This document shows, piece after piece, positions 1-50,048 of a stretch of DNA of 50,048 nt (positions within the stretch are counted from its first letter, which is position 1; the number at the start of each line of letters is the position of its first letter). Position numbers and translations under genes: made by a program. The notes beneath the pieces are model-generated. The model was given only the letters and a program-made list of their open reading frames with translations, searched no databases and was not told the DNA's origin. The stretch lies in sequence record MH051918; one strand, 5' to 3'. The stretch comes from Escherichia phage vB_EcoS_IME347.

Positions 1-18
1 CCTACCGACTTTTCCGTT

Positions 19-36
19 TTTAGCAAAAAGTGCTAT
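19..36 (-). promoter_or_regulatory. box copy without a canonical -10 partner inside the window
   Basis: The plus strand reads TTTAGCAAAAAGTGCTAT, identical to copy 49862-49879. The expected -10 position would fall left of base 1. Confidence 0.4.
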
Positions 37-37
37 C

Positions 38-139
38 GTGACAAGATTACATTGACTCGCTGTATATCACTGTCTACAATTTCCCGGATTTGTCGGCGTG
101 ACAAAATTACACCTCGCGCCCCTGAGAGTGAGATTACAT
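38..139 (+). repeat. three direct GTGACAARATTACAY repeats
   Basis: GTGACAAGATTACAT at 38-52, GTGACAAAATTACAC at 98-112, GTGAGATTACAT at 128-139. Start-to-start spacings are 60 and 30 nt. Confidence 0.6.
52..80 (+). promoter_or_regulatory. sigma70-like promoter TTGACT-17-TACAAT
   Basis: TTGACT at 52-57, a 17-nt spacer, TACAAT at 75-80. Flanked by GTGACAARATTACAY repeats. About 365 nt upstream of the first ORF. Confidence 0.55.
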
Positions 140-418
140 AACTCTATGATATATATAATAATAATAGTTAAATTTTATCTTTTATATACATAAAATATTG
201 TATTGTCATTGTGGCGTATAGGGTGTACACAATGTATATCTCAGATTTCGTGAAAATGATAATTCATGGACATTTATACAGTACTCTATTTGCATATGCT
301 TATATAGGGAAAACACAGTGACATTGTATACAGTGTGTACACCGCAAAAAAATGCGCCGCGAGCCATTGTAAACGCTGGATTCTTATGTCAACATAGCCA
401 CTTATTGACGCCCCGATA
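70..418. repeat. control region copy A (colinear with 31182-31529)
   Basis: Shared boxes are CTGTCTAC (70), GGCGTGACAAAATT (95), CTTTTATATA (179), a 48-nt box at 311-358, AAACGCT (371) and TGACGCCCCGATA (406). Confidence 0.7.
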
Positions 419-450
419 CGGGCATAGACACTGTAACTAAGGAGCACGTT

Positions 451-972
451 ATGAGCAATACCAATCAGCAACCACAAATCACCGACATGATTCGCCTTGC
501 CTGTCAAAATCACTACGCCGCAGGTGAAGCCATGTTCAGCTTCGACGCGCAACAAATGGCCTTCCACACCGTCAAGAAGTATGCGGAGCAATCCGGGATG
601 GATATCACCGACGAGCAGATCGACGAGGAAGCCGCTCGTTGGGTGGGGCAGAATACCGAGAACATTGCGAAGCGGTTCAAGCCGTCATTTGCGCAGCCGA
701 TCATTAAGCGATTCTTTGCTCACATCGGAAAGGCCGTCGTGGTGAATACCGGGCGCAACGATGCCAACGAACCGATGATTACCGTGACCATTACGGACGA
801 GGAAGTCGTGAAGCCGCAGCGCAAGAGCCGGGCGAAGAAAAAGCAATCCATCGGGGACATTCTGGATTCGTTCGTCGTGGACGTGTCGAAGCTCGGGGAT
901 TCGGAGTTGATGGTTCGCGATGTGAATGAAATCGTTCGGCAAATGAAGGAGCACATCCTGAAAGGTGAATAG
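451..972 (+). CDS. hypothetical early protein, 173 aa
   Basis: Track ORF. AAGGAG lies 6 nt before the ATG. First gene right of control region A. Its stop TAG is the TAG of box 969-986. No domain recognised. Confidence 0.8.
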   Translation: MSNTNQQPQITDMIRLACQNHYAAGEAMFSFDAQQMAFHTVKKYAEQSGMDITDEQIDEEAARWVGQNTENIAKRFKPSFAQPIIKRFFAHIGKAVVVNTGRNDANEPMITVTITDEEVVKPQRKSRAKKKQSIGDILDSFVVDVSKLGDSELMVRDVNEIVRQMKEHILKGE

Positions 973-1012
973 CACGAATTGCTAAAACAGGCGGAAGGGA
1001 ATCCGCTATTAT
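969..1012 (+). promoter_or_regulatory. box/-10 promoter cassette
   Basis: Box ATAGCACGAATTGCTAAA (969-986). Inverted repeat GCGGA/TCCGC (991-1006). 22 nt after TTGCTA comes TATTAT (1007-1012). Confidence 0.6.
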
Positions 1013-1048
1013 ACATCCATCGAAACGAAACACGGAAAGGGCAGCGAA

Positions 1049-1234
1049 ATGAAAATCATCAAAGTGGGTTATGACATCGTTAACGGCAAAAACTTTGCAT
1101 ACGGCGAAAACTTCCAGTTTGAAATCACCGAAGCGGATCGCATTAATTGGAACTTCGACCTGCTCAACGGCTTTGATCTTGAAATCACTCGTGAAGATTT
1201 CGACGCGCTGACTTGCGAGAAATACGAATACTAA
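1049..1234 (+). CDS. hypothetical small early protein, 61 aa
   Basis: Track ORF. Preceded by cassette 969-1012 and an A/C-rich leader. Its TAA overlaps the first base of the next box. Confidence 0.75.
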   Translation: MKIIKVGYDIVNGKNFAYGENFQFEITEADRINWNFDLLNGFDLEITREDFDALTCEKYEY

Positions 1235-1277
1235 TAGCACGAATTGCTAAAGCCCGGTCAATCGGATCGGGTATAGT
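1234..1277 (+). promoter_or_regulatory. box/-10 promoter cassette
   Basis: Box ATAGCACGAATTGCTAAA. Inverted repeat CCCG..CGGG in the spacer. 22 nt spacing to TATAGT (1272-1277). Confidence 0.6.
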
Positions 1278-1307
1278 AACCACATCGACAACAAAGAGGG
1301 TAGAGAA

Positions 1308-1556
1308 ATGAAAAAGGTCACGGTTAAGCTGTTAAATCACGGCGGGTATGACGGATTAAAGGGCGTTGAATTCCCGCAGGTAGTGGAAGGATTCGAACAT
1401 CCGACGCTGGATTACATTGACGTTCCGTTTGAGGAGTTGGAGCGCATCGGGTACGACAAGGCGAAAGGTCGCTGCTGTGGAAACCTGCCGGACTGCGCTG
1501 AAGGTAGCCCGTGCCTGACATTCTTCAAGTTTAGCGAAGCGGAGGTGATCGCATGA
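1308..1556 (+). CDS. hypothetical small early protein, 82 aa
   Basis: Track ORF with a GAGGG RBS, preceded by cassette 1234-1277. Confidence 0.8.
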   Translation: MKKVTVKLLNHGGYDGLKGVEFPQVVEGFEHPTLDYIDVPFEELERIGYDKAKGRCCGNLPDCAEGSPCLTFFKFSEAEVIA

Positions 1557-1753
1557 AAAAGGTTCCAATGTTCATCGCTGGCGGCATCGCCAAATATTAC
1601 GCCGTAATTGGCAATAAATTCTATTACTGGAGCGAATTCCAAAAGTGCTGGTGTGGCTCAGTTAACGATCCGGGGCAAAATGAGCGACGCCTCGAAAGGG
1701 CGATCCGTGAGGGTAAAGTTTTCCTAGCCACCATCAAGGGGGAAATCCTATGA
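1553..1753 (+). CDS. hypothetical small early protein, 66 aa
   Basis: Track ORF. ATGA start/stop overlap with the upstream gene. Confidence 0.75.
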   Translation: MKKVPMFIAGGIAKYYAVIGNKFYYWSEFQKCWCGSVNDPGQNERRLERAIREGKVFLATIKGEIL

Positions 1754-1860
1754 ATCCACTCGCTTTCGGCACGGCGATTTTCTTTCTGGCGACGGGGCAT
1801 TTTTGGCTGTTCATCGTCACCATGATCTTAATTGGCGCGGGAGCCTTTGACGATGATTAA
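1750..1860 (+). CDS. micro-ORF, 36 aa single-helix membrane peptide
   Basis: Hand-translated, below the track cutoff: MNPLAFGTAIFFLATGHFWLFIVTMILIGAGAFDDD. AAGGGGGA RBS 6 nt upstream. ATGA overlap with the upstream stop, and its end overlaps the next start. Confidence 0.6.
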   Translation: MNPLAFGTAIFFLATGHFWLFIVTMILIGAGAFDDD

Positions 1861-2053
1861 GATGAAATGTGTGCGGTCAACCTACGCGCTGTTTTCGGCT
1901 GGTGAGGTTTACGACTTCAAACGGGCTGGTGAGGCCGGGCGCTTCACGGTGTACGAGTACGAGCGCGAGGGCGCACTGTATCGCTTCGGTCTTGATGATG
2001 CCGGAGCTAACGAAACTGACGGTAATTTTATGCAATTCGAAGAGGTGAAATAA
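1853..2053 (+). CDS. hypothetical small protein, 66 aa (KxKC...G-x-Y family)
   Basis: Track ORF 1832..2053 (TTG start) trimmed to ATG 1853 (MIKMKCVRST...). GGAG lies about 10 nt upstream. Confidence 0.65.
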   Translation: MIKMKCVRSTYALFSAGEVYDFKRAGEAGRFTVYEYEREGALYRFGLDDAGANETDGNFMQFEEVK

Positions 2054-2250
2054 TGTACATTTTAACTGCTGTTCTGGTTCTGGTGATTCTGGTTCTGTAT
2101 GTGTGCGGCTGCTTCCTCATGCGGGCTTTCCTGCGGACGAATGACACAACCGATCAGGATAAGTGGAAGCCTGTCCTTACGTGGCCTGTCATCATGATTG
2201 ATGTTATTTGGGATTGTGCAATCAAAAACCACAAGAAATTTGAGTGGTAA
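2053..2250 (+). CDS. small membrane protein, 65 aa
   Basis: Track ORF with TAATG overlap. N-terminal hydrophobic helix ILTAVLVLVILVLYVCGCFL. Confidence 0.75.
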   Translation: MYILTAVLVLVILVLYVCGCFLMRAFLRTNDTTDQDKWKPVLTWPVIMIDVIWDCAIKNHKKFEW

Positions 2251-2294
2251 ATAGCACGAATAGCTAAACATGCCGGGCGGCAATCCGGCATAAT
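2251..2294 (+). promoter_or_regulatory. box/-10 promoter cassette
   Basis: Box ATAGCACGAATAGCTAAA. Inverted repeat GCCGG/CCGGC. 22 nt spacing to CATAAT (2289-2294). Confidence 0.6.
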
Positions 2295-2326
2295 GCAACC
2301 ACACCAAACGAAACGAGGAAAACGAA

Positions 2327-2584
2327 ATGACTCTCAACGAAGTGATCGAAATCATCTGTGGCTATGGCCTCCGCGCAAAACGCGAACTGCTGACTTGCGG
2401 CGCAACGCACGTAGCGATTGACGATAACGGCTCAATCTTCGCCTACAAAGGCGAGCCGCGCAACGACGACCCGGACGGTCAAGAGTGGTTGCCGGGACAC
2501 GGAGAGGGTGATCGCACTGTGATGTACTGCGGCGTGACCGAATATCCGGGCAACTGGAAAAGCTGCGTCTGGAAACTCCCGTAA
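2327..2584 (+). CDS. hypothetical small early protein, 85 aa
   Basis: Track ORF. Cassette 2251-2294 upstream, with a GAGGAAAA RBS. Confidence 0.8.
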   Translation: MTLNEVIEIICGYGLRAKRELLTCGATHVAIDDNGSIFAYKGEPRNDDPDGQEWLPGHGEGDRTVMYCGVTEYPGNWKSCVWKLP

Positions 2585-2628
2585 ATAGCACTTTTTGTTA
2601 AAACTGAATCTCGGGGCTGCGATATAGT
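2585..2628 (+). promoter_or_regulatory. box/-10 promoter cassette
   Basis: Box ATAGCACTTTTTGTTAAA. Inverted repeat GGGCT/AGCCC with TATAGT (2623-2628) in the loop. 22 nt spacing. Confidence 0.6.
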
Positions 2629-2658
2629 AGCCCTACACCAAACGAAGAGGGTAACACA

Positions 2659-2961
2659 ATGAAATTAGCACGTAGCGCAGTATTCGCAGTCGGCACGCAG
2701 GGCAATAAAAGCACTGCATTCCTGTACATTAACAGCAAGGGTGAAATCTCCCCGTTCTGGCGTAGCGAGTATCATGCGGACGGATGGAGCAAGCACGGCG
2801 AGCTTGACCTGATTTGCGGACAAAAGCCTATCAATCACGATCACTGGTACGGCATCGAACTTGACGGGGTGGAACGTGACATTACCATGATTCAATCGCA
2901 CGTTACCCGCGCTGAAGGTGTGGACTTTAAGCGAGCGCTGAAGTTCATCGGAAAGCACTAA
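2659..2961 (+). CDS. hypothetical early protein, 100 aa
   Basis: Track ORF. Cassette 2585-2628 upstream. The last codons (AAG CAC TAA) form part of box 2952-2969. Confidence 0.8.
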   Translation: MKLARSAVFAVGTQGNKSTAFLYINSKGEISPFWRSEYHADGWSKHGELDLICGQKPINHDHWYGIELDGVERDITMIQSHVTRAEGVDFKRALKFIGKH

Positions 2962-2996
2962 TTGTTAAAAGGGGGATTCATCCTGACTGGTATAAT
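2952..2996 (+). promoter_or_regulatory. box/-10 promoter cassette
   Basis: Box AAAGCACTAATTGTTAAA. Inverted repeat GGGGATT/AATCCCC. 23 nt spacing to TGgTATAAT (hexamer 2991-2996). Confidence 0.6.
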
Positions 2997-3027
2997 CCCC
3001 ACATCAACCAAGCGAGAGGAAAGCAGA

Positions 3028-3492
3028 ATGTTACGCAAAGAAGATATCACCTACCCAATCAGCTTCGTTAGCTTCGGAGTTGGCACCTTTACATTCACCA
3101 ACGAGAAAGGCGGCCACATGGTGTGCGCCAATGGCTACGAGCAACGCGAAATCGAATGCAGGGTGGGGGAATTTATAGAAAAAGCGAACAAGCACAACCC
3201 GGACAACGATCCTAAGCGTGACTACAACTACACGATGCCGGGCGCGGCGGCTGAGGTTAAGTCTGGTGAGTGCAGGGCTGAGTATATGCCAATCGGATCA
3301 ACTCTAACGGGCGTCCGCATGGATGATGGAGATTGGGCTGAACTGAGAATCACTCCTCGCCGGATTGAGGTTGATTCCGAGGTGATTACCTTCCTGCTGC
3401 ATGCGCACTACAGCACCAACACCAAGCAGTCACGTTTTGCCGGGGAAGTGAGCATGAAGCGCGATGCGATTGTTCGTTGGGAGAAGGCATAA
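3028..3492 (+). CDS. hypothetical early protein, 154 aa
   Basis: Track ORF 2962..3492 trimmed to ATG 3028, because 2952-2996 is a promoter cassette. GAGAGGAAAG RBS. Confidence 0.75.
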   Translation: MLRKEDITYPISFVSFGVGTFTFTNEKGGHMVCANGYEQREIECRVGEFIEKANKHNPDNDPKRDYNYTMPGAAAEVKSGECRAEYMPIGSTLTGVRMDDGDWAELRITPRRIEVDSEVITFLLHAHYSTNTKQSRFAGEVSMKRDAIVRWEKA

Positions 3493-3644
3493 TGGCAACT
3501 TGGTACTTAATCGCGATCACCTATTACGCCGGGGTTCAGCCGATCCCGTTCGACTCGCACAAGGCTTGCATTGATGCGCGAGAGGTAATCAAGAGAAACA
3601 ACCCGACAACCGCAAGCTTGCAGGTTGTATGCGTTAAGAAATAG
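3492..3644 (+). CDS. hypothetical small protein, 50 aa
   Basis: Hand-translated, below the track cutoff (MATWYLIAITYYAGVQPIPFDSHKAC...VCVKK). TAATG overlap. Its stop is the TAG of box 3641-3658. Confidence 0.6.
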   Translation: MATWYLIAITYYAGVQPIPFDSHKACIDAREVIKRNNPTTASLQVVCVKK

Positions 3645-3684
3645 CACGAATTGCTAAACCTTCCGCAAGGCCATTTGATATAGT
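3641..3684 (+). promoter_or_regulatory. box/-10 promoter cassette
   Basis: Box ATAGCACGAATTGCTAAA. Inverted repeat GGCCA/TGGCC (3669-3688). 22 nt spacing to TGaTATAGT (hexamer 3679-3684). Confidence 0.65.
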
Positions 3685-3724
3685 GGCCTTATTGAAGCAG
3701 AGCAACCAATCAGAGGCAATGACC

Positions 3725-3937
3725 ATGAAATTTTATCAAACGAGCCGTAACGCTGTTCTGAAATACTGGATTGAAAACGGCGTTGTGATGTGCAGCGGAA
3801 TGGCGGGCGAGCCGTTTAAGTCAGCAATGACCGTCGAAGATGTGGAATGGGCTGTCAGTCGCGGAATGATGGTTCCGGTTCAGAGCAACCCGTTCGACTA
3901 CTGGAATAAACTGAAGTCAGGGGATCTGTTTAAGTGA
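3725..3937 (+). CDS. hypothetical small early protein, 70 aa
   Basis: Track ORF 3683..3937 trimmed, because 3683-3718 is cassette and leader. ATG 3725 lies 8 nt after AGAGG. ATG 3719 is an alternative start. Confidence 0.7.
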   Translation: MKFYQTSRNAVLKYWIENGVVMCSGMAGEPFKSAMTVEDVEWAVSRGMMVPVQSNPFDYWNKLKSGDLFK

Positions 3938-4167
3938 TTATCGTCAACACCGAAACGGGCGAGGTCATGGATAACTGCATCGTTATCGACGACAAGCCCA
4001 AGCCGAAGAGCAAGGCAGGAACTTACGTTAGGACGGTCTGCAAGGCTCCCGGATGCGGGAATATTTACGAGGCGAAAGCCTCAGACCTGAAGCGCGGTTG
4101 GGGATTGACCTGCTGTAAGTCATGCGCAGCCGTGGTTCGCGAACTTAAAAAGAAAGGGCGTTGGTAA
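3934..4167 (+). CDS. small Cys-rich (putative Zn-binding) protein, 77 aa
   Basis: Track ORF. The GTG start overlaps the upstream TGA (GTGA). The motif CKAPGCG...CCKSC suggests a zinc ribbon. Confidence 0.6.
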   Translation: MIIVNTETGEVMDNCIVIDDKPKPKSKAGTYVRTVCKAPGCGNIYEAKASDLKRGWGLTCCKSCAAVVRELKKKGRW

Positions 4168-4355
4168 TGGAGCGTTTAAGCTACTGGCAGATACTGGATA
4201 AGGCCGGGCGACTGCGCGAGCAGCTTCGCGGGCTACCGGATAATGACCGAATGGAAATAATCGGTCGGGCGTTGCTGGATCTGGTTCACGGCGACGTGAC
4301 CTATCACTCATGCGGCAACGCACAATGGAACCTGACCTTTGAGGTGAAGAAATGA
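4167..4355 (+). CDS. hypothetical small protein, 62 aa
   Basis: Track ORF 4161.. trimmed to ATG 4167 (TAATG overlap with the upstream stop). Confidence 0.7.
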   Translation: MERLSYWQILDKAGRLREQLRGLPDNDRMEIIGRALLDLVHGDVTYHSCGNAQWNLTFEVKK

Positions 4356-4654
4356 ACAACTTGCACGAACTGAAGATTTTCCCGCGCCACTTCTACGGCG
4401 TGAAGATGGGGCAGAAGAAAGCAGAATTCAGGGTTGACGATCGCGGATTCAAAACTGGCGACACGCTCCGCCTTCGCGAATGGCACGAGGGCGACTTTAC
4501 CGGGCGGGAAATCAGCGTTGTGGTGACTGACGTAACCGACGTGACCGAGTTCATCAATCGGGCGAACGCCGAACTGTACAACGGGAACCGCTTCGTAATG
4601 CTGTCGTTCTTCGTGGTTCACGCGAGCCTTTGCGATATCCCGTACATCCGATAG
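4352..4654 (+). CDS. ASCH/DUF3850-like protein, 100 aa
   Basis: HELKIFPRHFYGVKMGQKKAEFRVDDRGFKTGDTLRLREW matches my memory of the DUF3850/ASCH N-terminal pattern. ATGA overlap. Its stop is the TAG of box 4651-4668. Confidence 0.65.
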   Translation: MNNLHELKIFPRHFYGVKMGQKKAEFRVDDRGFKTGDTLRLREWHEGDFTGREISVVVTDVTDVTEFINRANAELYNGNRFVMLSFFVVHASLCDIPYIR

Positions 4655-4694
4655 CACGAATTGCTAAAACAATAATCCGGGGCTATGCCATAAT
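4651..4694 (+). promoter_or_regulatory. box/-10 promoter cassette
   Basis: Box ATAGCACGAATTGCTAAA. Inverted repeat GGGGCTAT/ATAGCCCC. 22 nt spacing to TGcCATAAT (hexamer 4689-4694). Confidence 0.65.
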
Positions 4695-4725
4695 AGCCCC
4701 ACACCAAACGAAAGAGGAAGTAGAT

Positions 4726-5106
4726 ATGAAATTCAAATGCACAACCGACACAACGAAGAAATTCACTCCGGGCAAAGTCTACGAGACTTCGGCGAGCAAC
4801 GCACTTCACAACGTGGCTATCCGTGACGACTCCGGGCGGACTCGCGTATTTCGTGTAACTCATAACGGCGAAGGTATTCGCTGGAATGTCGGCGGCAATA
4901 AGTCTGCGGTTATGAAAAAGCTTCATCCTACCTTCCGCATCGACGAGTTGGGTACTGTCCATATCAGCGACGGCGAAGTAACCCGAGTCAAGATCGGCGG
5001 TTGGTGCGAGACTGCGGAATCTAAGCGCGAACGAATCACGAAAATCGCTATCGCGGCAACTCTGGTGCTGGTGAGTGTGGCTGTATTCGTGGCGAATCAC
5101 TTCTGA
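4726..5106 (+). CDS. hypothetical protein with C-terminal TM helix, 126 aa (KxKC family N-terminus)
   Basis: Track ORF 4630.. trimmed to ATG 4726, downstream of cassette 4651-4694. AGAGGAAG RBS. C-terminal helix IAIAATLVLVSVAVFV. Confidence 0.75.
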   Translation: MKFKCTTDTTKKFTPGKVYETSASNALHNVAIRDDSGRTRVFRVTHNGEGIRWNVGGNKSAVMKKLHPTFRIDELGTVHISDGEVTRVKIGGWCETAESKRERITKIAIAATLVLVSVAVFVANHF

Positions 5107-5154
5107 TTTAAAAGGGGAATCTCTCTGAGCGGTTCCCCATAACAAGGAATTCAA

Positions 5155-5280
5155 ATGGTAGACGTGAATCACTGGAATGAACCGCCAAAGCATGACGTTC
5201 TGTTTTGGTTTCTCGGGTTGCTGATAACGCTCGTTATCATCTTGAAAGGCGTGATGGTGGCGGAATGGATTCTGACCTGA
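5155..5280 (+). CDS. micro-ORF, 41 aa single-helix membrane peptide
   Basis: Hand-translated: MVDVNHWNEPPKHDVLFWFLGLLITLVIILKGVMVAEWILT. AAGGA RBS 6 nt upstream. Confidence 0.55.
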   Translation: MVDVNHWNEPPKHDVLFWFLGLLITLVIILKGVMVAEWILT

Positions 5281-5474
5281 TTAACTACGAAGATGCAGCG
5301 CGTGACGCTATCGATGGTATGCTGCCAAATTCGAAGCGTGTGGCTCACTATCGCGGTTTTAAGGGTTCACCTGTTAAACTGTATTGCGAGATTTTGAAGC
5401 TCTCAGAAGTCGATACAGCGCGTTTAGAGGCATACGATTTTAAGCGTTTTTCGATAACCATCGAAACCAAATAG
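5265..5474 (+). CDS. hypothetical small protein, 69 aa
   Basis: Track ORF 5205.. trimmed to ATG 5265 (MDSDLINYED...). Overlaps the end of the micro-ORF by 16 nt. Its stop is the TAG of box 5471-5488. Confidence 0.6.
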   Translation: MDSDLINYEDAARDAIDGMLPNSKRVAHYRGFKGSPVKLYCEILKLSEVDTARLEAYDFKRFSITIETK

Positions 5475-5514
5475 CACGAATTGCTAAAAACCTATCAGGG
5501 GAATGCGCTATGAT
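5471..5514 (+). promoter_or_regulatory. box/-10 promoter cassette
   Basis: Box ATAGCACGAATTGCTAAA. Inverted repeat GGGGAAT/ATTCCCC. 22 nt spacing to TATGAT (5509-5514). Confidence 0.6.
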
Positions 5515-5544
5515 TCCCCTACACCAACAAGCGAGGACGACAAA

Positions 5545-5976
5545 ATGAAACATCTGGTATGCATTGTAGAAGGTTGCGGCCTGGAAGGAATCGGCGGTGA
5601 ACTCGGTCACTACATGATCGCGAAGAATGACCAAGACCGAAGCGGCGACGTTGAGATAACCTCCCGCCACGCACTCCCTTACATCATGGAGACTCTCGGT
5701 GATGGAATGTATCAGGGTTATGGCTCCAGCGCTATTTACAAGCAATACCCGATCCGCAAGCGTCTGGTTCGCGCATTCTTTAAGTACGCGCATCACGATT
5801 GCAAGCTTTCACGCAATGCGGCGAAAAGTTGGGCGCGAGCTATGGCTGACGGATATTTCTTCCGTGATGGTCAGGCGATCAGCGAAATGATTCAGACAAT
5901 CATGATCGACTATGACGGCGATTTCGGTCAAGAGTCATTCGATAGCTACGTTGCCGACGAGATCTCTTACTGGTAA
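5545..5976 (+). CDS. hypothetical early protein, 143 aa
   Basis: Track ORF 5503.. trimmed to ATG 5545, downstream of cassette 5471-5514. Confidence 0.75.
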   Translation: MKHLVCIVEGCGLEGIGGELGHYMIAKNDQDRSGDVEITSRHALPYIMETLGDGMYQGYGSSAIYKQYPIRKRLVRAFFKYAHHDCKLSRNAAKSWARAMADGYFFRDGQAISEMIQTIMIDYDGDFGQESFDSYVADEISYW

Positions 5977-6020
5977 ATAGCACGAATTGCTAAAACTTGC
6001 TCAGGGGCATTTGTTATAGT
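5977..6020 (+). promoter_or_regulatory. box/-10 promoter cassette
   Basis: Box ATAGCACGAATTGCTAAA. Inverted repeat GGGGCA/TGTCCC (one G.T position). 22 nt spacing to TGtTATAGT (hexamer 6015-6020). Confidence 0.65.
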
Positions 6021-6059
6021 GTCCCTCGTTGAGTTAAGCAACCAATAAAGGAAAAAGCG

Positions 6060-6590
6060 ATGATTATCAACGCATACGGTAAAGAGTTTCACACAAACGC
6101 GCCTTCCGGCCTTGTCTGTATTTTCGACTACGACGGGACGCTTTCGGACGGTTCGCACCGACTTCACCTCCTGCCGAAGAAGGATTTACACCTCACTGAA
6201 AGCTGGAGCGAATTCAACCTTGCATCGGTGGACGACGCCCCGATCGAATCAACTATCAAGGTAATGAATGCGATGTATGCAGCCGGGCATTGTGTCATTA
6301 TTTTGACCGGACGCAGCGATGAAGTTGAAGCGGAATCCCGAGTTTGGTTAGATCGTCACGGCGCGAAGTATGACTTCATGATCATGCGTCGCCACGACGA
6401 CAACCGCAAAGACACGGTTATCAAAGAGGAAGTTCTCCGCGAGATCGGGTTGGAGCGAATCCTCGCGGCTTGGGACGATAGCCCTTCAGTTATTCCACAC
6501 TTTAGGAATATTGGAATAACTACATATGCCGTAACTGACTACGGCGACAACGTTCACGATCACCTTAAATCACACGGAGTAGAAAAATAA
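6060..6590 (+). CDS. HAD-superfamily phosphatase (nucleotidase / polynucleotide 3'-phosphatase-like), 176 aa
   Basis: HAD motif I in VCIFDYDGTLSD. ILTGR and a C-terminal WDD are consistent with motifs II-IV. Cassette 5977-6020 upstream. Confidence 0.65.
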   Translation: MIINAYGKEFHTNAPSGLVCIFDYDGTLSDGSHRLHLLPKKDLHLTESWSEFNLASVDDAPIESTIKVMNAMYAAGHCVIILTGRSDEVEAESRVWLDRHGAKYDFMIMRRHDDNRKDTVIKEEVLREIGLERILAAWDDSPSVIPHFRNIGITTYAVTDYGDNVHDHLKSHGVEK

Positions 6591-7174
6591 TGAGCAAAGT
6601 AATCATTCTCAACGCGCCGCCAGCATGTGGCAAAGACACGATAGGTTCAATCATCGCGGATATGAATCAGATTTATGGCGTTCGCATGTTGAGCTTCAAA
6701 GCGCCGATGTTCGAGATCGCCCGAGCTATCCTCGGTGATGCGAACTTTGATTATTTCATGTTCCTTTATAACGATCGGCTCCATAAGGAAAAGCCCGATT
6801 CCATTCTGAACGGTAAAAGCCCGCGCGAGTTCATGATCTGGATTAGCGAGGCAATCATTAAGCCAGAATTCGGCAATGATTATTTCGGGCGTCGAATGGT
6901 TGAGGCTGTCAAGTCAGGCACTGCCCCGGCGATTATCACGGACGGCGGATTCACTGAAGAGACAATCGCACTAATTGAAGCTGGTATTCAGGTTCACGTC
7001 TGCCGACTGCACCGCGACGGATTCACGTTTGAAGGCGACTCGCGAAACTATCTTCACCTGCCTGTGGGCTGGCAAGGCGTAAACGGCTACACCGAAGAAG
7101 ATTTCCAGTTACGTGACGGTGATCCTGATTACACTGCCAGCGTGATTACCGGGAAATACCTGCGTCACTTCTAA
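6590..7174 (+). CDS. P-loop kinase, dNMP-kinase-like, 194 aa
   Basis: Walker A in NAPPACGKDT. The overall pattern (GKDT...ITDGGFTEE...RDGD) recalls T4 gp1-type dNMP kinases. TAATG coupling to the HAD gene. Confidence 0.6.
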   Translation: MSKVIILNAPPACGKDTIGSIIADMNQIYGVRMLSFKAPMFEIARAILGDANFDYFMFLYNDRLHKEKPDSILNGKSPREFMIWISEAIIKPEFGNDYFGRRMVEAVKSGTAPAIITDGGFTEETIALIEAGIQVHVCRLHRDGFTFEGDSRNYLHLPVGWQGVNGYTEEDFQLRDGDPDYTASVITGKYLRHF

Positions 7175-7217
7175 TAGCACGAATTGCTAAAAACTCGGCG
7201 GGGTAAGCTGTTATAGT
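7174..7217 (+). promoter_or_regulatory. box/-10 promoter cassette
   Basis: Box ATAGCACGAATTGCTAAA. Inverted repeat GGGGTAA/TTACCCC. 22 nt spacing to TGtTATAGT (hexamer 7212-7217). Confidence 0.65.
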
Positions 7218-7253
7218 TACCCCATCGAAAACAACCAATCAGAGGAAACGCGA

Positions 7254-7439
7254 ATGATGCAAGTCACCAGCTACACCCAATCGACAGCCGAAGCAATCAG
7301 CGAACTTCGAAAGGTTGCCGACGCGCTGGAGAAAGGCGAGGCTATGCTTTATAGCGGATCAGTTACCAACACCAAGCGTTACGGCGAAGCCCGTGAATAC
7401 GCTATCGAAATCACAGTAGTCACCGATAAGGAGATGTAA
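7254..7439 (+). CDS. hypothetical small early protein, 61 aa
   Basis: Track ORF. Cassette 7174-7217 upstream, with the AACCAATCAGAGG leader. Confidence 0.75.
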   Translation: MMQVTSYTQSTAEAISELRKVADALEKGEAMLYSGSVTNTKRYGEAREYAIEITVVTDKEM

Positions 7440-7441
7440 AA

Positions 7442-7645
7442 ATGAGCAACACAATCAAACTTCGCACGACTCACGCCGATTGCCCTTGGATTACTCCGGG
7501 CAAGATTTACGAGGCCGAATTGGTTGCGAAAGATGGATTTGACGGACTGTATCGGCTGAAGAATCCAGACTTCGGAGAGGTGCTCACTGCAATTGAGAAC
7601 TCCTGTCATTTGGGCGGGGAAAGTTGGGAAGTAGTCACCGAATAG
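7442..7645 (+). CDS. hypothetical small protein, 67 aa (KxKC family-like)
   Basis: Track ORF with an AAGGAG RBS. Contains IKLRTTHADCPWITPGKIYEAE. Its stop is the TAG of box 7642-7659. Confidence 0.75.
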   Translation: MSNTIKLRTTHADCPWITPGKIYEAELVAKDGFDGLYRLKNPDFGEVLTAIENSCHLGGESWEVVTE

Positions 7646-7685
7646 CACGAATTGCTAAAAGTTCCGCAAGGGCATTTGATAGAAT
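7642..7685 (+). promoter_or_regulatory. box/-10 promoter cassette
   Basis: Box ATAGCACGAATTGCTAAA. Inverted repeat GGGCA/TGCCC. 22 nt spacing to TGaTAGAAT (hexamer 7680-7685). Confidence 0.65.
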
Positions 7686-7718
7686 GCCCTTATTGAAACG
7701 AAGCAAAGGAAAATAGAA

Positions 7719-7928
7719 ATGAAACCAGCAATTTTCGAAGCACGTCGCACTTATGGCGCAATCCTCTCCGGGATTCAGTACGAAGTAATGAGCAGTGAGG
7801 ATGGTTACTATATTCAGGTGGACGACGACGGCACTTGCTACGAGGTTATTTTCGACAAGTACGATCCCGATGTTTGCATGTTGAAACATGCGCAGTTAAT
7901 CCGATTCGATCGAGTGGAGGAAGCATAA
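7719..7928 (+). CDS. hypothetical small early protein, 69 aa
   Basis: Track ORF. Cassette 7642-7685 upstream. Confidence 0.75.
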   Translation: MKPAIFEARRTYGAILSGIQYEVMSSEDGYYIQVDDDGTCYEVIFDKYDPDVCMLKHAQLIRFDRVEEA

Positions 7929-8260
7929 TGTTACAGGTCAACCTTTCAGAGAAACAGGCTCGCGAGTTTTACGACTTCTGCTTGCGCGTCGCTGGTGTGC
8001 AGGACAATCCAGTAATCCGGGAAATGTTCAGCGTTATTGAACGCCAGATCCTGCCGGACTCAACCAACAAGGCGGAGTTCGCAGCGTGGAGGAGCAAGCG
8101 AATCACTCCGGCAATTGTCGAAGCGTGGAAGCGCAAGAACGGATCGCCTCGCATCGTGTTTGCGAACGGTGAACCTCGTCGAAATATGGGTTGCGTCGTT
8201 CTCGGTGAATATGCTGATCTGGCAACCGGGCGAATGGTAACGGTGATGCATCATGATTAA
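7928..8260 (+). CDS. hypothetical protein, 110 aa
   Basis: Track ORF 7835.. trimmed to ATG 7928 (TAATG overlap with the upstream stop). Confidence 0.7.
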   Translation: MLQVNLSEKQAREFYDFCLRVAGVQDNPVIREMFSVIERQILPDSTNKAEFAAWRSKRITPAIVEAWKRKNGSPRIVFANGEPRRNMGCVVLGEYADLATGRMVTVMHHD

Positions 8261-8408
8261 GTTTATCCACACTTTCAAAGTGTCGTCCGGCAAAGAGCGG
8301 AAAGAGATCGTGAAGGTTTACGGGAGTCCGGTTAAGGCAAAAGAGCAATTGCGTTTGCTTGGTGGTCGGATTGATGTTGTTAAACATGTTGAATTCTGGA
8401 GTAAGTAA
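8253..8408 (+). CDS. hypothetical small protein, 51 aa
   Basis: Hand-translated: MIKFIHTFKVSSGKERKEIVKVYGSPVKAKEQLRLLGGRIDVVKHVEFWSK. GGTGA RBS 6 nt upstream. Fills an otherwise unexplained gap. Confidence 0.55.
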   Translation: MIKFIHTFKVSSGKERKEIVKVYGSPVKAKEQLRLLGGRIDVVKHVEFWSK

Positions 8409-8409
8409 G

Positions 8410-8640
8410 ATGTTTGGTTTAAGTGAAGCGCATTACAATATTGTCAAACGTGCGGCGCGCGGTCTGAACGACGCAATCAGCGAACTACCGAAGGCCGATC
8501 GAAAGAAGGAGCAAATCGTCATTAAGGTGATCGATAAGCATTACGAACCAGTTGCGACACTGATTAACCGGATGCGCTTCGTTTGGGTGGCGGGCTATCT
8601 CGCCGGGCGCGTAGGAAACAAAAATGGGGACTACGAATAA
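8410..8640 (+). CDS. hypothetical small protein, 76 aa
   Basis: Track ORF 8359.. trimmed to ATG 8410. TGGAG lies 8 nt upstream. Confidence 0.7.
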   Translation: MFGLSEAHYNIVKRAARGLNDAISELPKADRKKEQIVIKVIDKHYEPVATLINRMRFVWVAGYLAGRVGNKNGDYE

Positions 8641-8834
8641 TGATCGGGAAAGTGGATTGGGTGAAGTGCGAACGGGCATATCACGAAAGCGGGTTCACGG
8701 CGGGTTGCGAATATCAGGTTCTGAAGTTCGATTCCCGGCTCGGAGTCATGACGATCCAGAATGAGCGCGGCGAGCGTTGCTTGGTGAGTCACCCTCACGA
8801 CATAAATTACGGAGAGTTTCGAATTATCGATTGA
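8640..8834 (+). CDS. hypothetical small protein, 64 aa (KxKC family-like)
   Basis: Track ORF 8583.. trimmed to ATG 8640 (TAATG overlap). Contains VDWVKCERAYHESGFTAGCEYQV. Confidence 0.7.
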   Translation: MIGKVDWVKCERAYHESGFTAGCEYQVLKFDSRLGVMTIQNERGERCLVSHPHDINYGEFRIID

Positions 8835-8860
8835 CTCGAATCTCTGAACGGTGATATCAT
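8831..8860 (+). promoter_or_regulatory. sigma70-like promoter TTGACT-18-TGaTATCAT
   Basis: TTGACT at 8831-8836, an 18-nt spacer, and an extended -10 with TATCAT at 8855-8860. Confidence 0.55.
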
Positions 8861-8990
8861 TCTTTCCGTAGACAAAAGAGGCGCTTAGGCGCAACGCGCA
8901 TCGCGATAGATGCATAACCTTTGTAGTATCGGGGCGTAGTGGTAAGCCCGCCGCAGACCCGTAAGCGGCTCAAATTCACAGGAGCTTTAC

Positions 8991-9152
8991 ATGAAGCAAG
9001 ATATCAAAATCGAAATCAAAGTAACCCGAAACGGCGAAATCACTCGCTACAAAAAATCACTCAAGCCGGGCGAGGCTGTAATCGGTCGAATCGCTGGTGT
9101 GATGCTGAAGGCGCAGGAAGATGAAGCGATTCACGGTAAAGCTAACGATTAA
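8991..9152 (+). CDS. hypothetical small protein, 53 aa
   Basis: Hand-translated (MKQDIKIEIKVTRNGEITRYKK...). AGGAG lies 7 nt upstream. First ORF after promoter 8831-8860. Confidence 0.55.
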   Translation: MKQDIKIEIKVTRNGEITRYKKSLKPGEAVIGRIAGVMLKAQEDEAIHGKAND

Positions 9153-9306
9153 GCGAATGGGGCGCAGGTGCTCAACCTGCCGCCAAAACTTCGAAACCGA
9201 AGTAAAAGCGAGTTCCGCAGAAGAAGCCGTAGCAAAGGCTAAACTCCAGTCAGGAGCCAATGCGGACACTCACCAGTTTTCAATCAACCTTGTAAGGGAA
9301 ATTTAA
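9121..9306 (+). CDS. hypothetical small protein, 61 aa (start uncertain)
   Basis: Track ORF. Overlaps the 8991 ORF by 32 nt. The alternative ATG 9157 would remove the overlap. Confidence 0.55.
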   Translation: MKRFTVKLTIKRMGRRCSTCRQNFETEVKASSAEEAVAKAKLQSGANADTHQFSINLVREI

Positions 9307-9308
9307 CC

Positions 9309-9533
9309 ATGACAACTTTTTTATTCATTCTCGCCTTTATCGCTGTTTTCGTGCTTGGTATCGCGTCTGCTCTTCTGCTTATCGCCTTTATCGTGAAGCA
9401 CGACGCCGAAACTGACGAAGGCGTGTGGCTGACGTACAATCGCAGTGAGGATGTTTGGAAGTGCTTCGGTGATTTGCCAGCAGTCTACGCGAAGGCTCAA
9501 ACTCACAAAAAGCCGATACAAAAAATCTGCTAA
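9309..9533 (+). CDS. small membrane protein, 74 aa
   Basis: Track ORF. N-terminal helix FLFILAFIAVFVLGIASALLLIAFIV. Followed by terminator 9538-9561. Confidence 0.75.
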   Translation: MTTFLFILAFIAVFVLGIASALLLIAFIVKHDAETDEGVWLTYNRSEDVWKCFGDLPAVYAKAQTHKKPIQKIC

Positions 9534-9537
9534 AACT

Positions 9538-9561
9538 AAACCCGCCTCGGCGGGTTTTTTT
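9538..9561 (+). terminator. intrinsic terminator (end of left-arm early block)
   Basis: Stem CCCGC-ctcg-GCGGG (9541-9554) followed by T7. Confidence 0.8.
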
Positions 9562-9580
9562 ACGTCTGGAGTATGATAAA

Positions 9581-9598
9581 ATAGCACGAAATGTTAAA
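9581..9598 (+). promoter_or_regulatory. box copy in the terS leader
   Basis: ATAGCACGAAATGTTAAA lies between TGaTAAAAT (9574-9582) and the GGAGGA RBS. No -10 lies 22 nt downstream. Confidence 0.45.
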
Positions 9599-9614
9599 CA
9601 TCGGAGGACGTTTT

Positions 9615-10139
9615 ATGGAACGGAAAGAGAAAGCGCCCGTAGTGCAGGGCGGTAATTTTAAGGAGCTATACCGAAAGAAATTCGGAACGATTATCGGAAA
9701 ATCAGCCAGCTTCACGCCTGAACAGGTTTTCGATCTGGCGGTGAAGTATTTCACGTGGGCGGAGGACAACGCAATTAAAGCCTCTGAGACAGCGAGTTTT
9801 CAGGGTGAAGTGGAGGAGTCACTCGTTCATAAACCGCGCGTGTTTACTCACAACGGCTTCCGCCTGTTCCTTGGGATCAGCGAGTCGGCGGTCACGAAGT
9901 GGCGGCGACAGGAAGATTTCGCAGAGGTGATGGAGTTCGTTGATACGGTAATCAGCGAGCAGAAATTCCAGCTTGCAGCTAACGGCGTGATTAATGCCTC
10001 GTTCATCGGGAAAGACTTGGGGATCGACAAGCCAGCGACAATCAACATCGACAACCAAGCGAACGCCACGGCGGGCGCGATCGCCTCCACTGAGTCCGCG
10101 ATGCGCGATGCGGTAGAGAGTATTCTGGATAACCTTTAA
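9615..10139 (+). CDS. terS: terminase small subunit (putative), 174 aa
   Basis: Track ORF 9591.. trimmed to ATG 9615 (GGAGGA 6 nt upstream). Sits immediately upstream of terL. Size and N-terminal region are typical of phage small terminases. Confidence 0.6.
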   Translation: MERKEKAPVVQGGNFKELYRKKFGTIIGKSASFTPEQVFDLAVKYFTWAEDNAIKASETASFQGEVEESLVHKPRVFTHNGFRLFLGISESAVTKWRRQEDFAEVMEFVDTVISEQKFQLAANGVINASFIGKDLGIDKPATINIDNQANATAGAIASTESAMRDAVESILDNL

Positions 10140-10144
10140 TCTTC

Positions 10145-10163
10145 GGGCGGTTCGCCGCCCTTT
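10145..10163 (+). other. GC hairpin between terS and terL (weak terminator/attenuator)
   Basis: GGGCGG-ttcg-CCGCCC followed by only TTT, then a GGAG RBS. Confidence 0.4.
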
Positions 10164-10172
10164 GGAGTTTTC

Positions 10173-11744
10173 ATGTTAGTGTGGGAAGAACTGGACGCAA
10201 CGCAAAAGCTTGCGATCAAGAAAATGAGCGAGGCAAGTTTCGAAAAGATGATTCGGATCTGGTTTCAGCTTATTCAGGCGCAGCAATTTAAACCTAACTG
10301 GCATCACCTTTACCTTTGTCACGAGGTGGAGGAAATCATCGCCGGGCGGCGCGGGAATACGATCTTCAACGTAACGCCGGGTTCCGGTAAAACCGAAGTG
10401 TTTTCGATTCACCTCCCTGTGTACGCGATGCTTCGCGTGAACAAGATCCGAAACCTGAACGTGTCGTTTGCCGATAGTCTCGTCAAGCGTAACAGCAAGC
10501 GAGTGCGAGAAATCATCGCATCGAAAGAGTTCCAAGAGTTATGGCCTTGCGGGTTCGCCACGTCCAAAGATGATGAAATTCAGGTTCTCAATCAGGCTGG
10601 CAAGGTGTGGTTCGAACTGATATCCAAGGCGGCTGGCGGACAAATTACGGGTTCTCGTGGTGGCTACATGAGCGACGGATTCTCCGGGATGGTGATGCTT
10701 GACGATATCGACAAGCCGGACGATATGTTTTCCAAGGTCAAGCGAGAGCGTACACACACGCTCCTGAAGAATACAATCCGAAGCCGAAGGATGCACAACG
10801 AAACGCCGATTATCGCCATACAGCAGCGCCTACACGCGCAGGATTCGACGTGGTTCATGATGTCGGGCGGAATGGGGATAGACTTCGAACAGATCTCAAT
10901 CCCGGCTCTCGTTACTGAGGAATACGGGCAATCGCTTCCTGAATGGTTACGCCCTCACTTCGAGAAGGATGTTCTCTCGTCCGAGTATGTGATGATAGAC
11001 GGAGTGAAGCATTACAGCTTCTGGCCTGACAAGGAATCTGTTCACGATCTGATTGCATTGCGAGAGGCAGACCAGTACACGTTCGACTCGCAGTACCAGC
11101 AGCGCCCGATCGCGCTTGGTGGCTCCGTGTTTAACTCGGAGTGGTGGACGTACTACGGAAACAGCCTTGAGGCTGACGAACCAGATCCCGGCAAGTTTGA
11201 CTATCGTTTCATTACGGCTGATACCGCTCAGAAAACAGGTGAGCTTAATGACTACACTGTATTCTGTCTTTGGGGTAAGAAAAACGATAAGGTGTACTTT
11301 ATCGACGGGGTTCGCGGAAAGTGGAAAGCGCCGGAAATGGAGACTCAGTTTAAATCATTCGTTAGCACGGCATGGCGTCACAATAAGTCGATGGGCGTAC
11401 TCAGAAAAATCTACGTGGAGGATAAAGCGAGCGGGACGGGCTTGATTCAGAATCTGGAGAAGAAAACTCCCGTCCCGATCACGCCATTGCAGCGAAATAA
11501 GGATAAGGTTACTCGCGCGATGGATGCGCAGCCAGTAATCAAGGCCGGGCGCGTTGTTCTGCCTGAATCGCATCCTATGCTTTCCGAAATCATCACGGAG
11601 CATAGCGCATTCACATACGACGACACGCACCCTCACGACGATATTGTCGATAACTTCATGGATGCGGCAAACATCGAACTTCTGACGATAGACGATCCTA
11701 TCGAACGAATGAAACGCCTTGCGGGAATGGCAAAGCGCAAGTAA
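10173..11744 (+). CDS. terL: terminase large subunit, 523 aa
   Basis: Walker A in VTPGSGKTE, Walker B-like MVMLDDID, and a C-terminal nuclease-type acidic region. Sits upstream of the portal gene. Confidence 0.9.
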   Translation: MLVWEELDATQKLAIKKMSEASFEKMIRIWFQLIQAQQFKPNWHHLYLCHEVEEIIAGRRGNTIFNVTPGSGKTEVFSIHLPVYAMLRVNKIRNLNVSFADSLVKRNSKRVREIIASKEFQELWPCGFATSKDDEIQVLNQAGKVWFELISKAAGGQITGSRGGYMSDGFSGMVMLDDIDKPDDMFSKVKRERTHTLLKNTIRSRRMHNETPIIAIQQRLHAQDSTWFMMSGGMGIDFEQISIPALVTEEYGQSLPEWLRPHFEKDVLSSEYVMIDGVKHYSFWPDKESVHDLIALREADQYTFDSQYQQRPIALGGSVFNSEWWTYYGNSLEADEPDPGKFDYRFITADTAQKTGELNDYTVFCLWGKKNDKVYFIDGVRGKWKAPEMETQFKSFVSTAWRHNKSMGVLRKIYVEDKASGTGLIQNLEKKTPVPITPLQRNKDKVTRAMDAQPVIKAGRVVLPESHPMLSEIITEHSAFTYDDTHPHDDIVDNFMDAANIELLTIDDPIERMKRLAGMAKRK

Positions 11745-11758
11745 ACGAGGTATAATCA

Positions 11759-11784
11759 GGGCTGGATTTTTCCAGCCCTTTTTT
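11759..11784 (+). terminator. intrinsic terminator after terL
   Basis: GGGCTGGA-tttt-TCCAGCCC followed by T6, then ATTGGAGGTA. Confidence 0.8.
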
Positions 11785-11797
11785 ATTGGAGGTAGTA

Positions 11798-13111
11798 ATG
11801 AAAATTGTTAAGCAAGATGGGTACAACGAGATCTTTAACGGCGGTGCTGAAGGCGCTCCAAAACCTTTCTACGTAAGCAATCCGCTTGCTTACGGGTTGG
11901 GTTATCTTTACGAGAATAACGGTCTTGCTCGTCGAATCATCGACGTTGTACCGGAAGAAATGGTAGCGCCCGGATTCAAGGTTTCTGGTGTGCAGGATGA
12001 AGCGGCCTTTCGCTCCTCGTGGGATGAACTGGAAATTGAAGGTCATATCGTTGATGCGCTTGCGTGGCGTCGCCTGTATGGTGGTTCAGCTATCGTGGCG
12101 ATCATCAATGACGGTCGGAAGCTAACCTCTCCGGCAAAACCCGAGGGTGTGCTGGAAGGCGTCCGAGTGTACGATCGGGATCAGGTTCAAGTGGAGAAGA
12201 AAGAAACCAACGCGCGAAACATTCGCTACGGCGAGCCTGTTTTGTACAAGATTTCCCCCGGCGACGGGCTGACCCCTTATCTTGTTCACCACACCCGAAT
12301 CAAGATTCTGGACGGCGAACGCCTTCCCCTTCAGCAGCGAAAGATGAATGACGGATGGGGCGCTTCAGTCCTGAATAAGTCTCTGATTGAAGCGATTTAC
12401 GATTACGAGTATTGCGAGGAGCTTGCGACTCAATTACTACGCCGTAAGCAGCAAGCAGTTTGGAAGGTTAAAGGGTTGGCGGAAATGTGTGACGACGACG
12501 AAGCGCAATTCGCTGCACGAATCCGATTGGCTCAGGTGGATGATAATTCCGGTGTCGGTAAGGCGGTTGGTATCGATGCGGAAACGGAGGAATACGAGAT
12601 CCTAAACTCCGACGTTAACGGTGTGTCTGAATTCCTTCAGGGCAAATTCGATCGCATCGTGTCGCTATCCGGGATTCACGAAATCATCCTGAAGAATAAG
12701 AACGTCGGCGGCGTAAGCGCAAGCCAGAATACGGCGCTTGAGACTTTCTATAAGTTGATTGACCGCCAGCGCGCGGAGCATTACCTCCCGATTCTGGAAT
12801 TTCTGCTCCCGTACATGCTGCACGAAAATGAATGGTCTGTGGAGTTCGAACCGCTCTCCATGCCTTCGGAAAAGGAAGCGTCGGAAACAACGAAGAATCA
12901 CGTTGAGGCTATTCGCGGTGCTCTGGAAGATCAGATGATTGACTTAGAAGAGGCTCGCGATACATTGCAATCCGTTGCGCCAATGTTTAAGCTGAAAGAC
13001 CTGAACCACAAAGAGCTTGAGAGCCGTATGCAGGAACAACAGCAGCAAGAGCAGGAACCGGGCGTTAGCGAAGTAATCAGCGAATCGGAGGGAGAAGAGG
13101 GTGAAGATTAA
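11798..13111 (+). CDS. portal protein, 437 aa
   Basis: Track ORF 11786 (TTG) trimmed to ATG 11798 after GGAGG. Follows terL, has the right size, and has an acidic C-terminus. The family looks DUF1073-like. Confidence 0.85.
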   Translation: MKIVKQDGYNEIFNGGAEGAPKPFYVSNPLAYGLGYLYENNGLARRIIDVVPEEMVAPGFKVSGVQDEAAFRSSWDELEIEGHIVDALAWRRLYGGSAIVAIINDGRKLTSPAKPEGVLEGVRVYDRDQVQVEKKETNARNIRYGEPVLYKISPGDGLTPYLVHHTRIKILDGERLPLQQRKMNDGWGASVLNKSLIEAIYDYEYCEELATQLLRRKQQAVWKVKGLAEMCDDDEAQFAARIRLAQVDDNSGVGKAVGIDAETEEYEILNSDVNGVSEFLQGKFDRIVSLSGIHEIILKNKNVGGVSASQNTALETFYKLIDRQRAEHYLPILEFLLPYMLHENEWSVEFEPLSMPSEKEASETTKNHVEAIRGALEDQMIDLEEARDTLQSVAPMFKLKDLNHKELESRMQEQQQQEQEPGVSEVISESEGEEGED

Positions 13112-13865
13112 CGGGATCGCTAAGAAATGGCGCTTTCCTGAATCCAGCGAGCGGCAACTGAGCCGCTCAATGGAGCAATTTACGGGCGCGATCGTCGCCC
13201 GTATGCAGGAGAGTTTTAAGCCGATGAAGTGGGATGCTGACGAAGAGCAGATCGATCAGACTGAACGTGACTTGCTGGATTATGCTGAAGAGCTAATCGC
13301 CGCTCTGTTCGTATCTCTCCCGGCGTTGGCGTACACCATCTACAAGTTCAACTCAAAGCAGTTTTTGAAGGTGGCGCGTAGTGCTGGAGGGGGAAAGAAC
13401 GAGTCCGTAATGTTGCTTGCTCTGATTGGTGCAAACGGCTCCGAGCCGTGGTATTCGCCTCAGTACAAACTGTGGGAGTCTCAGGCCAAAACATCGATCA
13501 GGAAGTTCGCTGCGAATGCGATTACTGACTTCACGGACAGGCTTCGCAATGCTGCGGCTAACGGGTACGATCGCGAACGTGCTTACGAGGAAACCAATCA
13601 GAGATATAAGGTTTATTCATCTTGGGCGCGTAACCGTGCATCAGGGATCGTGACCACTTGGAACAGCAGAATGATGCGCCAACGTCTGAAGGATGCTCAA
13701 GTTACGCATTACTTTTGGCGTGGAATGATGGATTTACGCGAACGCGAGAAACATGTAAGATGGGAGGGAAAACGCATCCCTATCGACAGTAATCACATAT
13801 TCCCCGGCGAGGAATACAACTGCCGTTGTTGGGCTGTCCCTGACTTCTCAAAAATTGGAGATTAA
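13101..13865 (+). CDS. head morphogenesis protein (Mu F / SPP1 gp7-like), 254 aa
   Basis: Track ORF with a GTG start overlapping the portal stop. Sits after the portal gene. C-terminal FPGEEYNCRCWAVP is typical of the Mu-F family. Confidence 0.75.
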   Translation: MKINGIAKKWRFPESSERQLSRSMEQFTGAIVARMQESFKPMKWDADEEQIDQTERDLLDYAEELIAALFVSLPALAYTIYKFNSKQFLKVARSAGGGKNESVMLLALIGANGSEPWYSPQYKLWESQAKTSIRKFAANAITDFTDRLRNAAANGYDRERAYEETNQRYKVYSSWARNRASGIVTTWNSRMMRQRLKDAQVTHYFWRGMMDLREREKHVRWEGKRIPIDSNHIFPGEEYNCRCWAVPDFSKIGD

Positions 13866-13868
13866 ATA

Positions 13869-14975
13869 ATGAAGGCAAAGCAAAGGTTCGACAGTGTAAA
13901 AATCAAGGCGCACTTTGATGAACATGGTTTCTTGGTTGACCGTCCGATCGTGGCGCGAATCGGCGCTCAAACGTACCGCACCCCGCATGGGGATCGAGTT
14001 GAGTTCCGCCCGGCCTCGGAGGTTTTCAAGGCTGAATCTCTGGAGACTTATGCGGGCAAGCCCGTAACTATCGGTCACGTAACCGTAAATCCAGACAATG
14101 CGGAAAGCGTGGTTGTGGGATCTTGCGCTGGCTCTGGAATCCCGTCCGGGATCGGGGTTGAGGTTCCAATGTCAATCTACAGCCAGCGAGCGATCGACAA
14201 AGCGAAGTCGAAGGCGGCGGCGGAAATCTCCGTGGGCTACACGTCCGAAGATATCGAAAAGCCGGGTTGGGGTTCCAATGAAACTGGCGAATACATCTTC
14301 GAAGAGGATATGAAGCAGGACGAAGCGCCCCCGGCTGGATGGGTTCACTTTGACGCCCTGCAAACGAACATCAAAGTTAATCACGTCGCGCTTGTGTTTA
14401 AAGGCCGTGCGGGAATCGCTAAATTGAACCTTGATAGCGAGCAGGAATTCCCGTATGATAACGACGTTGACACAAACAAAGAGGATAATGAAATGACTGT
14501 AAAAATTAAGATCGACTCCGCAGAAGTGGAAGTGACCAAGGATGTTGCCGCACACATCGAAAAGCTGAATGCTGAAATCGCAACTGTTCAGGGCAAGGCC
14601 GATGGTCTGGAAGCTGAACGCGATAACCTGAAAGAGAAGGTTGACGGCATCCCGGCGCAAATCGAAGCGGCTGTAGCTCAGGCGAAAGCTGACGCTGAAG
14701 CAATGACCGCGCTTATCGCTCTCGCCTCCGAAGCTGGCGTGAAGTGTGACGGTCTGGACGCTAAAGGAATCAAGGTAGCATTCATCAAAGAAACTACCGG
14801 GAAAGATGTTTCCACCAAATCAGACGCCTATATCGAAACAGCTTTCGACTTTGCGAAAGATTGTGATAACATGGCCTCACAGCGTCAAAGCATTAAAGGC
14901 GATGCCGCGAAAGAAAAAGAGGACGAAAAGCCGGAACTGACTCCGAACTCTCGCCTCGCTAAACTCAACAAGTAA
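13869..14975 (+). CDS. prohead scaffold/protease-like protein (DUF2213-like), 368 aa
   Basis: The N-terminus resembles the DUF2213 pattern (...ARIGAQTYRTPHGDRVEFRPASEVF...GKPVTIGHV). Ala/Glu-rich coiled-coil C-terminal half. Sits before the capsid genes. Confidence 0.6.
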   Translation: MKAKQRFDSVKIKAHFDEHGFLVDRPIVARIGAQTYRTPHGDRVEFRPASEVFKAESLETYAGKPVTIGHVTVNPDNAESVVVGSCAGSGIPSGIGVEVPMSIYSQRAIDKAKSKAAAEISVGYTSEDIEKPGWGSNETGEYIFEEDMKQDEAPPAGWVHFDALQTNIKVNHVALVFKGRAGIAKLNLDSEQEFPYDNDVDTNKEDNEMTVKIKIDSAEVEVTKDVAAHIEKLNAEIATVQGKADGLEAERDNLKEKVDGIPAQIEAAVAQAKADAEAMTALIALASEAGVKCDGLDAKGIKVAFIKETTGKDVSTKSDAYIETAFDFAKDCDNMASQRQSIKGDAAKEKEDEKPELTPNSRLAKLNK

Positions 14976-14987
14976 GGAGAAGAAATT

Positions 14988-15464
14988 ATGGCAATTGCAG
15001 CAAGCTATCAGAAAGATATGTCTATCGCCGTTCCGGGTATGGTGGCAGACACCTCCCGTTACAACATCGACGGCGCTTGCGTACTGAGCGGTGACGTTGA
15101 TATCCTCGTCGGCGTTGCGGTTCAGGTTGACAACGTTCAGGCCGTTGACGGTCACAAAGTCATGAAGCCTATGGCATCCGGCGGCAAGGCTTATGGTGTG
15201 GCGATTCGCTCCCACTTCCAGACTAAAGGCAAAGATGGTCAGATGTACTATGAAGCGGGCGGCGGCATTAACGTAATGACCTCCGGGCGCGTTTGGGTTA
15301 TCTCCAAAGATTCCACCGCTCCGGCGTTTGGTGAAACTGTCAACTTTGACGTTGACGGACAGCAGAAAGCAGACGGCGCGATCGAAACCGCATGGACTTA
15401 TGCGGGCGGCTTCACTACCTATCAGGATTTGAAGCTGGTTGAAATCCAATTGCATCAACTGTAA
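14988..15464 (+). CDS. head decoration/cement-like protein, paralog A, 158 aa
   Basis: Track ORF with an AAGGAG RBS. Shares YNIDGACV, GVAVQV, GRVWV, (A/S)PAFGE and AGGF with the next gene. Lies between the scaffold and capsid genes. Confidence 0.6.
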   Translation: MAIAASYQKDMSIAVPGMVADTSRYNIDGACVLSGDVDILVGVAVQVDNVQAVDGHKVMKPMASGGKAYGVAIRSHFQTKGKDGQMYYEAGGGINVMTSGRVWVISKDSTAPAFGETVNFDVDGQQKADGAIETAWTYAGGFTTYQDLKLVEIQLHQL

Positions 15465-15479
15465 TAAGTAGCTAATATA

Positions 15480-15507
15480 GGGATTACCTTTTGGTAGTCC
15501 CTTTTTT
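15480..15507 (+). terminator. intrinsic terminator after decoration paralog A
   Basis: GGGATTACC-tttt-GGTAGTCCC (one mismatch) followed by T6, then ATTGGAGGTA. Confidence 0.7.
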
Positions 15508-15522
15508 ATTGGAGGTAATAAA

Positions 15523-16017
15523 ATGTCTGATTATGGTAATTTGTCTTTGGGGGTTAGCTGTCCCGGCCTCCTGTCCGATACGTCGGACTATAATATCGAC
15601 GGCGCTTGTGTGGCTCGTGGGGAAATTCCTTTTGGTGTCGCTGTTCAGGTTGTCGAGATCGTGGATGGTGTCAAGGTTGTCTCCGCGCTGAGTGACGGCA
15701 AGCCGTATGGTGTGTCGATGCGATCGCAATACGAAAACTTGTCGGGCGTGGTTCAGGACGGCGAACCTGTGAGCGTTATCTCTCATGGTCGAGTTTGGGT
15801 TCGCACCTCTCTGGAGGATTCGCCCGCTTTCGGTGAGAAGTTATCCTTCGAATCTGGCGGAGAAGTATCTGAGGCCGGGGAGGCTGGCTGGCCTTTCGCT
15901 GGAGGTTTCGTTAAGTTTGGTGAGGGCTGGATTGTAGAGGTTCAGGTTTTGCAAAACCGATACTACATCCCACCTGAGCCGGAACCTGAACCAGAACAAG
16001 ACCCGGAAGAGCCGTAG
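15523..16017 (+). CDS. head decoration/cement-like protein, paralog B with acidic PE-rich tail, 164 aa
   Basis: Track ORF, paralog of 14988-15464. Its C-terminus PPEPEPEPEQDPEEP ends at TAG 16015-16017, and the same composition continues in frame to 16080. Confidence 0.65.
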   Translation: MSDYGNLSLGVSCPGLLSDTSDYNIDGACVARGEIPFGVAVQVVEIVDGVKVVSALSDGKPYGVSMRSQYENLSGVVQDGEPVSVISHGRVWVRTSLEDSPAFGEKLSFESGGEVSEAGEAGWPFAGGFVKFGEGWIVEVQVLQNRYYIPPEPEPEPEQDPEEP

Positions 16018-16080
16018 CCGGAAGATCCTGAACCGGAAGAGGGAGGCGAAACTGACCCGGAAGAAGGTTCAGAGGGTTAA
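16018..16080 (+). other. in-frame post-TAG extension (20 codons, PEDPEPEEGGETDPEEGSEG, then TAA)
   Basis: Direct translation in the frame of 15523-16017. CCGGAAGA units recur on both sides of the TAG. Confidence 0.6.
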
Positions 16081-16092
16081 CACAAAAACAGT

Positions 16093-16120
16093 TTGACGCT
16101 TTAACAAAAAGTGCTATCAT
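16093..16120 (+). promoter_or_regulatory. sigma70-like promoter TTGACG-16-TGcTATCAT (capsid gene)
   Basis: TTGACG at 16093-16098 and TATCAT at 16115-16120. The predicted +1 (~16127) lies inside the 5' arm of terminator 16121-16148. Confidence 0.55.
16100..16117 (-). promoter_or_regulatory. inverted box copy forming the spacer and TGn of the capsid promoter
   Basis: The plus strand reads TTTAACAAAAAGTGCTAT, embedded in TTGACG-16-TATCAT. Confidence 0.5.
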
Positions 16121-16148
16121 AAAGCCGTTATCACTTAACGGCTTTTTT
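16121..16148 (+). terminator. intrinsic terminator immediately upstream of the capsid gene
   Basis: AGCCGTTA-tcact-TAACGGCT followed by T6. Confidence 0.75.
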
Positions 16149-16167
16149 CACAAAAGAGGATGTAAAC

Positions 16168-17145
16168 ATGACTAAGAAATATGACGAATTCGAAGCAACC
16201 GTAGTTGGCTCCCACCTGAAGATGCGCGGTGAAAAAGCCGATGCTGATACTCTCGGTATCTGGACTGCTCAGGAGCTTCACAAGCTGAAAAATCAGTCTT
16301 ACGAAAAAGACTATCCGGCAGGTTCCGCTCTGCGAGTATTCCCGGTAACTAACGATCTGTCCCCGGTTGATAAGACCTTCGAATATCAGACCTTTGATAA
16401 GGTTGGTATCGCGCAGATTATCACCGACTACACCGATGATCTTCCTCTGGTTGATGCTATGTCGTCCAGCGAGTTTGGCAAAGTTTTCCGCCTCGGTAAC
16501 GCATACCTGATTTCAATTGACGAAATCAAAGCAGGTCAAGCAACTGGCAAGTCGCTGTCTAATCGCAAGGTTAACGCCGCGCAACTGGCACACGATCAGT
16601 TAGTCAACCGCCTGGTGTTTAAAGGTTCTGTTCCTCACAAAATTGTGAGCGTGTTTAATCACCCGAACATTACCAAGATCACCTCCAAAGGCTGGACGTC
16701 AACCGCTGGTAGCGTAGTAACCAAAAACCCGGAAACCGCAGAAGAAGAACTGACGGCGGCTATTGAGTCGATCCAGACTCTGACGATGGGCGCACACCGT
16801 GCAACGCACATCCTGATCCCGCCGTCAATGCGCAAGGTTCTGACTGTTCGTATGCCTGACTCCACTGAAAGCTATCTGGATTACTTCATGAAGCAGAACG
16901 GCGGAATCACCATCGAATCAATCGCGGAACTGGAGGATATCGACGGCGCTGGCACGAAGGGTGCTCTGGTTTACGAGTACGACCCGATGAATATGTCCAT
17001 CGAAATTCCTGAAGCGTTCAACATGCTTCCTGCGCAGCCGAAAGACCTGCACTTCAAAGTGCCTTGCACCTCTAAGTGTACTGGTCTTACGATTTACCGC
17101 CCACTAACGATTGTCCTGATTACAGGACTTGCAGTAAGCGAGTAA
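16168..17145 (+). CDS. major capsid protein, 325 aa
   Basis: Track ORF. Bracketed by terminators and has its own promoter. Size and position fit, and the sequence looks DUF2184-type. Confidence 0.8.
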   Translation: MTKKYDEFEATVVGSHLKMRGEKADADTLGIWTAQELHKLKNQSYEKDYPAGSALRVFPVTNDLSPVDKTFEYQTFDKVGIAQIITDYTDDLPLVDAMSSSEFGKVFRLGNAYLISIDEIKAGQATGKSLSNRKVNAAQLAHDQLVNRLVFKGSVPHKIVSVFNHPNITKITSKGWTSTAGSVVTKNPETAEEELTAAIESIQTLTMGAHRATHILIPPSMRKVLTVRMPDSTESYLDYFMKQNGGITIESIAELEDIDGAGTKGALVYEYDPMNMSIEIPEAFNMLPAQPKDLHFKVPCTSKCTGLTIYRPLTIVLITGLAVSE

Positions 17146-17158
17146 ATTGATTACTATA

Positions 17159-17186
17159 GGGACTCATTAATTTGAGTCCCTTTTTT
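17159..17186 (+). terminator. intrinsic terminator after the capsid gene
   Basis: GGGACTCA-ttaatt-TGAGTCCC followed by T6. Confidence 0.8.
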
Positions 17187-17205
17187 ATTATCTGGAGAAA
17201 CCAAA

Positions 17206-17499
17206 ATGGCTAAAGAACAAAAAACCAAAGCAACCGAAGAGCGCGTAGCGATTGTGAACGTCGGAACGGCGCTGATTTTCATCAACGGTGAAAAGCTGAT
17301 GCCGGATCAGGAAATTGAAATTGATGTGGCTCAACTGAAAACCTCCGGCGTTGAATACCTGTTCGGGCAGGGCGTGGTTATTGTCAAAGATAACTCCGCA
17401 TTAACCAATGAAGTGCGAGCACGAATTGAAGCGCGTCGCAAAGAAGATCCTACCGCTGGCAAGTCCCAAAAAGAACTTGAGGACGGCGGCGAGTTCTAA
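17206..17499 (+). CDS. hypothetical head-associated protein, 97 aa
   Basis: Track ORF with a CTGGAGAAA RBS after terminator 17159-17186. Confidence 0.7.
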   Translation: MAKEQKTKATEERVAIVNVGTALIFINGEKLMPDQEIEIDVAQLKTSGVEYLFGQGVVIVKDNSALTNEVRARIEARRKEDPTAGKSQKELEDGGEF

Positions 17500-17504
17500 A
17501 ACCG

Positions 17505-17521
17505 GGGCGCTATATGCGCCC
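17505..17521 (+). other. GC hairpin without a U-tract
   Basis: GGGCGC-tatat-GCGCCC followed by TTAATTG. Confidence 0.4.
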
Positions 17522-17546
17522 TTAATTGTATCTGGAGGAAAGCAAA

Positions 17547-17960
17547 ATGACTGAGCAGGAAACCCAAGAAACTTACAACATCCTCGTTGCACTGGCTCCG
17601 CCTATGCAGAATCTAAACCCCGAGCAGATTAAGATCTGGATTGATTTAGCTAGCGACTACGTTTGCAAGAAGAAGTTCAAAAGTAAATACCTGAAGGCGG
17701 TTGCTCTGTACGCTCTTCACCTGATGGTGCTTGATGGTGCAATGAAGCAATCAACGGAAAGTGTAGAGTCAATGGGGCGGCGTGTAACGTCATTCTCTCT
17801 GAGCGGTGAATTCTCTCAGACGTTCGGTGATGTGTCGAAAACAACCTCCGCTGACGTTTTGGAGCAAACACCTTGGGGCAAGATGTATCGCGCATTGCTT
17901 CGCAAGAGTGGCGGCGGGATGGGTTTATTAACTGGATATCGTGCGGGGTGCAGACGATGA
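17547..17960 (+). CDS. head-tail adaptor/connector protein (putative), 137 aa
   Basis: Track ORF 17526.. trimmed to ATG 17547 after GGAGGAAAG. Position and helical N-terminus are typical of gp6-like adaptors. Confidence 0.6.
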
Positions 17961-18334
17961 ATTACGATTCTGTGAGAAAGCTGGCAAAGGACGGGATTGA
18001 TTTCTTTGCCGATCCTATGCTGGGTGGTGGCGATTGTACGCTTATTCGCGGCGGCGGCGTGAAGATGGTTAACGGGGTTGAGGTTGTTCAGCCTCATGAA
18101 ACCTTCGTCATTCGCGGGGTTATTCGTGATGTAAATTCCCGTGACGTTAACGGCGACACTATCCGGGCTGAAGATAAGCGAGGGATTTTCACCTATCAGG
18201 TAGATATCGCCAAGGGGAACTGGATGCTTATCGAAGGCGTGAAATATGAAGTTGTCGATCCTCGCCCTATAAAACCTTGCGGTGCGGTTGTCGCCTATCG
18301 CCCAATCCTTCGGAGGGTTGCAGTCTATGGCTAA
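17957..18334 (+). CDS. head-tail joining protein (putative), 125 aa
   Basis: Track ORF 17873.. trimmed to ATG 17957 (ATGA overlap). Confidence 0.6.
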
Positions 18335-18767
18335 CTACGTGATCAGACAATTTCACGGTTCGATTGACGCATGGATAAAGGCCGCACAAAGCGGCCTAGA
18401 AGATGCTGTAGAAATGATGTTGATGGATGTACACAAGGCGTTAGTTATGGGCTCCCCGGTTGATACAGGGCGCTTCCGTGCCAACTGGCAGATAACATTT
18501 AACACCTACCCACTTCATTCACTCAATGCATATGACAAGCAGGGGCAGGACACAATCGCAGAAGGTCAGGCGAAAATCTCCGGGATGTTCCGGCGTGGTG
18601 GCGCTATAACTTCCGTCCACTTCTCCAACCTGTTAATATATGCCAATGCGCTGGAGTACGGGCATTCAAAACAGGCTCCGGCTGGCGTGGTTGGTATTGT
18701 GGCGGTTAGGTTGCGTTCCTTTATGGCTGACGCGATCAGGAAAGCGAGGGCTAAAAATGCACTATGA
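18327..18767 (+). CDS. HK97 gp10-like neck/tail-attachment protein, 146 aa
   Basis: Track ORF 18282.. trimmed to ATG 18327. The motif TGRFRANWQ and the ending ...ANALEYGHS are typical of the HK97 gp10 family. Confidence 0.65.
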   Translation: MANYVIRQFHGSIDAWIKAAQSGLEDAVEMMLMDVHKALVMGSPVDTGRFRANWQITFNTYPLHSLNAYDKQGQDTIAEGQAKISGMFRRGGAITSVHFSNLLIYANALEYGHSKQAPAGVVGIVAVRLRSFMADAIRKARAKNAL

Positions 18768-19170
18768 ATTATCAGTGGCGGCGCGAGCCGCCCTTGGGGA
18801 ATGGCTGGAGATCCCCGGAAACGAATATCCAGTGGCTTACGAGAGCGTTCCTTTTGAGCCTCCTTCGGACGGTTCCAGTTGGTTAAAATTCGACTACGTG
18901 GAGGCGGAAACCGTTCGAGTCGGACTGTCCCGCAAGTGCTCGTATTATGTGGGGATGGTTCAGGTTGGCATACACTTTGCGCCGGGGTTAGGTATGGACT
19001 CAACCCGGCTACTCGCGAAAAACCTTGCTGATTTTTTCGCAGATGGTAAAATGCTGATTAACGGTTGTTATATCGTGGAGGGTGGAGAGGTTCGCCCTGT
19101 TCAAAAATCTGTGGGCGGATGGTTCTATCCTGTTCGCTTTTATGTTCGTTATGACTCAAAGGGAGTATAA
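18757..19170 (+). CDS. tail completion/terminator protein (putative), 137 aa
   Basis: Track ORF 18640.. trimmed to ATG 18757 (GAGGG 7 nt upstream). Sits immediately before the tail tube gene. Confidence 0.55.
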   Translation: MHYELSVAARAALGEWLEIPGNEYPVAYESVPFEPPSDGSSWLKFDYVEAETVRVGLSRKCSYYVGMVQVGIHFAPGLGMDSTRLLAKNLADFFADGKMLINGCYIVEGGEVRPVQKSVGGWFYPVRFYVRYDSKGV

Positions 19171-19173
19171 ATT

Positions 19174-19836
19174 ATGCATTTACCTAACGGTTCTCAAATT
19201 TTCATCGGCTCCACCGTCGCTAATGCTGTAGATGTAACCAACGTTAGCAACGCTGTCGATCCGGTTTTCTCAATGGCTGACACCTCCGGCTTTTCCGAAA
19301 ATGACTACGTTATCGTAACGTCTGCCGCTTGGGGCAAACTTCAGGATCGAGTCCTGCGCGTTAAGTCCGTAGCTGAGGGCGTAAGCGTAACTCTGGAGGG
19401 TATCGATACAACCGATACTAACGTTTTCCCAACTGGCACCAACCCGGCGAAGATTGCGAAGATTACCGCATGGACTGAAATCCCTTGCGTTCAAGATCTT
19501 TCTCAGGACGGCGGCGAGCAGCAGTTTTACACGTATCAGTGTCTGTCCGACGATCAGGAGCAGCAGTTACCGACGTTTAAGTCTGCCGTGTCTCTGACTT
19601 ACACCTTTGCGCACGAATTTGATAACGCGATTTATCCGATCCTGCGCAAACTGGACGAGTCCGGCGACGTTACCCCGCTGCGAATGTTCATCCCTAAAGC
19701 GCGAGAAATGCGCCTGTGGGCTGGTATCTTGTCTTTCAACGAGATTCCGCAGACCAGCGTTAACGAAATGGAAACTGTTTCTTTGTCCGTTTCCCTGAAA
19801 GGTAAATTCACCTTCCTTTCTTCCGAAACTGAATAA
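19174..19836 (+). CDS. major tail (tube) protein, 220 aa
   Basis: Track ORF. Sits upstream of the chaperone pair and tape measure. Followed by strong terminator 19844-19867. Confidence 0.8.
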   Translation: MHLPNGSQIFIGSTVANAVDVTNVSNAVDPVFSMADTSGFSENDYVIVTSAAWGKLQDRVLRVKSVAEGVSVTLEGIDTTDTNVFPTGTNPAKIAKITAWTEIPCVQDLSQDGGEQQFYTYQCLSDDQEQQLPTFKSAVSLTYTFAHEFDNAIYPILRKLDESGDVTPLRMFIPKAREMRLWAGILSFNEIPQTSVNEMETVSLSVSLKGKFTFLSSETE

Positions 19837-19843
19837 TCCCAAT

Positions 19844-19867
19844 GGGGGCGCTTGCGCTCCCTTTTTT
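19844..19867 (+). terminator. intrinsic terminator after the tail tube gene
   Basis: GGGGGCG-cttg-CGCTCCC (one G.U pair) followed by T6. Confidence 0.8.
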
Positions 19868-19871
19868 GTTT

Positions 19872-19880
19872 CTGTAGAAT
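19872..19880 (+). promoter_or_regulatory. CTGTAGAAT -10-like nonamer after a terminator
   Basis: Lies 5 nt after the T-run of terminator 19844-19867. The motif recurs at 23924, 26057, 41647 and 37379 (minus strand). Confidence 0.4.
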
Positions 19881-19907
19881 CACTGTATCAAATCAATACG
19901 GCGCTGT

Positions 19908-19925
19908 TTTAACAAAAAGTGCTAT
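19908..19925 (-). promoter_or_regulatory. inverted box copy upstream of the tail chaperone gene
   Basis: The plus strand reads TTTAACAAAAAGTGCTAT followed by CAC, giving TGcTATCAC. Lies 24 nt before ATG 19949. Confidence 0.45.
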
Positions 19926-19948
19926 CACACCAATCAGGAGAAATGACA

Positions 19949-20263
19949 ATGGCTAAATTCAAGTTCACTCTGGGCGCACTGCCTGACTTCAAACTTCCAG
20001 TATCGTTCAACATGCCGAACGGCGAAGAAGGTCGAATCGTGTTTACCGTTAAGCACAAGACCGCCGCAGAGATTCAGGAGTTATTCCAGAAAGGTGCGGG
20101 CGATAAAGATTTCGTGATGGAATTGGCTGTGGGTTGGGATATCGCGGACGACGAGTTTAACGAAGAGAACGTAGAGCGACTGATCAACTATTACCCCGGC
20201 TCAATGCTCGCACTGACTCAGGCATACATGAAGGCTCTTGCAGGTCAGCGCGTAAAAAACTAA
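19949..20263 (+). CDS. tail assembly chaperone G-like, 104 aa
   Basis: Track ORF 19919.. trimmed to ATG 19949 (AGGAG 8 nt upstream). Ends just after the slippery A_AAA_AAC. Confidence 0.8.
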   Translation: MAKFKFTLGALPDFKLPVSFNMPNGEEGRIVFTVKHKTAAEIQELFQKGAGDKDFVMELAVGWDIADDEFNEENVERLINYYPGSMLALTQAYMKALAGQRVKN

Positions 20264-20580
20264 AACGGGCGGTTTATCTGATGTATCAGAAGCCGCCCAC
20301 GGATGAAGAATTACGATCGGCTGGCTTATCCAGATCTGACTATGAAGGCGAGGAGCCGGAAGAGGTTATCGGCTCCGAAGATATGCTGAAGTCATGGGAC
20401 GTGTTTTGCGCTATGCAAACACAGTGGAGAAGCGCGGGAGCCGGGGCTTATGGCCTTGATTACAATGTCTTGCCGATGCTGTTCAAAATCTATAAAATAG
20501 ACGATGAAGAGCTAACGTTAAATGACGTGCGAGTTATGGAACAGAAAGCATTAGAAATGATGCACCATAACGCAAAATAA
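19949..20580 (+). CDS. tail assembly chaperone GT-like fusion made by a -1 frameshift
   Basis: After a slip at 20254-20260, the -1 frame (CTA AAA CGG GCG GTT TAT CTG ATG...) is open and in phase with track ORF 20281..20580. Sits directly upstream of the tape measure gene. Confidence 0.75.
20254..20260 (+). promoter_or_regulatory. -1 programmed frameshift slippery heptamer A_AAA_AAC
   Basis: The zero frame reads GTA AAA AAC TAA. This is a canonical X_XXY_YYZ heptamer, 1 codon before the stop. Confidence 0.75.
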
Positions 20581-20582
20581 CA

Positions 20583-20605
20583 AGCCGCCTTCGGGCGGTT
20601 TTTTT
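20583..20605 (+). terminator. intrinsic terminator after the chaperone genes
   Basis: CCGCC-ttcg-GGCGG followed by T7. Confidence 0.75.
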
Positions 20606-20623
20606 GTATCTGGAGGAATAATT

Positions 20624-23533
20624 ATGGTCGATAAAGTAGCGGGCTTGTCGCTTGATGTTGACGTGTCGCAAGTCGATCGCGCGGTGAAGTCCCTGAATCA
20701 ATTCGCCACGGCGAACGATAAGGCTGCGGACGCAACCCACGAGTTTTTGAACCAGACCGAGATTGCGAAGCAGAAGGCGAAGGCACACGCAAGCGAGCTT
20801 GCGAAACAGTCTCGCGAGTATGCATCAATCCAAAAGGCGATTGACCCGACGATCAGCAAAATGAACCAGCTTCGTGATACAGCGAAGTCCCTTGATTCTC
20901 TGTGGCAAAAGGGATTCATCCCGGACGATGAATTTTTCCGGCTGAGTGCAATCCTTGAGCAGCAGGAAAACGCGCTGAATAAGAATAAGCTTGCACTGAC
21001 TGAAGAGGGCAGGGCGGCGATCGAAGAGGGGAAGGCTAAAGACCGTGCGGCGGCGGCTGGCGACAAGTTCATAAAACAGTTGCAGGAGCAGGCTGCGGCG
21101 GCTGGCAAAACCTCAACGGAAATGCTGGAGCTAAAAGCGGCTCAGTTGGGCGTGTCCCAACAAGCAGCGCCATTCATCGCGCAGCTTAACGCTCAGTCAA
21201 AAGGGATGAAGCTTGCCGGGTTGTCTGCGGGGCAATACTCGCAAGCGATGCGAATGCTTCCGGCTCAGATTACGGACGTGGTGACTTCCCTTGCATCCGG
21301 TATGCCTGTTTGGTTGGTTGCAATCCAGCAGGGCGGGCAGATTAAGGACTCATTCGGCGGGATCGGTAATACGTTCAAGGTTCTGACTTCGTACATTACA
21401 CCGATGCGAATTGCTCTTGCTGGCACGGTTGGAGTTCTGCTCGGACTCGGTAAAGCGGCGTGGGATTCCTACGAGGCGAACAAGGCTCTGTCCGATTCGC
21501 TTATCCTGACTGGTAATTACGCCGGGAAAACTACAGGGGAGATTCGGGAAATGTCTGAGGCGATCGCGGACGGCACTAGCGCTACCGTTTCAACCGTTCG
21601 ACAGATTGCAACCGATTTGGTTAAGTCCGGGAAGTACACTGGCGATCAGATTAAAATCATCACGGCGGCAACTGCTCAGTGGTCTACGGTTACGGGTGAA
21701 TCCGCTGAGGAAGTGACGGGCTATTTCAAGAAGATTGCAGATGATCCGGTTCAAGGTCTTGCGAAGCTTAACGAACAGTTTAACTTCCTTGAAAAAGGTC
21801 AGTTAACCTACATTTCCGGTCTTGAAAAGACTCAAGGGACGACGGCGGCTGTTACTGCGGCGACGAAGCTTTTCGCTGACACGATGGAAACTCGGTTACA
21901 GAAGATTGCGGACTCCGCAACGCCTCTTGAAAAGATGTGGGCGAACATCAAGAAGTGGGCTTCCGACGCTTGGGGTTGGGTTGGAGATCACACTCGTGGC
22001 GCGTTGAACTTGATCATTGACGTTGTAGCCGGGACGGTTGAGCAGGTTCAGCTAATCCTGAACAAAGGCGACATTGTAATCGGTCAATTCATCGTTAGCG
22101 CTACGAAGGCGATGCAGAAAATTCCGGGGATGGGTGATGTTGGCAACGACATTATCAAGAATCAGGAAAAAGTGATTAACGACGCGATCGCCAACAACAA
22201 GGAGCTTGAGAAGTCCATCATTGAGCGTGACAAGCGGATTCGTCAAGGCGAAATGGGTTACATCAACTCCGAAGGGAAGGAAAACTTAGGCAAGAAGTAC
22301 GCCGATGAAACCAAGGAAGCCGTAGAGAAAGAGGCCGAAGCGCTCAAGAAGAAAGGGAAGGCTCAGAAGGTCATTGTAGATCAGGGCGACAAGATCACGG
22401 AGCAGTACAACGCCGATATCATCGCGCTACAGTCTCAGTTGGAAGTCCTGAAAGAGCACAAGACGATTAACGACTCAATTAGCCAGCAGCGCAAGACGCT
22501 ATGGAACGAGCAAGCGAAAGTTAAGGTTCTGGAGGAGGCTGCAACTCAGCGTGTACTGACGAAGGAAGAGAAATCCTATCTCGCCAACAAGGATAAAATC
22601 CTCGCGCTGGCTGAACAGAAAGCAATTCTCGGTGATCAGATTGTTGCTCAGCAGAAGCTTAACGCCCTGCAAGACGAGTCAACAAAGTACGTACTGAAGA
22701 TGGAGGCGCAGTCGAAATCAATTCGCGAAACGTCCGGCCTCGGTGATATCGCTGCGAAGCGACAAAGGGAACTGGATGAACTGAAGGCGTCATGGCAGGG
22801 CAAAGGCGGAAGTGAAGATGATCCGGCATTGCAGAAGATGATTGAAGCCCGGCAGAAAGTCTACGCCGATGAAGATGCGCAGCGTCAAGATTGGCTGGCT
22901 GGAGCGGAGGCGGCGTTTAACAACTACGGCGAAGCGGCAACCAACATGTATGACAATGTTGGTCAGGTTGCAAGCGAGGCGTTAAACGGAATGTCCACGA
23001 TGATGGCAGATTTTCTCATGACCGGGAAGGCCAACTTCGGAGACTTCGCGAAGAGCATTATCAGCATGATCATTAACATGATCACGAAGATGGTTCTGTT
23101 TAACTCAATCGCTGGCCTGATGGGTGGAAATACGTGGAGTTTTGCAGGTGGCATGGGTGGATTCGCTAACGGCGGTTACACTGGCGACGGCGGGAAGTAC
23201 GAACCTAAAGGCGTTGTTCACGGCGGTGAATTCGTATTCACCAAAGAGGCGACGAGCCGGATCGGGGTTGGAAACCTGACTAAGCTGATGCGCGGCTACG
23301 CTAACGGCGGCTCGGTTGGTAATGCCTCTCGCGGCACGGGGTTAACCCTTTCATCTTCATCCGGTCAGGGAACCTACGTCGATGTTAGCGGGATGAAGGT
23401 TGACGTTAATAACGGAAATGACCCTCGCGGCATGGAGCATGGGATCCGAATGATTTTCAACGAAATGATTAACGACGCTTGCTCTCAGGGTGGTAAAGTG
23501 TACAACTATATCAATGAGAAAACGGGAGGTTAA
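20624..23533 (+). CDS. tail tape measure protein, 969 aa
   Basis: Longest helical, Ala/Lys/Gln-rich ORF after the chaperone pair. Hydrophobic segment near the C-terminus, and Gly-rich end. Confidence 0.9.
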   Translation: MVDKVAGLSLDVDVSQVDRAVKSLNQFATANDKAADATHEFLNQTEIAKQKAKAHASELAKQSREYASIQKAIDPTISKMNQLRDTAKSLDSLWQKGFIPDDEFFRLSAILEQQENALNKNKLALTEEGRAAIEEGKAKDRAAAAGDKFIKQLQEQAAAAGKTSTEMLELKAAQLGVSQQAAPFIAQLNAQSKGMKLAGLSAGQYSQAMRMLPAQITDVVTSLASGMPVWLVAIQQGGQIKDSFGGIGNTFKVLTSYITPMRIALAGTVGVLLGLGKAAWDSYEANKALSDSLILTGNYAGKTTGEIREMSEAIADGTSATVSTVRQIATDLVKSGKYTGDQIKIITAATAQWSTVTGESAEEVTGYFKKIADDPVQGLAKLNEQFNFLEKGQLTYISGLEKTQGTTAAVTAATKLFADTMETRLQKIADSATPLEKMWANIKKWASDAWGWVGDHTRGALNLIIDVVAGTVEQVQLILNKGDIVIGQFIVSATKAMQKIPGMGDVGNDIIKNQEKVINDAIANNKELEKSIIERDKRIRQGEMGYINSEGKENLGKKYADETKEAVEKEAEALKKKGKAQKVIVDQGDKITEQYNADIIALQSQLEVLKEHKTINDSISQQRKTLWNEQAKVKVLEEAATQRVLTKEEKSYLANKDKILALAEQKAILGDQIVAQQKLNALQDESTKYVLKMEAQSKSIRETSGLGDIAAKRQRELDELKASWQGKGGSEDDPALQKMIEARQKVYADEDAQRQDWLAGAEAAFNNYGEAATNMYDNVGQVASEALNGMSTMMADFLMTGKANFGDFAKSIISMIINMITKMVLFNSIAGLMGGNTWSFAGGMGGFANGGYTGDGGKYEPKGVVHGGEFVFTKEATSRIGVGNLTKLMRGYANGGSVGNASRGTGLTLSSSSGQGTYVDVSGMKVDVNNGNDPRGMEHGIRMIFNEMINDACSQGGKVYNYINEKTGG

Positions 23534-23536
23534 GTA

Positions 23537-23890
23537 ATGGCAATTGTCGATCGCTTTACGTGGTGTACTCAGGTACAAAGCAACGGCGGCGCAATGACGA
23601 CGGAGAATAACGATCGTGAAGTTGTATTCGGGAACGGCTACCGACAGGTAGCCTCTTCCGGGTTCAATACGGAGCGGAGAATTTTCACCATCGTGTACGT
23701 CGGGGAGGATTGGAAGGACGTGAAAGAGTTTTTGACCGGGCATCGCCTGAAGCCGTTTATCTGGCTCCCTCCAGATGGTGAACTAGGGTTGTTCCTCACT
23801 AAAACCAACACGGTTGCAACCAAGCCGATCGCGCCGGGAGTGCAGGAAGTCACCGCCACTATAACGGAGCAGTTTACATCAATGCAGTAA
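23537..23890 (+). CDS. minor tail protein M-like, 117 aa
   Basis: First gene after the tape measure. Size and sequence pattern match lambda gpM-type proteins. Confidence 0.75.
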   Translation: MAIVDRFTWCTQVQSNGGAMTTENNDREVVFGNGYRQVASSGFNTERRIFTIVYVGEDWKDVKEFLTGHRLKPFIWLPPDGELGLFLTKTNTVATKPIAPGVQEVTATITEQFTSMQ

Positions 23891-23895
23891 CCAAA

Positions 23896-23919
23896 AGCCC
23901 GCCTTGCGCGGGTTTTTTT
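23896..23919 (+). terminator. intrinsic terminator after the M-like gene
   Basis: CCCGC-cttgc-GCGGG followed by T7. The core CCCGCCTTGCGCGGGTTTTTTT is identical to the copy at 26031-26052. Confidence 0.8.
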
Positions 23920-23923
23920 ATAG

Positions 23924-23932
23924 CTGTAGAAT
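23924..23932 (+). promoter_or_regulatory. CTGTAGAAT -10-like nonamer after a terminator
   Basis: Lies 5 nt after the T-run of terminator 23896-23919, upstream of the L-like gene. Confidence 0.4.
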
Positions 23933-23962
23933 AGATGAACATTTATAGAGGAGGTCAGGAAA

Positions 23963-24715
23963 ATGGCTACAGGAAAAGAGAAGTTTGATAACTGTCTGCA
24001 ATCGCTTTATCCCGGCGAGATTATCACGCTGGTAGAAATTGACGGAACGAAATTCGGGGCGCAGGTCTACCGATTCCATGCGGAGAATATCGCATACTCC
24101 CCGGCTGAATTGCTTCAGGCTGCGGAAACTGGAGTTCTCCCTCCGAAGGAAATCACGTTTCAGGGTGAACAGTACGGCGCTCGCCCGTTCGGGATTTCCG
24201 GGATCTCGTTCACCAGTAACGGCAAGGCCGGGAAACCAAAACTCAGCCTGTCTAACCTTGATTCTCAGGTTTCCGCGCTAATCCGATCCTACAACGGCAT
24301 GATGCAAGCGAAGGTTACAATTTGGGTTGCACCAAAAGACCTGATGGACGACGACGGCAATATTGAGGACGGAGCGTTTCGCAAGCTGGTATACTACATC
24401 GAAAGGCCGGACTATGCAGATCGTAACGTCGCCCGATTCGACTTGACCTCTCCATATGATATGGATGGGTTGATGATTCCGCCGCGCACTTCTCAGAGTG
24501 TTTGCTATTGGGCGCAACGTGGTTGGTATCGTTCCGGCAAGGGTTGCTCGTACAACGGGAGTAACTATTTCGATAAGGACAATAACCCGGTTTCCGATCC
24601 GTCATTGGACGTTTGCGCAGGTACTGTCACGGCCTGTAAACTTCGATTCGGACCCGATGCCCCGCTTGATTTTGGTGGCTGCGCGGTTGCTTCACTACAG
24701 AGGAAATATCAATGA
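23963..24715 (+). CDS. minor tail protein L-like, 250 aa
   Basis: Lambda gpL-like N-terminus (LYPGEIITLVEIDG). C-terminal Cys cluster (CYW...C..C.....C) resembles the gpL Fe-S motif. Confidence 0.8.
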   Translation: MATGKEKFDNCLQSLYPGEIITLVEIDGTKFGAQVYRFHAENIAYSPAELLQAAETGVLPPKEITFQGEQYGARPFGISGISFTSNGKAGKPKLSLSNLDSQVSALIRSYNGMMQAKVTIWVAPKDLMDDDGNIEDGAFRKLVYYIERPDYADRNVARFDLTSPYDMDGLMIPPRTSQSVCYWAQRGWYRSGKGCSYNGSNYFDKDNNPVSDPSLDVCAGTVTACKLRFGPDAPLDFGGCAVASLQRKYQ

Positions 24716-25425
24716 TTCAGGCAAAGATTAAGATCGAAATCATGAGACACGCGCGGGATGTTTATCCCGCTGAATGCTGCGGCATTGTCACGCAAAAGAG
24801 CCGGGTTCAGCGTTATCACCGGATCGATAACGTCCACAAGGAGCCGGAGAAGCATTTCGAAATGGATGCACAACAATATGCCGATGCTCTGGAGGCTGGC
24901 GAACTGGTGAGTGTGGTTCACTCCCATACGGGCGATGGAGCTACTACTCTTCCTTCGGCGCATGATACTTGTGTCTGTAACGAAATGGGCGTGATGTGGA
25001 CAATCGTTAGTTTGCCGGAGGGTGATATGAGATTCGTTGAGCCGTCGCAGCTTCCTCTGATTGGTCGCCCTTGGTCGCTCGGTTCGTTCGATTGTTGGGG
25101 GCTTGTCATGTCGTGGCATAAGGAGCATGGGATCGAGCTTAACGATTTCCGCAAGCCTTACGAGTGGTGGAAGCCGGAATTCGGGGAGAATCTTTATCAG
25201 GAAAACTATCTGATCGAGGGATTCGTTCCAACCAATCAGGAGCCGAAGCCGGGAGACATGATTATCATGCAATTGCAGTCTCCAGTTTGGAACCACGCCG
25301 GAATCTACGTCGGAGACAATCAAATTCTACATCACGCATTCGGCAAGTTATCGCGCAACGATATCTATTCTGGATGGTATCGGGATCATACCGTAATGGT
25401 GTGCAGACATAAGGAGCTTAAATAA
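24712..25425 (+). CDS. tail tip protein K-like (MPN/JAB + NlpC/P60), 237 aa
   Basis: AECCGIV...HSH MPN-like N-terminal half and FDCWGLV...H NlpC/P60-like C-terminal half. ATGA overlap with the L-like gene. Confidence 0.8.
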   Translation: MIQAKIKIEIMRHARDVYPAECCGIVTQKSRVQRYHRIDNVHKEPEKHFEMDAQQYADALEAGELVSVVHSHTGDGATTLPSAHDTCVCNEMGVMWTIVSLPEGDMRFVEPSQLPLIGRPWSLGSFDCWGLVMSWHKEHGIELNDFRKPYEWWKPEFGENLYQENYLIEGFVPTNQEPKPGDMIIMQLQSPVWNHAGIYVGDNQILHHAFGKLSRNDIYSGWYRDHTVMVCRHKELK

Positions 25426-26024
25426 TGAGCGAGTTAAAAAAAATCAAGCTGTCCGGCTCTCTCGGGAAACGCTTCGGCGTTTTCCATTACCTTGCGGTTG
25501 ACAGTTACCCGGAAGCTATCCGGGCGCTGTCCTCGCAGGTGGAGGGGTTTAAGGACTACATGCAAAGCGAGGTTGGCTCGCGAATGAAGTACGCTGTATT
25601 TGTGGACGGGAAGAACATTGGACACAATAATGAGAAGGCTTTCCAGTGTGCGGACGAGGTTCGAATCCTCCCGATCCCAACTGGCTCAAAATCTGGTGGG
25701 TTGTTTCAGGTTGTCCTCGGTGCAGCAATTATGGCTACTGCATTCTTTACGGGCGGTGCTTCTCTCGCTGCAATGGGCGCTCTCGCATCCTCCGCTTTTA
25801 TGATGGGCGGCGCGATGGTTCTCGGTGGAGTAATGCAGATGATTTCACCGCAGCAGGGCGGGCAAAACTTCGAGGTTCAGTCGAGCAAAAATAAACCGTC
25901 GTATGCTTTCGGCGGCGCAGTGAATACCACGGCGGCAGGATATCCGATCCCGCTCCCGTATGGTGAAAGAACGTGCGGCGGAGCGACATTCTCCGCAGGT
26001 TCCTACGCTGAAGATATGGCATAA
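25425..26024 (+). CDS. tail assembly protein I-like, 199 aa
   Basis: Lambda gpI-type protein with a Gly/Ala-rich hydrophobic middle. TAATG overlap. Sits before the J-like gene. Confidence 0.75.
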   Translation: MSELKKIKLSGSLGKRFGVFHYLAVDSYPEAIRALSSQVEGFKDYMQSEVGSRMKYAVFVDGKNIGHNNEKAFQCADEVRILPIPTGSKSGGLFQVVLGAAIMATAFFTGGASLAAMGALASSAFMMGGAMVLGGVMQMISPQQGGQNFEVQSSKNKPSYAFGGAVNTTAAGYPIPLPYGERTCGGATFSAGSYAEDMA

Positions 26025-26028
26025 ATAA

Positions 26029-26053
26029 GACCCGCCTTGCGCGGGTTTTTTTT
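26029..26053 (+). terminator. intrinsic terminator after the I-like gene
   Basis: CCCGC-cttgc-GCGGG followed by T8. Confidence 0.8.
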
Positions 26054-26056
26054 CGC

Positions 26057-26065
26057 CTGTATAAT
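26057..26065 (+). promoter_or_regulatory. CTGTATAAT -10-like nonamer after a terminator
   Basis: Lies 4 nt after the T-run of terminator 26029-26053, upstream of the J-like gene. Confidence 0.4.
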
Positions 26066-26079
26066 GGCATCACCGATAA

Positions 26080-26097
26080 ATAGCACAAAAGGTTAAA
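26080..26097 (+). promoter_or_regulatory. box copy in the J-like gene leader
   Basis: ATAGCACAAAAGGTTAAA lies 14 nt after CTGTATAAT (26057-26065) and 4 nt before ATG 26102. Confidence 0.45.
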
Positions 26098-26101
26098 CAT
26101 C

Positions 26102-29100
26102 ATGAATCAAAAAGTGATAAGCGGCTCAAAGGGTGGCGGCGGAAGTCCGCACAAGCCCGTTGAAATGGAAGATAACCTGATCTCCATCAACAAAATCAGA
26201 GTTCTACTCGCTGTGTCTGACGGTGAAGTAGATCCCGATTTCGATATGTCCATGTTGTACTTGGACAACGTTCCAGTGATGAACAAAGACGGAACTTACA
26301 ACTACGAAGGAATCAAGGCGGAGTTCCGCCCCGGCACTCAGACGCAGGATTACATTCAGGGGTTCACCGACAGCGCAAGCGAAGTCACTATGAACCGGGT
26401 AATCAAAACTGACACCCCGTTTAGCATCAACGTTACGAACCGGAACCTTTCGGCAATCCGAATCAAGATGTTCATGGCTCGCGGCGTAAAGGTTGAGAGC
26501 AACGGCGACAAGAACGGCGTTCGCGTTGAATACAAGGTTGAAATGGCTGTGGATGGTGGAGCTTTCGAACCTGCACTCACTGACGTGATTGACGGAAAAA
26601 CAATGTCAGGATATGACCGTAGCCGCCGCATTAATCTGCCCTCGTTCAACTCTCAGGTGATCTTGCGAGTGTCTCGCGTAACGCCGGACTCCGACGATTC
26701 CAACCTGATTGACGAGATCCAGTTGCGCAGCTATGCGGAGGTTATTGACGCGAAGTTTCGTTATCCGCTGACCGGGCTACTGTTCGTTGAGTTCGATTCG
26801 CAGATGTTCCCGAACCAGATCCCGAACATTTCAATCAAAAAGAAATGGAAGGTTGTCAATGTACCGACGAACTACAACCCGGTAACTCGTGATTACTCTG
26901 GCACTTGGGACGGAACGTTTAAAAAGGCGTGGACGAACAACCCGGCTTGGGTTCTGTACGACATTATCACCAACCAACGTTACGGGCTTGACCAACGCGA
27001 GCTTGGGATTGATGTTGATAAGTGGTCGCTTTACGACGCCGGGCGCTATTGTGATCAGATGGTTCCAGACGGAAAGGGCGGAACCGAGCCGCGATATCTA
27101 TGCGACGTGGTTATTCAATCGCAGGTTGAGGCGTTTAAACTGGTGCGCGATATCTGCTCAATCTTCCGGGGTATGAGCTTTTGGAACGGCGAAAGCCTGT
27201 CTATTGTGATCGACAAGCCGCGCGAGCCGTCTTACATCTTCACGAACGAGAACGTTGTGAACGGTAATTTCTCATACGCTTTCGCGAGTGAGAAAAGCAT
27301 GTATACGGTGTGCAATGTCCAGTTTGATGATGAAGAGAACCTTTATCAACAGGACGTGGAGCCTGTTTTCGATACTGATGCGGCTCGCAGATTCGGCAAC
27401 AACCCGACGAGCATTACAGCGATCGGATGTACCCGGCGCAGTGAGGCTAATCGCCGGGGGCGCTGGATTCTCAGAACCAATTTACGAAGCACTACGATCA
27501 GTTTTGCTACCGGATTGGAAGGAATGATTCCGCAGATTGGCGATGTTATCGCGGTGGCGGATAACTCATTCTCAAGCAACCTCACGCTTAACCTTTCTGG
27601 TCGCGTGATGGAAGTTTCGGGATTGCAGGTTTTCACCGCCTTTAAGGTTGACGCTCGCGCAGGTGATTTTATTGTCGTAAATAAGCCGGATGGGAAGCCC
27701 GAGAAGAGGACTATCGCATCGGTATCGCCTGACGGCAAGACTATACAGTTAAACGTCGCATTCAGCTTCTCTGTGGCTCCTAACACTATCTTTGCAATTG
27801 ACCGCACGGACGTAGCGTTACAGCAATTCGTTGTTACGGATATTTCCAAGGGCGACAATGAAGAAGAGTTTGTGTTTAGCATTACTGCGGTTGAGTATGA
27901 CCCGAACAAGTACGACGCGATCGACTACGGAGTAAACGTTGACGAAAGGCCTACAAGCATTGTCGATCCTGACAAGCTTCCTCAGCCGCAAAACGTGCAG
28001 ATTGAGTCCTTCTCTCGTGTGGTTCAGGGCGTAAGCGTTGAAACGATGGTTATCAGTTGGGATAAGGTTCAGTATGCGGCTCAGTACGAAATCCAATGGC
28101 GAAAGGGTAATGGCAACTGGATTAACACGACACCAACGGCGAACAATGAAACGTTTATCGAAGGCATTTACGCCGGGCAATACTTCGTTCGGGTTCGCGC
28201 TGTATCGTCGGCGGGCAATGCTTCAATGTGGTCTGAAGTTGTCAGCGCATCACTGACGGGTAAAGTCGGAGAGCCGGGTTCGCCAATTAACTTCACGGCG
28301 TCCGATGATGTTGTTTTTGGCATTCGCCTGAAATGGGGCATGCCGGAAGGGACTGAAGATACCGCATATATTGAGGTTCAGCAGTCACCAAACAACAGCA
28401 TTGAAAATGCATCACTGCTAACGCTCGTTCCATACCCTCAACATGAGTATTTCCATACTCCACTTGAGGCCGGGAAGATGATCTTCTACCGCATTCGTGC
28501 GATAGACAGGATCGGAAATGTGTCCGGGTGGACTGACCTGATTCCGGGGATTGCCTCAACTGACGTTGAGAGCATTATCGGGGAAATCAAGGTTGATATC
28601 GAAAACTCCGAGGGGTTCAAGTGGTTGCAGGAAAATGCGGTAGATGCAAACTCGAAGATTCACGGGGCGGCTGAAGCGATAATCGAAACCACGCTGGCTA
28701 ACGATCGTGATGTTCGTATTCAGCGCAAGCGGAACGGGAAGTTCACTGCTCAGTTTAAGCAGTCATTCCAGTTAATCGCAGATGAAACGCAAGCAAGAGT
28801 TGAGCAGTATCAGGAGTTACAGGCCGACTTTGACGGAAAGATAACCGCAACTTCAACTCAGCTTAACCAGGCGATCGCTAACGAAAGGGAGGCGAGAACA
28901 ACTCAGGTAAACCAGATTAGCGCAACGTTCGGCGGAAACCTTGACGATCTTAGCGATAGGGTTGATGGTGATATCGGGGATCTTAATGGAAGGGTTGATG
29001 GTGAGGTTCGGGCTCGTCAAGCTGCGATCTCAAACGTAAACCAAGCCATTGCGAACGAAACCGAGGCGCGAGTTCAGGCTATCAATGATTTGAAAGCGCA

Positions 29101-29683
29101 GGTTGGCAGCGACATTCAAGGCCAGCTAACGCAGTTGAATCAGGCGATCGCCAATGAGACTTCGGCGCGAGTTTCGGCTGATACGGCTCTTAGCACAAGG
29201 ATCGGGAATAACACTGCGGCTCTGAACCAGAAACTTGATTCATGGGCTAACGCAACATCGGTTGGCGCTATGTACGGCGTCAAGCTTGGGTTGAGGTATA
29301 ACGGGGTTGACTACTCCGCAGGGTTGGCAATGTCTCTGGTTGGATCTGGTAATACTGTCAAGTCTCAGCTTTTGCTACAGGCCGACAGGTTCGCAGTTTT
29401 CAACGGGGCAAACAACCAATACCGATATCCGTTCGTTGTTGAGGGCGGGCAGGTTATACTCAGCAGCACGGTTATTAAGGACGGTTTCATTACGAACGCG
29501 ATGATCGGGAACGAGATCAAGTCAAACAACTATGTTGCAGGTCAGACAGGATGGAGGATTGATAAGAACGGTAACTTTGAGATTAACGGCAAGACGGGAA
29601 CCGGAAGGTTGACCATCAACAATAACACTGTGAGCGTTTACGACGCGAACAACCGCCTACGCGTTCGCATGGGCTTGTGGTAA
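26102..29683 (+). CDS. tail tip / host-specificity protein J-like, 1193 aa
   Basis: The N-terminus GSKGGGGSPHKPVE...DNL is typical of lambda J. FN3-like middle. C-terminal coiled repeats LNQAIANE-EAR occur three times. Confidence 0.9.
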   Translation: MNQKVISGSKGGGGSPHKPVEMEDNLISINKIRVLLAVSDGEVDPDFDMSMLYLDNVPVMNKDGTYNYEGIKAEFRPGTQTQDYIQGFTDSASEVTMNRVIKTDTPFSINVTNRNLSAIRIKMFMARGVKVESNGDKNGVRVEYKVEMAVDGGAFEPALTDVIDGKTMSGYDRSRRINLPSFNSQVILRVSRVTPDSDDSNLIDEIQLRSYAEVIDAKFRYPLTGLLFVEFDSQMFPNQIPNISIKKKWKVVNVPTNYNPVTRDYSGTWDGTFKKAWTNNPAWVLYDIITNQRYGLDQRELGIDVDKWSLYDAGRYCDQMVPDGKGGTEPRYLCDVVIQSQVEAFKLVRDICSIFRGMSFWNGESLSIVIDKPREPSYIFTNENVVNGNFSYAFASEKSMYTVCNVQFDDEENLYQQDVEPVFDTDAARRFGNNPTSITAIGCTRRSEANRRGRWILRTNLRSTTISFATGLEGMIPQIGDVIAVADNSFSSNLTLNLSGRVMEVSGLQVFTAFKVDARAGDFIVVNKPDGKPEKRTIASVSPDGKTIQLNVAFSFSVAPNTIFAIDRTDVALQQFVVTDISKGDNEEEFVFSITAVEYDPNKYDAIDYGVNVDERPTSIVDPDKLPQPQNVQIESFSRVVQGVSVETMVISWDKVQYAAQYEIQWRKGNGNWINTTPTANNETFIEGIYAGQYFVRVRAVSSAGNASMWSEVVSASLTGKVGEPGSPINFTASDDVVFGIRLKWGMPEGTEDTAYIEVQQSPNNSIENASLLTLVPYPQHEYFHTPLEAGKMIFYRIRAIDRIGNVSGWTDLIPGIASTDVESIIGEIKVDIENSEGFKWLQENAVDANSKIHGAAEAIIETTLANDRDVRIQRKRNGKFTAQFKQSFQLIADETQARVEQYQELQADFDGKITATSTQLNQAIANEREARTTQVNQISATFGGNLDDLSDRVDGDIGDLNGRVDGEVRARQAAISNVNQAIANETEARVQAINDLKAQVGSDIQGQLTQLNQAIANETSARVSADTALSTRIGNNTAALNQKLDSWANATSVGAMYGVKLGLRYNGVDYSAGLAMSLVGSGNTVKSQLLLQADRFAVFNGANNQYRYPFVVEGGQVILSSTVIKDGFITNAMIGNEIKSNNYVAGQTGWRIDKNGNFEINGKTGTGRLTINNNTVSVYDANNRLRVRMGLW
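28862..29170 (+). repeat. three LNQAIANE(R/T)(E/S)AR heptad-like repeats in the J-like C-terminal region
   Basis: DNA copies start near 28862, 29036 and 29135. Two carry the GCGATCGC palindrome. Confidence 0.7.
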
Positions 29684-29684
29684 T

Positions 29685-29712
29685 AAAAAAGGCTCCTTAT
29701 TGGAGCCTTTTC
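29685..29712. terminator. bidirectional terminator between the J-like gene and the leftward genes
   Basis: A6, then GGCTCC-ttatt-GGAGCC, then T4. Confidence 0.75.
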
Positions 29713-29714
29713 TT

Positions 29715-30053
29715 TTACATGATGGTTACTTTGTTGTCGTCTTTCATTTTTCGTGAAGTCTGTGTAGCGATCAGGTCGTCATATCCCATCTTTCCTTTGT
29801 TCCAGTGAAAGACGGTATTGTAGACGCCGGAATCTTTATAGCACATTACATGTACGTTCTTACGCAGGTGCTTGTCGAAAATCACGTTGTCTGATTGGTT
29901 GATCGTCACGGTCTTTTCGGCGCAGTTGATTGTAGCATGAGTCGAACCGTTCAGAGAGAGGCGGCTGGCGTCAACCGGATATCCGATATTTGCATTGAAT
30001 GCCATAGCGTTAAAAGAAGCTGTGAACATGATAGCGGCGATGATTTTTTTCAT
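29715..30053 (-). CDS. secreted/periplasmic protein with signal peptide, 112 aa
   Basis: MKKIIAAIMFTASFNAMA|FN is a type I signal peptide with no lipobox Cys. Has its own early-type cassette 30085-30128. Convergent with the J-like gene. Confidence 0.75.
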   Translation of the reverse strand: MKKIIAAIMFTASFNAMAFNANIGYPVDASRLSLNGSTHATINCAEKTVTINQSDNVIFDKHLRKNVHVMCYKDSGVYNTVFHWNKGKMGYDDLIATQTSRKMKDDNKVTIM

Positions 30054-30084
30054 TGGTGTTTCCTCGTTTCGTTTTGATGAATGC

Positions 30085-30128
30085 AGTATAGCCCCGTTTC
30101 CGGGGCTTGTTTTAGCAATTCGTGCTGT
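30085..30128 (-). promoter_or_regulatory. box/-10 promoter cassette
   Basis: Read on the minus strand: ACAGCACGAATTGCTAAA. Inverted repeat GCCCCG/CGGGGC. 22 nt spacing to TATACT. Drives the secreted-protein gene. Confidence 0.6.
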
Positions 30129-30778
30129 CAGTTGTAACCTTGGAATCTGGCATAAGGAATCTTGAGCCGTCCACGGCCTGAGAATATCTCAGCGAAAGAC
30201 TTCTGGTTATTCCTTATCCATGTTGTTTGCAACTGCGATCCCGTCCATCTCATTAGGTTCCCCGAGTAGCCAACGGCGAAACCGTCGTCACTCCACTGCC
30301 CGAAGCAGTTATTCCATAGGAAAAACGGGTTGAATCCCGGCGTCACCGACACGACCCGACCCTCAAGGTTTACGTTTCCGGCAACGTCAAGGAATCCCAT
30401 AATTCGAGGCATTGTCGCAGCGCTCGCGGCAGACCAGACAAGATTCCCGCTGGCGTCGAAAACGTCCAAGTAGCCCGACACGTTGGGCTTGTTTCTTGAC
30501 GTCCTAATTACCCTGATCGAGTTCGGAACGAACAGGTTCGCGCCGGGATATCCCCAACCGTTATTGGCGGTGAACTGAATCCAGTATAGATAACCATCCT
30601 CCCGCTTGAAATTGTAGTTCAGATAAGCGAGGGAGCTTACATTTCCAAATGGAGTTGACACGTTGTAATCGCCTGTATTCAACATTCCGGGCGTAACGAT
30701 GGAATCGAAAATCGTGTGTTTCTGATCGGAGTTGATCAGGACTACCCCGGCGTCATTCAAAACCTCAAAACCTGACAT
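30128..30778 (-). CDS. putative tail fibre / receptor-binding accessory protein, 216 aa
   Basis: Track ORF with an AAGGGGGA RBS. The N-terminal motif GFEVLNDAGVVLINSD recurs inside the protein (DVFDASGNLVWSA) and in the next gene. Confidence 0.55.
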   Translation of the reverse strand: MSGFEVLNDAGVVLINSDQKHTIFDSIVTPGMLNTGDYNVSTPFGNVSSLAYLNYNFKREDGYLYWIQFTANNGWGYPGANLFVPNSIRVIRTSRNKPNVSGYLDVFDASGNLVWSAASAATMPRIMGFLDVAGNVNLEGRVVSVTPGFNPFFLWNNCFGQWSDDGFAVGYSGNLMRWTGSQLQTTWIRNNQKSFAEIFSGRGRLKIPYARFQGYN

Positions 30779-30787
30779 AATTCCCCC

Positions 30788-31096
30788 TTAGTTGAACATG
30801 TAGACTTCTACGTATAGCGTGAGATCCACCGATGGATTTCTCCCCGGAACGTAGATGATATCAATGCCTCCCGATCTGCACACGGGGGCGTAATCGGTAA
30901 CGTATGTCGCTCCGAGGTTCGCACCCATCACGGAGGCGAACGAATTCGAATCCGTCACTCCCGCGATATTTAGCTGAACCCTGTCAACCGATCGCGGAAA
31001 GCTGACATTATACCGCCCGACAAATCGGGTGCTGTAATCACCGAGATCGACAACGAGATTTCCCGAAGCGTCCCAACATTGCAAGCCAGCCGCCAT
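30788..31096 (-). CDS. putative tail fibre accessory protein, 102 aa
   Basis: Track ORF with a GGGAGGAAAA RBS. N-terminus GLQCWDASGNLVVDLGD is paralogous to the 30128-30778 product. Sigma70-like promoter 31128-31156 upstream. Confidence 0.55.
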   Translation of the reverse strand: MAAGLQCWDASGNLVVDLGDYSTRFVGRYNVSFPRSVDRVQLNIAGVTDSNSFASVMGANLGATYVTDYAPVCRSGGIDIIYVPGRNPSVDLTLYVEVYMFN

Positions 31097-31127
31097 AGCA
31101 TTTTCCTCCCAAAATTAATGAATACAC

Positions 31128-31156
31128 ATATTAGCTTTTTGCCCTCGGGGAGTCAA
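31128..31156 (-). promoter_or_regulatory. sigma70-like promoter TTGACT-17-TAATAT (leftward fibre-accessory operon)
   Basis: Read on the minus strand: TTGACT (31156-31151), a 17-nt spacer, TAATAT (31133-31128). About 30 nt before ATG 31096. Confidence 0.6.
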
Positions 31157-31344
31157 AGTTACAGATTTTGCGGTGTAACATCTGTCTACTTTTGTAACCA
31201 AAATGAGGCGTGACAAAATTCGCTCATTTTTTAATCAGCATGACGCACCTTAAGATATAGAAAACTCCTTATAATATATATAGATAGATATAAATTGTTA
31301 TTTTACCTTTTATATATAAATTAGAGGTGTAACCGTTGTATATA

Positions 31345-31368
31345 TTGTCACGGTGTATTTTGTGATGC
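31345..31368. repeat. 24-nt box ATTGTCACGG-N3-ATTTTGTGAYG, copy 1
   Basis: Inverted half-sites GTCAC-N10-GTGAT (31347-31366). Confidence 0.55.
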
Positions 31369-31497
31369 GCTCAATTTTCTACATCATAATCATGTGAATT
31401 CTGTATTGCGGTATTTTTCTATAAACACAGTTACATTGTATACAGTGGTTACGCCGCAATAAAACACGCCTCAAACGCTTGATATTTATGGACTCGC

Positions 31498-31522
31498 ATT
31501 GTCACGGGTAATTTTGTGACGC
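31498..31522. repeat. 24-nt box, copy 2 (perfect GTCAC-N10-GTGAC)
   Basis: GTCAC at 31501-31505 and GTGAC at 31516-31520. About 30 nt upstream of the -35 of promoter 31552-31579. Confidence 0.55.
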
Positions 31523-31551
31523 CCGAATACACTCATTGACATCGTTACAGG

Positions 31552-31579
31552 TTGACTAAATGCCGGGAATGGTTATACT
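31552..31579 (+). promoter_or_regulatory. sigma70-like promoter TTGACT-16-TATACT (exo-erf-ssb)
   Basis: TTGACT at 31552-31557 and TATACT at 31574-31579. About 30 nt before ATG 31610. Confidence 0.6.
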
Positions 31580-31609
31580 GTCCACATCATCAACGAAGGA
31601 GATAAACGA

Positions 31610-32686
31610 ATGTTCAAGGTATTCACGAATGACCAGCTTTCTAACGACGCATATCACGATCCTGAAGGTTGGGCGGCGGAGTACGTAAGCGGCTCAAGCC
31701 TCGCAGAAATCTTCAATACCTGCCCTGCGAACTGGCGGTTCAAGAAGAACGAGATCACAAAGGCTCTTGAGTTCGGTACTCAGTCACATACGAACTTCGA
31801 AAGCAAGGCTCTGTTTGAGGCGTCATATAAGCGCTGCCCTCACCCGAAAGAGTTTAAGGATCTGATTACGTCACAGTCGGCTCTCGCTGCGAAATTAAAA
31901 TCATTCGGCCTGAAAGGTACGAGCGGCAAGCAATATCCCGATCTGATTCGCATGATGGTTGATTGCGGTGAAATGCTCAACGTGCAATGGCTAATTGAAA
32001 TGATCGCGGAAGCGGAAGCGCGAGCGGAAGGAAAGAAACTTGTGGACGCCGAAGCATACGACGCTTGCGTAACAATGCGCCAAGTTCTGGAGAACATCCC
32101 CGAGCACAACGCTTGCATTAACAGCCCAACGGCGATGCATGAGGTTTCAATCTTCGGGGTGATTTCAGGAGTCAAAGTCAAGGTTCGCTTAGACCATCTG
32201 GATTTCGCGGAGAACGTTCAGGCGCGTGTCCTGACTGGTTTCAACAACGAAGGCGAACCAGAATACGAAGATGTGATTTACCCTGAAGCTCTCGTGATTA
32301 CCGATTTCAAGACAACCCAAAGCGCTAACCCGATGGAGTTCCCGAGGCTCGCGTTCAACCACGGCTACTACCTGAAAATGTCACTACAACATGACCTGCT
32401 CAAGCGAGCGATTCAGGCCGGAGCGTTCGAAGGGGTGAGCAAGGACATTCCTATTATCGTTCGCCTACTCGCTCAGGAGAAGAAAGAGCCTTATCTGCCT
32501 CTTGCGTACCGCATGACGATGGAGCAGATCAGGATCGGGCGTCAACAATATATCAGCGTTGTCCACACGTTTAAAGAGTGCTTGGAGTCAGACGTTTGGC
32601 CTTCATACGCTAACGGAGCGGCAGAGGTTGAACTGGAAACTCCGAAGTTCGTTCGCTACCAGTATGATTCACGTTGCAGCATGTAA
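31610..32686 (+). CDS. PD-(D/E)XK recombination exonuclease (RecE/Cas4-like), 358 aa
   Basis: The D...(D/E)xK pattern appears in VRLDHLD...VITDFKTTQS. Sits upstream of erf and ssb. Confidence 0.7.
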   Translation: MFKVFTNDQLSNDAYHDPEGWAAEYVSGSSLAEIFNTCPANWRFKKNEITKALEFGTQSHTNFESKALFEASYKRCPHPKEFKDLITSQSALAAKLKSFGLKGTSGKQYPDLIRMMVDCGEMLNVQWLIEMIAEAEARAEGKKLVDAEAYDACVTMRQVLENIPEHNACINSPTAMHEVSIFGVISGVKVKVRLDHLDFAENVQARVLTGFNNEGEPEYEDVIYPEALVITDFKTTQSANPMEFPRLAFNHGYYLKMSLQHDLLKRAIQAGAFEGVSKDIPIIVRLLAQEKKEPYLPLAYRMTMEQIRIGRQQYISVVHTFKECLESDVWPSYANGAAEVELETPKFVRYQYDSRCSM

Positions 32687-32729
32687 ACAGCACAAATAGC
32701 TAAACATGTAATTCTCGGGGTGTTATAAT
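32687..32729 (+). promoter_or_regulatory. box/-10 promoter cassette
   Basis: Box ACAGCACAAATAGCTAAA. Inverted repeat GGGGTG/CACCCC with TGtTATAAT in the loop. 21 nt spacing. Sits upstream of erf. Confidence 0.6.
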
Positions 32730-32767
32730 GCACCCCGTAGACAAGAAACCAATCAGGAGATAACGAA

Positions 32768-33421
32768 ATGATTCTTTCCCCACAGTCTGACCAAATCCTC
32801 CCGGCTCTGTTCAAGGCTCGCGGTAAATTCGTGAAGGCGAAGAAAGACCGACAAAACACCCACCTGAAAAACAAGTATGCAACGCTTGATTCCATGATGG
32901 ACGCCGTTACCCCGGCACTTACGGAAAACGGTATTATGATCATGCAATCCATGCTCGACACGAGCACGGACACAACCTTCCATCTGGAAACGATGCTGAT
33001 TCATGCGGAGAGCGGACAGTTTGCCCGGTTCTTTATGTCAATGCCGATCGCGAAGCGTGACCCTCAAGGCGTAGGCTCCGCAATGACTTATGCACGGCGA
33101 TACGGGTTGGCGGCGGCTCTCGGTATCAGTCAGGCGGACGACGACGCGCAGCTTGCCGTTAAGTCAGCGTCGGACTGGAAAAAGGATCTCGACGATTGCG
33201 AAACGTTCGACGAACTGAAAGACGTTTGGGCGAATGCCTTCCGCCAGTGTGACGCAGCGAACAGAACCATCGTTCAAGATCACTACAACCAACTGAAGGC
33301 GAAATTCGAAGTCGGCAAGGCTCGTCCGTTCGCCCCGGCGCAAAAGCCGAAGGTTGAAAAACAGGTTGAACCTGAGCAGCGCAAGCCTGTACAATCTCAA
33401 TCAATCGAAGGTTTCGAATAA
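32768..33421 (+). CDS. erf: Erf-family single-strand annealing protein, 217 aa
   Basis: KNKYATLDSMMDAVTPALTENGI and MTYARRYGL are typical ERF-family motifs. Confidence 0.8.
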   Translation: MILSPQSDQILPALFKARGKFVKAKKDRQNTHLKNKYATLDSMMDAVTPALTENGIMIMQSMLDTSTDTTFHLETMLIHAESGQFARFFMSMPIAKRDPQGVGSAMTYARRYGLAAALGISQADDDAQLAVKSASDWKKDLDDCETFDELKDVWANAFRQCDAANRTIVQDHYNQLKAKFEVGKARPFAPAQKPKVEKQVEPEQRKPVQSQSIEGFE

Positions 33422-33468
33422 TATCAACCGGGCGGGTAACACCGCCCTTTATCATGAGGTGAAAAAAT

Positions 33469-33885
33469 ATGCACGTTATCACAGGCGAGATCCGAAAAGC
33501 TCCATTCGTAAAGCAGCAACCAAACGGAAATCTGTATATCATCGAACTGTCCGAGCGATACAAGCCGGGACGCGATGCGGCTGCGGAGTACACGAACTAT
33601 AAGTTCTTCTTCAATGACGGCGGCAGACAAGCGATCGCAGATTGGTACGCCGAAGCATTCCAGCAGGGCAAGGTTATTTCAGTGTCGTGTGAAGTCCTGA
33701 AAGCCGAAGTTCGCGATCACGAAGGCAAGACCTACGTTACCCTTATGCCGGGCGACTTCCCGAAATTGCTCTTCAGTCAGCGAGGCGGTAGCGCTCCGCA
33801 GCAATCACAACAACGCCAGCAGTCGCAGCCTCAGCAACGACAGCCGCAGCAACAACAAAACTTCGACGACGATATCCCGTTCTAA
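33469..33885 (+). CDS. ssb: single-stranded DNA-binding protein, 138 aa
   Basis: OB-fold-sized N-terminal part, a Gln/Pro-rich linker, and the canonical acidic tip DDDIPF at the C-terminus. Confidence 0.85.
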   Translation: MHVITGEIRKAPFVKQQPNGNLYIIELSERYKPGRDAAAEYTNYKFFFNDGGRQAIADWYAEAFQQGKVISVSCEVLKAEVRDHEGKTYVTLMPGDFPKLLFSQRGGSAPQQSQQRQQSQPQQRQPQQQQNFDDDIPF

Positions 33886-33911
33886 TAAAAAAGCCCCCAA
33901 TCGGGGGCTTT
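33886..33911. terminator. bidirectional terminator between ssb and the tail fibre gene
   Basis: A6, then GCCCCC-aatc-GGGGGC, then TTT. Confidence 0.75.
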
Positions 33912-33914
33912 CTG

Positions 33915-35780
33915 CTATCTCGCCTTCAGTAAGTCAGCGACAAGTGTTTTAAGATCCTCAACCTCACTTTCAAGCTTGCTGATTCTCTCCTTGTTTTCAA
34001 CGTCACGCGCACGAAGCGCCTTGATTGCAGCCATGCTATCAGTTACTAACGGGTTGAGATCTAAGCACATCATCCCAGGCGTGTTACCGTTAATGTGAAC
34101 ATATTCTTTATCGATCTTCATTACCTGCTGTGCGATAACACCTCTACGGGCAGACCTTTCAGGCGAATCAAAGGTGTATTTGAACAGCTTGAAATCCATG
34201 CGATTGATATTGTCAAGCGCCGACTCAATGTTCATACTGCCTTTGATATCCTTGACTCGCTCGTCAGAAGTTCCCGCTATCTGAAGCTGATTCCAAGGAA
34301 CTTGTGATTTTGGGGTTTGCGGGTTTCCAGTTTGCAGCCAACGACAATATGCGTTCCCCGATGGGTTTACCATAAATTGCGCCAATCTTGCAGGATCATA
34401 ACATGCTTGAAATCCAGCACCATTTGACGCAGCCCACAAAGTCCCGCCGTCATTCTCGGAAAAGAAGGAGTTTGCTGAAACGGTCGGCCTCGCGGCGTAC
34501 TGATATCCAACTCCATAATCCCCCTCAATTACCGATTTATTCCAATTACCCCACCCTAAACTAGGCGTGTAGAATCTAGCAACCCACCTGCCGTTATCGT
34601 CAAGCTGAGCCTGATAAACATCATTAACTCGCCTCATTACAATTCCGGGAGCATACGGCCTTGCATAGTTAACTCCGGGTATGCCAGCACCAGCGAAAAA
34701 TCCGTTTCTTTGAAGGTCGTTTGCGTTGTTTGGCGCGATCACTCCAGTGGTATTCAATCCGAATTCGTCTAATTTGTTGCTGATTCGATTGTCGACTTGA
34801 TTTGATGATTCAAATTTAACCCACGAAGTCCAGTTTACAGTAGAGCCTGACGGCATGCCTCGCCGCTTGTAAAATTCATCGGCGTTGTACGGGTGATAAA
34901 TTTGCGTCGCCTCATTCGCCCCGTTCGCGCCACTATAAAGCACAACGAGAACACCAGCCGCTTGCACTGGATAGTTATTCGCTGGAGTGGCGTTAGCCGT
35001 TGCCGCATTCAAGTGAAACCCTACGTTAGCATAACCAACTTTTGTGTTTAGATTTTCGCTTGCCGTCAGACTTTCGCGCGGCACGAATGGCACTTCAAGG
35101 TTATACCTTGCCGTAACCTTATTTAGCAGATCTGCAAGGTTCTGATCCTTCTTCATGAACGTGTTTGGCTGAAGTGAGTCAGCGTAACCTTTCGCGCGAT
35201 TGGCCTCGTTAGTTGCAGCCGTCGCCTTCTGGCTCGCCGTTGTCGCACTTCCAGATGCAGCCTGCGCTGATGATGCTGCGGCTTGCTGTGCAGATTGAGC
35301 CTGATTCCTTGCTGTTTCCGCACCTGTCTTTGCGTTGTTCGCTGCCGTTGCGCTTGATGCGGCGTTGTTCTTAAAGCCTTCCGCATCGTTTCGGAATTTC
35401 TGAGTCTGATTTTTCAGATCGATTAATTGCTGAAGATCGAAGTTTTCAAAGAATTCCAAAGCCTCTTCGATCTGTGTTTCTTTGCCCTGATAGTAACGCA
35501 AGGTTTCCGCAACGTCCTGCGCCATTCCGTCAACCGTCAGCGAATCACTGAGCAGGATCACATAATTCCCGTTCGGAACCGCCGAGCCGTCAGTTGAAAT
35601 AGCCGTCATTGAAGTGTCGCTTACGATCGTGTTAATCACCGCCAGCTTAATTGGACTCGTAAGGAATACGATCGTTGCACCAGTGCGAATCAAGGAAAGA
35701 GGCTCTTTCCACTTCGTCCCGGTGCCTGTAATGTTGCCTTGAGCGTCCATCGACGCCGTTCCATTTCTGTATAAAGCCAT
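33915..35780 (-). CDS. tail fibre with C-terminal intramolecular chaperone (peptidase S74-like), 621 aa
   Basis: Ala/Gln-rich coiled region. C-terminal ...[12 protein letters not shown]...[12 protein letters not shown]...GVIAQQV... and a terminal coiled coil are typical of self-cleaving S74 chaperone domains. Confidence 0.8.
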
Positions 35781-35798
35781 GGTAAATCCTCCAAGTAA

Positions 35799-35816
35799 AT
35801 AGCACTAATTGCTAAG
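35799..35816 (+). promoter_or_regulatory. box copy between two leftward genes, abutting the tail fibre RBS
   Basis: ATAGCACTAATTGCTAAG on the plus strand. Read leftward, it is CTTAGCAATTAGTGCTAT followed by TTACTTGGAGG and the ATG. Confidence 0.4.
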
Positions 35817-35879
35817 CACCGATTTTATCATTGTGGTATGCGCCCGGCAATAGGGCAATAAAAAACCCGCCGAAGCGGG

Positions 35880-36824
35880 TTAGATTAAATCCGATGCCTG
35901 ATAAAGCTTGCGTTCCATTCCTGACCGGAAACCTCCCGGATTCGGGATTATCACCTTCAACTCCCGATCGTCCGCCATATACAGAGCTTCCTTATCATCC
36001 GGCGAACATGCAACGCGCAACTCCCTTCCTCCTCTGTACCTGTATGCAACCATTTCCAGATTGGCAGGGGTGAAGCACGTCCACACCTCCTGCCCCGTCG
36101 CAAGGTGTACTCGCTGCGAGTCAATCCAATCAACGCAAAGGTAAATCGCCTTCTCAGTAGAACCTGTCACGGCAACCGATCCGGCAGTGTGCTTCCTTGC
36201 ATAGAACGACTGCTCCCCCTCCTCATTAATGAATAGGATATTGCAAAACTCGTCGTCCAATTCATCTTCATGAACAAGGTGGCATGGAATGGCATGAATT
36301 ACCGATTCTCCGCCATTCTCCAGCGACTTCACGCCTACGGAGTACATCTTATCATCTGGTAGGAAGATCCCCTCATACGTGCTCAGTGGCGTCGTAGGGC
36401 GTAGTTCTGTCCTTTCCATTACAGCCGCGCAAGCCTCATGCTCTGCGATCGCAGCATTCACTACGGCAACCGGAGTGCGGCGAGCCTTTTTATTCGCCTT
36501 GACAATATACTCCTGCGGAACTTTACCCAAGAATCTCCCGGCAATATTGATTGCTTCGCTGTAGTCAGACCCGGAGAGTTTCATTAGCCAGCCGATACCC
36601 GTGTCGTTACCGCACGAGTTGCACACCGCGCCGCCGTCGCCCGGCTCATTTAGTTTATCAGTCCAGCGAAATCGATCTTTACCTCCGCAGTTTGGGCAAG
36701 GCTGGTGTTTCTTGTTAAAAACGTCGTTAGGTAGTCCGCAAACACTCTGCAAGATCTCACGCCACAGCCCTTTCATGTACGGAAGAACATCTTCTTTCTG
36801 GTACTGCATAAAGTTCTCGTTCAC
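35880..36824 (-). CDS. DNA primase (zinc-ribbon + Toprim-like), 314 aa
   Basis: HQPCPNCGGKDRFRW...CNSCG is a P4-alpha-type primase zinc ribbon. GTG start after GGAGA. Cassette 36857-36900 upstream. Confidence 0.75.
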   Translation of the reverse strand: MNENFMQYQKEDVLPYMKGLWREILQSVCGLPNDVFNKKHQPCPNCGGKDRFRWTDKLNEPGDGGAVCNSCGNDTGIGWLMKLSGSDYSEAINIAGRFLGKVPQEYIVKANKKARRTPVAVVNAAIAEHEACAAVMERTELRPTTPLSTYEGIFLPDDKMYSVGVKSLENGGESVIHAIPCHLVHEDELDDEFCNILFINEEGEQSFYARKHTAGSVAVTGSTEKAIYLCVDWIDSQRVHLATGQEVWTCFTPANLEMVAYRYRGGRELRVACSPDDKEALYMADDRELKVIIPNPGGFRSGMERKLYQASDLI

Positions 36825-36839
36825 TGAATTATCTCCAAT

Positions 36840-36873
36840 AAAAAACGCGTAACAGGAGTTTACCCGCTACGCG
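36840..36873 (-). terminator. terminator-like hairpin enclosing the primase -10
   Basis: Read on the minus strand: CGCGTA, a 16-nt loop, TACGCG, then T6 and ATTGGAG. Confidence 0.45.
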
Positions 36874-36900
36874 CTTTTGTGTTTTAGCTATTTGTGCTCT
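36857..36900 (-). promoter_or_regulatory. box/-10 promoter cassette (primase)
   Basis: Read on the minus strand: AGAGCACAAATAGCTAAA. 22 nt spacing to TAAACT. The hexamer lies in the loop of CGCGTA/TACGCG, which is followed by T6. Confidence 0.55.
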
Positions 36901-37327
36901 CGACTTCATCCTTTCGAACTACGCGCATGAACTTGCGGTTCTTGCATCGTTTTTCAAGGCACTTTCCGTTAGAGTCGAACTTGAGATCGAATCGCAGCCA
37001 GCTTGCGCGATACCCGGTACAACCCTGACGACGATACGCGCGATGCGCCGCCTCCGCTCCCTGCCAAGAAATCATGCCGCGAACTTTCCATTCGTTCACA
37101 TTCTGATTTGTTACCTTCAGGGCTTTCGCCGTGGCGGAGGGGGAGCCGTAGAATTCGATCAGGGCGTCAAGTCTGGCGCGTAGTCCGGCGCGAACCTCAT
37201 CTTTCAGGATGTAGAATCCGCATCGCTTGCGAGGCTTTACATCTTTGCCCCGTCGTGTACCATTGTTCCCGTTCAGGTGACGACGATCGATTTCCCCGGT
37301 TGATTCTGCAATACGCTTGATTGTCAT
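36884..37327 (-). CDS. HTH DNA-binding protein (YdaS/Cro-like) with basic Cys-containing C-terminus, 147 aa
   Basis: SATAKALKVTNQNVNEWKVRGMISWQGAEAAH resembles the YdaS/Cro-type HTH. Its last codons (AGC ACA AAT AGC TAA) form box 36883-36900. Confidence 0.55.
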   Translation of the reverse strand: MTIKRIAESTGEIDRRHLNGNNGTRRGKDVKPRKRCGFYILKDEVRAGLRARLDALIEFYGSPSATAKALKVTNQNVNEWKVRGMISWQGAEAAHRAYRRQGCTGYRASWLRFDLKFDSNGKCLEKRCKNRKFMRVVRKDEVESTNS

Positions 37328-37340
37328 AATAAATTCCTCA

Positions 37341-37383
37341 ATAGCACTTTTTGTTAAAACTAACTAATCGATGCGTGTATTAT
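37341..37383 (+). promoter_or_regulatory. box/-10 promoter cassette (helicase)
   Basis: Box ATAGCACTTTTTGTTAAA. 21 nt spacing to TATTAT (37378-37383). Inverted repeat GCGTG/CGCAC. Confidence 0.55.
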
Positions 37384-37387
37384 ACAG
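37379..37387 (-). promoter_or_regulatory. CTGTATAAT -10-like nonamer (leftward, HTH gene)
   Basis: Reverse complement of ATTATACAG. Overlaps the rightward TATTAT of the helicase cassette. Confidence 0.4.
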
Positions 37388-37420
37388 TCAACGCACGAGT
37401 AACGCAAAGGATTAAGAACA

Positions 37421-39472
37421 GTGAAAATCACCCAAGAGACACGAGAGTATTTCCGCACTCAAAACATTAAAAAACAGATCGCAATGCTCGGGGAGGATTA
37501 CATCCGACGCACTCAGGAGCGCTTCCGGGTTGGCGATATCACCCCTTACGAATATCAGGTTGCGGCATACTTTGAGATCGCGAAGCGACTCGGGAAAGAG
37601 TACGAACATCCATTTTACGTAAAAGCCTCAGTATCTGCGGGCAAGACGATTATCTTCGCGATGGTGGCGAAACAATGTCAGGCGATGGGGCTGAAAATGC
37701 TCGTTCTCGCTCGTCAAGGTGAGATTGTGGATCAGGACAGTGAGGAGATTGACAACTTCGGAGTTCCGAATTCCATCTTCTCCGCATCGCTCGGAATCAA
37801 GTCCTGCCACTTCCCGATCGTGGTTGGCTCCGAAGGTACTGTAGGCAATGGCCTGTTCAATGAGTTATCCGATTTTGTCCCGCACGTAATCGGGATCGAT
37901 GAATGTCACCAAGTCGATTGGGAGGACGTGGCGAAGGCGATCGAAGGCAAAGAGTCCTATGCGCAAATGACCACGGATAAGGGATCTATCGTAATGGACG
38001 GCGATATTCCTCTGATTGGTGATGATGGATTGCCAGTTACCGGAACGAAGCGTTCTCAGTACACCGTAATCATCGTCGAAATGATGCGCCGTTGCCGGGA
38101 GAGATACGGGCATGAGTTGCGCGTGTTTGGCATGACGGGATCGGAGTATCGCGGCGTCGTTCCAATTCTCGTTGAGAACAAAAAGCTCGTTGGCTTCTGG
38201 CGTGAGCAGGTGACGAACATTGACACGAACTACCTGATTGAGTTCGGCTCAGTTGTCCCAACCGTGTTTGGCTCAACCGAGGGGGTTCATTACGATCTCG
38301 ACAAGTTCAAGGCGAGCGCCGAAGATGGTGTGTCGGACTTCTCAGAGAAAGAAATGAAGGCGATGGAGGCCGAAATCGTCAAGGATAAATCCTTGACCGA
38401 GAAGATTATGAAGATGGTTGCGAAGGAGGCGGAGAAGCGCAACGCCGTGCTTATCACCTGCGCCGGGCAGCGCCATTGCAAAGAAGCTGCGGCGGCATTG
38501 CCGCCGGGAAGCACTTACGCGATCATTACGGACAAGACAAGCCCGAAAGCACGACAGAAGATTTTGGACGACGTTCGCGCCGGGAAAATCAAGTACACCT
38601 TTCAGGTAATGGCGTTAACGACGGGCGTAAACGTTCCGAATTGGGACTTCTCCGTTATCCTACGCAAGATCGGCTCGCTGACATTGCTGATTCAGCTTTT
38701 AGGGCGCGGAATGCGACTGCTGAAGAAATGGCAAATTGAGCAGGGAATGGTTAAGACTGACCATCTTGTATGGGACTTCGCCGGAACTATGGACGAGTTG
38801 GGGCAGCTTTATTTCGATCCAATTTTGGAACAAGCTCAATATCAGCGCCGTTTCGAAAACGGGAAAGACCCGAAGAAATGCGAATTATGCGGTCACGAAA
38901 ACAGCTTCTATGCGCGTCGTTGCGTGAACGTTATCAACGGCCAGCGCTGTGAGCACTTCTGGACATATCAGACCTGTGAAGATCAGGTAGACGAGAAAAC
39001 AAACAAGGTTCTCGTTAAGGGCTGCGGGGCGAAAAACGACGTGGTAGCGCGTGTTTGCCGTTGCTGTGACGTATCGCTTGTCGATCCTAACCTGAAGTTA
39101 TCCGGCAAGGCGTACACGAAAAACGATTGGTACGACGTGAAACACTTCGAAGTTAAGTTGACGAAAAACCAAAAGGGGATAATATTCCATTACGTCCTTG
39201 ATAATGGCGAGGGTGAATTTAATGCATACGAAAAATTCTTCCCGGAGTCCGATGCGAAAGTGTGCGGGACGCTGTGGAAAACGAAAGGTGTATTGCCGCA
39301 CGTATTCGATCCGAAGATGCGCAAATACTTCATTGGGATGAAGAAAGCAATCAAGATCCTGCAATACGCACACCACATTAAAGCGCCTGTTAGAGTCACT
39401 CACCGCCGCAACGCGAAGAAAGAGGACTTAATCAGCCGCAAAGATTTCGGAATGGAGGAAATTCCAGAATGA
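37421..39472 (+). CDS. SF2 DNA helicase with C-terminal zinc ribbons, 683 aa
   Basis: Walker A in SVSAGKT and DEAH-like motif II in GIDECH. Motif VI region LLGRGMR. C-terminal CELCG...C..C and CRCC clusters. GTG start. Confidence 0.85.
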   Translation: MKITQETREYFRTQNIKKQIAMLGEDYIRRTQERFRVGDITPYEYQVAAYFEIAKRLGKEYEHPFYVKASVSAGKTIIFAMVAKQCQAMGLKMLVLARQGEIVDQDSEEIDNFGVPNSIFSASLGIKSCHFPIVVGSEGTVGNGLFNELSDFVPHVIGIDECHQVDWEDVAKAIEGKESYAQMTTDKGSIVMDGDIPLIGDDGLPVTGTKRSQYTVIIVEMMRRCRERYGHELRVFGMTGSEYRGVVPILVENKKLVGFWREQVTNIDTNYLIEFGSVVPTVFGSTEGVHYDLDKFKASAEDGVSDFSEKEMKAMEAEIVKDKSLTEKIMKMVAKEAEKRNAVLITCAGQRHCKEAAAALPPGSTYAIITDKTSPKARQKILDDVRAGKIKYTFQVMALTTGVNVPNWDFSVILRKIGSLTLLIQLLGRGMRLLKKWQIEQGMVKTDHLVWDFAGTMDELGQLYFDPILEQAQYQRRFENGKDPKKCELCGHENSFYARRCVNVINGQRCEHFWTYQTCEDQVDEKTNKVLVKGCGAKNDVVARVCRCCDVSLVDPNLKLSGKAYTKNDWYDVKHFEVKLTKNQKGIIFHYVLDNGEGEFNAYEKFFPESDAKVCGTLWKTKGVLPHVFDPKMRKYFIGMKKAIKILQYAHHIKAPVRVTHRRNAKKEDLISRKDFGMEEIPE

Positions 39473-39894
39473 TTACAGATAAGGGCGATTATTTAGAGTT
39501 TTACGAGCGCGACCCGAGCGACACGAGAAAGGAGGTAGTTCACCAAATTGAGAGCACTTCCTTTTTGAAAGTTCGACACCCTGACTTGCTGTTTTGGCAT
39601 AGTGTCAACGAGAACGAGAAGAGCAAGGCGACCGCAATGATTGATCAGCAATCCGGCTTATTGAAGGGAGTTAGTGACTTCGTTTTCCTGATTGGTTTCA
39701 ATCACCGATACCCGTTCGCCGCAATCGAACTTAAGCGCGTGAATAAGTCCGGCAAAGGCAAGGCGTCACCCGTAAGCGATGAACAGAAAGCCTTCTTGCG
39801 GAAGGTCAGGGAGCGAGGCGGGTTCGCCGCAGTAGCCTACGGGGTGGAGCAGTTAAAACTCGCAGTAGCTGAAATGCTCAAACAGCACGAATAG
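39469..39894 (+). CDS. VRR-NUC domain nuclease, 141 aa
   Basis: GVSDFVFL...AAIELKR gives the G-x-(S/P)-D...E-x-K pattern of VRR-NUC. ATGA overlap with the helicase gene. Confidence 0.7.
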   Translation: MITDKGDYLEFYERDPSDTRKEVVHQIESTSFLKVRHPDLLFWHSVNENEKSKATAMIDQQSGLLKGVSDFVFLIGFNHRYPFAAIELKRVNKSGKGKASPVSDEQKAFLRKVRERGGFAAVAYGVEQLKLAVAEMLKQHE

Positions 39895-39925
39895 CTAAAA
39901 CAGCCGGAAAGGAATCCGGCATAAT
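39882..39925 (+). promoter_or_regulatory. box/-10 promoter cassette (dam)
   Basis: Box ACAGCACGAATAGCTAAA, which overlaps the VRR-NUC stop. Inverted repeat GCCGGA/TCCGGC. 22 nt spacing to CATAAT. Confidence 0.6.
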
Positions 39926-39954
39926 CACCACATCGAAACAACGGAGAGAAACAA

Positions 39955-40668
39955 ATGAAAGATATCGAAGATATTTCAACGATCGACTTTGCGGAAACTG
40001 GATGTTCATTTACTCGCGAAGCGCTGGCGGTTTCCGGGTATTATTCAGCGGTTAAAACTCCAACCTGCAAAGAAATCTCAGGCCGCAGATACAAGGGAAC
40101 CAATACGCCGGACGCCGTTCGCGATCTGTGGAGCACTTCTCGCGAGGTCATTGCGTACATGGAAGGCAGATATGGGAAATATGATCTTGACGCTGCGGCG
40201 AGCGAAGATAATAAGGTCTGTGAGAAATTCTACTCACAGGAAACTAACTGCCTAAAAAGATGGTGGGGCAAGAACAAGCACGTTTGGCTGAATCCGCCAT
40301 ACAGCCGCCCGGACGCCTTCGTTAAAAAGGCTATTGAGCAAATGGAGCACGGAAACCAAATTGACATGCTTCTGCCCGCCGATAATTCTACGGCATGGTT
40401 TACTGAGGCTCGCCGTAACGCTGCGGAAATCATCTGGATTGAAGGCGATCTTTATCAGGATCTTGACGGTACGGAATACTCCCGTTCAGGACGTTTGGCC
40501 TTCATTTCTGGTGAAACCGGAAAGCCAGTTGACGGCAACAATAAAGGCTCTGTTATCTTTATCATGCGCCAACTCGCGGAAGGTGAGAAGCAGAAAACCC
40601 ACTATGTCAGCATTGCGGATATTTGCCCGTCCGTTAAAAACAAACGCGCAAGAGCGAGGAATATCTAA
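39955..40668 (+). CDS. dam: DNA N6-adenine methyltransferase (phage Dam family), 237 aa
   Basis: The catalytic NPPY motif appears in VWLNPPYSRP. The family pattern is that of phage Dam methylases. Confidence 0.8.
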   Translation: MKDIEDISTIDFAETGCSFTREALAVSGYYSAVKTPTCKEISGRRYKGTNTPDAVRDLWSTSREVIAYMEGRYGKYDLDAAASEDNKVCEKFYSQETNCLKRWWGKNKHVWLNPPYSRPDAFVKKAIEQMEHGNQIDMLLPADNSTAWFTEARRNAAEIIWIEGDLYQDLDGTEYSRSGRLAFISGETGKPVDGNNKGSVIFIMRQLAEGEKQKTHYVSIADICPSVKNKRARARNI

Positions 40669-40910
40669 TGAATGAGAAAACTGTTTGCCTGAATGAATTT
40701 GGTCAATGGATGCTGTTCCGTGGGCTGGCGTGTTATGCGCTGGAGCGTCACGGCTTGACGGAAAAGGAATTGGGTTGCTCCCTTTGGGAATTCACGGAGT
40801 CGCTTGATATGTCATTCGAGGAAATTCGAAGTCTTGATTTGGCTCAGTGGGCTACAAAAGTAATGGCGGACGCCGAAGAGCTTAGAAACGAGATCGTGAA
40901 AAAGCACTAA
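40668..40910 (+). CDS. hypothetical small protein, 80 aa
   Basis: Track ORF with TAATG overlap with dam. Its last codons (AAG CAC TAA) form box 40901-40918. Confidence 0.7.
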   Translation: MNEKTVCLNEFGQWMLFRGLACYALERHGLTEKELGCSLWEFTESLDMSFEEIRSLDLAQWATKVMADAEELRNEIVKKH

Positions 40911-40944
40911 TTGCTAAACGTACCCGGCGCAAGTCGGGTATTAT
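40901..40944 (+). promoter_or_regulatory. box/-10 promoter cassette
   Basis: Box AAAGCACTAATTGCTAAA. Inverted repeat CCCG/CGGG. 22 nt spacing to TATTAT (40939-40944). Confidence 0.6.
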
Positions 40945-40975
40945 TGTTTTATTGAAACGAAACGGAGAATCACAA

Positions 40976-41173
40976 ATGACTCGCATCAATGAAGCTTTCT
41001 TTAAAATGGCTCAGTCCTCCGCTAAGACGGCGACGGAATTAACCTCGTATCACGCCGGGCAATTTGATTGGGCTATCGCAATGGACTTCCTGAAAATGGC
41101 TTACTACCGTTGCACCGTTGAGGATATGGAAGGTTTCATTCGTGACGTTGAGAAGGTACTGAATAGTGATTAA
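40976..41173 (+). CDS. hypothetical small protein, 65 aa
   Basis: Track ORF 40952.. trimmed to ATG 40976 (GGAGA 8 nt upstream), after cassette 40901-40944. Confidence 0.7.
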   Translation: MTRINEAFFKMAQSSAKTATELTSYHAGQFDWAIAMDFLKMAYYRCTVEDMEGFIRDVEKVLNSD

Positions 41174-41438
41174 AGAATCTGGAAGGCAAGCCGTTTGGAG
41201 TCACGCAAAAGAAACGGGGCTGGCGGACGGGATCGCACTAATTGCTAAATACTTCGATATAAAAGACGTTAGTATTATCGGCAACGGGAAGATAACCTTC
41301 ATCGAAGAGCTTCCCCGGAAGTGCCACCGAGTCCCGGCAACTCCCGGACTTGAGTTTTACCGGGAGGAGGGTAAGCGAATCATGCAAGAATTTAAGGCGA
41401 GCAAAAATGACAAGAGAACTTCCCGGCTTAAACGGTAA
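41166..41438 (+). CDS. hypothetical small protein, 90 aa
   Basis: Track ORF with a GTG start that overlaps the upstream end by 8 nt. Contains an internal box/-10 cassette at 41232-41275. Confidence 0.55.
   Translation: MIKESGRQAVWSHAKETGLADGIALIAKYFDIKDVSIIGNGKITFIEELPRKCHRVPATPGLEFYREEGKRIMQEFKASKNDKRTSRLKR
41232..41275 (+). promoter_or_regulatory. box/-10 cassette located inside an ORF
   Basis: Box ATCGCACTAATTGCTAAA, encoded as GIALIAKY. 22 nt spacing to TAGTAT (41270-41275). No obvious inverted repeat. Confidence 0.4.
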
Positions 41439-41652
41439 CTTTGACGGCTACCCGATCGTTGAGTTCGAAGGGGAGAAATATCGGGAGATTCCATTCTCTG
41501 ATTGGTTGCCTTCGGATTTCGAAACAGTTCCATGCAGCAGGGGGGGCGGTCTTATCCCGATGTGGTATAGCCCGGCTCGAAACCTTATGGTGTTTGATAA
41601 CGGCTGCGGAATGAAACCCTCCGATCTCAAAGTCTGGTTGAGGAAACTGTAG
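41407..41652 (+). CDS. hypothetical small protein, 81 aa
   Basis: Track ORF 41350.. trimmed to ATG 41407 (MTRELPGLNG...). Overlaps the upstream ORF by 32 nt. Confidence 0.6.
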   Translation: MTRELPGLNGNFDGYPIVEFEGEKYREIPFSDWLPSDFETVPCSRGGGLIPMWYSPARNLMVFDNGCGMKPSDLKVWLRKL

Positions 41653-41655
41653 AAT
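41647..41655 (+). promoter_or_regulatory. CTGTAGAAT -10-like nonamer
   Basis: Overlaps stop 41650-41652. Upstream of the HTH-phosphoesterase gene. Confidence 0.35.
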
Positions 41656-41725
41656 GTTCGGTTACTTTGGTGTAGTATTCACCCCCGTAATAGCTTTCAC
41701 TCTCATTTATTTAATTGTAATGTAA
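41654..41725 (+). CDS. micro-ORF, 23 aa hydrophobic peptide
   Basis: Hand-translated: MFGYFGVVFTPVIAFTLIYLIVM. GAGGAA lies 8 nt upstream. Confidence 0.4.
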   Translation: MFGYFGVVFTPVIAFTLIYLIVM

Positions 41726-41737
41726 GGAATTAGAAAT

Positions 41738-42877
41738 ATGTCAATGTCAAAAATCACAACCGAACAGCTTATCGAAGAGCGCGAAAACGGCCTGACCCTT
41801 CGCGAGATCGCGGAGAAGTACGGGATGCATATCCGCACGGTTGAGGCTCGACACGCGAAGCTTGCAAAGGAAGGTCACTTCCACGGCAACAAGCACGTAG
41901 CCGCCAACGTTCCGACCGGGTTCGCCGTAAAAGGTACGTCCGTCATGATTGACGCCGAAGGCAACGAAAAGGTTCGCTGGGTTAAGACCGATCAGGACAA
42001 AGAGAAGATTTACCAACTCATGCAAGCGGCGCAGGTTGCATTTTGCGAAGAGTTGCCGCGCGAAGCCCCAACCCCGATCGAAATAAACAAGCGATTCGAC
42101 GAGGATTCGCTGGCGCTTTACCCGGTATTCGATCTTCATATCGGCGCACTGGCGCACAAGCACGAGTCCGGCGAGAACTACTCCACCGATATCGCGGAAG
42201 ATGTTCTGAACAAGTATTTCGGCTATGCAGTCGGCAAGGCTCCTAACGCACAAAAAGCCGTCCTGTTAATCGGCGGTGACTTCCTGCACTCTGACGGCCT
42301 TGACGCTGTTACCCCGGCAAGCGGTCATGTTCTGGATCAGGACTCGCGTTATGCCAAACTGGTTTACGTCGCAATCCGCGCTACTCGCCGGGCGATCGCT
42401 AAGATGCTGGAGAAACATGCTGAGGTTGAGGTTCAGATTATCGAAGGCAACCACGATCAGGCAGGTATGATTTGGCTACGCGCTGCAATGGCGGCATACT
42501 ACGAGGACGAGCCGCGCGTGAACGTTGACGTTAGCCCGATGATTCTGCACAAAACCCGTTGGGGCAAAACGCTGTTAGGCTACACTCACGGTCACACGAT
42601 GAAGAAAGCGGACACTCGCCTTGCAGCAATGGCGGCAGACTTCCGCGATGATTTCGGCGCGAGCAAGTACGTTTACACTCACAGCGGTCATTGGCATCAC
42701 CAGACGATCACCGAGCATACGTTGGGTATCGACGAGGTTCACGGTCAACTCGGGGCGAAGGATGCTTATGCGGCTCGCGGCGGCTGGCGAGCGTACCGTC
42801 AAGCGGCTGTTATCGTGTACTCAAAAGAGTTTGGCGAGATCGGGCGCTTTATCTACCGTCCAGAAATGACGGCGTAA
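41738..42877 (+). CDS. HTH + calcineurin-like metallophosphoesterase fusion, 379 aa
   Basis: N-terminal LTLREIAEKYGMHIRTVEARHAKL looks like an HTH. Phosphoesterase motifs DLHIG, GGDFLH, EGNHD, YTHGH and HSGHWHH follow. Confidence 0.7.
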   Translation: MSMSKITTEQLIEERENGLTLREIAEKYGMHIRTVEARHAKLAKEGHFHGNKHVAANVPTGFAVKGTSVMIDAEGNEKVRWVKTDQDKEKIYQLMQAAQVAFCEELPREAPTPIEINKRFDEDSLALYPVFDLHIGALAHKHESGENYSTDIAEDVLNKYFGYAVGKAPNAQKAVLLIGGDFLHSDGLDAVTPASGHVLDQDSRYAKLVYVAIRATRRAIAKMLEKHAEVEVQIIEGNHDQAGMIWLRAAMAAYYEDEPRVNVDVSPMILHKTRWGKTLLGYTHGHTMKKADTRLAAMAADFRDDFGASKYVYTHSGHWHHQTITEHTLGIDEVHGQLGAKDAYAARGGWRAYRQAAVIVYSKEFGEIGRFIYRPEMTA

Positions 42878-42922
42878 ATAGCACAAATAGCTAAAGACAA
42901 ATCAGGGGTAACGAGTTATAGT
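42878..42922 (+). promoter_or_regulatory. box/-10 promoter cassette
   Basis: Box ATAGCACAAATAGCTAAA. Inverted repeat GGGGTAA/TTACCCC (the same arms as the copy at 7201-7224). 23 nt spacing to TATAGT. Confidence 0.6.
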
Positions 42923-42951
42923 TACCCCACACAAACAAAGGAGATTTAGCA

Positions 42952-43059
42952 ATGAAAGAGTTCATCTTGAAAACTGTAATCCCATTCGTTGCCGGAGCAG
43001 CAGTAACGGGCTTCTTTATTTGGGTTTTGTCTTTGGCTGGAGACTTCAACGGTTTCTGA
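42952..43059 (+). CDS. micro-ORF, 35 aa single-helix membrane peptide
   Basis: Hand-translated: MKEFILKTVIPFVAGAAVTGFFIWVLSLAGDFNGF. AAGGAGA RBS. First ORF after cassette 42878-42922. Confidence 0.6.
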   Translation: MKEFILKTVIPFVAGAAVTGFFIWVLSLAGDFNGF

Positions 43060-43069
43060 GGAAAAATAA

Positions 43070-43246
43070 ATGACTCGTGTAAAGTGCATTCGCAATGATT
43101 CCAAATCGCTCCCGTTCCAAGTGAACCAGATCTACTCTGTGGGCTACCATCACGGCGGCGGGATTTACGAGATCTACGACGGGCAAGGCTCTGCAATCCA
43201 AGCGCCTCTGAACGGATTCTATCTCGAATTCATTGCCGTAAAATAA
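43070..43246 (+). CDS. hypothetical small protein, 58 aa (KxKC family)
   Basis: Hand-translated: MTRVKCIRNDSKSLPFQVNQIYSVGYHHGGGIYEIYDGQG... GAGGA lies 7 nt upstream. Followed by terminator 43272-43297. Confidence 0.6.
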   Translation: MTRVKCIRNDSKSLPFQVNQIYSVGYHHGGGIYEIYDGQGSAIQAPLNGFYLEFIAVK

Positions 43247-43271
43247 ACCATGCAAATCAATCAAATAACCT

Positions 43272-43297
43272 AAAGGGGGCTTTATGCCTCCTTTTTG
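43272..43297 (+). terminator. intrinsic terminator before the lysis cassette
   Basis: GGGGGC-tttat-GCCTCC (one G.U pair) followed by T5. Confidence 0.65.
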
Positions 43298-43367
43298 TGC
43301 TGTTCCTTTTCTGACCCCCTTCCTATATTATATCCCCACTACATTTTTTAACTTTGGGGAATAATCC

Positions 43368-43583
43368 ATGAAAGACTTTATTAACGCTGCAATGTCCGGC
43401 ACGGGCGGAGCAACCCTCACGAGTGCGGCAACCGGGCAGTTGATGATCGCCGCGCTGACCTTCGTTTTCTTTATGTCCTTTGGTGTTTGGGGCGCTTACT
43501 GGAAGTACCGAGACAGCAAAGCGATCCGGGAAGCTATCGACGCCGGGGATCTGAAAACAGCAATCTCAATCAGGAATAAATAA
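43368..43583 (+). CDS. holin (putative), 71 aa
   Basis: Small protein with the hydrophobic core [21 protein letters not shown] and a charged C-terminus. Sits immediately upstream of the endolysin gene. Confidence 0.7.
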
Positions 43584-43585
43584 TT

Positions 43586-44083
43586 ATGGGCGCAATCAAA
43601 AATACATTGGTTGCGGCTGGCGTTTCTTCTGCGCTTGTCCTCATGCCGCAACTGATCGAGAAGTACGAGGATGTGAAGTTTGAAGTCTACTACGATATCG
43701 CGGGCGTCCCAACTGTATGCGCTGGCATTACCGGGAAAGACGTGATTATCGGCAAGAAGTACACGAAGCGGGAGTGTGACGCTCTGCTCATTAAGCATAT
43801 CAATTATGCTGCGTCGCAGGTTGATAAAGCCGTCACCTATCCGATCCCGGTAACGATGCGGGCGGCGATGTACAGCTTCGCCTACAATGCCGGAACCGGA
43901 GCGTTTCGCAAATCAACCATGCTCAAACTGATTAATAAGGGTGAGCTTAAAGCGGCCTGTAACGAGCTATGGAAGTGGACTTACTTCTATAACCCCAAGA
44001 CAGGCAAGAAAGAGAAATCGCGCGGCCTGAAGAACCGCAGGGCTTCAGAATTTGAATATTGCATGAAGGAGTTGCCGAAATGA
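43586..44083 (+). CDS. endolysin, GH24 lysozyme-like with N-terminal SAR-type signal-anchor, 165 aa
   Basis: The weakly hydrophobic Gly/Ala/Ser-rich N-terminus [18 protein letters not shown] is followed by E...D...T lysozyme motif context ([24 protein letters not shown]). Confidence 0.8.
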
Positions 44084-44463
44084 AAAGAACAATCTTAGCT
44101 TGCTGCATTGCATTCGCTATCAGCACAATGACGGGCTGCGCTTTAAATCCGCTGGATGCGCTGACAGGTAAACCCGAAGTATCTGCGCAGGTTGGCGCGG
44201 AGAACGTAAAGCAGGGGATCGGCGTCACAGCAAAGAACGAGCAGAAGAGCGAAACCAACGTGAAGGATTCGCAGATCGGGAAGGTTGACTCCTCCACCAA
44301 GAAAACGGAGAGCATTAAGGCGGGAACCATTCAGGCCGAACGCATCGAAGTAAACAATGGTGGCGGTTGGGACTATTTCGGATTCGGCTTTATCGTGGCG
44401 TGGGTACTGGCGGCGCTGTTAGTGTGGGCTGTGGAATACCGGAAAAAACACAAGGAGGCTTAG
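44080..44463 (+). CDS. unimolecular spanin (lipoprotein with C-terminal TM anchor), 127 aa
   Basis: Track ORF 44059.. trimmed to ATG 44080 (AAGGAG 8 nt upstream, ATGA overlap). Lipobox STMTG|C. C-terminal TM helix [19 protein letters not shown]. This is the architecture of T1 gp11-type u-spanins. Confidence 0.8.
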
Positions 44464-44477
44464 GCCTCCTTTTTTTA
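44452..44477 (+). terminator. intrinsic terminator after the spanin gene
   Basis: AGGAGGC-ttag-GCCTCCT followed by T7. The stop TAG lies in the loop. Confidence 0.8.
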
Positions 44478-44675
44478 TTCGTACCGGGTAGCGCTCAGAA
44501 TGCAAATTCCGTCGTCGTCTGCGAGGTTGTGACACTTCGCGCCTGATGCCCGCATAGACGACAGGAGGAGCGAAAGTATCGCTGTATTAAACTCCTCCTC
44601 ACTGAGCTTGTGCCTTGCGCACAATTCTACGTTCGAATCTATCAACATTTCTATTCTTGCCGAAGAGTTCTTCAT
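44475..44675 (-). CDS. hypothetical small protein, 66 aa
   Basis: Track ORF with ATG 44675 lying 7 nt after GAGGAA. Overlaps the 3' end of the upstream gene by 77 nt in another frame. Confidence 0.5.
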   Translation of the reverse strand: MKNSSARIEMLIDSNVELCARHKLSEEEFNTAILSLLLSSMRASGAKCHNLADDDGICILSATRYE

Positions 44676-44991
44676 CACTCAATTCCTCAATATGCATCAT
44701 TTCCCACGTATAGCGATTGCGATATCCCTCAAGGCAAGCGAATTGCATCATCACCGGGCGCTTACGCTTCCCTTTGCAGAAGTATTCCTGACCAACCCGA
44801 TCCAGATACCCCTCAGTCATGCAGCGAGCGCAAAACTCCTTTGACAACGCACTCGTGAAAGTGCGCTTATCAAGATCTGCATTTCGTGCCATACGCTCAG
44901 TTTCTGGATGCCCGTAAATGAACCGGGCAATATGCTGACGTGTGTACTTGTCGTAACCCTCACAGAATTTGAACAGGTCAAGCAGAATCAT
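44599..44991 (-). CDS. hypothetical Cys-containing protein, 130 aa
   Basis: Track ORF. ATG 44991 is preferred over GTG 44994, with AAGGTG upstream. Follows the DUF3987-like gene. Confidence 0.65.
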   Translation of the reverse strand: MILLDLFKFCEGYDKYTRQHIARFIYGHPETERMARNADLDKRTFTSALSKEFCARCMTEGYLDRVGQEYFCKGKRKRPVMMQFACLEGYRNRYTWEMMHIEELSDEELFGKNRNVDRFERRIVRKAQAQ

Positions 44992-45003
44992 CACTTCATC
45001 ACC

Positions 45004-46566
45004 TTACATTAAGCGCGGATTGATATAAATGTTGTCGTCCACACGGCAAACGTAATTCATGCTTTCCAGCGTTTCCAGCAACGTTTCGATACGCTCCGCA
45101 ACCTTTTGCTGCCCGTTAAACGGAGTGACGTTCCGGCACTTCGCGATCACGCTCTGAATCTGCGCCCGGCCTTTGTTCTTTTTGGCGATCTCACTAACCA
45201 CGTCGATAAGCTTGCGTGATTCAGCTTCATCACCTGCGAAACCTGCGGCGTTTGCAGACGAGAGATAAGTTTTTGACAACTCGTTAAACGTCATGATCGC
45301 TTCCTGCATTGTGTCCAAGTCGATCTCACGATTCGCCCGGTTCGGCTTCTCACCAGCCCAATTCTTGATCGTGTGAATCACGGACGCGATACGAATTACG
45401 TGTTTATCGAATTTCCCCAAGTGACCGCGCAACATGGAGTGTGAGTATTTCCCGCCCGCCGCGAAGCTGGCTTCCATATCCTGACGAGCAAGGTTCAGCG
45501 CTCGGGTTGCGTGAAGGCTCAGGCTGAAAACTACCTTCTCTTCGTTCATGACGTTATGAACGAGGCGGTAATATTTGCTCACGAGCGCCTTGTCAACTGG
45601 CTTGTAAACTGCGTCGCCGTTCTCGTCACACAATACGCGAGTACCCAAACGAGGCTCTTCGCGAACCAGTAAGAAACGCTCGGAAACACCGATACCGCGC
45701 TGACCTGCATCCATGATGCCCTTGATTGTTTCGTCCTGCGCGATTACGCAAATTGCACCAACCGGACGTAAAGAAAGGTTGTTGTCCTGATTGGATCGAG
45801 CTACTTCCATATGGTTCATATCCCAAGCCTTCAGGATTAGCTCGCTGTTCGACTTCTTATCAGTCCCGCCATACGTCAAACCGAGAAGTGTATTGATTGC
45901 CGTCGCTTCGTCCGAGATAACGGAGAAGTTACCCTGAATCGCCGCAACCTTAGCCAAACCCTCTGGAGTAGGATCGGAAACCGCAAACACAACGTTAGCA
46001 GCCTTTTTGAGCTTCTCTTCGATTTTCTCCTTCTCTTCGTACAGGGCAACCATTGAGTTTCCTTTTACGTCGTTCTTGATCTCCTTTTCGATCTTGCGGA
46101 GTTCCCCGGCGAGGCGTGAACGTTCGGCCTTACGCTTCTCGTTGATGCGGTCAATCTCTGCTCGCATCGGGTTAATGGCTGCGGAGTTGATCGCAGATTT
46201 ACCCGTTGACGGCGGCTGGCTGATTACCATGTAAAGTGCGGTTGGCTGCTCTTCACCGTGATAGTCAACCCAAAAGCGACCGAGCATCGCGGCGGACATA
46301 CATCCGATAAAGTGAGCGTATGCGGACGAAACCGGGAATTGCACTGATTCAGCTTTAGCCTTTGCGTATTCGTAAACGAGGTTATCGCCACCGAGGGAAA
46401 TCAACGGAAAACGATCGTTGCCGCTGTTAATCTCTTCGGGCTTATCCCAAAAAGCAAATGAATCCGAGAAGCCGTTTTCGCGAATAGCGATCGCCACCGG
46501 ATTTACTCCAGTAGCTGCGGCGATTTCTTGGATCTGATTGATGGAAAGTTTATTTTGGAAGAACAT
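45004..46566 (-). CDS. DUF3987-like P-loop protein (putative replicative helicase/primase-associated), 520 aa
   Basis: Walker A-like ISQPPSTGKS, preceded by a long N-terminal domain. AAGGAG RBS. Cassette 46595-46638 upstream. The family assignment is from memory of the DUF3987 pattern. Confidence 0.55.
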   Translation of the reverse strand: MFFQNKLSINQIQEIAAATGVNPVAIAIRENGFSDSFAFWDKPEEINSGNDRFPLISLGGDNLVYEYAKAKAESVQFPVSSAYAHFIGCMSAAMLGRFWVDYHGEEQPTALYMVISQPPSTGKSAINSAAINPMRAEIDRINEKRKAERSRLAGELRKIEKEIKNDVKGNSMVALYEEKEKIEEKLKKAANVVFAVSDPTPEGLAKVAAIQGNFSVISDEATAINTLLGLTYGGTDKKSNSELILKAWDMNHMEVARSNQDNNLSLRPVGAICVIAQDETIKGIMDAGQRGIGVSERFLLVREEPRLGTRVLCDENGDAVYKPVDKALVSKYYRLVHNVMNEEKVVFSLSLHATRALNLARQDMEASFAAGGKYSHSMLRGHLGKFDKHVIRIASVIHTIKNWAGEKPNRANREIDLDTMQEAIMTFNELSKTYLSSANAAGFAGDEAESRKLIDVVSEIAKKNKGRAQIQSVIAKCRNVTPFNGQQKVAERIETLLETLESMNYVCRVDDNIYINPRLM

Positions 46567-46594
46567 CGTTTTAACTCCTTATTGGACGGGGTAA

Positions 46595-46638
46595 ATTATA
46601 CCCCGCCCATACTACACGCTTTTAGCTATTTGTGCCAT
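46595..46638 (-). promoter_or_regulatory. box/-10 promoter cassette
   Basis: Read on the minus strand: ATGGCACAAATAGCTAAA. Inverted repeat GGGGTA/TACCCC with TATAAT across the loop. 22 nt spacing. Drives the DUF3987-like gene. Confidence 0.6.
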
Positions 46639-46641
46639 TCG

Positions 46642-47058
46642 TTACAAGTATTTCGCTTCGAACGTTGTCCCGTCCGCGATGGAGAATCCCACCTCTTCGC
46701 GGAACAGAGTCCAGCGACATCCTTCGCTATCGAAGATGTACCCGGCGACGCCACCGAGCGCCCGACCACTTTCAACCTGATAGCGCTTGCCTACTTTGAA
46801 GGACTTCTTCATCGGATTCTTGTGATCAAGCCCGGTACACTTCAGGGTTTTCGTTTTCAACTCGGTGAACTTCGCAAAGTGTATTTCATCGACGTTGTGG
46901 ATCTGGAATTCGTCATGCTTTCCGAGCGGGTAAAACTTTCCGTCAGGGTGCTTTACTTCTCGCGTACCGTCGTCATGCTCGCGGCCTTTATACAGGTTGT
47001 TTGTTGTGAATCCGGTAACTGATTCCGCTGAAGTGCATTTCAGTTTGATAGTTTTCAT
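46642..47058 (-). CDS. hypothetical protein with two KxKC family repeats, 138 aa
   Basis: Track ORF. Contains IKLKCTSAE... and TLKCTGLD...KVGKRYQV. Cassette 47097-47140 upstream. Confidence 0.75.
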   Translation of the reverse strand: MKTIKLKCTSAESVTGFTTNNLYKGREHDDGTREVKHPDGKFYPLGKHDEFQIHNVDEIHFAKFTELKTKTLKCTGLDHKNPMKKSFKVGKRYQVESGRALGGVAGYIFDSEGCRWTLFREEVGFSIADGTTFEAKYL

Positions 47059-47096
47059 CGATTCATTCCTTCTGATTGGTTATCTTGAATAAGGCC

Positions 47097-47140
47097 ACTA
47101 TATCAAATGGCCTTACGGCAATATTAACAAATCGTGCTAT
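47097..47140 (-). promoter_or_regulatory. box/-10 promoter cassette
   Basis: Read on the minus strand: ATAGCACGATTTGTTAAT. GGCCAtttgatatagTGGCC is identical to the hairpin at 3669-3688. 22 nt spacing to TGaTATAGT. Confidence 0.65.
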
Positions 47141-47371
47141 TTACCAAGGAATATAATCCTTTCCCGGCTCCGAATCATCTTCGGCGGTCATAACGAAATT
47201 TGGATCGAATTCGCTTTCTGCATCCATATCCATTTCACCAAGAGCCTGTTCCAAGGTTAAATCCTGATACGCAACTTTGATACAATATTCGCGATTCAGT
47301 CCGGCATCCTGCGCAGTTAAAAAACGATGCCAGAAGTTATCATCATTATTTTTGCAAGGTGCATTGGTCAT
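47141..47371 (-). CDS. hypothetical acidic small protein, 76 aa
   Basis: Track ORF (GTG 47386) trimmed to ATG 47371, which lies 9 nt after GGAG. Confidence 0.65.
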   Translation of the reverse strand: MTNAPCKNNDDNFWHRFLTAQDAGLNREYCIKVAYQDLTLEQALGEMDMDAESEFDPNFVMTAEDDSEPGKDYIPW

Positions 47372-47376
47372 TTCGA

Positions 47377-47601
47377 TTAACTCCACGCATTGATGTAGAT
47401 TGAGTTTTCGACAAGCATCGCGCGGATATCCGGCATTGATGCATTTACCAGCTTTCCGCCCGGAATGGTCCCGACGATGTTATTTCCACGGGAACCTTTC
47501 GTTACGGTAATAACATTAAAGCCTGAAGCGCGATCCAGTTTGATGGTCACTTTGCCTTTTGCTTCGTAGTGCTTGATAATGCTATTTGCTTTAGAGTTCA
47601 T
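47377..47601 (-). CDS. hypothetical small protein, 74 aa
   Basis: Track ORF with an AAGGAAATAAAG RBS. Cassette 47641-47684 upstream. Confidence 0.75.
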   Translation of the reverse strand: MNSKANSIIKHYEAKGKVTIKLDRASGFNVITVTKGSRGNNIVGTIPGGKLVNASMPDIRAMLVENSIYINAWS

Positions 47602-47640
47602 CTTTATTTCCTTGTTTTGTCGTTTCGTTTCGATGGGGTG

Positions 47641-47684
47641 ATAATATCAAATCACCCCGAGGTTGTTTTAGCAATTCGTGCTAT
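47641..47684 (-). promoter_or_regulatory. box/-10 promoter cassette
   Basis: Read on the minus strand: ATAGCACGAATTGCTAAA. Inverted repeat GGGGTGA/TCACCCC. 22 nt spacing to TGaTATTAT. Confidence 0.65.
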
Positions 47685-47827
47685 TTTGAAATGCGATATT
47701 GCATTCCGCTCAAGTCCTCAGGCGACACCGAATAACACGGCTCCCAAGTTCCGTTGACCTTATTGTATTTGCGCACACCTCCAGCGATGCGATACATGCC
47801 GCCGTTATTGTCGTAATAAGTAATCAT
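47681..47827 (-). CDS. hypothetical small protein, 48 aa
   Basis: Hand-translated: MITYYDNNGGMYRIAGGVRKYNKVNGTWEPCYSVSPEDLSGMQYRISK. ATGA overlap with the upstream stop. Its own stop is the TAG of box 47667-47684. Confidence 0.6.
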   Translation of the reverse strand: MITYYDNNGGMYRIAGGVRKYNKVNGTWEPCYSVSPEDLSGMQYRISK

Positions 47828-48147
47828 TGCTTTCCGTCCCACGTCGTGTACATGGTGGACAATCGAACCTTATTCCGTTTCTTCATGTCCTCGTAGCCGT
47901 TGCTCTGCATTTCACGGAATCGAATGATTTCCTCTTTCGTTTCACGATCCGCAATTACGCGAGAGCTTGCACCATTCAGGAAAGCAACCCGGCTTAAATA
48001 GTCGGATCCGTACTTACGAACGCAAGCGGCAACGGTTCTCTCCATGATGTGGACTTGCAGATCCTTCGCGGCCTTCTCTACAGTATCCCCGATACTGCCG
48101 CCCCAGTGAACATCATGATTGACGCGCAACTCATAAACCTTGCTCAT
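47824..48147 (-). CDS. hypothetical protein, 107 aa
   Basis: Track ORF with ATGA overlap with the upstream gene and a GAGG RBS. Confidence 0.75.
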   Translation of the reverse strand: MSKVYELRVNHDVHWGGSIGDTVEKAAKDLQVHIMERTVAACVRKYGSDYLSRVAFLNGASSRVIADRETKEEIIRFREMQSNGYEDMKKRNKVRLSTMYTTWDGKQ

Positions 48148-48368
48148 AATTTAACCTCATTGAATTCGATGAAATCTTGGACATAGGCGCATTCTTTCGC
48201 GTCCTCTTGCCCGGTTAACACTTCACACCCGCCATTGAAGAGCAAGCAACCCGAGCACAAATTGCCGGGGAAATGCTCCTCAACAATCGCAATCCCGGTA
48301 CAACGTCCGCCGCCGAAACGGTGCGGGAAGTCATACGCGCGACAATTGCAGGTTACTTGCTTTCGCAT
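48144..48368 (-). CDS. Cys-rich small protein, 74 aa
   Basis: Track ORF. Contains CNCRAYDFPHRFGGGRC...CSGC...C. TAATG overlap. Confidence 0.7.
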   Translation of the reverse strand: MRKQVTCNCRAYDFPHRFGGGRCTGIAIVEEHFPGNLCSGCLLFNGGCEVLTGQEDAKECAYVQDFIEFNEVKL

Positions 48369-48556
48369 TATTCCGCCTCAGACACAATCACAGGCTCCAG
48401 CTTTTCAAGGCGAACCCGAAAGCTTTCCATGAAAGACTTGCGCTTGATTAAATCTTCGAAAGTCTCAACGGCGATTGATGCGCGATCTCCGCAATAACAG
48501 ACATTCTCTTTCCCGCTTTCTTTGCTGCGGGCAACTACCCGGTAAATTTTGCTCAC
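48368..48556 (-). CDS. hypothetical small protein, 62 aa
   Basis: Track ORF 48368..48604 trimmed to GTG 48556, which overlaps the upstream TGA (GTGA). GGGGAG lies 6 nt upstream. Confidence 0.6.
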   Translation of the reverse strand: MSKIYRVVARSKESGKENVCYCGDRASIAVETFEDLIKRKSFMESFRVRLEKLEPVIVSEAE

Positions 48557-48798
48557 TGCACTGGCTCCCCGTCTAACAAGATGAATACCGCTTCGATGAT
48601 GCATTGCGCTTTGGTCAGTGGCTGAACATCACGCCCGGCAATCTGCCACTTTTTGCCAGCGACGTGATTCACGGTTAAGCTTTTCCCGCCCCTGCACACG
48701 ATGAAATACTTCTGCTCCATCATGCCTTTGGTGTTTACCTCACCGACGACAACGCCATTATCCGTTGCGAAGTCGATCGCGTCAGTTACCTTGTTCAT
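48553..48798 (-). CDS. hypothetical small protein, 81 aa
   Basis: Track ORF with a GGAGATTAAGG RBS. Cassette 48833-48876 upstream. Confidence 0.75.
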   Translation of the reverse strand: MNKVTDAIDFATDNGVVVGEVNTKGMMEQKYFIVCRGGKSLTVNHVAGKKWQIAGRDVQPLTKAQCIIEAVFILLDGEPVQ

Positions 48799-48832
48799 TG
48801 CCTTAATCTCCGTGATTCGTTTCGATGGGGTA

Positions 48833-48876
48833 ATTATGCCAAACTACCCCGATCGCGTTTTAACAAAAAGTGCTAT
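48833..48876 (-). promoter_or_regulatory. box/-10 promoter cassette
   Basis: Read on the minus strand: ATAGCACTTTTTGTTAAA. Inverted repeat GGGGTA/TACCCC. 22 nt spacing to TGgCATAAT. Confidence 0.65.
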
Positions 48877-49194
48877 TTAGAGCGACTCTTCCAGAATTTG
48901 ACGGATGCGGTTGATTGCCTGTAACTTCATGAGATCCCACGAGTGAGATCCGGCGTTCGGTAATTCGTCAAACAGGTTGCTCACCATATCCGTGACCTGC
49001 TCAATACCGGCCTCTTTTGCAGCCTGTTCCAGTGTCGGCTCGGTGACGTCAATCCAGATACCGTCCTTAATGAATTTCGCGACAGGCGGACGATAGGCCA
49101 GTTCCATTTCGATCCCGTCCGCGCCCATAAGGAAGAAAGTCCCGTTGCGTTCGATGAAGTACATTTTCAGTTTGGTGTGGAAATACTTTTTCAT
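48877..49194 (-). CDS. hypothetical protein, 105 aa
   Basis: Track ORF. Its TAA abuts box 48859-48876. Confidence 0.75.
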   Translation of the reverse strand: MKKYFHTKLKMYFIERNGTFFLMGADGIEMELAYRPPVAKFIKDGIWIDVTEPTLEQAAKEAGIEQVTDMVSNLFDELPNAGSHSWDLMKLQAINRIRQILEESL

Positions 49195-49206
49195 GGTTAT
49201 TATTCC

Positions 49207-49437
49207 TTATGCAATGATGAATTTGAAAAGGTCTGCGCCGTAAGCCGTGCGAACAACACAACTCCACGCTGCGCGGCCTTCATGTCCGGAGTCAAGATTA
49301 ACCTGAATCTTAAAGCCAATGCGATCGGTCACGAATACTTTTCCGTCCTCGCGGGTTGCGGTGTACTGATTGCCGGAAACGAAAGCGGCATCACCGAGGG
49401 AGTTAGAAGCAAACACACAAATCATTTTCTTGGTCAT
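49207..49437 (-). CDS. hypothetical small protein, 76 aa
   Basis: Track ORF. Cassette 49472-49515 upstream, with the AACCAATCAGAGAG leader. Confidence 0.75.
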   Translation of the reverse strand: MTKKMICVFASNSLGDAAFVSGNQYTATREDGKVFVTDRIGFKIQVNLDSGHEGRAAWSCVVRTAYGADLFKFIIA

Positions 49438-49471
49438 TTTTGGGAAATCTCTCTGATTGGTTGATGTGTTA

Positions 49472-49515
49472 AGTATGCCCCGAATCCGATCAGGGCGTTT
49501 AGCAATTCGTGCGGT
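49472..49515 (-). promoter_or_regulatory. box/-10 promoter cassette
   Basis: Read on the minus strand: ACCGCACGAATTGCTAAA. Imperfect inverted repeat GCCCTG/CGGGGC. 22 nt spacing to CATACT. Confidence 0.55.
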
Positions 49516-49794
49516 TTAGATAGATTTCTTCGCAACCTTGTATGCTTCCTTGAAAGCCGGAACATCTTCGATTTCAATCCAGAAGCCGGAGCCATAACCA
49601 TCCTCATAGCAAGGGCACTGATCGCAATAGTCGCCCCAAGTTTTCTCAACGCCACCGATAGAAAACCCTGTGGACATTTCGCAAAGCGCTTCCTCTACAG
49701 CTTCGATCTTGTCGGCGTCGTTGTCCATGATTACAAAGTTCCACTTGCCGTTGTATTCAGTACCGAGTTTGATAGATTCGCGCTTGAGTTTCAT
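49516..49794 (-). CDS. hypothetical acidic small protein, 92 aa
   Basis: Track ORF with a GGAG RBS. Cassette 49836-49879 upstream. Its TAA abuts box 49498-49515. Confidence 0.75.
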   Translation of the reverse strand: MKLKRESIKLGTEYNGKWNFVIMDNDADKIEAVEEALCEMSTGFSIGGVEKTWGDYCDQCPCYEDGYGSGFWIEIEDVPAFKEAYKVAKKSI

Positions 49795-49835
49795 GAGTTG
49801 CTCCGTTGTTTTGTGTGCTTCGTTTCGATGAGTGT

Positions 49836-49879
49836 ATTATGCCAAACCAAGCCGATCGATGTTTAGCAAAAAGTGCTAT
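49836..49879 (-). promoter_or_regulatory. box/-10 promoter cassette
   Basis: Read on the minus strand: ATAGCACTTTTTGCTAAA. 22 nt spacing to TGgCATAAT. No clear inverted repeat. First leftward promoter of the right arm. Confidence 0.6.
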
Positions 49880-49894
49880 TCCTGAAATTGTCGA

Positions 49895-49925
49895 TTATTC
49901 CACCGATTCTGGAATAACTGGAATA
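49895..49925. repeat. inverted repeat TTATTCC-N9-GGAATAA plus direct CTGGAATA x2
   Basis: TTATTCC at 49895-49901 and GGAATAA at 49911-49917. A second GGAATA lies at 49920-49925. Confidence 0.5.
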
Positions 49926-49927
49926 CT

Positions 49928-50012
49928 TGATGATTACTCATGATTGCAAATGACAAGTTGTGATTATTGCGTGATGTGGAATGATTGCTGTGATTGTTGC
50001 TTGTAATGCAAT
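49928..50012 (+). repeat. phased TGAT(T/G) repeats
   Basis: TGATT or TGATG occurs near 49931, 49941, 49961, 49971, 49982 and 49991, mostly in steps of 10-11 nt. Followed by TGTAATGCAATGAATG. Confidence 0.5.
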
Positions 50013-50048
50013 GAATGTGGAGGGGAGATTATTATGATGCGCTCCTCG

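Follow-up and report, generated by a model that had tools for sequence, protein, structure and literature searches.

The G+C-rich hairpin embedded in the repeated early promoter of this phage is under selection for pairing, folds as sense-strand RNA and is associated, in the window (the whole stretch of 50,048 nucleotides that was analysed), with a co-directional gene upstream. Judging from the sequence, each promoter cassette is probably a compact terminator-promoter junction between co-directional genes, in which the hairpin would serve as a boundary element of read-through transcripts, as an attenuator, as a block to 3' exonucleases, or as both.

Organization of the promoter cassettes

The window represents a T1-like phage (Drexlerviridae) and comprises approximately 22 intergenic cassettes, through which one short promoter is repeated ahead of many early genes. 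The order of parts is box ATAGCACGAATTGCTAAAA, variable G+C-rich hairpin, -10 hexamer, predicted +1, Shine-Dalgarno (SD) sequence and ATG. The box was observed 27 times in the window, with 1.9 copies expected. In the window cassettes the -10 hexamer starts exactly 35 nt past the G of GCAC, and the same spacing is found in 203 of the 271 distinct box copies from this and related phages. In 84% of these 203 cassettes the +1, predicted from sequence, is the A found at offset 47, and the SD sequence and ATG follow some 20-30 nt beyond it. The stop codon of the upstream gene usually overlaps the start of the box (e.g. aaTAGCAC); in 93 of 154 cassettes it is located at box offset -2. Within the early region conservation is highest in the cassettes (89-94% over 65-84 bp), and the intervening genes are unrelated. 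No match at the gathering threshold was obtained with Rfam over the whole window. The ends of the window were considered as a circular junction and rejected as such: the box cut off at position 33 is not continued into a cassette across the window end.

The hairpins average about -12 kcal/mol and have G+C-rich stems of about 6-11 bp, on average 7-9 bp, with G-rich 5' arms and C-rich 3' arms (the discriminator in the profile is C-rich as well), and with A-rich single-stranded sequence on both sides. The stem positions fall into two modes, which bears out the two layouts recognized in the preliminary description of this DNA. In layout 1 the hairpin lies in the spacer and its stem ends at box offset 34-37, just before the hexamer or 1-3 nt into it (window boxes at 972, 1237, 2254, 30125 on the minus strand, 39885, 40904, and 49512 on the minus strand); in layout 2, which is commoner, the stem ends at offset 46, corresponding to position -1, and the hexamer is found within the loop or the 3' arm. 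The cassettes are as follows:

3644..3691, plus strand: focal cassette 1; box 3644-3658, hexamer TATAGT 3679-3684 within the hairpin, predicted +1 A3691
3667-3675 and 3682-3690, plus strand: arms of focal cassette 1, AAGGCCATT and AGTGGCCTT; MFE -21.3 kcal/mol, z -3.5
3661-3664 and 3694-3697, plus strand: outer helix of focal cassette 1, CTTC/GAAG
7645..7692, plus strand: focal cassette 2; box 7645-7659, hexamer TAGAAT 7680-7685, predicted +1 A7692
7668-7677 and 7682-7691, plus strand: arms of focal cassette 2, AAGGGCATTT and GAATGCCCTT; MFE -19.5 kcal/mol, z -3.6
47090..47137, minus strand: third paralogue of the focal sub-family; box GCACGATTTGTTAAT 47137-47123, hexamer TATAGT 47102-47097, -15.6 kcal/mol
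47114-47106 and 47099-47091, minus strand: arms of the third paralogue, AAGGCCATT and AGTGGCCTT
972..1019, plus strand: spacer-hairpin cassette; arms GGCGGA 990-995 and TCCGCT 1002-1007, hexamer TATTAT 1007-1012
1237..1284, plus strand: spacer-hairpin cassette; arms GCCCGGTC 1252-1259 and GATCGGGT 1265-1272, hexamer TATAGT 1272-1277
2254..2301, plus strand: spacer-hairpin cassette; arms ATGCCGGG 2270-2277 and TCCGGCAT 2284-2291, hexamer CATAAT 2289-2294
2588..2635, plus strand: cassette with box variant GCACTTTTTGTTAAA; arms GGGGCTGC 2613-2620 and GTAGCCCT 2627-2634, hexamer TATAGT 2623-2628
2955..3002, plus strand: long-loop cassette; arms GGGGATT 2972-2978 and AATCCCC 2994-3000, hexamer TATAAT 2991-2996
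4654..4701, plus strand: cassette; arms GGGGCTAT 4679-4686 and ATAGCCCC 4693-4700, hexamer CATAAT 4689-4694, z -4.2
5474..5521, plus strand: cassette; arms AGGGGAAT 5497-5504 and ATTCCCCT 5513-5520, hexamer TATGAT 5509-5514
5980..6027, plus strand: cassette with G:U pairs in the stem; arms AGGGGCATT 6003-6011 and AGTGTCCCT 6018-6026, hexamer TATAGT 6015-6020
7177..7224, plus strand: cassette; arms GGGGTAA 7200-7206 and TTACCCC 7217-7223, hexamer TATAGT 7212-7217
30078..30125, minus strand: spacer-hairpin cassette; AGCCCCG-gaaa-CGGGGCT 30107-30090 with GNRA loop, hexamer TATACT 30090-30085
32690..32737, plus strand: cassette between recE-like and erf-like genes; arms CGGGGTGT 32716-32723 and GCACCCCG 32730-32737
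36842..36897, minus strand: primase copy; box 36897-36883, 15-bp hairpin 36877-36842 with hexamer TAAACT in the loop, then TTTTTTATTGGAG; z -5.4
39885..39932, plus strand: spacer-hairpin cassette; arms GCCGGA 39903-39908 and TCCGGC 39915-39920, hexamer CATAAT 39920-39925
40904..40951, plus strand: spacer-hairpin cassette; GTACCCGGC-gcaa-GTCGGGTAT 40920-40941 with GNRA loop, then T-rich TATTGTTTTATTG
42881..42928, plus strand: cassette; arms GGGGTAAC 42905-42912 and GTTACCCC 42921-42928
46583..46635, minus strand: cassette; arms TGGGCGGGGTA 46609-46599 and TACCCCGTCCA 46593-46583, hexamer TATAAT 46600-46595
47634..47681, minus strand: cassette; arms GGGGTGAT 47658-47651 and ATCACCCC 47642-47635, hexamer TATTAT 47646-47641
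48826..48873, minus strand: cassette with box variant GCACTTTTTGTTAAA; arms GGGGTAGTT 48850-48842 and AATTACCCC 48835-48827
49465..49512, minus strand: spacer-hairpin cassette; arms GCCCTGA 49496-49490 and TCGGGGC 49483-49477, hexamer CATACT 49477-49472

Selection for pairing

The preliminary description proposed, from a paired change between the two focal cassettes, that selection acts on the structure of the inverted repeat. The two strings it quoted are present exactly as written at 3661-3696 and 7661-7696 and differ at 4 of 36 positions; the change is real and affects the fifth pair, which is C-G in cassette 1 (3671/3686) and G-C in cassette 2 (7671/7686), and at a third differing position a T:G wobble is replaced by T:A. 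By a rough estimate such a paired change would arise by chance with about p = 0.03, which is suggestive by itself and not decisive. The further arms it listed are all found: GGGGCTAT/ATAGCCCC (4679-4700), GGGGATT/AATCCCC (2972-3000), GGGGAAT/ATTCCCC (5498-5519), GGGGTAA/TTACCCC (7200-7223 and 42905-42927), GGGGTG/CACCCC (32717-32736), GCCGGA/TCCGGC (39903-39920) and, on the minus strand, GCCCCG/CGGGGC (30091-30106).

Selection on the structure is borne out by a swap test, by orthologues chosen through their flanking genes and by pair counts. Over 203 distinct cassettes from this and related phages the mean best-stem score was 18.6, versus 11.7-13.7 in chimeras in which 3' halves were exchanged among cassettes and base composition was thereby kept (standard deviation of the mean about 0.13). 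This comparison bears directly on the view that pairing has no function and results from promoter-related selection for a G-rich spacer and, separately, for a C-rich discriminator, a view to which the G-rich 5' arms, the C-rich 3' arms and the C-rich discriminator of the profile lend some colour. It is contradicted by chimeras that keep the composition and lose the stems, and spacer-only hairpins leave the discriminator uninvolved; we find it scarcely credible.

Orthologous cassettes, which were picked by flanking genes and not by the hairpin, keep the pairing with changed arms. Between recE and erf the window has CGGGGTG/CACCCCG and T1 has TGAGGTG/CACCTCA, and the orthologues of this cassette in BrunoManser and T1 both pair via different arm sequences; at the 47681 locus, GGGGTGAT/ATCACCCC in the window and GGGAGTAA/TTACTCCC in T1 both pair. 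Pairing in the main helix reaches 92.6% in one register subset, with both-sided change at 7 of 9 pairs and a covariation score of 0.474 versus at most 0.19 for slid partners. Summed over four register groups, 43 double changes fall on nearest-neighbour edges, versus 0-7 per slid register; these covariation counts come partly from subsets chosen for having a stem and thus carry an ascertainment bias.

Folding as sense-strand RNA

At the score cut-off used for the mismatch count, 104 distinct hairpins were retained, in which single internal stem mismatches were G:T or T:G in 30 cases, A:C or C:A in 3 and other in 5; the same classes stand at 146:61:220 in the chimera baseline. A caveat on this count is that single-stranded DNA, too, tolerates G:T better than any other mismatch. 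Among 25 hexamer-free 4-nt loops read on the sense strand, 15 are GNRA and 3 are UNCG, and such loops vary within families (gaaa, gaga, gcaa) while mostly remaining GNRA. The hairpin thus folds as sense-strand RNA.

Two of the four roles suggested in the preliminary description, an antisense terminator and a symmetric cruciform, are disfavoured by these observations, since neither would give G:T-biased mismatches together with sense GNRA or UNCG loops (18 of 25). An antisense-strand terminator was suggested by the TTTTAGC next to the hairpin on the other strand, and in the spacer layout the reverse strand does read as a hairpin, 2-4 nt and then TTTTAGCAATT. On that strand, however, the wobble pairs turn into C:A mismatches and GNRA loops read TYNC; in the commoner layout the T-run lies about 10 nt from the stem, and most cassettes are faced by no antisense promoter. 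We consider this role highly improbable.

Association with an upstream co-directional gene

The preliminary description placed the predicted +1 at or past the 3' arm, and it does lie just past this arm except in the primase copy and in about 20 copies that have an additional outer helix. Because stems end at -1, just before the hexamer or in its opening bases, the hairpin is upstream of the predicted +1 and can be present only in RNA reading in from the upstream gene. Consistent with this position, a stem score of 15 or more was obtained for all 22 window cassettes that follow a co-directional ORF (the 47137 copy being counted by its -15.6 kcal/mol), versus none of the six other window boxes, namely the first unit promoter, the divergent promoter, an in-gene copy, a post-terminator copy and two antisense copies. 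The hairpin is therefore associated, in the window, with an upstream co-directional gene. Four of the hairpin-free boxes are:

49829..49876, minus strand: first leftward promoter, control; box and -10 hexamer, no hairpin (stem score 9), no co-directional gene upstream
37344..37391, plus strand: helicase promoter in a divergent intergenic region, control; box and TATTAT, no G+C-rich hairpin (stem score 13)
41235..41282, plus strand: in-gene copy, control; box and hexamer TAGTAT within a coding region, conserved in relatives, no hairpin
9584..9598, plus strand: box just 3' of a canonical terminator (9538-9557 plus T-run); no hairpin, no -10 hexamer at the usual offset

The association was taken from the annotated window and not from all loci: in the all-loci comparison a hairpin is found in 82% of cassettes with an upstream ORF versus 64% of those without, a weak contrast because upstream ORFs under the 45-codon cut-off and truncated loci contaminate the 'no ORF' class.

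The same controls bear on a DNA-level action on the promoter, in which a cruciform or a single-strand hairpin would alter spacer geometry or melting. The repeat does overlap the spacer, the -10 hexamer and the discriminator, and MarA has been reported to distort base pairing beside its site at one promoter; the latter was rejected as a link to the hairpin, as that is a sigma-28 promoter with MarA bound within the core promoter and is not comparable. A cruciform requires pairing on both strands, yet G:T mismatches outnumber A:C by 30 to 3, and the two very different placements would need an identical geometric effect. Moreover, the first unit promoter and the divergent helicase promoter possess this box and the -10 hexamer and have no hairpin, so that the promoter does not need one. 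Such an action is very unlikely. The other roles suggested earlier (3' stabiliser, attenuator, pause site) would act in read-through RNA, and these fit the association with a co-directional gene.

Kinship to terminators

The phage hairpins resemble those of intrinsic terminators and of intercistronic stabilisers such as REP elements in their G+C-rich stem, in the common GNRA and UUCG loops and in their site just after a stop codon. They share the G+C-rich stem and short loop of an intrinsic terminator, whereas most of them, the primase copy and a few more excepted, have no U-tract, and any tail is formed by the -10 hexamer of the next promoter. The earlier claim that no copy except that of the primase has a U-tract needs little correction: TATTGTTTTATTG comes after the copy at 40904, and most others have none. 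Over 114 distinct hairpins of this and related phages the mean number of T in the next 8 nt is 3.0 for layout 1 versus 1.4 for layout 2, and the sequence behind most layout-2 hairpins is ACAUCGAAAC-like and contains 0-1 U. A terminator scan from 1 to 10 kb, which called for at least 5 T within 8 nt after the stem, flagged no sense-strand cassette hairpin. Intrinsic termination by E. coli RNA polymerase normally needs a U-tract, and with tails of this kind efficient termination is therefore unlikely for most copies, for which 'attenuator' may mean only 'RNA stabiliser'. In the primase copy, a canonical intrinsic terminator takes the position that the hairpin has in the other cassettes; in the T1 GenBank record the orthologue of this copy and a spacer hairpin (41978-42000) are annotated as rho-independent terminators. 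Our literature search returned no transcript-end data for any T1-like phage.

Read-through RNA could also be processed. In this alternative it would be cut in the A/U-rich box, and the hairpin at the new 5' end would shield the downstream message from RNase E. Such an element needs the same features as the junction proposed here (sense-strand RNA, read-through transcripts only), and A-rich single-stranded flanks lie on both sides of the hairpin. Against it, no evidence points to a cleavage site, the stems, at 6-10 bp, are too short for RNase III, the downstream gene has its own promoter whose transcripts are without the hairpin, and the primase copy is clearly a terminator. We regard processing as unlikely.

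In the terminator-promoter junction that we favour, the hairpin would form only in transcripts begun upstream that run past the end of the preceding gene, and would mark the 3' boundary of the upstream message. Attenuation of read-through would be strong where a T-rich run follows the hairpin, as in the primase copy, and weak elsewhere, and the hairpin may in addition block 3'-to-5' exonucleases; in either case each small early gene would become an insulated expression unit. The 18 bp that separate the upstream box from the -10 hexamer are presumably not read by a promoter of this kind and, as the intergenic space is only about 75 nt, this would explain why the hairpin is placed inside the promoter, where it would fill the spacer, or the 3' half of the spacer together with the -10 hexamer and discriminator. 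Because the hairpin ends at -1, the cassette's own transcript would be free of it.

Relation to PeSL cassettes and to the TLS repeat

Transcription of T1-like phages is, to our knowledge, almost unstudied. The composite design is already known from the PeSL (promoter-early stem-loop) cassettes, and the box is already published for phage TLS. PeSLs occur in the T4-type phages RB49, phi1, PST and nt-1 (Arbiol et al. 2010, PMC2839356; Comeau et al. 2014, PMC4122927) and share the order upstream stop codon, promoter, stable stem-loop, SD, ATG. Their arms are also typically GGGG...CCCC with G-T pairs, the stem-loop mostly lies between -35 and -10 or overlaps -10, corresponding to both layouts seen here, and they likewise recur in front of small orphan early genes and are more strongly conserved than these neighbours. 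Their proposed role is that of a terminator or attenuator of upstream transcription, and one PeSL stem-loop reduced lacZ read-through to a degree similar to that of the rrnB T1 terminator (PMC2839356). The phage family differs (Drexlerviridae siphoviruses here) and no sequence homology is shown; PeSL promoters match the sigma-70 consensus at -35 and -10 with an AT-rich upstream region, whereas here no -35 hexamer is found at a workable distance and a marbox-like site lies at about -41. The window cassettes thus have the part order, the stem-loop placement and the conservation over flanked orphan genes that characterize PeSLs, and do not have the sigma-70-consensus promoter. Terminator activity and mini-circle formation are shown for RB49 and phi1, while the cassettes described here are known from sequence.

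The PeSL authors suggested for PeSLs a role in recombination or mobility, and the cassettes could by analogy be linkers for shuffling small genes, with a nuclease or recombinase reading the G-run/C-run hairpin in single-stranded DNA. Their 89-94% conservation over 65-84 bp between unrelated genes speaks for this, as do the different hairpin layout and different downstream gene of T1 at the 42881..42928 site and the VRR-NUC and Erf proteins that the phage encodes. The conserved box and the 5'-UTR homology would suffice for shuffling, however, and a variable-sequence hairpin is not needed; GNRA and UNCG loops are RNA hallmarks, and a recombination signal does not predict that the hairpin is absent exactly where the upstream transcript is absent. 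As an explanation of the hairpin we judge it quite unlikely. The early regions of T1-like phages are probably built of self-contained promoter-plus-boundary units, and as the same design is found in T4-type phages it apparently arose in two unrelated phage groups. A unit design would help to explain how orphan genes are shuffled without disturbing their neighbours.

In a 2024 paper on phage TLS, a 21-nt intergenic direct repeat, aaATAGCACnnnTTGnTAAAA, is reported (PMC11447400), which is the same box in the same orientation, at the same distance from the start codon (about 76 nt) and with the same three spacer variants GAA, AAA and TTT. Its authors place the repeat in T1, Rtp and Rogue1 as well and leave its role open, with a stoperator, an enhancer site and an UP element as suggestions. 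A word search of that paper did not find the term 'stem-loop', and its section on transcriptional elements contains no mention of the neighbouring hairpin, of the fixed -10 hexamer or of a marbox link. Literature searches on the box sequence, on T1-like promoters with stem-loops and on Drexlerviridae transcriptomes gave nothing on point beyond the TLS paper.

The box as a putative marbox

The box fits the marbox GCAnnWWnTGnnAAA exactly, including the GCAC and YAAA recognition elements, and the window holds 23 exact matches versus 0.49 expected; the published pattern is used with up to two mismatches (PMC12052159). Substitutions at the W positions are A-to-T in 14 of 17. The box is forward-oriented, overlaps the -35 region and is centred at about -40 to -41 from the predicted +1; the promoter has G at -14 and a -10 hexamer, its -35 to -30 region reads AAAAcn and there is no recognisable -35 hexamer, as in class II promoters described elsewhere (PMC10268841). 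A simple sigma-70 scan recovered almost none of the cassettes. TTGCTA cannot be the -35 element because it is separated from the -10 hexamer by a 22-bp spacer in essentially all copies; the box as a -10 element (TGnTAAAAC) was rejected for want of a T at -7 (9 of 203 copies have T at position 16), and none of the CRP, FNR, Fis, IHF, LexA or DnaA sites fits.

In E. coli micF (GCACTGAATGTCAAA) TAGAAT begins 35 nt after the G, the same spacing as in the phage cassettes. Class II MarA/SoxS/Rob promoters of the micF type are alike in the box match, the forward orientation, the centre near -41 and the lack of a -35 hexamer; the phage sites differ in being repeated about 20 times per 50 kb, with a regulation that is predicted from sequence. 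We know of no host marbox promoter with an embedded hairpin. No phage-encoded AraC-family or MarA-like protein was detected by tblastn of the window (E > 0.4; approximate query sequences) nor by Pfam on 19 selected window ORFs, including three regulator candidates, and literature searches combining marbox or SoxS/MarA/Rob with phage early genes gave nothing on point. The promoter would be driven by a class II marbox-type activator site at about -41, the G at -14 and the -10 hexamer, with host Rob, MarA or SoxS as candidate activators. It is quite possible, if short of probable, that T1-like early promoters are class II marbox promoters recruiting regulators of host stress and antibiotic resistance, namely constitutive Rob and inducible MarA and SoxS (RamA in Klebsiella and Salmonella), each with a hairpin closing the preceding message, and so form insulated, portable, host-regulator-driven units.

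T1-like phages commonly contaminate laboratories and fermentations and are also candidates for phage therapy. Were the marbox reading true, it would answer the published question on the function of the 21-nt repeat, and phage early expression would depend on or respond to multidrug-resistance regulators, that is, to the state of the host mar/sox/rob regulon, which would be relevant to combining phages and antibiotics.

A small 5-bp hairpin, UAGCA/UGCUA, was also observed within the box itself; it is only partly retained in TAGCT variants, and the half-palindromic nature of the marbox accounts for it.

Organization of the cassettes

The window, 50 kb from a T1-like siphophage of the family Drexlerviridae, has as its closest GenBank relatives SRT8, IME-JL8 and BrunoManser (genus Sertoctavirus), with only ~78% identity over the structural genes. 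Over the early region the alignable sequence amounts to little more than short patches. The best conserved early segments are the cassettes, repeated intergenic units that carry a box, a G+C-rich hairpin, a -10 hexamer, a predicted +1, an SD and an ATG: comparison of window 1-9600 with BrunoManser 41000-49298 gave 89-94% identity over 65-84 bp for the cassettes, and no nucleotide similarity for most of the genes between them. Gene shuffling at the cassettes is consistent with this early-region mosaic.

The 15-nt core of the box, GCACGAATTGCTAAA, occurs 27 times in the window (≤3 mismatches) versus 1.9 expected. A set collected from the window, T1, Chapo, BrunoManser and 118 IMG/VR loci retrieved by exact box contains 271 distinct cassette copies, of which 203 carry a hexamer of TAnnnT type beginning exactly 35 nt past the G of GCAC, the base from which offsets are counted. 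The profile of these 203 cassettes comprises the box (A-T-A, an invariant GCAC, a variable A/T-rich stretch, TG and an invariant AAA), ~18 variable bases, a G at -14 (86%), a hexamer of the form TATAGT, TATAAT or CATAAT, a C-rich discriminator, and a predicted +1 at offset 47 that is A in 84%. The A-rich leader CATCGAAACGAAAC lies directly past the predicted +1 and is followed by the SD and the ATG. The upstream gene usually has as its stop the TAG within aaTAGCAC (93 of 154 cassettes). TTGCTA was considered as a -35 element and rejected, since it is located 22 bp from the hexamer. Leaders are conserved at offsets 46-60 (CATCGAAACGAAAC) and ~60-75 from each box, and AACCAATCAGAGG precedes several start codons (cassettes 3644, 7177, 32690, 47137 and 49512); both may represent translation or RNA-stability signals.

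Selection for pairing in the hairpin

A G+C-rich hairpin (-9 to -21 kcal/mol) follows nearly every box copy in the window, and the individual cassettes are more stably folded than their shuffles, by 2 to 5.4 standard deviations. The preliminary description had proposed, from a paired change between two cassettes, that the inverted repeat is selected as a structure. Both quoted strings were located, letter for letter, at 3661-3696 and 7661-7696, and its arm pairs and two layouts (hairpin wholly in the spacer, or hexamer in the loop or 3' arm) were all found in the window. The two cassettes show four differences, two of which form one compensatory pair (p ~ 0.03, a rough estimate); by itself this pair is weak evidence, and it is at the family level that the evidence for selected pairing is strong.

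In a swap test, which we consider unbiased, the 5' part of each cassette was joined to the 3' part of another. The mean best-stem score was 18.6 in true cassettes versus 11.7-13.7 in the swaps (standard deviation of the mean ~0.13), so the stems cannot be attributed to base composition; the arms match within each cassette yet differ among cassettes. Orthologous cassettes of the window, BrunoManser and T1, picked via their flanking genes and independently of the hairpins, have kept pairing while the arm sequences changed. The recE/erf cassette reads CGGGGTG/CACCCCG in the window versus TGAGGTG/CACCTCA in T1, with two pairs altered on both sides, and cassette 47681 reads GGGGTGAT/ATCACCCC in the window versus GGGAGTAA/TTACTCCC in T1.

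Covariation counts also exceeded their controls. One alignable register has a main helix that is 92.6% paired, with both-side changes in 7 of 9 pairs and a covariation score of 0.474 versus 0.217 ± 0.02 for shuffles and ≤0.19 for slid partners; double changes along nearest-neighbour links, summed over four register groups, numbered 43 versus 0-7 per slid register. The subsets used for these two measures were chosen for having a stem and lean towards structure, a bias that is limited because 159 of the 203 cassettes passed the stem filter. Taken with the swap test and the flanking-gene orthologues, these counts bear out the proposed selection.

Strand and molecule in which the hairpin folds

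At the score cut-off of the mismatch analysis there were 104 distinct hairpins. Single internal mismatches in distinct hairpins were G:T or T:G in 30 cases, A:C or C:A in 3 and other in 5, the composition baseline from chimeras being 146:61:220. Since the G:T/T:G and A:C/C:A mismatches, both transition-derived, arise by mutation about equally often, the surplus of wobble pairs indicates folding of the sense strand. Among the 25 four-nt loops of spacer-only hairpins, which lie outside promoter constraints, 15 are GNRA and 3 UNCG, and in related cassettes the loops vary (gaaa, gaga, gcaa; gcga, gaaa) and mostly remain GNRA. Such loops and wobble pairs are hallmarks of RNA hairpins, terminator hairpins in particular. 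Read on the antisense strand, the wobble pairs become C:A mismatches and the GNRA loops TYNC, which disfavors two of the four roles initially put forward, an antisense-strand terminator and a symmetric cruciform; a 3' stabilizer or processing signal for the upstream mRNA and a non-canonical pause site still stand.

Stems terminate at one of two places: offset 34-37, which is immediately ahead of the hexamer or inside its first bases, and offset 46 (-1). Because both places are upstream of the predicted +1, the cassette's own transcript would lack the hairpin, which is confined, as first suggested, to read-through RNA from the upstream gene. A strong stem is present in 22 of 22 window cassettes behind a co-directional ORF, and in 0 of 6 other box copies.

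Box copies without a strong stem in the window
49876: first leftward promoter
37344: divergent helicase promoter
9584: box copy right after a canonical terminator
41235-41282 (+): box copy inside a coding region, hexamer TAGTAT, no hairpin; conserved in BrunoManser, T1 and several IMG/VR loci
16100-16114 (-): antisense box of marbox type (MarA/SoxS/Rob site), against late-gene direction
19908-19922 (-): antisense box of marbox type, with G-14 and TACAGT at the right distance

Promoters with box and -10 hexamer thus occur without the hairpin, which argues that it serves the upstream transcript and not promoter function.

The box at 41235-41282 may act as an internal promoter, or else a constraint on the encoded peptide may mimic the box. 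The two antisense boxes immediately precede the major capsid and tail-chaperone regions; the capsid-side box is conserved in T1 at about 15062-15089, and the 19922 box could be an antisense promoter. At the helicase promoter (37359-37395, +) the -10 hexamer is surrounded by a weak, long-looped inverted repeat (TGCGT...ACGCA; ACGTTTAC...GTAAACGT in T1). The promoter adjoins a Cro-like regulator gene (36884-37327, -; weak Pfam match to P22_Cro), and the repeat may be an operator for this neighboring HTH protein.

Putative function of the hairpin

A U-tract is absent from most copies: the mean T count in the next 8 nt is 1.4 with the hexamer inside the hairpin and 3.0 with the hairpin in the spacer, where the T-containing tail is the hexamer itself. 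The copy ahead of the primase gene combines the usual layout with TTTTTT, is conserved in BrunoManser and T1, and is annotated as a rho-independent terminator in the T1 GenBank record, as is one spacer hairpin (41978-42000). We infer that the hairpin is a boundary element for upstream messages: followed by a U-run it would cause strong termination, while hairpins lacking one would provide weak attenuation and/or 3'-end protection against exonucleases. In the T1 late region (e.g. 14237-14269 and 16107-16137) a canonical terminator is immediately followed by the SD of the next gene (TTTTTTTATggagaaatc...ATG), so that these genomes generally pack terminators tightly against the following gene.

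Among described systems, the nearest is the promoter-early stem-loop (PeSL) cassette of T4-type phages, which has its parts and their order in common with the cassettes here: an upstream stop codon, a strong early promoter, a GGGG...CCCC stem-loop with G-T pairs, an SD and an ATG, repeated ahead of orphan early genes, with the stem-loop mostly between -35 and -10 or overlapping -10 (PMC2839356). One PeSL stem-loop matched the rrnB T1 terminator approximately in how far it lowered lacZ read-through (PMC2839356). As with PeSLs, conservation within the mosaic early region here is highest in the cassettes; however, PeSL promoters match the sigma-70 consensus, whereas these do not. The cassette is a variant of this known composite promoter/stem-loop type. 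PMC11447400 describes the box in phage TLS, as a direct repeat of 21 nt (aaATAGCACnnnTTGnTAAAA) with 18 intergenic copies ~76 nt ahead of start codons; T1, Rtp and Rogue1 are reported to carry it too, and its function is listed there among the open questions on T1-like phages. A word search of that paper for 'stem-loop' gave no match, and its transcriptional-elements section mentions no hairpin, fixed -10 hexamer or marboxes.

The box as a candidate marbox

The adjoining box provides the more novel, directly testable lead, as a marbox. It fits the MarA/SoxS/Rob site, GCAnnWWnTGnnAAA (PMC12052159), at every specified position, and this pattern has 23 sites in the window (972-986 and 22 others) versus 0.49 expected. 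The conserved halves of the box are the recognition elements GCAC and YAAA; its variable middle remains A/T, with 14 of 17 W-position substitutions A-to-T, and GAA, AAA and TTT variants interchange at orthologous sites. A second box variant, GCACTTTTTGTTAAA, fits as well. The box is in forward orientation, centred at ~ -40 from the predicted +1, with no recognizable -35 hexamer; a forward site near -41 without a -35 hexamer defines class II marbox promoters (PMC12052159, PMC10268841). In E. coli micF, the class II example used for cryo-EM structures, TAGAAT begins exactly 35 nt after the G of GCACTGAATGTCAAA, a spacing identical to that of the phage cassettes. The box thus has both the sequence and the geometry of a marbox.

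No AraC-family protein was found in the window by tblastn with approximate query sequences, or by Pfam on 19 selected ORFs including three regulator candidates, which makes host Rob (constitutive) or MarA/SoxS (inducible) the natural candidates for activators. Our literature search found no paper linking the marbox with T1-like phage cassettes. Class II promoters have sigma region 4 displaced from the -35 region (PMC10268841), and the 18 bp between marbox and hexamer would be left free to vary, which would explain why a hairpin fits inside this architecture.

Other features of the early region

Window 30-450 is non-coding, A+T-rich from ~140 to 330, and contains the repeated motifs CGTGACAAGATTACA, CGTGACAAAATTACA, GTGTACAC and TGTATACA; it also has, at 52-80, a good sigma-70-like promoter (TTGACT-17-TACAAT). 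Situated between divergent early units, this stretch may have a control or origin function. The early gene at 4352-4654 (+) encodes a DUF3850/ASCH-type domain (Pfam E = 2.5e-15), and its homologue is named 'RNA-binding protein' in the RefSeq annotation of a related phage.

Follow-up and report, generated by a model that had tools for sequence, protein, structure and literature searches.

The late region of the T1-like phage vB_EcoS_IME347: a known series of intrinsic terminators, most of which appear fused to promoters

Late-region terminators in related and other phages

A series of terminators in the late region is not new, being a known trait of the T1 family. The T1 RefSeq record (NC_005833) annotates terminators only, without promoters, and the same terminator set has been tabulated for phage TLS, with eleven late terminators at homologous positions (PMC11447400, Table S1). 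Such late-region units of T1 have been named 'transcriptons' in the literature (Roberts et al. 2004, as cited in PMC11447400). The TLS authors also reported a 21-nt direct repeat (DR), accepted only three promoters under strict criteria, and came to no decision on the DRs or on the transcripton model (PMC11447400). Because no transcript data (Term-seq or RNA-seq) for any T1-like phage were found in the searchable literature, we infer promoter use and start sites, and likewise termination efficiency and promoter activity, from the observed elements, their geometry and their conservation.

In lambda, the late operon has one late promoter only, together with a qut site and the Q protein. Phage T7 relies on an RNA polymerase of its own and a single leaky terminator, and in its capsid unit, laid out as phi10 promoter, gene 10 and T-phi, the most transcript goes to the most abundant protein. 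In f1 and M13, many promoters feed two terminators.

The window, that is, the whole 50,048-nt stretch of DNA analysed here (MH051918), comes from a Drexlerviridae (T1-like) phage whose nearest relatives, the Sertoctavirus phages, have ~78% nucleotide identity to it; identity to T1 is lower. Terminators lie at homologous junctions of the T1-like structural module according to the T1 annotation (all ten junctions), the TLS table and side-by-side comparison of the junction sequences; the first-pass annotation of this DNA did not recognise the series as a family trait. The window shares with T1 the same ten terminator junctions, an identical arrangement of the two junction classes described below, junction by junction, the CCCGCCTTGCGCGGG hairpin behind both the M-like and the I-like genes, and a capsid promoter with the same inverted DR, but co-oriented genes follow the J terminator in T1 whereas a convergent unrelated module does so here. 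TLS likewise has one terminator adjoining an inverted DR before the capsid gene, although -10 and -35 elements interleaved with hairpins are not described there (PMC11447400).

The structural genes are in the same order as in lambda (terminase, head, tail) and on one strand; unlike lambda, the window has multiple internal promoter elements, and a qut-type site and Q protein were not found. As in T7, the major capsid gene is a unit by itself, preceded directly by a strong predicted promoter and followed directly by a terminator, but the elements are of host sigma-70 type and promoter and terminator physically overlap.

The terminator series

To count as strict, a terminator needed a perfect stem of 6 bp or more containing four or more G-C pairs, a 3-8 nt loop and five or more T in the next 6 nt. 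Nine were found on the + strand in 9500-29750 (at 9539, 11758, 15479, 16123, 17158, 19844, 20582, 23895 and 26028), against an expectation of 0.105 +/- 0.34 and a maximum of 2 in 200 dinucleotide shuffles. All are intergenic and in the same orientation as the genes, and the minus strand has one strict site here, the bidirectional hairpin at 29688. Stems are 6-10 bp and T tracts T6-T8 among the nine strict and one bidirectional sites, as in intrinsic terminators, with hairpin free energies of -11.6 to -17.7 kcal/mol. The series of late intrinsic terminators claimed in the first-pass annotation is thereby borne out (nine strict and one bidirectional against 0.1 expected), as are the identical 22-nt cores at 23898 and 26031 (CCCGCCTTGCGCGGGTTTTTTT, exact). 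The structural-gene region appears split by strong terminators into about ten short transcription units; three of the hairpins are listed first.

9539..9561, + strand: terminator T0, at the end of the early block; AACCCGCC-TCGG-CGGGTT then T7; -13.9 kcal/mol; homologue annotated in T1 at 8322-8344
10145..10160, + strand: terS/terL hairpin, GGGCGG-TTCG-CCGCCC; no proper T tract, not a canonical terminator
29687..29711, both strands: bidirectional terminator after the J-like gene, ending both the late operon and the minus-strand genes that converge on it; T4CT4 on the + strand, T6 on the minus strand

The terS/terL hairpin persists in relatives through compensatory changes, without T tracts; it and the hairpin at 17504 are weak or lack the T tract of a terminator. 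Relatives have 4-16 distinct stems at eight of nine junctions and a single stem before terS, and arms pair at ~100% within one phage but at 47-75% once the 3' arm is taken from another phage. Compensatory change is thus seen at eight of the nine junctions, in a test with some circularity, as pairing was how the hairpins were located.

Each terminator was said to be followed by one of three stereotyped motifs, which does not hold at 16123 and 29687. The first, TTTTTTATTGGAGGTA, is exact at 11779 and 15502, while the minus-strand copy at 36840 matches at 15 of 16 bases (TTTTTTATTGGAGATA). The second, TnTCTGGAG(G/A)A, has exact copies at 17189, 17529 and 20607, and the sequence at 9565 (GTCTGGAGTAT) does not match it. 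Neither is a post-terminator element in its own right; both are the T tract and then the next gene's Shine-Dalgarno sequence, GGAGG or GGAGA, 5-7 nt before each ATG. Accordingly, TTATTGGAGG and TCTGGAGGA are ribosome-binding sites behind T tracts. The third motif, CTGTAKAAT, is exact at 19872, 23924 and 26057, with further exact copies at 41647 (+) and 37387 (-) against a chance expectation of ~0.39 per strand.

Putative promoter elements at the junctions

Judged from their sequences, most terminators appear fused to a promoter that would restart transcription. Conserved -10 and -35 elements, putatively of RpoD type, are found at eight of the ten junctions, and two units have no promoter element. 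At four terminators, the one with the consensus capsid promoter among them, a conserved TAnnnT hexamer lies 0-2 nt ahead of the hairpin (class A).

11751..11784, + strand: class A, after terL; -10 TATAAT 11751-56; hairpin 11758-11779; T6; then Shine-Dalgarno GGAGG 11788-92 and portal ATG 11798
15473..15507, + strand: class A, after decoration protein A; -10 TAATAT 15473-78; hairpin 15479-15502; T6; then Shine-Dalgarno GGAGG 15511-15 and ATG 15523
16093..16148, + strand: capsid promoter fused to terminator; TTGACG 16093-98; 16-nt spacer containing an inverted DR (16100-16117); extended -10 TGcTATCAT, -10 at 16115-20; hairpin 16123-43, then T6
17152..17186, + strand: class A, after the major capsid gene; -10 TACTAT 17152-57; hairpin 17158-81; T6; then Shine-Dalgarno GGAGA 17194-98 and ATG 17206

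The first-pass annotation missed this class, in which the -10 lies directly upstream of the hairpin (11751, 15473, 16115 and 17152). The capsid promoter, TTGACG-16-TGcTATCAT, scores 10/12 plus TG and is kept in about 56 unique relatives, always 0-3 nt ahead of the hairpin. At the other class A junctions TAnnnT lies 0-3 nt before the stem in 18/31 sequences (terL/portal), 18/19 (decoration A/decoration B) and essentially all (major capsid/g9). The chance of such a hexamer before the stem at four or more of ten terminators is about 0.001, and among class A junction sequences it is present in 92 of 95 with a T run vs 23 of 44 without one. Apart from the capsid promoter, class A -35 matches are only 3-4/6 and lie within coding sequence; the window has no canonical TGn at these sites, and some relatives do.

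The start site is predicted to fall inside the 5' arm of the class A hairpin. Transcripts from upstream would form the full hairpin and stop, while the junction's own transcripts would lack the 5' arm and would therefore escape the terminator and continue. The computed folds are compatible with this, since hairpins in read-through RNA have -10.9 to -17.4 kcal/mol, and RNA begun 7 nt after the -10 retains -0.6 to -3.7 kcal/mol in a stem that does not abut the U tract.

At three other junctions (class B), TTGCGC in the hairpin would serve as -35, the T tract would lie in the 17-nt spacer, and TAKAAT would follow as -10.

19844..19880, + strand: class B, after the tail tube gene; hairpin 19844-61; T6; -35 TTGCGC 19852-57, located in the loop and 3' arm; 17-nt spacer; -10 TAGAAT 19875-80
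23895..23932, + strand: class B, after the M-like gene; hairpin; T7; -35 TTGCGC 23904-09; 17-nt spacer; -10 TAGAAT 23927-32
26028..26065, + strand: class B, after the I-like gene; hairpin; T8; -35 TTGCGC 26037-42; 17-nt spacer; -10 TATAAT 26060-65

TTGCGC-17-TAKAAT is exact at all three window sites (19852, 23904 and 26037). CTGTAKAAT had been proposed as a promoter lacking a -35; it does appear to contain a -10 element, but it is not without a -35, TTGCGC lying exactly 17 nt upstream at these three sites. Between the tail tube gene and chapG, TTGnnn and TAnnnT are 17 nt apart in 40 of 44 unique sequences and 16 nt apart in the remaining four; the distance is 17 nt in 11 of 13 I/J sequences and in 6 of 13 M/L sequences, the remaining 7 of 13 M/L relatives having no TTG at usable spacing. 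In the class B alignment (A1), T at -12, A at -11, A at -8 and T at -7 are invariant, the third position is variable, TTGC is at least 90% conserved, and no indels occur between -35 and -10 though the hairpin axis shifts by one position. With spacing in the sigma-70 range (16-18 nt) and the canonical conservation pattern, these sites look like sigma-70 promoters; the TG beside their hexamers sits one base nearer than in a canonical extended -10.

For terS, transcription would restart from an extended -10 just past the T tract of T0, and DR elements lie near this and other predicted starts.

9574..9582, + strand: extended -10 (TGaTAAAAT) of a predicted terS promoter; start predicted at ~9589
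9581..9600, + strand: DR element ATAGCACGAAATGTTAAACA, overlapping the predicted terS start site
19882..19925, - strand: predicted DR-type promoter; inverted DR 19925-19906, 22 nt, TGaTACAGT (-10 19887-19882)
26080..26099, + strand: DR element ATAGCACAAAAGGTTAAACA, within the 5' leader predicted for the J-like gene (ATG 26102)

TGnTA(A/T)AAT before terS is kept in 16 of the 16 unique relatives tabulated. The DR is the repeat reported in TLS, with an identical consensus, aaATAGCACnnnTTGnTAAAA (PMC11447400). The minus-strand DR-type promoter interdigitates with the chapG promoter, and T1, Sfin-3 and SRT8 retain its spacing and TGnTAnnnT despite a diverged spacer.

Two junctions have no promoter element.

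17504..17527, + strand: weak terminator or attenuator after g9 (g9/g10); hairpin 17504-17521, GGGGCGC-TATA-TGCGCCC, then TTAATT; homologue annotated in T1 at 16445-16470
20582..20605, + strand: terminator or attenuator that follows the chaperone genes of the tape measure; AAGCCGCC-TTCG-GGCGGTTT then T7; Shine-Dalgarno GGAGGA 20612-17 and tape-measure (TMP) ATG 20624 directly next

None of 12 relatives has TAnnnT adjoining the chaperone/tape-measure terminator. Both terminators are probably attenuators that lower expression of the downstream genes.

Readings of the terminator series

The first-pass annotation offered antitermination, attenuation or re-initiation as readings of the series; a mixture of re-initiation at most junctions and attenuation at two fits best, and antitermination found no positive support. 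Taken as the whole explanation, attenuation is unlikely. On that account only the terS and capsid promoters would be real, read-through of leaky terminators would set a descending gradient of expression, and the TAnnnT hexamers would be incidental A/T-rich flanks or stop-codon context. The weak class A -35 hexamers suit it, as do the three promoters accepted in TLS (PMC11447400), the inclusion of the upstream stop codon in the hexamer in some lineages, and generic promoter-like matches that are at chance in the region (18 found vs 17.4 expected). However, the hexamer is fixed 0-3 nt before stems of quite different sequence and is missing where the -10 lies downstream of the terminator or there is no -10, the 17-nt spacing from TTGC to TAnnAT is kept without indels, and the high-copy genes (portal, protease and decoration) would have to follow a -17.7 kcal/mol terminator with T6.

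Processive antitermination, in which RNA polymerase from one or a few late promoters would pass all the terminators with the help of a phage factor, as with lambda Q, or of an HK022 put-like RNA, is more doubtful still. Ten strong terminators in series, a TMP-M unit without its own promoter, and a conserved 20-nt DR shared by the leaders predicted for terS, chapG and J would all accord with it, and most early proteins are of unknown function, one having an ASCH-like DUF3850 'RNA-binding' domain. Yet no N-, Q- or related Pfam or PHROG family was found among the 38 distinct ORFs scanned, in agreement with the first-pass annotation, and no antiterminator is annotated in T1 or Sfin-3. A search for nut, qut and put elements in Rfam gave zero matches at the gathering threshold and one chance-level match at E<=1; the put- or nut-like RNA suggested near 9560-9620 was not found, that interval holding the DR DNA repeat instead. 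Most copies of the DR precede early -10 elements, and both orientations occur, which suggests a DNA site over an RNA signal, and the conserved -10 and -35 elements at eight junctions make antitermination unnecessary. That the hairpins serve mainly as 3'-end stabilisers or processing sites, giving stable mono- or oligocistronic mRNAs after cleavage with no control of transcription, is improbable, for although conserved hairpins without T tracts exist (terS/terL, the early-promoter hairpins and terL/portal in one clade), the ten late hairpins have conserved T6-T8 directly 3' of the stem, the defining feature of a terminator, and the two roles can coexist.

Late timing is not accounted for by constitutive sigma-70 promoters alone. 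With that reservation, we consider it probable that the late region is a chain of insulated transcriptons. The late genes would not form one long operon; every unit would end in a strong intrinsic terminator, and at eight junctions terminator and restarting host sigma-70 promoter would share nucleotides. As in f1 and M13, promoters and terminators would then grade mRNA to protein stoichiometry without a dedicated late regulator, but with the difference that nearly every unit would have its own terminator, fused to the next promoter.

Terminators of the late region

The 20-kb interval resembles T1-like siphophages: across 80-82% of its length it is ~78% identical in nucleotides to three Sertoctavirus members (Drexlerviridae, Tunavirinae), Escherichia phages SRT8 and BrunoManser and Citrobacter phage IME-JL8. 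Its plus-strand head genes run terS, terL, portal, minor capsid, protease, decoration A, decoration B, major capsid and g9, and are followed by head-tail connectors, tail tube, two tape-measure chaperones, tape measure, and then the M-, L-, K-, I- and J-like genes. Decoration protein B (15523-16017) has 164 aa versus ~255-260 aa for its T1 and BrunoManser counterparts, with an acidic, proline/glutamate-rich C-terminal tail and an N-terminus resembling decoration protein A (38% identity). Past the J-like gene, where gp32/gp31 and cor continue in the same orientation in T1 and SRT8, the stretch 29715-31609 of the window holds three minus-strand ORFs that lack T1 or SRT8 homologues and belong to PHROG families of unknown function, and then an A/T-rich non-coding part of roughly 500 bp (31097-31609).

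A strict scan found nine plus-strand terminators in 9500-29750, against 0.105 +/- 0.34 in dinucleotide shuffles. It superseded an RNAfold scan of the 40 nt upstream of T tracts, dropped as too permissive and as missing stems that extend into the T tract. All nine sites are intergenic, and each late-region intergenic gap longer than ~25 nt holds a hairpin. Free energies lie between -11.6 and -17.7 kcal/mol, and the T runs are 6-8 nt long. The sole strict site on the minus strand is a bidirectional hairpin downstream of the J-like gene, whose plus-strand T tract is T4CT4 only. The late terminators proposed in the first-pass annotation are thus real, as nine strict sites and the bidirectional one, and the 22-nt identity it noted between 23898 and 26031 is exact. 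Its post-terminator motif coordinates were exact in eight of ten cases, with 17190 among them one base off (true start 17189); its site at 9565 falls outside its own pattern, and its minus-strand copy at 36840 matches at 15 of 16 bases. Two of those motifs, TTTTTTATTGGAGGTA and TnTCTGGAGGA, proved to be the T tract running into Shine-Dalgarno sites: GGAGG or GGAGA lies 5-7 nt upstream of the ATG of the portal, decoration B, g9, g10 and tape-measure genes. A further hairpin between terS and terL (10145-10160) shows compensatory changes in relatives including T1, has no T tract, and could serve as a processing site, in translational coupling or in RNA stabilisation.

A terminator-rich late region is a T1-like trait already annotated since 2004. 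In the T1 RefSeq record, each of the ten homologous junctions carries a rho-independent terminator: one precedes terS, and the others come after terL, gp49, the major head protein, gp46, the major tail protein, the chaperones, gp37, gp34 and gp33. The TLS paper (2024, PMC11447400), which also summarises Roberts et al., reports eleven late terminators at corresponding places, and other T1-like genome papers give 18-21 per genome. In the 'transcripton' model, short late transcription units are each closed by a terminator and would each contain an RpoD-type promoter; literature searches found no transcriptomics of T1-family phages.

Predicted promoter elements at late junctions

Three readings had been offered for the terminators: re-initiation of each segment from -35-less CTGTAKAAT promoters, leaky attenuation, and antitermination. 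Sequence comparison best supports termination with re-initiation at composite terminator-promoter elements, and attenuation at two sites. Relatives comprised 124 loci from GenBank and IMG/VR. Since MAFFT aligns on TTGC and the T tract, so that the hairpin register shifts between rows, a formal covariation count would mislead; the two alignments (A1, A2) were unfit for it and an arm-swap control was used in its place.

At class B junctions (after the tail tube, M-like and I-like genes), CTGTAKAAT is indeed a -10 element past the T tract, but TTGCGC stands exactly 17 nt upstream at all three sites, inside the terminator loop and 3' arm (19852, 23904, 26037). Of 44 unique junctions between tail tube and chaperone, 40 have TTGnnn and TAnnnT 17 nt apart and the other four have them 16 nt apart; the 17-nt spacing also holds in 11/13 junctions between the I- and J-like genes and in 6/13 between the M- and L-like genes. 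Within a 20-sequence alignment of the tail tube-chaperone junction, the -10 has invariant T, A, A and T and a variable third position, TTGC is at least 90% conserved, and there are no indels between -35 and -10, though the symmetry axis of the hairpin moves by one position. By these comparisons the pattern is the conservation signature of a putative sigma-70 promoter whose anchoring does not depend on the hairpin; such promoters would therefore not be -35-less.

At class A junctions, a TAnnnT hexamer ends 0-2 nt upstream of the hairpin:

11751, plus strand: TATAAT, after terL
15473, plus strand: TAATAT, after decoration A
16115, plus strand: TATCAT, after decoration B (capsid promoter)
17152, plus strand: TACTAT, after the capsid gene

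The chance of at least four of ten window terminators having such a hexamer is ~0.001. To judge by its sequence, TTGACG-16-TGcTATCAT would be an unmistakable capsid promoter: it matches at 10/12 positions plus the TG and is kept in ~56 unique relatives, where a hairpin always follows within 0-3 nt and varies in sequence with compensation. At the other junctions the hexamer keeps its position before differing stems (terL-portal, 18/31; decoration A-decoration B, 18/19; capsid-g9, essentially all). Among class A junction sequences it is present in 92/95 with a T run versus 23/44 without. Apart from the capsid promoter, class A -35 hexamers are weak matches only, all within coding sequence. A 'GGGA' discriminator just past the -10 reportedly can support -35-independent initiation (Feklistov 2006; Haugen 2006) and may account for these sites; GGG opens several terminator stems directly past the -10 and may act as such an element. 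A class A promoter's own RNA would start within the 5' arm of the hairpin. RNA started ~7 nt past the -10 has a residual structure of -0.6 to -3.7 kcal/mol, clear of the U tract; read-through RNA forms hairpins of -10.9 to -17.4 kcal/mol.

The 10/10 match of ACTATAGGGA (17153-17162) to the T7 class III promoter core (-6 to +4) was judged coincidental because the upstream half of the site has no match. Neither the T1 annotation nor the published account of TLS includes a phage RNA polymerase.

At the terS junction an extended -10, TGaTAAAAT (9574-9582), lies past the T tract, and TGnTA(A/T)AAT is kept in all 16 unique relatives tabulated. Two junctions with no promoter element are best read as attenuators: g9-g10, where the T tract behind the window's hairpin is poor, and chaperone-tape measure, where a strong terminator runs directly into the tape-measure ribosome-binding site and the TAnnnT hexamer precedes it in 0/12 relatives. 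Siphophage tails contain tape-measure and M-like proteins in low copy number, which this reading fits.

Antitermination and the direct-repeat element

Late transcription through antitermination is unsupported and unlikely: no antiterminator family, whether N, Q or another, came up when 38 distinct ORFs were scanned against Pfam and PHROG (most early proteins have no assigned function), the T1 and Sfin-3 records annotate none, and Rfam returned nothing at the gathering threshold and one chance-level match at E<=1. That no Q/N-like gene is recognisable, as the first-pass annotation had it, thus holds across those ORFs. What the scans did return was a DUF3850/ASCH-like protein and an HTH 'transcriptional regulator', phrog_2856, which matches Cro/YdaS weakly.

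In 9560-9620, where the first-pass annotation proposed a search for put/nut-like RNA, there is instead one copy of a 20-nt direct repeat (DR), ATAGCAC-N3-TTGCTAAAA. DR is partly palindromic (TAGCA-N5-TGCTA); ATAGCAC occurs 23 times in the window against ~6 expected, and 21 copies of the repeat are reported for TLS. Nineteen DR copies are followed at exactly 22 nt by a -10, in most cases TGn-extended, which sits within a GGGG...CCCC hairpin (in its loop or 3' arm) that lacks a T tract. These TLS-type copies are:

969-7661, plus strand: DR copies
35799, 37341, ~40900 and 42878, plus strand: DR copies
47140-49879 and 36, minus strand: DR copies

From their arrangement, the 19 DR/-10 sites look like the phage's early promoters, missed by published analyses. 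Four copies belong to the late region: one at the predicted start site of terS, one within the spacer of the capsid promoter and two in the predicted chaperone and J-like leaders.

The rrn boxA sequence is TGCTCTTTAACAA. The inverted DR shares CTTTAACAA with it, but a boxA reading was rejected: the full 9-mer occurs in one copy only, the main DR class (GAATTGCTAAAA) is unlike boxA, and transcription would not read most DRs in the required orientation.

Two putative DR-type promoters are directed antisense, one into the tail tube gene (19882-19925, minus strand) and one into the primase gene (35799-35850), and interdigitate with the late-type promoters of the chaperone gene after the tail tube and of the tail fibre gene:

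35850-35822, minus strand: tail fibre late-type promoter, TTGCCG-17-TGaTAAAAT

The 22-nt spacing and TGnTAnnnT of the antisense promoters are kept in T1, Sfin-3 and SRT8 with a diverged spacer; such pairs may form a promoter-competition switch.

The phrog_2856 regulator is the obvious candidate for the DR-binding protein. DR 37341 lies in its predicted leader, as autoregulation would predict. The gene (36884-37327, minus strand; region 36884-37420) is preceded by CTGTATAAT (37387-37379, minus strand), and this -10 overlaps that of a divergent DR-type helicase promoter. Past the gene, at a terminator (36845-36900, minus strand), a DR variant, AGAGCAC..., lies 22 nt upstream of TAAACT in the hairpin loop; T6 and the primase ribosome-binding site come next. 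This would be a third mode of promoter-terminator fusion.

Proposed composite elements and a possible early-to-late switch

In one form of the proposed composite, the -10 and a GGG-rich discriminator would also form the 5' arm of the hairpin, placing the start site within it; in the other, the -35 would sit in the loop with the T tract as spacer. Each late unit would be insulated from the unit upstream, its own transcripts immune to the overlapped terminator. DR has a fixed place 22 nt before the extended -10 of the putative early promoters, and lies at or just past the predicted late start sites. We tentatively propose, as a possibility short of an expectation, that Drexlerviridae terminators and promoters are single shared-nucleotide composites which, with DR, make a compact early-to-late switch using host RNA polymerase alone. 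In the accessible literature, neither this sharing of nucleotides nor its conservation across the family appears to have been described explicitly.

The comparative evidence yields precise predictions, of start sites to within a few bases and of which terminators would be bypassed and which attenuating. If confirmed, the shared-nucleotide design would provide a compact insulator part of natural origin, and would explain the near-absence of promoters to standard promoter finders in T1-like genomes. T1-like phages are frequent laboratory contaminants and phage therapy candidates, and the timing and balance of their expression rely on host polymerase alone.

Follow-up and report, generated by a model that had tools for sequence, protein, structure and literature searches.

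An amber codon of single origin in the acidic tail of a T1 gp48-type cement protein gene of Escherichia phage vB_EcoS_IME347 and its relatives

In the head of phage T1, cryo-EM has shown 80 homotrimers of the cement protein gp49 and 60 heterotrimers, each made up of one gp48 and two gp49 subunits, with the heterotrimers sitting at the quasi-threefold axes; this 1:2 gp48:gp49 composition is known for T1 only (PMC11945409). In this system, residues 2-153 of gp48 form an ordered beta-tulip on the outer capsid surface and make all of the contacts between gp48 and the shell, and residues 154-255 form a weak, flexible, outward protrusion that is not resolved (PMC11945409). Both cement paralogues are present in the solved T1-type capsids (9kmg, 9kmh, 9kzj). 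The gp48 protein of T1, a 255-aa 'IgG/BIG2 domain-containing decoration protein' (9kzj chain H; related to gp29 of 9kmh), has its gene flanked by those for the gp49-type paralogue and the major capsid protein, the same slot as that of the gene described here.

Capsid proteins with C-terminally extended minor forms make up a further point of comparison, with the A1 protein of Q-beta produced by UGA read-through and the 10B form of T7 gene 10 by a -1 frameshift. For both, members of the group share the recoding site as well as the extension, and the longer protein has been demonstrated; in Q-beta it is required. The locus considered here is like them in being a capsid-surface gene with protein-like sequence past its first stop, but the likeness is superficial: unlike in Q-beta and T7, the close relatives of this gene have a sense codon at the position of the stop or have no extension, the extension appears to be under relaxed constraint, and an extended product would be hypothetical here.

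The cement gene and its product

Escherichia phage vB_EcoS_IME347 (IME347) is a T1-like siphophage from sewage; E. coli BL21(DE3), the strain used to isolate it, supports titres above 1e10 PFU/mL and a burst size of 145 (PMC6499177). In the window analysed here, by which we mean its complete genome of 50,048 bp (MH051918), the head module runs from the portal gene (11786-13111) through the genes for a Mu-F-like minor head protein (13101-13865), the protease/scaffold (13869-14975) and a gp49-type cement paralogue of 158 aa (14988..15464, plus strand; Pfam PF22758, 100 bits; PDB 9kmg 'cement protein II', 158 aa) to a gp48-type cement/decoration gene (15523..16017, plus strand) and the major capsid protein gene (16168..17145, plus strand; Pfam PF09950, 193 bits). 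The gp48-type gene is the second of two tandem cement paralogues and lies directly upstream of the major capsid gene, a T1-like order. It was delimited from the ORF list and its translation, with the TAG stop included in the span, and by exact-sequence lookup its 164-aa product is identical to YP_009800873.1 (HOT14_gp37 of vB_EcoS_IME347).

The product matches the Pfam family Phage_cement (PF22758) over residues 9-141, scoring 82.9 bits where the cutoff is 27 (E=3e-23), and also the BIG2/gp29 decoration chains of T1-type capsids in the PDB (9kzj_H, E=7.7e-58; 9kmh_ak, E=4.7e-56), with query residues 4-155 aligned to residues 3-156 of the chains, which bears out the description of the protein as decoration-like in an initial annotation of this DNA. 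Identity to T1-type gp48 proteins is about 61-63% over residues 4-147. On the combined grounds of HMM match, homology to solved structures and synteny, the 164-aa protein is identified as the orthologue of T1 gp48, and the entry HOT14_gp37, filed as a 'hypothetical protein', is the gp48-type cement protein of IME347, for which the 164-aa call would be the real main product.

The beta-tulip cement domain was assigned to residues 1-149 (15523..15969, plus strand) from alignment to T1-type chains, the T1 structure paper and an AF2 model, and is the counterpart of the ordered residues 2-153 of T1 gp48. It is followed by the translated acidic Pro/Glu tail PPEPEPEPEQDPEEP (residues 150-164; 15970..16014, plus strand), delimited by translation and PDB-chain alignment. 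In that alignment the start of the acidic tail coincides with the poly-Pro linker to the Ig domain in T1-type proteins, and a Pro-rich segment follows the beta-tulip domain at the same residue in T1 gp48 and in IME347. The AF2 model of the 164-aa product is all-beta, with strands up to residue 142 and a block pLDDT of 80-92 for residues 21-140; beyond residue 142 no secondary structure is predicted, and the pLDDT there is 59-72. T1 gp48 carries a C-terminal Big_2 domain (residues about 154-255), whereas IME347 has instead a Pro/Glu/Asp low-complexity tail that is further cut by the TAG. In the IME347 protein no match was found to Big_2 (PF02368), the Ig-like protrusion, and the chain ends 15 residues past the beta-tulip domain; relatives that bear Big_2 are 249-271 aa long. 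The whole IME347-like group, its relatives at ~88% identity included, lacks the Big_2 Ig-like domain that T1 gp48 and the SRT8-type orthologue carry.

The original stop and the origin of the amber codon

The ORF at 15523-16017 has the C-terminus ...YYIPPEPEPEPEQDPEEP, which is followed by TAG at 16015-16017, and the next 20 in-frame codons read PEDPEPEEGGETDPEEGSEG before a TAA at 16078-16080, so the in-frame TAG within an acidic, PE-rich tail and its 20-codon continuation are as the initial annotation had described them. An open frame of 20 codons is by itself unremarkable (p about 0.44); that 14 of the 20 residues behind the TAG are P, E or D has a probability of about 4e-9 under the six-frame codon frequencies of the window, which agrees with the earlier claim that composition continues unchanged across the stop beyond what chance would give. 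The repeat DNA unit that had been reported on both sides of the TAG is likewise present, with copies of CCGGAAGA at 16003 (before the stop) and at 16018, 16033 and 16057 (after it); this unit occurs eight times in the 50-kb window against 1.96 expected, a count that was reached in 0 of 100 shuffles.

The TAA at 16078..16080 (plus strand) was identified as the ancestral stop from DNA alignments with homologues, which include the Ig-domain versions of SRT8, BrunoManser and IME-JL8. These three phages are the best nucleotide matches in the INPHARED 'phages' collection (82% identity), and their orthologue is a 260-aa protein with an Ig-like C-terminal module; DNA homology between them and the window is lost within the gene and is back exactly at the TAA, which is their own stop. 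A tblastn search of the same collection matched residues 4-147 only and never the tail. Among more closely related loci, L004-L006 (short tails) and L012 and L013 (long tails) stop at a TAA aligned base-for-base with 16078-80, and L011, also long-tailed, stops two codons earlier. Compared with the short-tail proteins P0001 and P0002, the window carries 60 extra in-frame nt, the TAG among them, and the gap between stop and capsid start, which is 88 nt in P0001 and P0002, is 87 nt in the window when counted from the TAA and 150 nt when counted from the TAG. These alignments show that the gene originally ran to the TAA. The initial annotation had considered homologues that end at the TAG position with unrelated sequence downstream; the homologues were found to end at the second stop.

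Just past the TAA lies a conserved intergenic block (16093..16148, plus strand), recognised from a promoter scan and from columns that are near-invariant against relatives at 82-88% identity, and it is this block that shows where the gene slot truly ends downstream. The scan placed a promoter-like site at 16093-16120 (TTGACG-16-TATCAT with an upstream TG), and a 9-bp hairpin running into a T-run at 16122-16144 was read directly off the sequence, having not been called by the terminator scan. Taken from the TAA onwards, window positions 16081-16148 are conserved almost base-for-base even in SRT8, BrunoManser and IME-JL8, at 82% identity. This stretch looks like a conserved regulatory block ahead of the major capsid gene, and it may serve either as a terminator or as a promoter whose hairpin stabilises the 5' end.

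Alleles of the gene were drawn from a large protein collection in 90% clusters, which gave ten distinct proteins, and the DNA loci were compared alongside; they fall into four classes. The first has short PE/PD tails, with proteins of 161-169 aa that end PDA-TAA (L004-L006, about 88% locus identity to the window). Among the short-tail proteins, P0001 (167 aa, 87% identical) and P0002 (165 aa, 85% identical; MAFFT) have acidic tails that end ...PDA, and together with P0025, P0029 and P0030, all from uncultured IME347-like phages, they are 85-87% identical to the IME347 protein, have tails of 12-20 residues and a size near 164 aa, and are without the Ig domain. They have the same intergenic block after the stop as the window; unlike the window, they end ...PDA at the ancestral TAA, without an internal stop or a 60-nt remnant. 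The second class has a long, uninterrupted tail in a protein of 183 aa that ends ...PEEPEDPEPEDGGETDPEEGSEG-TAA (L012 and L013, 95-96% locus identity); both loci are without the codon at the TAG position and the codon after it, with the frame kept. The third class is represented by L011 (95.6%), in whose long tail the TAG position is occupied by GAA (Glu); it carries one extra 24-nt repeat and a TAG of its own two codons before the TAA, and it provides the sense codon that the initial annotation had suggested looking for in a homologue. This late TAG is a second, independent GAG>TAG change, since L011 reads GGT TCA TAG GGT TAA and the window GGT TCA GAG GGT TAA (L011 1026-1214, ena:ERZ27276680:k141_261187).

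The fourth class comprises the TAG alleles, namely the window, L007-L010 (identical to it in the tail region), L016 (with an E>K change behind the TAG) and L014 and L015 (with a 24-nt deletion and three substitutions, including S>I), at 97.8-99.7% locus identity, that is, differing from the window by 0.3-2.2%. The identical 164-aa product was called on five metagenome contigs, four of which were compared at the DNA level, and its variants P0026 and P0028 on three more. The same TAG is present in the seven metagenome contigs compared, which come from seven different runs or assemblies and each have their own SNPs, and which show that the allele circulates in nature. The allele is carried by runs SRR5239736, SRR5239745, ERR11525682, ERR13245686 and SRR28368733 and by assemblies ERZ28647473 and ERZ28647459.

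The twenty codons PEDPEPEEGGETDPEEGSEG behind the TAG (16018..16077, plus strand) can be described as formerly coding, since the sister alleles P0024 and P0027 translate them. The 183-aa P0024 is translated through the extension as ...PEEPEDPEPEDGGETDPEEGSEG*, and the tail of P0027 reads ...PEEP-E-PEDPEPEEG..., with GAA at the position of the window's TAG. Neighbour-joining trees of the flanks alone and of the cement domain alone both place the TAG alleles in one clade, with the second and third classes adjacent to it and the short-tail class outside. Because the sister alleles read through the position and the trees give a single TAG clade, the TAG at 16015..16017 (plus strand) is derived and has a single origin on a long-tail allele; it is a nonsense substitution, most simply GAG>TAG. 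Tail length is variable in nature, ranging over 12-42 residues in steps of 6 nt (CCNGAN) and of 24-nt repeats, and the truncated tail of 15 aa lies inside the natural short-tail range of 12-20 aa. Sequence-pattern scans gave no new PE-tail alleles: a clade-specific 31-mer had 0 matches in IMG/VR and JGI metagenomes, a 43-nt pattern across the TAG, with the TAG as NNN, had 0 matches in IMG/VR, and a conserved 40-nt intergenic block was found only in SRT8 (L017) and in one SRT8-type human-gut contig with an Ig domain (L018), with none in genome_contigs.

Constraint behind the stop and rival explanations

Between the window and L012 the extension differs by three synonymous codon changes and one conservative (E/D) change, and it therefore resembles coding sequence. 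Within the TAG clade, by comparison, five substitutions fall in the 492 nt before the TAG versus four in the 60 nt after it, together with a 24-nt deletion (Fisher p=0.0105), a substitution density ~6x as high behind the TAG as before it in the gene; this contrast comprises nine events only, in a low-complexity region whose mutation rate may be raised in any case. The changes include 16021 G>A in L016, which is an E>K charge reversal in an acidic tail, and S>I with the repeat-mediated 24-nt deletion in L014 and L015; in L014, three of the 36 aligned post-TAG nt are substituted, the background for the locus being 1.1% (p=0.007). These comparisons point towards relaxed constraint on the DNA behind the TAG. 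The post-TAG frame is open in all members of the clade, and the sole indel is in frame because it removes a 24-nt repeat unit, which is in frame by construction. The TAG itself is kept in every member, and the retention of both TAG and open frame is uninformative because divergence in the clade is 2.2% or less.

The explanation that we favour, at a probability of roughly 80%, is that the TAG is a real nonsense substitution fixed in nature, a recent, tolerated truncation of a length-variable acidic tail in the IME347-like lineage of T1-like phages. Recent truncation was one of three possibilities in the initial annotation, and it is the one that has held up, with sister alleles that translate to the same TAA, one of them with Glu at the TAG, a single origin in a clade of at least 97.8% identity, and signs of relaxed constraint behind the TAG. 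A single base change of the kind named above would have occurred on a repeat-expanded 'long-tail' allele, leaving 15 of the roughly 36 residues of its acidic tail. The tail is probably an unstructured, outward appendage that stands in place of the Ig domain of T1 gp48 and may be dispensable for capsid binding. Its truncation would be tolerable because the tail is predicted to be unstructured and to face outward, because the shell contact in T1 is made by the beta-tulip only, and because natural tails vary so widely in length; it would follow from the dispensability of the tail that the truncation is neutral or nearly so. The change, neutral and possibly mildly favourable, may then have spread among wild phages, tolerated because the truncated length falls inside the natural short-tail range. 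The 60 nt downstream would now be non-coding, a young and decaying remnant in which drift has begun, and any read-through product would be negligible, a by-product rather than a designed minor form.

A different role for the extension was envisaged in the initial annotation, which had proposed programmed read-through to a minor, longer form. In its most explicit version this is selected leaky termination, in which a near-cognate tRNA at Glu-Pro-UAG-C would add to the capsid surface a minor cement subunit of 185 aa whose acidic tail is doubled. The TAG and the open frame are indeed found in all TAG-clade genomes seen (IME347 and seven contigs), but the clade is too shallow for such retention to be read, and where stop conservation across diverged homologues is a hallmark of read-through, this TAG is confined to one clade at that depth. 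The peptide behind the TAG has the same composition as the tail, but its changes are radical ones and its substitutions dense, as described above, and sister alleles lacking any stop and distant alleles lacking the extension indicate that neither a mixture of two forms nor a long tail is required. The truncated product ends ...Glu-Glu-Pro before the UAG, and in the passage of PMC7246954 that cites Hayes, Bose and Sauer (2002), strong SsrA tagging in E. coli is reported as a consequence of Asp-Pro-stop and Glu-Pro-stop, the latter being a poor terminator, and peptide release after Pro is reported there to be slow (Pierson, 2016). Going by that passage, this is a general property of translation rather than a dedicated element, and what would be expected from it is slow release or tagging, but not necessarily read-through. 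Because DP and EP are depleted at bacterial protein C-termini (PMC7246954), the EP ending fits a secondary origin of the TAG stop. By analogy, some stalling, SsrA tagging or read-through at Glu-Pro-UAG-C is plausible. The RNA fold of 16000-16100 is not unusual (z=-0.99) and the phage has no tRNA gene, and with ~60 gp48-type subunits per T1-type head, basal read-through, assumed to be 1% or less, would give fewer than one extended copy per virion. Selected leaky termination is therefore regarded as unlikely, and the stronger form, in which Glu-Pro-UAG-C provides a low, fixed share of the 185-aa subunit on wild sup0 hosts and hence two surface forms from one gene, as a long shot; programmed read-through as such is unsupported, with neither a suppressor tRNA, nor unusual RNA structure, nor a sign of conservation of the extension once the TAG was present. 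If the leaky terminator were real, a dsDNA tailed phage would have, through stop-codon read-through, its own counterpart of T7 10A/10B or Q-beta A1.

Tolerated truncation must also be set against the possibility that the TAG is an artefact, be it a sequencing or assembly error, an amber mutant on a suppressor laboratory host or genome-wide reassignment of TAG, which we consider barely credible. It is true that IME347 is one published isolate genome and that TAG is rare as a stop here, the rarest of the three in a census of 76 ORFs (49 TAA, 18 TGA and 9 TAG), but the identical TAG in seven independently assembled contigs, from separate runs or assemblies and each with its own SNPs, rules out sequencing error. 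An amber mutation kept on suppressor laboratory hosts, the remaining possibility raised in the initial annotation, is refuted by the isolation of the phage from sewage, by its growth on BL21(DE3), which is a non-suppressor strain (PMC11054660, PMC2882348), and by the presence of the allele in environmental samples, in the same seven contigs. Reassignment of TAG, or a suppressor tRNA of the phage, is ruled out by the stop census and by a tRNA search of the 50,048-bp genome, in which ARAGORN found 0 genes; none of the other eight TAG-terminated ORFs has sequence of matching composition past its stop. Very unlikely, though less so than an artefact, is that the truncation was adaptive, an over-expanded acidic tail having been selected back to 12-20 residues for reasons of surface charge, aggregation or assembly, with a nonsense change as the quickest route. 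The 15-aa tail does fall within that range, the TAG allele is the commonest of those derived from the long tail (nine genomes or contigs versus three that are uninterrupted or have a late stop), and L011 has acquired its own GAG>TAG. Sampling is tiny and non-random, however, the stop in L011 costs two residues only, and uninterrupted 183-aa alleles persist in two samples; the sequence data fit neutral and adaptive fixation alike.

Tolerated truncation would place this locus among the ordinary, well-documented cases in which a disordered tail carries a tolerated nonsense polymorphism, and it involves no new recoding mechanism unless protein data reveal a substantial extended form. Positions 16018-16077 would be a coding remnant and not an overlooked exon. 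More broadly, the outward C-terminal module of gp48 in the T1 family appears to be disposable in evolution, occurring as an Ig domain, as a short or long acidic tail or as a truncated tail, and it changes through repeat slippage and nonsense mutation, which bears on its use as a site for display or engineering.

Other features of the head module

Between the two cement paralogues there is a terminator-like hairpin (15479-15502) with a 10-bp stem, followed by TTTTTATT. This hairpin could make the gp48-type gene less strongly expressed than its gp49-type neighbour, which would be in line with the ratio of 1:6 that follows from the T1 counts (60 gp48:360 gp49). In one of the TAG-carrying contigs, L010 (ena:ERZ28647459 scaffold_2716), comparison of contig positions 1545-1556 with window positions 14402-14650 shows that ~250 nt of the protease/scaffold gene are missing, and the gene was called as two pieces of 194 and 90 aa; the gap may reflect a true loss from the coiled-coil scaffold part or a fault of assembly. 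Further upstream, the C-terminus of the portal protein (13060-13111) is likewise strongly acidic and of low complexity, ending ...PGVSEVISESEGEEGED.

Follow-up and report, generated by a model that had tools for sequence, protein, structure and literature searches.

In Escherichia phage vB_EcoS_IME347, the region in front of the major capsid gene seems to hold an overlapping promoter-terminator module, in which the capsid promoter would escape the terminator hairpin of the upstream cement gene; we put the probability of this reading at about two in three. All coordinates refer to the window, which is the whole analysed stretch of 50,048 nt (record MH051918). In the proposed mechanism, a near-consensus host sigma-70 promoter (A tract, TTGACG, 16 nt, TGn, TATCAT) would drive the capsid gene, and its -10 element would end exactly where the stem of the cement gene's putative intrinsic terminator starts. 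Polymerase arriving from upstream would transcribe the whole hairpin together with U6, terminating at about 16146-16149, whereas polymerase from the capsid promoter would start within the 5' arm, at G16127, about 7 nt past the -10. The RNA made from the capsid promoter would then be devoid of the stem base, its 4-bp remnant would lie apart from the U tract, and transcription would read through into the capsid gene without termination. The head module as a whole would be a chain of short units, with each promoter nested in the terminator of the preceding unit. A first-pass annotation had already proposed that the start site of this promoter lies inside the stem of the upstream terminator, and this idea is supported by the conservation of the elements, by covariation in the hairpin, by a fixed geometry of 0-2 nt, by an alternative order in Klebsiella phages, and by recurrence of the arrangement, all of which can be read directly from the genomes. 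From these features we infer the start position, the termination of upstream transcripts, and the read-through of the promoter's own transcripts.

The promoter and the hairpin in front of the capsid gene

The closest relatives of the region are SRT8 and IME-JL8, with about 81% identity, and the family is that of the T1-like phages, the Drexlerviridae. The major capsid gene (16168-17145, plus strand) encodes 325 aa that match phrog_264, major head protein, with an E-value of 3e-100, and the records of relatives give the same name to its orthologue. Its ATG at 16168 is preceded by the Shine-Dalgarno sequence AGAGGA (16155-16160, plus strand). Upstream of it lie two paralogous cement/decoration ORFs (14988-15464 and 15523-16017; PF22758), and in the relatives the cement/decoration gene ends at a conserved TAA (16078-16080, plus strand), where the family-wide nucleotide conservation begins. 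In vB_EcoS_IME347, an in-frame TAG at 16015-16017 closes the second cement ORF 20 codons before this TAA. The TAG falls within a Pro/Glu-rich repeat (PEPEPEPEQDPEEP*), 20 further in-frame codons of similar Pro/Glu-rich character continue from the TAG to the TAA (16015-16080), and the second cement protein has 164 aa compared with 255-260 aa in the T1 and SRT8 homologues. The short ORF could be either a truncation remnant or one part of a gene with a read-through extension. An Rfam scan of the whole window returned no family at the gathering threshold.

The promoter named in the first-pass annotation, TTGACG-16-TGcTATCAT at 16093-16120 with a hairpin directly after it, could be read with all its elements in place. 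Both sequence reading and a promoter scan gave the -35 hexamer TTGACG at 16093-16098 (plus strand), followed by a 16-nt spacer, and the extended -10 at 16112-16120 (TG at 16112-16113, c, TATCAT at 16115-16120; plus strand), and hexamers, spacer, and TG are those of the sigma-70 extended -10 class. At about -43 to -39, an A5 tract (16084-16088, plus strand) that is found as AAAAA(A/C) in nearly all relatives resembles the proximal UP-element subsite, judging from the known consensus. In the promoter scan, the capsid promoter reached 10 of 12 hexamer matches plus the TG; the scan yielded 10 sites in 12 kb when 10.4 were expected, and the pattern match alone is thus at chance level. It is the conservation and the covariation described below, and not the pattern match, that mark the element as more than a chance occurrence.

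A query of 291 nt around the site matched 288 phage records, 229 of which covered most of it, and at least 229 phage records, including T1, carry the element in conserved form. The alignments mostly begin at 16078, the stop codon of the upstream gene. For a closer comparison, we used about 46 distinct upstream regions from Drexlerviridae relatives in IMG/VR. The TTG of the -35 was kept in 46 of 46 (TTGACG, TTGCAC, TTGAAC, TTGACC, TTGCTG, or TTGATT), and the TAT..T of the -10 was kept in nearly all of them (TATCAT, TATTAT, TATATT, TATGAT, or TATTCT), with GATATT in one relative (L062) as the single exception. The spacing between the two hexamers was 16-17 nt throughout, and the remaining hexamer positions vary. 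Conservation is hence selective for the positions that sigma contacts (TTG and TA...T, in essentially all 46 relatives), and the capsid promoter appears to be under sigma-70-type selection.

The spacer of the promoter is filled by a copy of a 21-nt repeat (tgATAGCACTTTTTGTTAAAG, 16099-16119) that lies on the minus strand and is thus reversed relative to transcription. It could be argued that there is no functional promoter here, that the hexamers are by-products of this reversed repeat beside a terminator, and that the capsid gene is read through from upstream. The chance-level pattern match would fit such a view, as would the facts that the TGcTAT of the extended -10 comes from the conserved ATAGCAC of the repeat and that the strict criteria of the TLS study yielded no promoter call at the orthologous site (PMC11447400). 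We find it hardly credible, as only the capsid copy among 31 repeat copies of the genome combines a T at -7 with TTG at the -35 position, as both features are present in essentially all 46 relatives, including a clade with a different repeat subtype, with an altered -10 only in L062, and as a strong terminator in front of the most abundant structural gene would be senseless if there were no promoter. The capsid promoter thus appears to be a true promoter that is built on a reversed repeat. The GenBank record of SA30RD annotates a promoter (6666-6693) and, adjacent to it, a terminator (6696-6726) at the orthologous site, and the record of Sip annotates a terminator only.

Directly behind the -10 lies a hairpin with the appearance of an intrinsic terminator (16121-16148, plus strand; 5' arm 16121-16130, loop 16131-16135, 3' arm 16136-16145, T6 16143-16148). 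Its core stem is formed by AGCCGTTA (16123-16130) and its partner TAACGGCT (16136-16143) around the loop TCACT, and A-T pairs lengthen this stem to AAAGCCGTTA/TAACGGCTTT (16121-16145). The first-pass annotation had described a hairpin at 16123-16143 that is followed by T6; the hairpin is there, but the T6 overlaps with it, as its first T closes the stem, and five T remain beyond. The hairpin was absent from the list of the built-in terminator scan, presumably because the A-T extension of the stem consumes the T run. Our own finder, which trims outer A-T pairs, detected a 7-bp core anchored by G/C pairs (16124-16142, -9.0 kcal/mol) and the T6 after it, and the full 10-bp stem has -12.5 kcal/mol. 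The sequence thus has what characterizes an intrinsic terminator: a 7-bp core (10 bp with A-U pairs) of -9.0 to -12.5 kcal/mol, a 5-nt loop, and T6. Its location is also that of a terminator, on the coding strand 40 nt past the conserved TAA, and the end of the T6 is 20 nt away from the capsid start.

The stem varies among relatives (AGCCGTTA, AGCCGTGA, GGCCGTTA, GGCTGTTA, GGGCTGT, and GGGCGTTA), with the pairing retained. Covariation was assessed in an alignment of 22 sequences with slid partners as a control and with 500 shuffles. Double changes were found in six of the ten hairpin pairs, 90.5% of the hairpin cells were paired in comparison to 22-61% with slid partners, and none of the 500 shuffles reached the observed covariation score. 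The hairpin upstream of the capsid gene therefore has the signature expected of a selected structure. In the IMG/VR relative L036, the stem is retained with one bulged C, and the L038 hairpin has two mismatches (5' arm GGGGCGTTA, 3' arm TAACAGCC) and looks like a recombinant of two stem types. The RefSeq record of T1 (NC_005833; L066 15049-15140) contains about 24 annotated terminators and none at this hairpin, although T1 has the stem and T6 at this site.

What the hairpin belongs to can be judged from Klebsiella T1-like phages, such as KingDDD, whose capsid protein is 59% identical to that of vB_EcoS_IME347. In this clade, the stop codon is followed by GGGGCTTCGGCCCC-T5 and then by TTGACC-16-TGcTATTCT with the repeat in the spacer, and there is no hairpin after the -10. 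As the terminator here precedes the promoter, this order argues that the hairpin of vB_EcoS_IME347 is the terminator of the upstream cement gene rather than part of the capsid leader. A terminator between the cement and capsid genes thus appears to be a conserved requirement, and in the clade of vB_EcoS_IME347, in which it lies after the -10, capsid expression would need transcripts from the promoter that evade it.

Many relatives have a degenerate T run after the hairpin (CCTTTAAGG, CCCCTTAAAAGG), and L046 has none (CCCCAAAAAGG); the stem is nonetheless kept, so the conserved function of the hairpin may be other than efficient termination. It is in this context that another explanation has to be weighed, namely that the promoter is real but that the hairpin is conserved for RNA processing or stability and not for termination, as a 3'-protecting stem or an RNase site of the cement mRNA, with termination in this phage being a secondary consequence of the T6. 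The maintenance of the stem by covariation agrees with this explanation, as do the range of the T run from six T to none among relatives and the about 25 other promoters that lie in or against GC-rich hairpins, most of which lack a sense-strand T run. The hairpin has canonical features of an intrinsic terminator in vB_EcoS_IME347, T1, and SRT8, however, and in the Klebsiella clade this intergenic region has GGGGCTTCGGCCCC-T5 in its place, which is unambiguously a terminator. In addition, two independent annotations call a terminator, T35 of TLS (PMC11447400) and the SA30RD and Sip records. We therefore regard a primary role in RNA processing or stability as unlikely, albeit not far-fetched. 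The first-pass annotation had also spoken of the capsid gene as an insulated unit. This is too strong for the family, since the T run is degenerate in relatives or absent, as in L046, while the stem is kept. Insulation across the family is probably partial, and the hairpin may also stabilize the upstream mRNA.

Predicted transcription start and the 5' arm of the hairpin

Sigma-70 holoenzyme starts transcription 6-9 nt past the -10, usually 7-8 nt, and prefers a purine after a pyrimidine. By this geometry, and in view of the energies of truncated RNAs, the predicted start of the capsid transcript is G16127 (plus strand), the 7th nt past the -10 with a C before it, which is inside the 5' arm. 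The gap between the -10 and the stem is 0 nt when the A-U pairs are counted and 3 nt up to the first G:C pair, and a perfect stem could be detected in 31 distinct variants, in all of which it begins 0-2 nt past the end of the -10. Because of this fixed distance, a start 6-9 nt past the -10 removes the base of the stem, which is the part that must form beside the U tract to cause termination. As the stem base is lost, transcripts from the capsid promoter would carry no working terminator, whereas upstream transcripts would contain the whole structure. The calculated energies of RNAs that extend to the T run change accordingly with the start position, from -12.5 kcal/mol (position 1) to -10.2 (position 4), -3.6 (position 6), -1.6 (position 7), and 0 (position 8). 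Across the 31 variants, full stems ranged from -9.5 to -14.5 kcal/mol and RNAs starting at position 7 from 0 to -5.3 kcal/mol. The latter value stems from T1-type sequences, in which a start at position 7 leaves a residual 5-bp CCGUG/CACGG stem near U6, and some self-attenuation is possible in these.

In principle, the hairpin could also be a promoter-proximal attenuator of the capsid transcripts, in the style of ampC or of lambda PR'/tR' with Q, and a phage factor at the palindrome in the spacer would then permit late read-through. What speaks for such an arrangement is that the near-invariant palindromic repeat between -35 and -10 matches the position of the Q element in lambda, that the late region is rich in terminators, and that the residual 5-bp stem of the T1-type sequences lies beside U6. 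Terminators in 5'-UTRs just after promoters are also common in other phages (PMC10914365). An attenuator of this kind would have to be transcribed completely from its own promoter, however, and here the core stem starts only 4 nt past the -10; by this geometric argument, RNA from a sigma-70 start could not contain the 5' arm when the stem lies 0-2 nt past the -10, as in the 31 variants. Moreover, promoter and repeat are shared by the Klebsiella clade, which has no hairpin downstream of them, and the only annotated regulator has a weak Cro-like HTH match. Attenuation as the main role of the hairpin is thus quite improbable, and we favor a start inside the 5' arm. The literature that we searched contained in-silico predictions for T1-like phages and no mapping of transcript ends.

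Recurrence of the arrangement and the 21-nt repeat

The second terminator that the first-pass annotation had placed at the end of the capsid unit (17159-17186) is present, with a stem at 17158-17181 and T6 at 17181-17186. It is part of a second unit (17129-17186, plus strand), which consists of TTGCAG (17129-17134), 17 nt, TACTAT (17152-17157), the stem-loop, and the T6, and in which the promoter of the gene that follows (17206-17499) overlaps the capsid terminator. With this second module of like design at the end of the capsid gene, the head module can be viewed as a chain of units. A further unit upstream of the second cement gene (15450-15508, plus strand) comprises TTGCAT, 17 nt, TAATAT (15473-15478), a stem-loop (15479-15502), and a T run, and 20 of 35 distinct relatives have a -10-like hexamer directly against this terminator. 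The unit upstream of the portal gene (11727-11785, plus strand) comprises ATGGCA, 18 nt, TATAAT (11751-11756), a stem-loop (11758-11779), and a T run; T1 carries TATAAT-t-AGGGCTG at 10545, with a matching pattern also at 14235 and 16107.

By our own criteria, the window contains 11 plus-strand terminators. With a threshold of at least 4 of 6 matches, a -10 hexamer that ends 1-3 nt ahead of the first G:C pair is present at four of these 11, which are all four of the head module (TATAAT before the stem starting at 11759, TAATAT at 15480, TATCAT at 16124, and TACTAT at 17159). The background frequency of such hexamers is 2.4% per site, which gives a P of about 1e-4 for 4 of 11. The terminator downstream of the capsid gene has an abutting TAnnAT hexamer in 36 of 36 distinct relatives, the Klebsiella clade included, and 16-18 nt (mostly 17) upstream of it, within the end of the capsid CDS, there is a -35-like hexamer, which is TTGnnn in most of these relatives and TCGCCA in the Klebsiella clade. 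As a control, the next terminator downstream had a -10 hexamer in none of 25 relatives. The hexamer thus depends on the position and does not accompany these terminators in general. We also considered that A/U-rich hexamers before terminators could be RNase E-type sites and rejected this, since the invariant T, A, A, and T at hexamer positions 1, 2, 5, and 6, with a -35-like hexamer some 17 nt in front of them, are what characterizes a -10 element, and since the next terminator lacked the hexamer in all 25 relatives.

The primase cassette (36840-36900, minus strand) was said to follow the same logic, and its layout is as described, a variant of the design with the -10 in the hairpin loop. A repeat copy (36900-36883) is followed after 22 nt by the -10-like TAAACT (36862-36857), which forms the loop of a hairpin (stem 36873-36863/36856-36846) with T6 (36845-36840) after it, and the predicted start A36850 lies within the 3' arm, upstream of the primase CDS (36824-35880). 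Terminators of the tail module overlap with promoters in the opposite manner: the -35 TTGCGC lies in the hairpin loop (19844-19880), and the -10 (TAGAAT or TATAAT) follows 17 nt past TTGCGC, just beyond the T run. T1 (L066) has this reversed overlap in its tail module as well (22793-22840 and 24972-25010).

A 21-nt direct repeat was reported for TLS, where its function was left open between stoperator, enhancer, and UP element and where no promoters were found beside it (PMC11447400). The reversed copy DR7 of TLS directly precedes the terminator T35, and with the strict criteria used no promoter was called there (PMC11447400 Table S1). The copy in the capsid promoter (16119-16099, minus strand) corresponds to DR7, and both are reversed relative to the flanking genes, whereas the other copies are not. 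It matches the family repeat aaATAGCACnnnTTGnTAAAA, and its palindromic core TAACAAAAAGTGCTA lies at 16102-16116 with one core mismatch. The window has 24 matches to the core TAGCA-N5-TGCTA, compared with 0.65 expected, for example at 970-984, 4652-4666, 7175-7189, and 47669-47683, and the genome contains about 31 full-length copies. Usually the repeat is oriented along transcription about 76 nt before a start codon, from which the reversed capsid copy departs. In the usual orientation, a -10 hexamer follows 21-23 nt (mostly exactly 22) past TTGnTA at about 25 sites including the primase cassette. It often carries TGn and sits within a GC-rich hairpin, in the loop or the 3' arm, or just behind one. 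These hexamers lie about 30 nt before a Shine-Dalgarno sequence and look like early and middle phage promoters. Between such hairpins and the Shine-Dalgarno sequence, the leader motif (A/C)ATCGAAACGAA or ACACCAAACGAA recurs (970-9600 and 47100-49900).

Several other roles of the repeat were considered and rejected. A minus-strand promoter at the capsid copy is not plausible, as there is no minus-strand -10 hexamer at the expected spacing, 22 nt downstream of the repeat. TTGnTA does not fit a -35, as the -10 hexamers are 22 nt away and not 16-18, nor does the repeat fit an RNA hairpin, as the common TAACA/TGCTA subtype breaks the pairing without compensation. A second reversed copy of the late region, at 19908-19925, has TGaTACAGT on the minus strand at the 22-nt spacing, which suggests a possible antisense promoter aimed into the terminator at 19844-19861.

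As the conservation of the spacer exceeds the needs of sigma-70, a second factor probably acts on the capsid promoter by binding to the near-invariant repeat. We know of no convincing match of the palindrome to the sites of CRP, Fis, LexA, IHF, FNR, or other E. coli regulators. Phrog_2856, 'transcriptional regulator', is the match for the gene at 36884-37327 (minus strand), whose HTH hit is Cro-like and weak. The putative promoter of this regulator (TTGCGT, 17 nt, TATAAT, minus strand) has its -10 region in common, face to face, with a plus-strand helicase promoter, and a repeat copy (37341-37358) lies between the two promoters, downstream of the predicted start of the regulator (region 36884-37420), an arrangement that suggests autoregulation and makes the regulator a candidate for binding the repeat. 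It may also bind the spacer of the capsid promoter and would then time this promoter or modify the starting polymerase. More broadly, the about 30 promoters of the genome whose -10 is interleaved with hairpins could allow polymerase released at a terminator to be handed to the overlapping next promoter. That the spacer repeat is an operator or loading site for a phage protein within such a wider relay of polymerase from terminators to promoters is a tentative and rather doubtful extension of the module.

Relation to known systems and relevance for T1-like phages

In the PR'-QBE-tR' region of lambda, a protein-binding element lies between the -35 and -10 of the late promoter, with a terminator after it and a late region that contains terminators. 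In vB_EcoS_IME347, by comparison, the terminator lies only 0-2 nt past the -10, its 5' arm would not be transcribed completely from the own promoter, no Q homologue was noticed, and no antitermination would be needed for the capsid hairpin. For frd/ampC of E. coli, the ampC promoter is said to have been placed by Grundstrom and Jaurin in 1982 upstream of the frd terminator, with one hairpin serving two units. There, the ampC start reportedly lies before the whole hairpin and ampC's own transcripts are attenuated, whereas here the predicted start inside the stem would permit escape.

The overlap of promoter and terminator with a terminator stem immediately after the promoter has been described for pA/TH of phiX174. 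In the phiX174 RefSeq record, the hexamer TTTCAT is followed with a gap of 0 nt by GCCTCCAA-ATC-TTGGAGGC-T6-ATG, and the start site, 3962, is the 7th nt past the hexamer, inside the 5' arm. This geometry of -10-like hexamer, stem, T6, and start of the next gene is identical to that of the capsid site, with the difference that the start within the 5' arm is annotated for phiX174 and predicted here. phiX174 is an unrelated ssDNA microvirus with a single site of this kind, a weak promoter, and a replication gene, whereas vB_EcoS_IME347 is a dsDNA siphovirus that uses the design at least four times in its head module. Its capsid site combines a near-consensus promoter, the most abundant structural gene, and a family repeat with a palindromic core in the spacer. 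Overlaps in chromosomal operons, in which a terminator physically overlaps with the next promoter, are described as conserved in the long term and as linking the expression of neighbors (PMC6735719). The consequence proposed there is promoter exclusion by the polymerase load on the terminator, and the likeness to the capsid site concerns the overlap.

phiX174 already exemplifies the design principle, and what is gained conceptually is therefore modest. T1-like phages are abundant, are common contaminants in laboratories and fermentations, and are increasingly considered as therapeutic candidates, and papers on their genomes give widely differing promoter counts, from 3 to 20 per genome. For hundreds of Drexlerviridae genomes, most of the promoters and transcription units could be placed in annotation by two rules, the first being that promoters of the head module are nested in the preceding terminator and the second that early and middle promoters lie inside hairpins 21-23 nt, mostly exactly 22 nt, past the 21-nt repeat. 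For engineers, these rules would indicate which short intergenic segments, if split, lose both a terminator and a promoter.

Follow-up and report, generated by a model that had tools for sequence, protein, structure and literature searches.

Inverted copies of the intergenic box of T1-like phages and their placement relative to late and regulator gene promoters

A short box recurs between the genes of Escherichia phage vB_EcoS_IME347 (sequence record MH051918; the whole analysed stretch of 50,048 nucleotides is referred to below as the window), and five of its copies are inverted when read in the direction of the downstream gene. Is an inverted box a promoter, or does it play another role at these genes? 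The initial annotation, which was made from the sequence alone, took the former view, proposing that the end of the inverted box (GTGCTAT) and the bases that follow it form a TGn motif and a -10 element, and that the box is accordingly used in both orientations with different outputs. All five copies are indeed present in the sequence, on the plus strand at 16100-16117, 19908-19925 and 19-36 and on the minus strand at 35799-35816 and 37341-37358, and each matches the degenerate box ATAGCACNNNTTGNTAAA with 0-1 mismatches. The identities given to the downstream genes also hold, these being the genes for the major head (capsid) protein, the tail tape-measure chaperone, the tail fibre and a helix-turn-helix (HTH) regulator. 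The copies were said to abut the gene starts, which is correct only loosely: they lie close to the start codons, but at distances of 50 nt for the capsid gene, where a hairpin intervenes, 23 nt for the chaperone gene, 18 nt for the fibre gene and 13 nt for the regulator gene.

The box and its usual forward setting

The window is closest to the Sertoctavirus phages SRT8, IME-JL8 and BrunoManser (Drexlerviridae, Tunavirinae), with nucleotide identity of about 77-78% over half to two thirds of the length; when three stretches of the window were used as queries against the phage collection, no record covered at least 80% of any of them. The gene order is the same as in phage T1, and the end of the window followed by its start is colinear with the right end followed by the left end of T1, so that the window represents the entire genome, in circularly permuted form, of a T1-like phage that is new to the family Drexlerviridae. 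Phages of this group are a common cause of culture losses in laboratories and in fermentation.

The box (aaATAGCACnnnTTGnTAAAA) is a known 18-21-nt intergenic repeat that is common to all T1-like phages. With at most two mismatches to the degenerate form, it is found 31 times in the window compared to 0.27 expected occurrences, and the 18-mer with at most three mismatches is found 9 times compared to 0.03 expected. The core of the box is near-palindromic (TAGCA-N5-TG(C/T)TA), with half-sites 10 bp apart. BrunoManser, T1 and TLS each contain 11-23 copies (23 in T1 and 20 in TLS). [quoted passage not shown] A search of the literature on the repeat sequence and on transcription in this family yielded nothing past this paper and the study of Pir in T1 (PMC6737242). 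The five window copies depart from the TLS description, being inverted and located 13-50 nt from the start codon. That trait is descriptive rather than defining: Table S1 of the TLS paper itself includes a copy on the minus strand, DR7 (15044..15024), ahead of the major head gene, on which the text is silent (PMC11447400), and DR7 is the orthologue of the window capsid copy at 16100-16117.

Most boxes are associated with a promoter in a uniform, forward arrangement. A -10-like hexamer, often preceded by TGn, is located 19-21 nt (mostly 20 nt) downstream of 25 of the 31 window boxes, and in all but one of these 25 cassettes, the box is separated from a start codon by 54-71 nt; about 24 copies lie exactly 20 nt upstream of the extended -10 of promoters that have no -35 element. 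The consensus of 185 distinct cassettes from the window phage and its relatives, aATAGCACtaaTTGcTAAAAc-N12-at.tG.TAtaaT-N3-c.cA, consists of the box, an extended -10 and a CA kept at the expected start, with the -35 absent. When the -10 is set at -12 to -7, the box spans approximately -50 to -33 and the center of its core falls near -42, so that the forward cassettes have the layout of class II activator-dependent promoters, namely, a site near -41.5 combined with a weak or absent -35. Activators in contact with RNA polymerase classically bind at this position, and a box located there would fit such a site; by analogy with T1 reporters, where Pdam is activated by Pir and Porf65 by Orf65, a protein contacting both the box and RNA polymerase can be predicted for the forward cassettes. 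A sigma-54 promoter was considered (TAGCACG..TTGC in the box versus TGGCACG-N4-TTGC) and dismissed on our own reading of the motif, with the spacing 2 nt short, AG in place of GG, and the box at -50 to -33.

Copies at the late genes and the regulator gene

For the analysis of conservation, relatives were taken from IMG/VR, with loci anchored on the capsid and primase genes, and the flanks of the capsid, chaperone, fibre and regulator copies were compared in distinct sequence contexts (23-50 distinct relatives each). The chaperone protein as the query gave only 2 loci and was replaced by capsid-anchored 21-kb loci.

The capsid copy (16100-16117, plus strand; TTTAACAAAAAGTGCTAT) is part of a promoter. 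It provides the 16-nt spacer, the TGn motif and the first half of the -10, covering about -27 to -10 of a promoter at 16093-16120 on the plus strand that includes the -35 TTGACG (16093-16098), TG (16112-16113) and the -10 TATCAT (16115-16120), with the predicted start near 16127. The initial annotation had described this promoter, and it stands: the promoter scan detected TTGACG-16-TATCAT with TG at 16093-16120 (10/12 matches), and a -35-like hexamer, a 16-nt spacer, TGn and a -10 with A2 and T6, the hallmarks of sigma-70 extended -10 promoters, are all found at this copy. In the relatives, a TTGnnn hexamer precedes the capsid box by 1 nt in 50/50 distinct contexts, and the TAT of the box together with the next 3 nt conforms to TAnnnT in 47 of the 50, with TATCAT shifted by 1 nt in the other 3; the trailing triplet varies (CAT, TAT, ATT, TCT, GAT) yet the -10 pattern is retained. 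Every relative with readable upstream sequence carries the capsid box in the orientation seen in the window: a pattern search identified it in 57 of the 61 loci, and the other four are two with a slightly differing box, one with the box offset in the locus and one without upstream sequence. The conservation extends across subfamilies to the entire 18-nt box in the spacer, beyond its TGCTAT end, and in one clade, the capsid box is swapped for a G-class box (TTTAGCAATTCGTGCTAT); thus, the box itself rather than a mere spacer is under selection. A backward promoter at this copy was rejected, the opposite-strand TAnnnT being present in only 2/50 contexts; the conserved TA on that side of the box is the stop codon of the upstream gene.

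Immediately after the capsid -10 begins a hairpin followed by a U-run (16121-16150, plus strand; arms AAAGCCGTTA and TAACGGCTTT), so that the predicted start lies inside the 5' arm; the hairpin starts 0-2 nt past the -10 in 33/36 distinct relatives. The fold energy is -12.9 kcal/mol for the whole structure and -1.6 kcal/mol from 16127 onward. The hairpin is terminator-like and probably ends or stabilises the transcripts of the upstream head genes, whereas transcripts initiated at the capsid promoter would escape it. A promoter of the lambda-Q type was rejected for this site: the bases after the -10 (AAAGCC) form the 5' arm of the hairpin, and a non-exhaustive look through the genes revealed no Q-like one.

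At the capsid gene, then, the box fits the proposal that the inverted element is itself the promoter module, whereby GTGCTAT with the next bases provides TGn and the -10 and directly drives the capsid, chaperone, fibre and regulator genes: TTGACG-16-TGcTATCAT is conserved in 50 distinct relatives. For the other three genes, the proposal implies starts 7 nt downstream of GTGCTATNNN. At the chaperone gene, the inverted copy (19908-19925, plus strand; TTTAACAAAAAGTGCTAT) is located at about +22 to +39 of a late promoter that is combined with the terminator of the major tail gene (19844-19880, plus strand; terminator at 19844-19861 plus a T-run). The -35 of this promoter, TTGCGC (19852-19857), comes from the loop and the 3' arm of the terminator and is separated by a 17-nt spacer from the -10 TAGAAT (19875-19880). 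The arrangement of TTGCGC in the terminator loop, 17 nt, and TAGAAT, TAAAAT, TACAAT or TAATAT is shared by 49/49 distinct relatives, including the clades that lack the box. Where found, the chaperone box is part of an insertion of about 35 nt between the late promoter and the Shine-Dalgarno sequence, and it is absent from several clades that retain this late promoter; therefore, this copy is dispensable, which is a point against the explanation that we favor below. A same-strand TAnnnT next to the box was detected in 0/26 contexts.

The opposite strand of the chaperone locus presents a different picture. A -10, TACAGT with TGa (19882-19887, minus strand), is separated from the box by exactly 20 nt and from the -10 on the plus strand by 1 nt. 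In the relatives, an opposite-strand TAnnnT at 20 nt is present in 26/26 contexts, compared to a background near 1% for each offset, and TGn in 23/26; the sequence of the 20-nt spacer is variable among the contexts. The chaperone copy therefore belongs to a full box cassette that points leftward, against the late promoter. No Shine-Dalgarno sequence or start codon for an open reading frame served by this cassette was found at the usual 54-71 nt, and the only open reading frames in its leftward direction are antisense to the major tail gene.

The copy at the lateral tail fibre gene (35799-35816, minus strand; A class, CTTAGCAATTAGTGCTAT) extends from about -1 to +17 relative to the fibre promoter, thereby covering the predicted transcription start. 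This promoter (35822-35850, minus strand; TTGCCG, a 17-nt spacer, TGaTAAAAT) follows the primase terminator (35864-35881) and is conserved in 23 distinct relatives, with TTGCAA-17-TGaTAAAAT as the version of the T1 group. The box starts 5 nt past the -10 and is followed by the Shine-Dalgarno sequence. A TAnnnT linked to the box is found in 1/23 contexts on the same strand and in 0/23 on the opposite strand, and the latter count led us to reject a backward promoter here.

The fourth copy (37341-37358, minus strand; TTTAACAAAAAGTGCTAT) lies between the regulator gene (pir) and the divergent helicase gene, at +15 to +32 of the Pir promoter and approximately -49 to -32 of the helicase promoter. 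The Pir promoter (37379-37407, minus strand) combines TTGCGT (37402-37407) with TATAAT (37379-37384) across a 17-nt spacer; its equivalent in the T1 group, read by eye, is TTGAAT-17-TATAAT in the same place. The Shine-Dalgarno sequence of the regulator gene adjoins the box, and a same-strand TAnnnT is present in 1/25 contexts. The -10 of the helicase promoter, TATTAT (37378-37383, plus strand), is 19 nt from the box and overlaps the regulator -10 on the other strand; it is present in 24/25 relatives. As noted in the initial annotation, this copy doubles as the forward box of the helicase gene.

The built-in promoter thus holds at the capsid gene and fails at the other three, where the counts of a same-strand TAnnnT are 0/26 (chaperone), 1/23 (fibre) and 1/25 (regulator) and where a conserved promoter distinct from the box precedes it at each gene. 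Moreover, only a few nucleotides separate the box from the Shine-Dalgarno sequence behind it, so that a transcript starting 7 nt past the box-derived hexamer would lose it. Altogether, the idea that the inverted box generally is the promoter is very unlikely to be correct. The promoter map of the window can be corrected in this respect: among the five inverted copies, only the capsid copy appears to form part of a promoter, and the chaperone, fibre and regulator genes are, as judged by these conserved arrangements, driven from sigma-70 promoters upstream of the box.

The remaining copy (19-36, plus strand; TTTAGCAAAAAGTGCTAT) is not part of a -10. It is located 15 nt upstream of the -35 of an early promoter, TTGACT-17-TACAAT (52-80), that is, at about -68 to -51, and the distance is identical in T1; there is no -10 at 20 nt from this copy in either direction. 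It fits neither the -42 nor the operator position of the explanation proposed below and counts as a point against it.

Two forward copies that the initial annotation had omitted bear on the significance of orientation. The terS box (9581-9598, plus strand) overlaps by 2 nt the -10 TAAAAT (9577-9582) and ends 4 nt before the Shine-Dalgarno sequence; it is present in 14/49 distinct contexts, T1 and SRT8 among them. A box variant at the gene for the J-like tail tip protein (26080-26097, plus strand) includes the Shine-Dalgarno sequence, ends 4 nt before the start codon and lies 14 nt after TTGCGC-17-TATAAT (26037-26065), where TTGCGC is again within a terminator loop; it is present in 32/38 distinct relatives. 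All five late units therefore share the order of terminator, sigma-70 promoter and box, and the orientation of the box in the terS, capsid, chaperone, J and fibre units is forward, inverted, inverted, forward and inverted, respectively. Because the terS and J copies adjoin late-gene starts in the forward orientation, proximity to such starts is not specific to inverted copies.

The location of the box in the predicted leader of the chaperone, fibre, regulator, terS and J genes, 4-12 nt from the Shine-Dalgarno sequence or overlapping it, would also be compatible with action in the mRNA, as a 5'-leader operator of translation or stability. Yet terS and J have the box in the forward orientation and the other three genes have it inverted, and therefore the respective RNAs are complementary rather than identical. 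The fold energies, 0 kcal/mol for the inverted and -1.3 kcal/mol for the forward box RNA, led us to discard a hairpin formed by the box, the capsid copy is upstream of the predicted start, and about 24 others are upstream of their own -10. We consider an RNA-level role most improbable. The near-palindromic core, the mixed orientation at late genes and the lack of structure in the box RNA all fit a site for a protein that binds double-stranded DNA.

Such a protein could, in principle, be a repressor that halts elongating polymerase at many sites without activating any promoter, like that of the stoperators of mycobacteriophage L5. The many intergenic copies agree with a roadblock of this kind, which was among the proposals of the TLS authors (PMC11447400), and a persistent pseudo-prophage state has been reported for T1, the regulators of which repress Ppir. 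Roadblocks, however, do not account for the fixed 20-nt spacing to an extended -10 without a -35 or for the CA at the expected start, which imply a promoter function at most copies, and two T1 box promoters are activated rather than repressed (PMC6737242). Furthermore, the orientation of the late-gene copies relative to transcription is mixed; the single orientation typical of L5 sites is not seen, with forward copies at terS and J and inverted copies at the chaperone, fibre and regulator genes. An exclusively stoperator-like function accordingly seems improbable to us.

No trans-acting factor at all would be involved if host RNA polymerase itself read the box as a UP-like or -35-substituting element, the inverted copies being backward or competing promoters at the chaperone and regulator/helicase sites and the result of chance reuse of a spacer at the capsid gene. 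The complete backward cassette at the chaperone gene is what such an explanation would predict, and early promoters must fire before any phage protein is made; in addition, the UP element was brought up by the TLS authors (PMC11447400), and the T1 box promoters are basally active without Pir (PMC6737242). The invariant part of the box, ATAGCAC...TTGCTA, is not A/T-rich, however, and TTGCTA, at 22 nt from the -10, is too distant for a -35; we rejected both the UP and the -35 role of the box. When compared by hand with the UP element consensus, the invariant part does not align with it at -59 to -38. Conservation of the full box within the spacer of the capsid promoter, at the fibre start and in the forward terS and J copies, which have no -10 at 20 nt, would be left unexplained, and the T1 reporters respond to phage regulators (PMC6737242). 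Thus, we regard direct reading of all copies by the polymerase alone as rather unlikely.

A candidate regulator and a positional explanation

The HTH gene next to the fourth copy (36884-37327, minus strand) encodes a Cro/CI-like regulator with 79% identity to Pir of T1, and Pir is the best candidate for the box-binding protein. In T1 reporters, Pir activates Pdam and represses its own promoter, and Orf65 activates its own promoter and represses Ppir (PMC6737242). We located T1 boxes in forward orientation at Pdam (38953-38970) and Porf65 (4344-4361) and in the leader of Ppir (36444-36461). Homologs of Pir were detected in 823 phage records; without exception, these belong to enterobacterial phages of about 44-52 kb whose organism names are typical of Drexlerviridae, the family to which the known box-carrying phages belong. 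Several findings run against this candidate: Phol and PrecE are regulated by Pir in T1 yet have no good box, Pir has no effect on T1 Porf65, which has a G-class box, and the putative recognition helix of Pir varies while the box is invariant. The variation of the helix is at odds with the Pir HTH domain being an invariant reader and weakens the assignment to Pir, without excluding it. A comparison of Pir with solved structures gave nothing significant. Orf65 agrees with its two T1 reporter results, but was dismissed as the universal box binder, being found in only 65 records; it is not a paralog of Pir. Direct recognition of the box by the host polymerase or a host factor is possible.

With these observations in mind, we think it moderately probable that the box is an operator recognized by a single protein of the phage, for which Pir is the best candidate, and that this protein acts as an activator at -42 and as a block at the other positions. 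A layout of this kind, characteristic of a dual-function DNA-binding protein, is suggested by the fact that the inverted copies are located in the spacer, at the start or in the leader, and the forward copies at -42. Under this scenario, the protein would bind the box and recruit polymerase from -42, and the same protein would hinder polymerase from the spacer (capsid), start-site (fibre) or leader positions, such that the promoters of the late operons and of pir would be negatively coupled to the early/middle program. Because the box keeps its own opposite-strand -10 at the chaperone and regulator genes, two promoters face each other there, the box promoter and the sigma-70 promoter, and their joint occupancy would be impossible. 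The suggestion that the box is used in both orientations with different outputs thus survives in spirit but not in the form of a built-in promoter: what differs is the position relative to the promoter, and the forward copies at terS and J occupy downstream positions equivalent to those of inverted ones.

A more far-reaching version, which we put forward only tentatively, is that one family-wide regulator, acting on a single box type, runs the whole T1-type program by position alone, such that about 24 promoters without a -35 would be switched on from -42, and terS, capsid, chaperone/tape measure, J, fibre and the regulator's own gene would be held from the spacer, start or leader. If so, the switch at two sites would be a face-to-face pair of promoters sharing one box, and the leftward cassette at the chaperone gene would represent a conserved promoter with an antisense or occluding role and without a gene of its own.

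The operator explanation has its own difficulties. If the factor is encoded by the phage, some 24 early/middle promoters need a protein that must first be made, and the explanation provides no means of lifting the repression of the late promoters.

Comparison with known systems

The repeat described in TLS and the window boxes are the same element: they share the sequence, the T, G and A sub-classes and the presence of many intergenic copies before genes. The TLS paper contains no mention of the 20-nt coupling to an extended -10, does not treat the inverted copies as a class and does not describe the embedding in late promoters (PMC11447400). What appears to be new here is the sorting of the copies, by sequence comparison, into distinct conserved architectures, including a backward cassette that faces a late promoter. 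The result is a useful refinement of the open question in a testable form rather than a new kind of system: the division into copies at -42 of a promoter without a -35 and copies inside or after a sigma-70 late promoter, both arrangements being conserved across subfamilies, turns the question of the repeat into specific experiments.

The forward cassettes resemble the middle promoters of phage T4 (MotA box and AsiA), where likewise a phage box stands in place of the -35, the -10 is good and often extended, and there are many early/middle copies. The MotA box is centered near -30, compared to near -42 for the window box, and none of the eight window proteins scanned against Pfam gave a hit to the MotA/AsiA family. 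The stoperators of L5 are similar in being many short, asymmetric intergenic sites in one phage genome, some of them downstream of promoters. In L5, elongation is blocked at the sites in one orientation, and the repressor acting on them is that of a temperate phage, whereas most copies in the window have promoter geometry and the late-gene copies occur in both orientations. The capsid promoter is reminiscent of lambda PR', with its Q-binding element, in that an element is located between the -35 and the -10 of a late promoter and a terminator just downstream. The lambda Q system depends on a pause signal that resembles a -10 and is located within the first bases of the transcript; at the capsid gene, unlike PR', the hairpin begins at about the transcription start and not well downstream.

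The closest parallels to the proposed positional rule are lambda cI at OR/PRM, CRP and FNR at class II promoters and p4 of phi29. The box differs from these in being present on about 30 promoters of a virulent phage instead of in one switch region, and here the binding protein is predicted and the sign of its effect on the late promoters would follow by inference. The resemblance lies in the logic of the sites, whereby the same type of site activates a weak promoter from near -42 and represses when located over the core or the start of another promoter, and in the sharing of one site by divergent or face-to-face promoters.

Hairpins around the -10 element and box sub-classes

In most forward cassettes, that is, promoters without a -35 element in which the box, the intergenic repeat of T1-like phages, lies 20 nt upstream of an extended -10, the -10 sits within a hairpin (for example, 4679-4700 and 7668-7691 in the window), as in the sequence GGGGCTAT-gccata-ATAGCCCC. 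Stems with at least 5 Watson-Crick pairs, many of them with 8-13, were found in 153 of the 203 distinct cassettes, compared to 62 in the shuffled controls, where the stems are mostly short. The non-Watson-Crick pairs within the stems are predominantly G.T (126 versus 13 A.C), indicating that the predicted structure is strand-specific and would form in RNA or in non-template single-stranded DNA.

The boxes themselves fall into classes that may be markers of timing groups. A sub-class with TAGCTAAA, described by the pattern A(T/C/G)(A/G)GCAC(A/G)AATAGCTAAA, is present at 32687, 36883, 39882, 42878 and 46621, upstream of the recombination, primase, dam and helicase genes and of the region ahead of the lysis genes; in the two early arms, the GAA/TTGC class predominates.

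Late promoters and the cement gene

The -35 element TTGCGC of the late promoters of the chaperone gene (19852-19857) and of J, the J-like tail tip gene (26037-26042), is supplied by the terminator hairpin in front of each promoter, from its loop and 3' arm, an arrangement that is kept across relatives.

Within 15523-16081, the capsid cement/decoration-like gene terminates at an in-frame stop (16015-16017) inside a Pro/Glu-rich tail, followed by 21 more in-frame codons up to the TAA at 16079-16081, the position of the conserved stop among relatives. The orthologues comprise 260 aa in BrunoManser, with a longer C-terminal part, and 255 aa in T1. The internal stop could represent a recent nonsense change or a site of read-through.

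Paralogous control regions and genome ends

The control regions at 60-450 and 31160-31610, each of about 400 nt, are a paralogous pair with 74% identical alignment columns; an AT-rich core is found in both, as are repeats of the GTGACA/TGTAAC type, and ACATTGTATACAGTG is common to the two (at 321 and 31433). The first rightward early gene follows one of them, and recE follows the other; in T1, the recE promoter is repressed by CRP and Pir, a Cro/CI-like HTH regulator.

When joined, the end (49880-50048) and the start (1-18) of the window form a single stretch of non-coding DNA, colinear with the ends of the T1 genome; thus, the window is the entire, circularly permuted genome.
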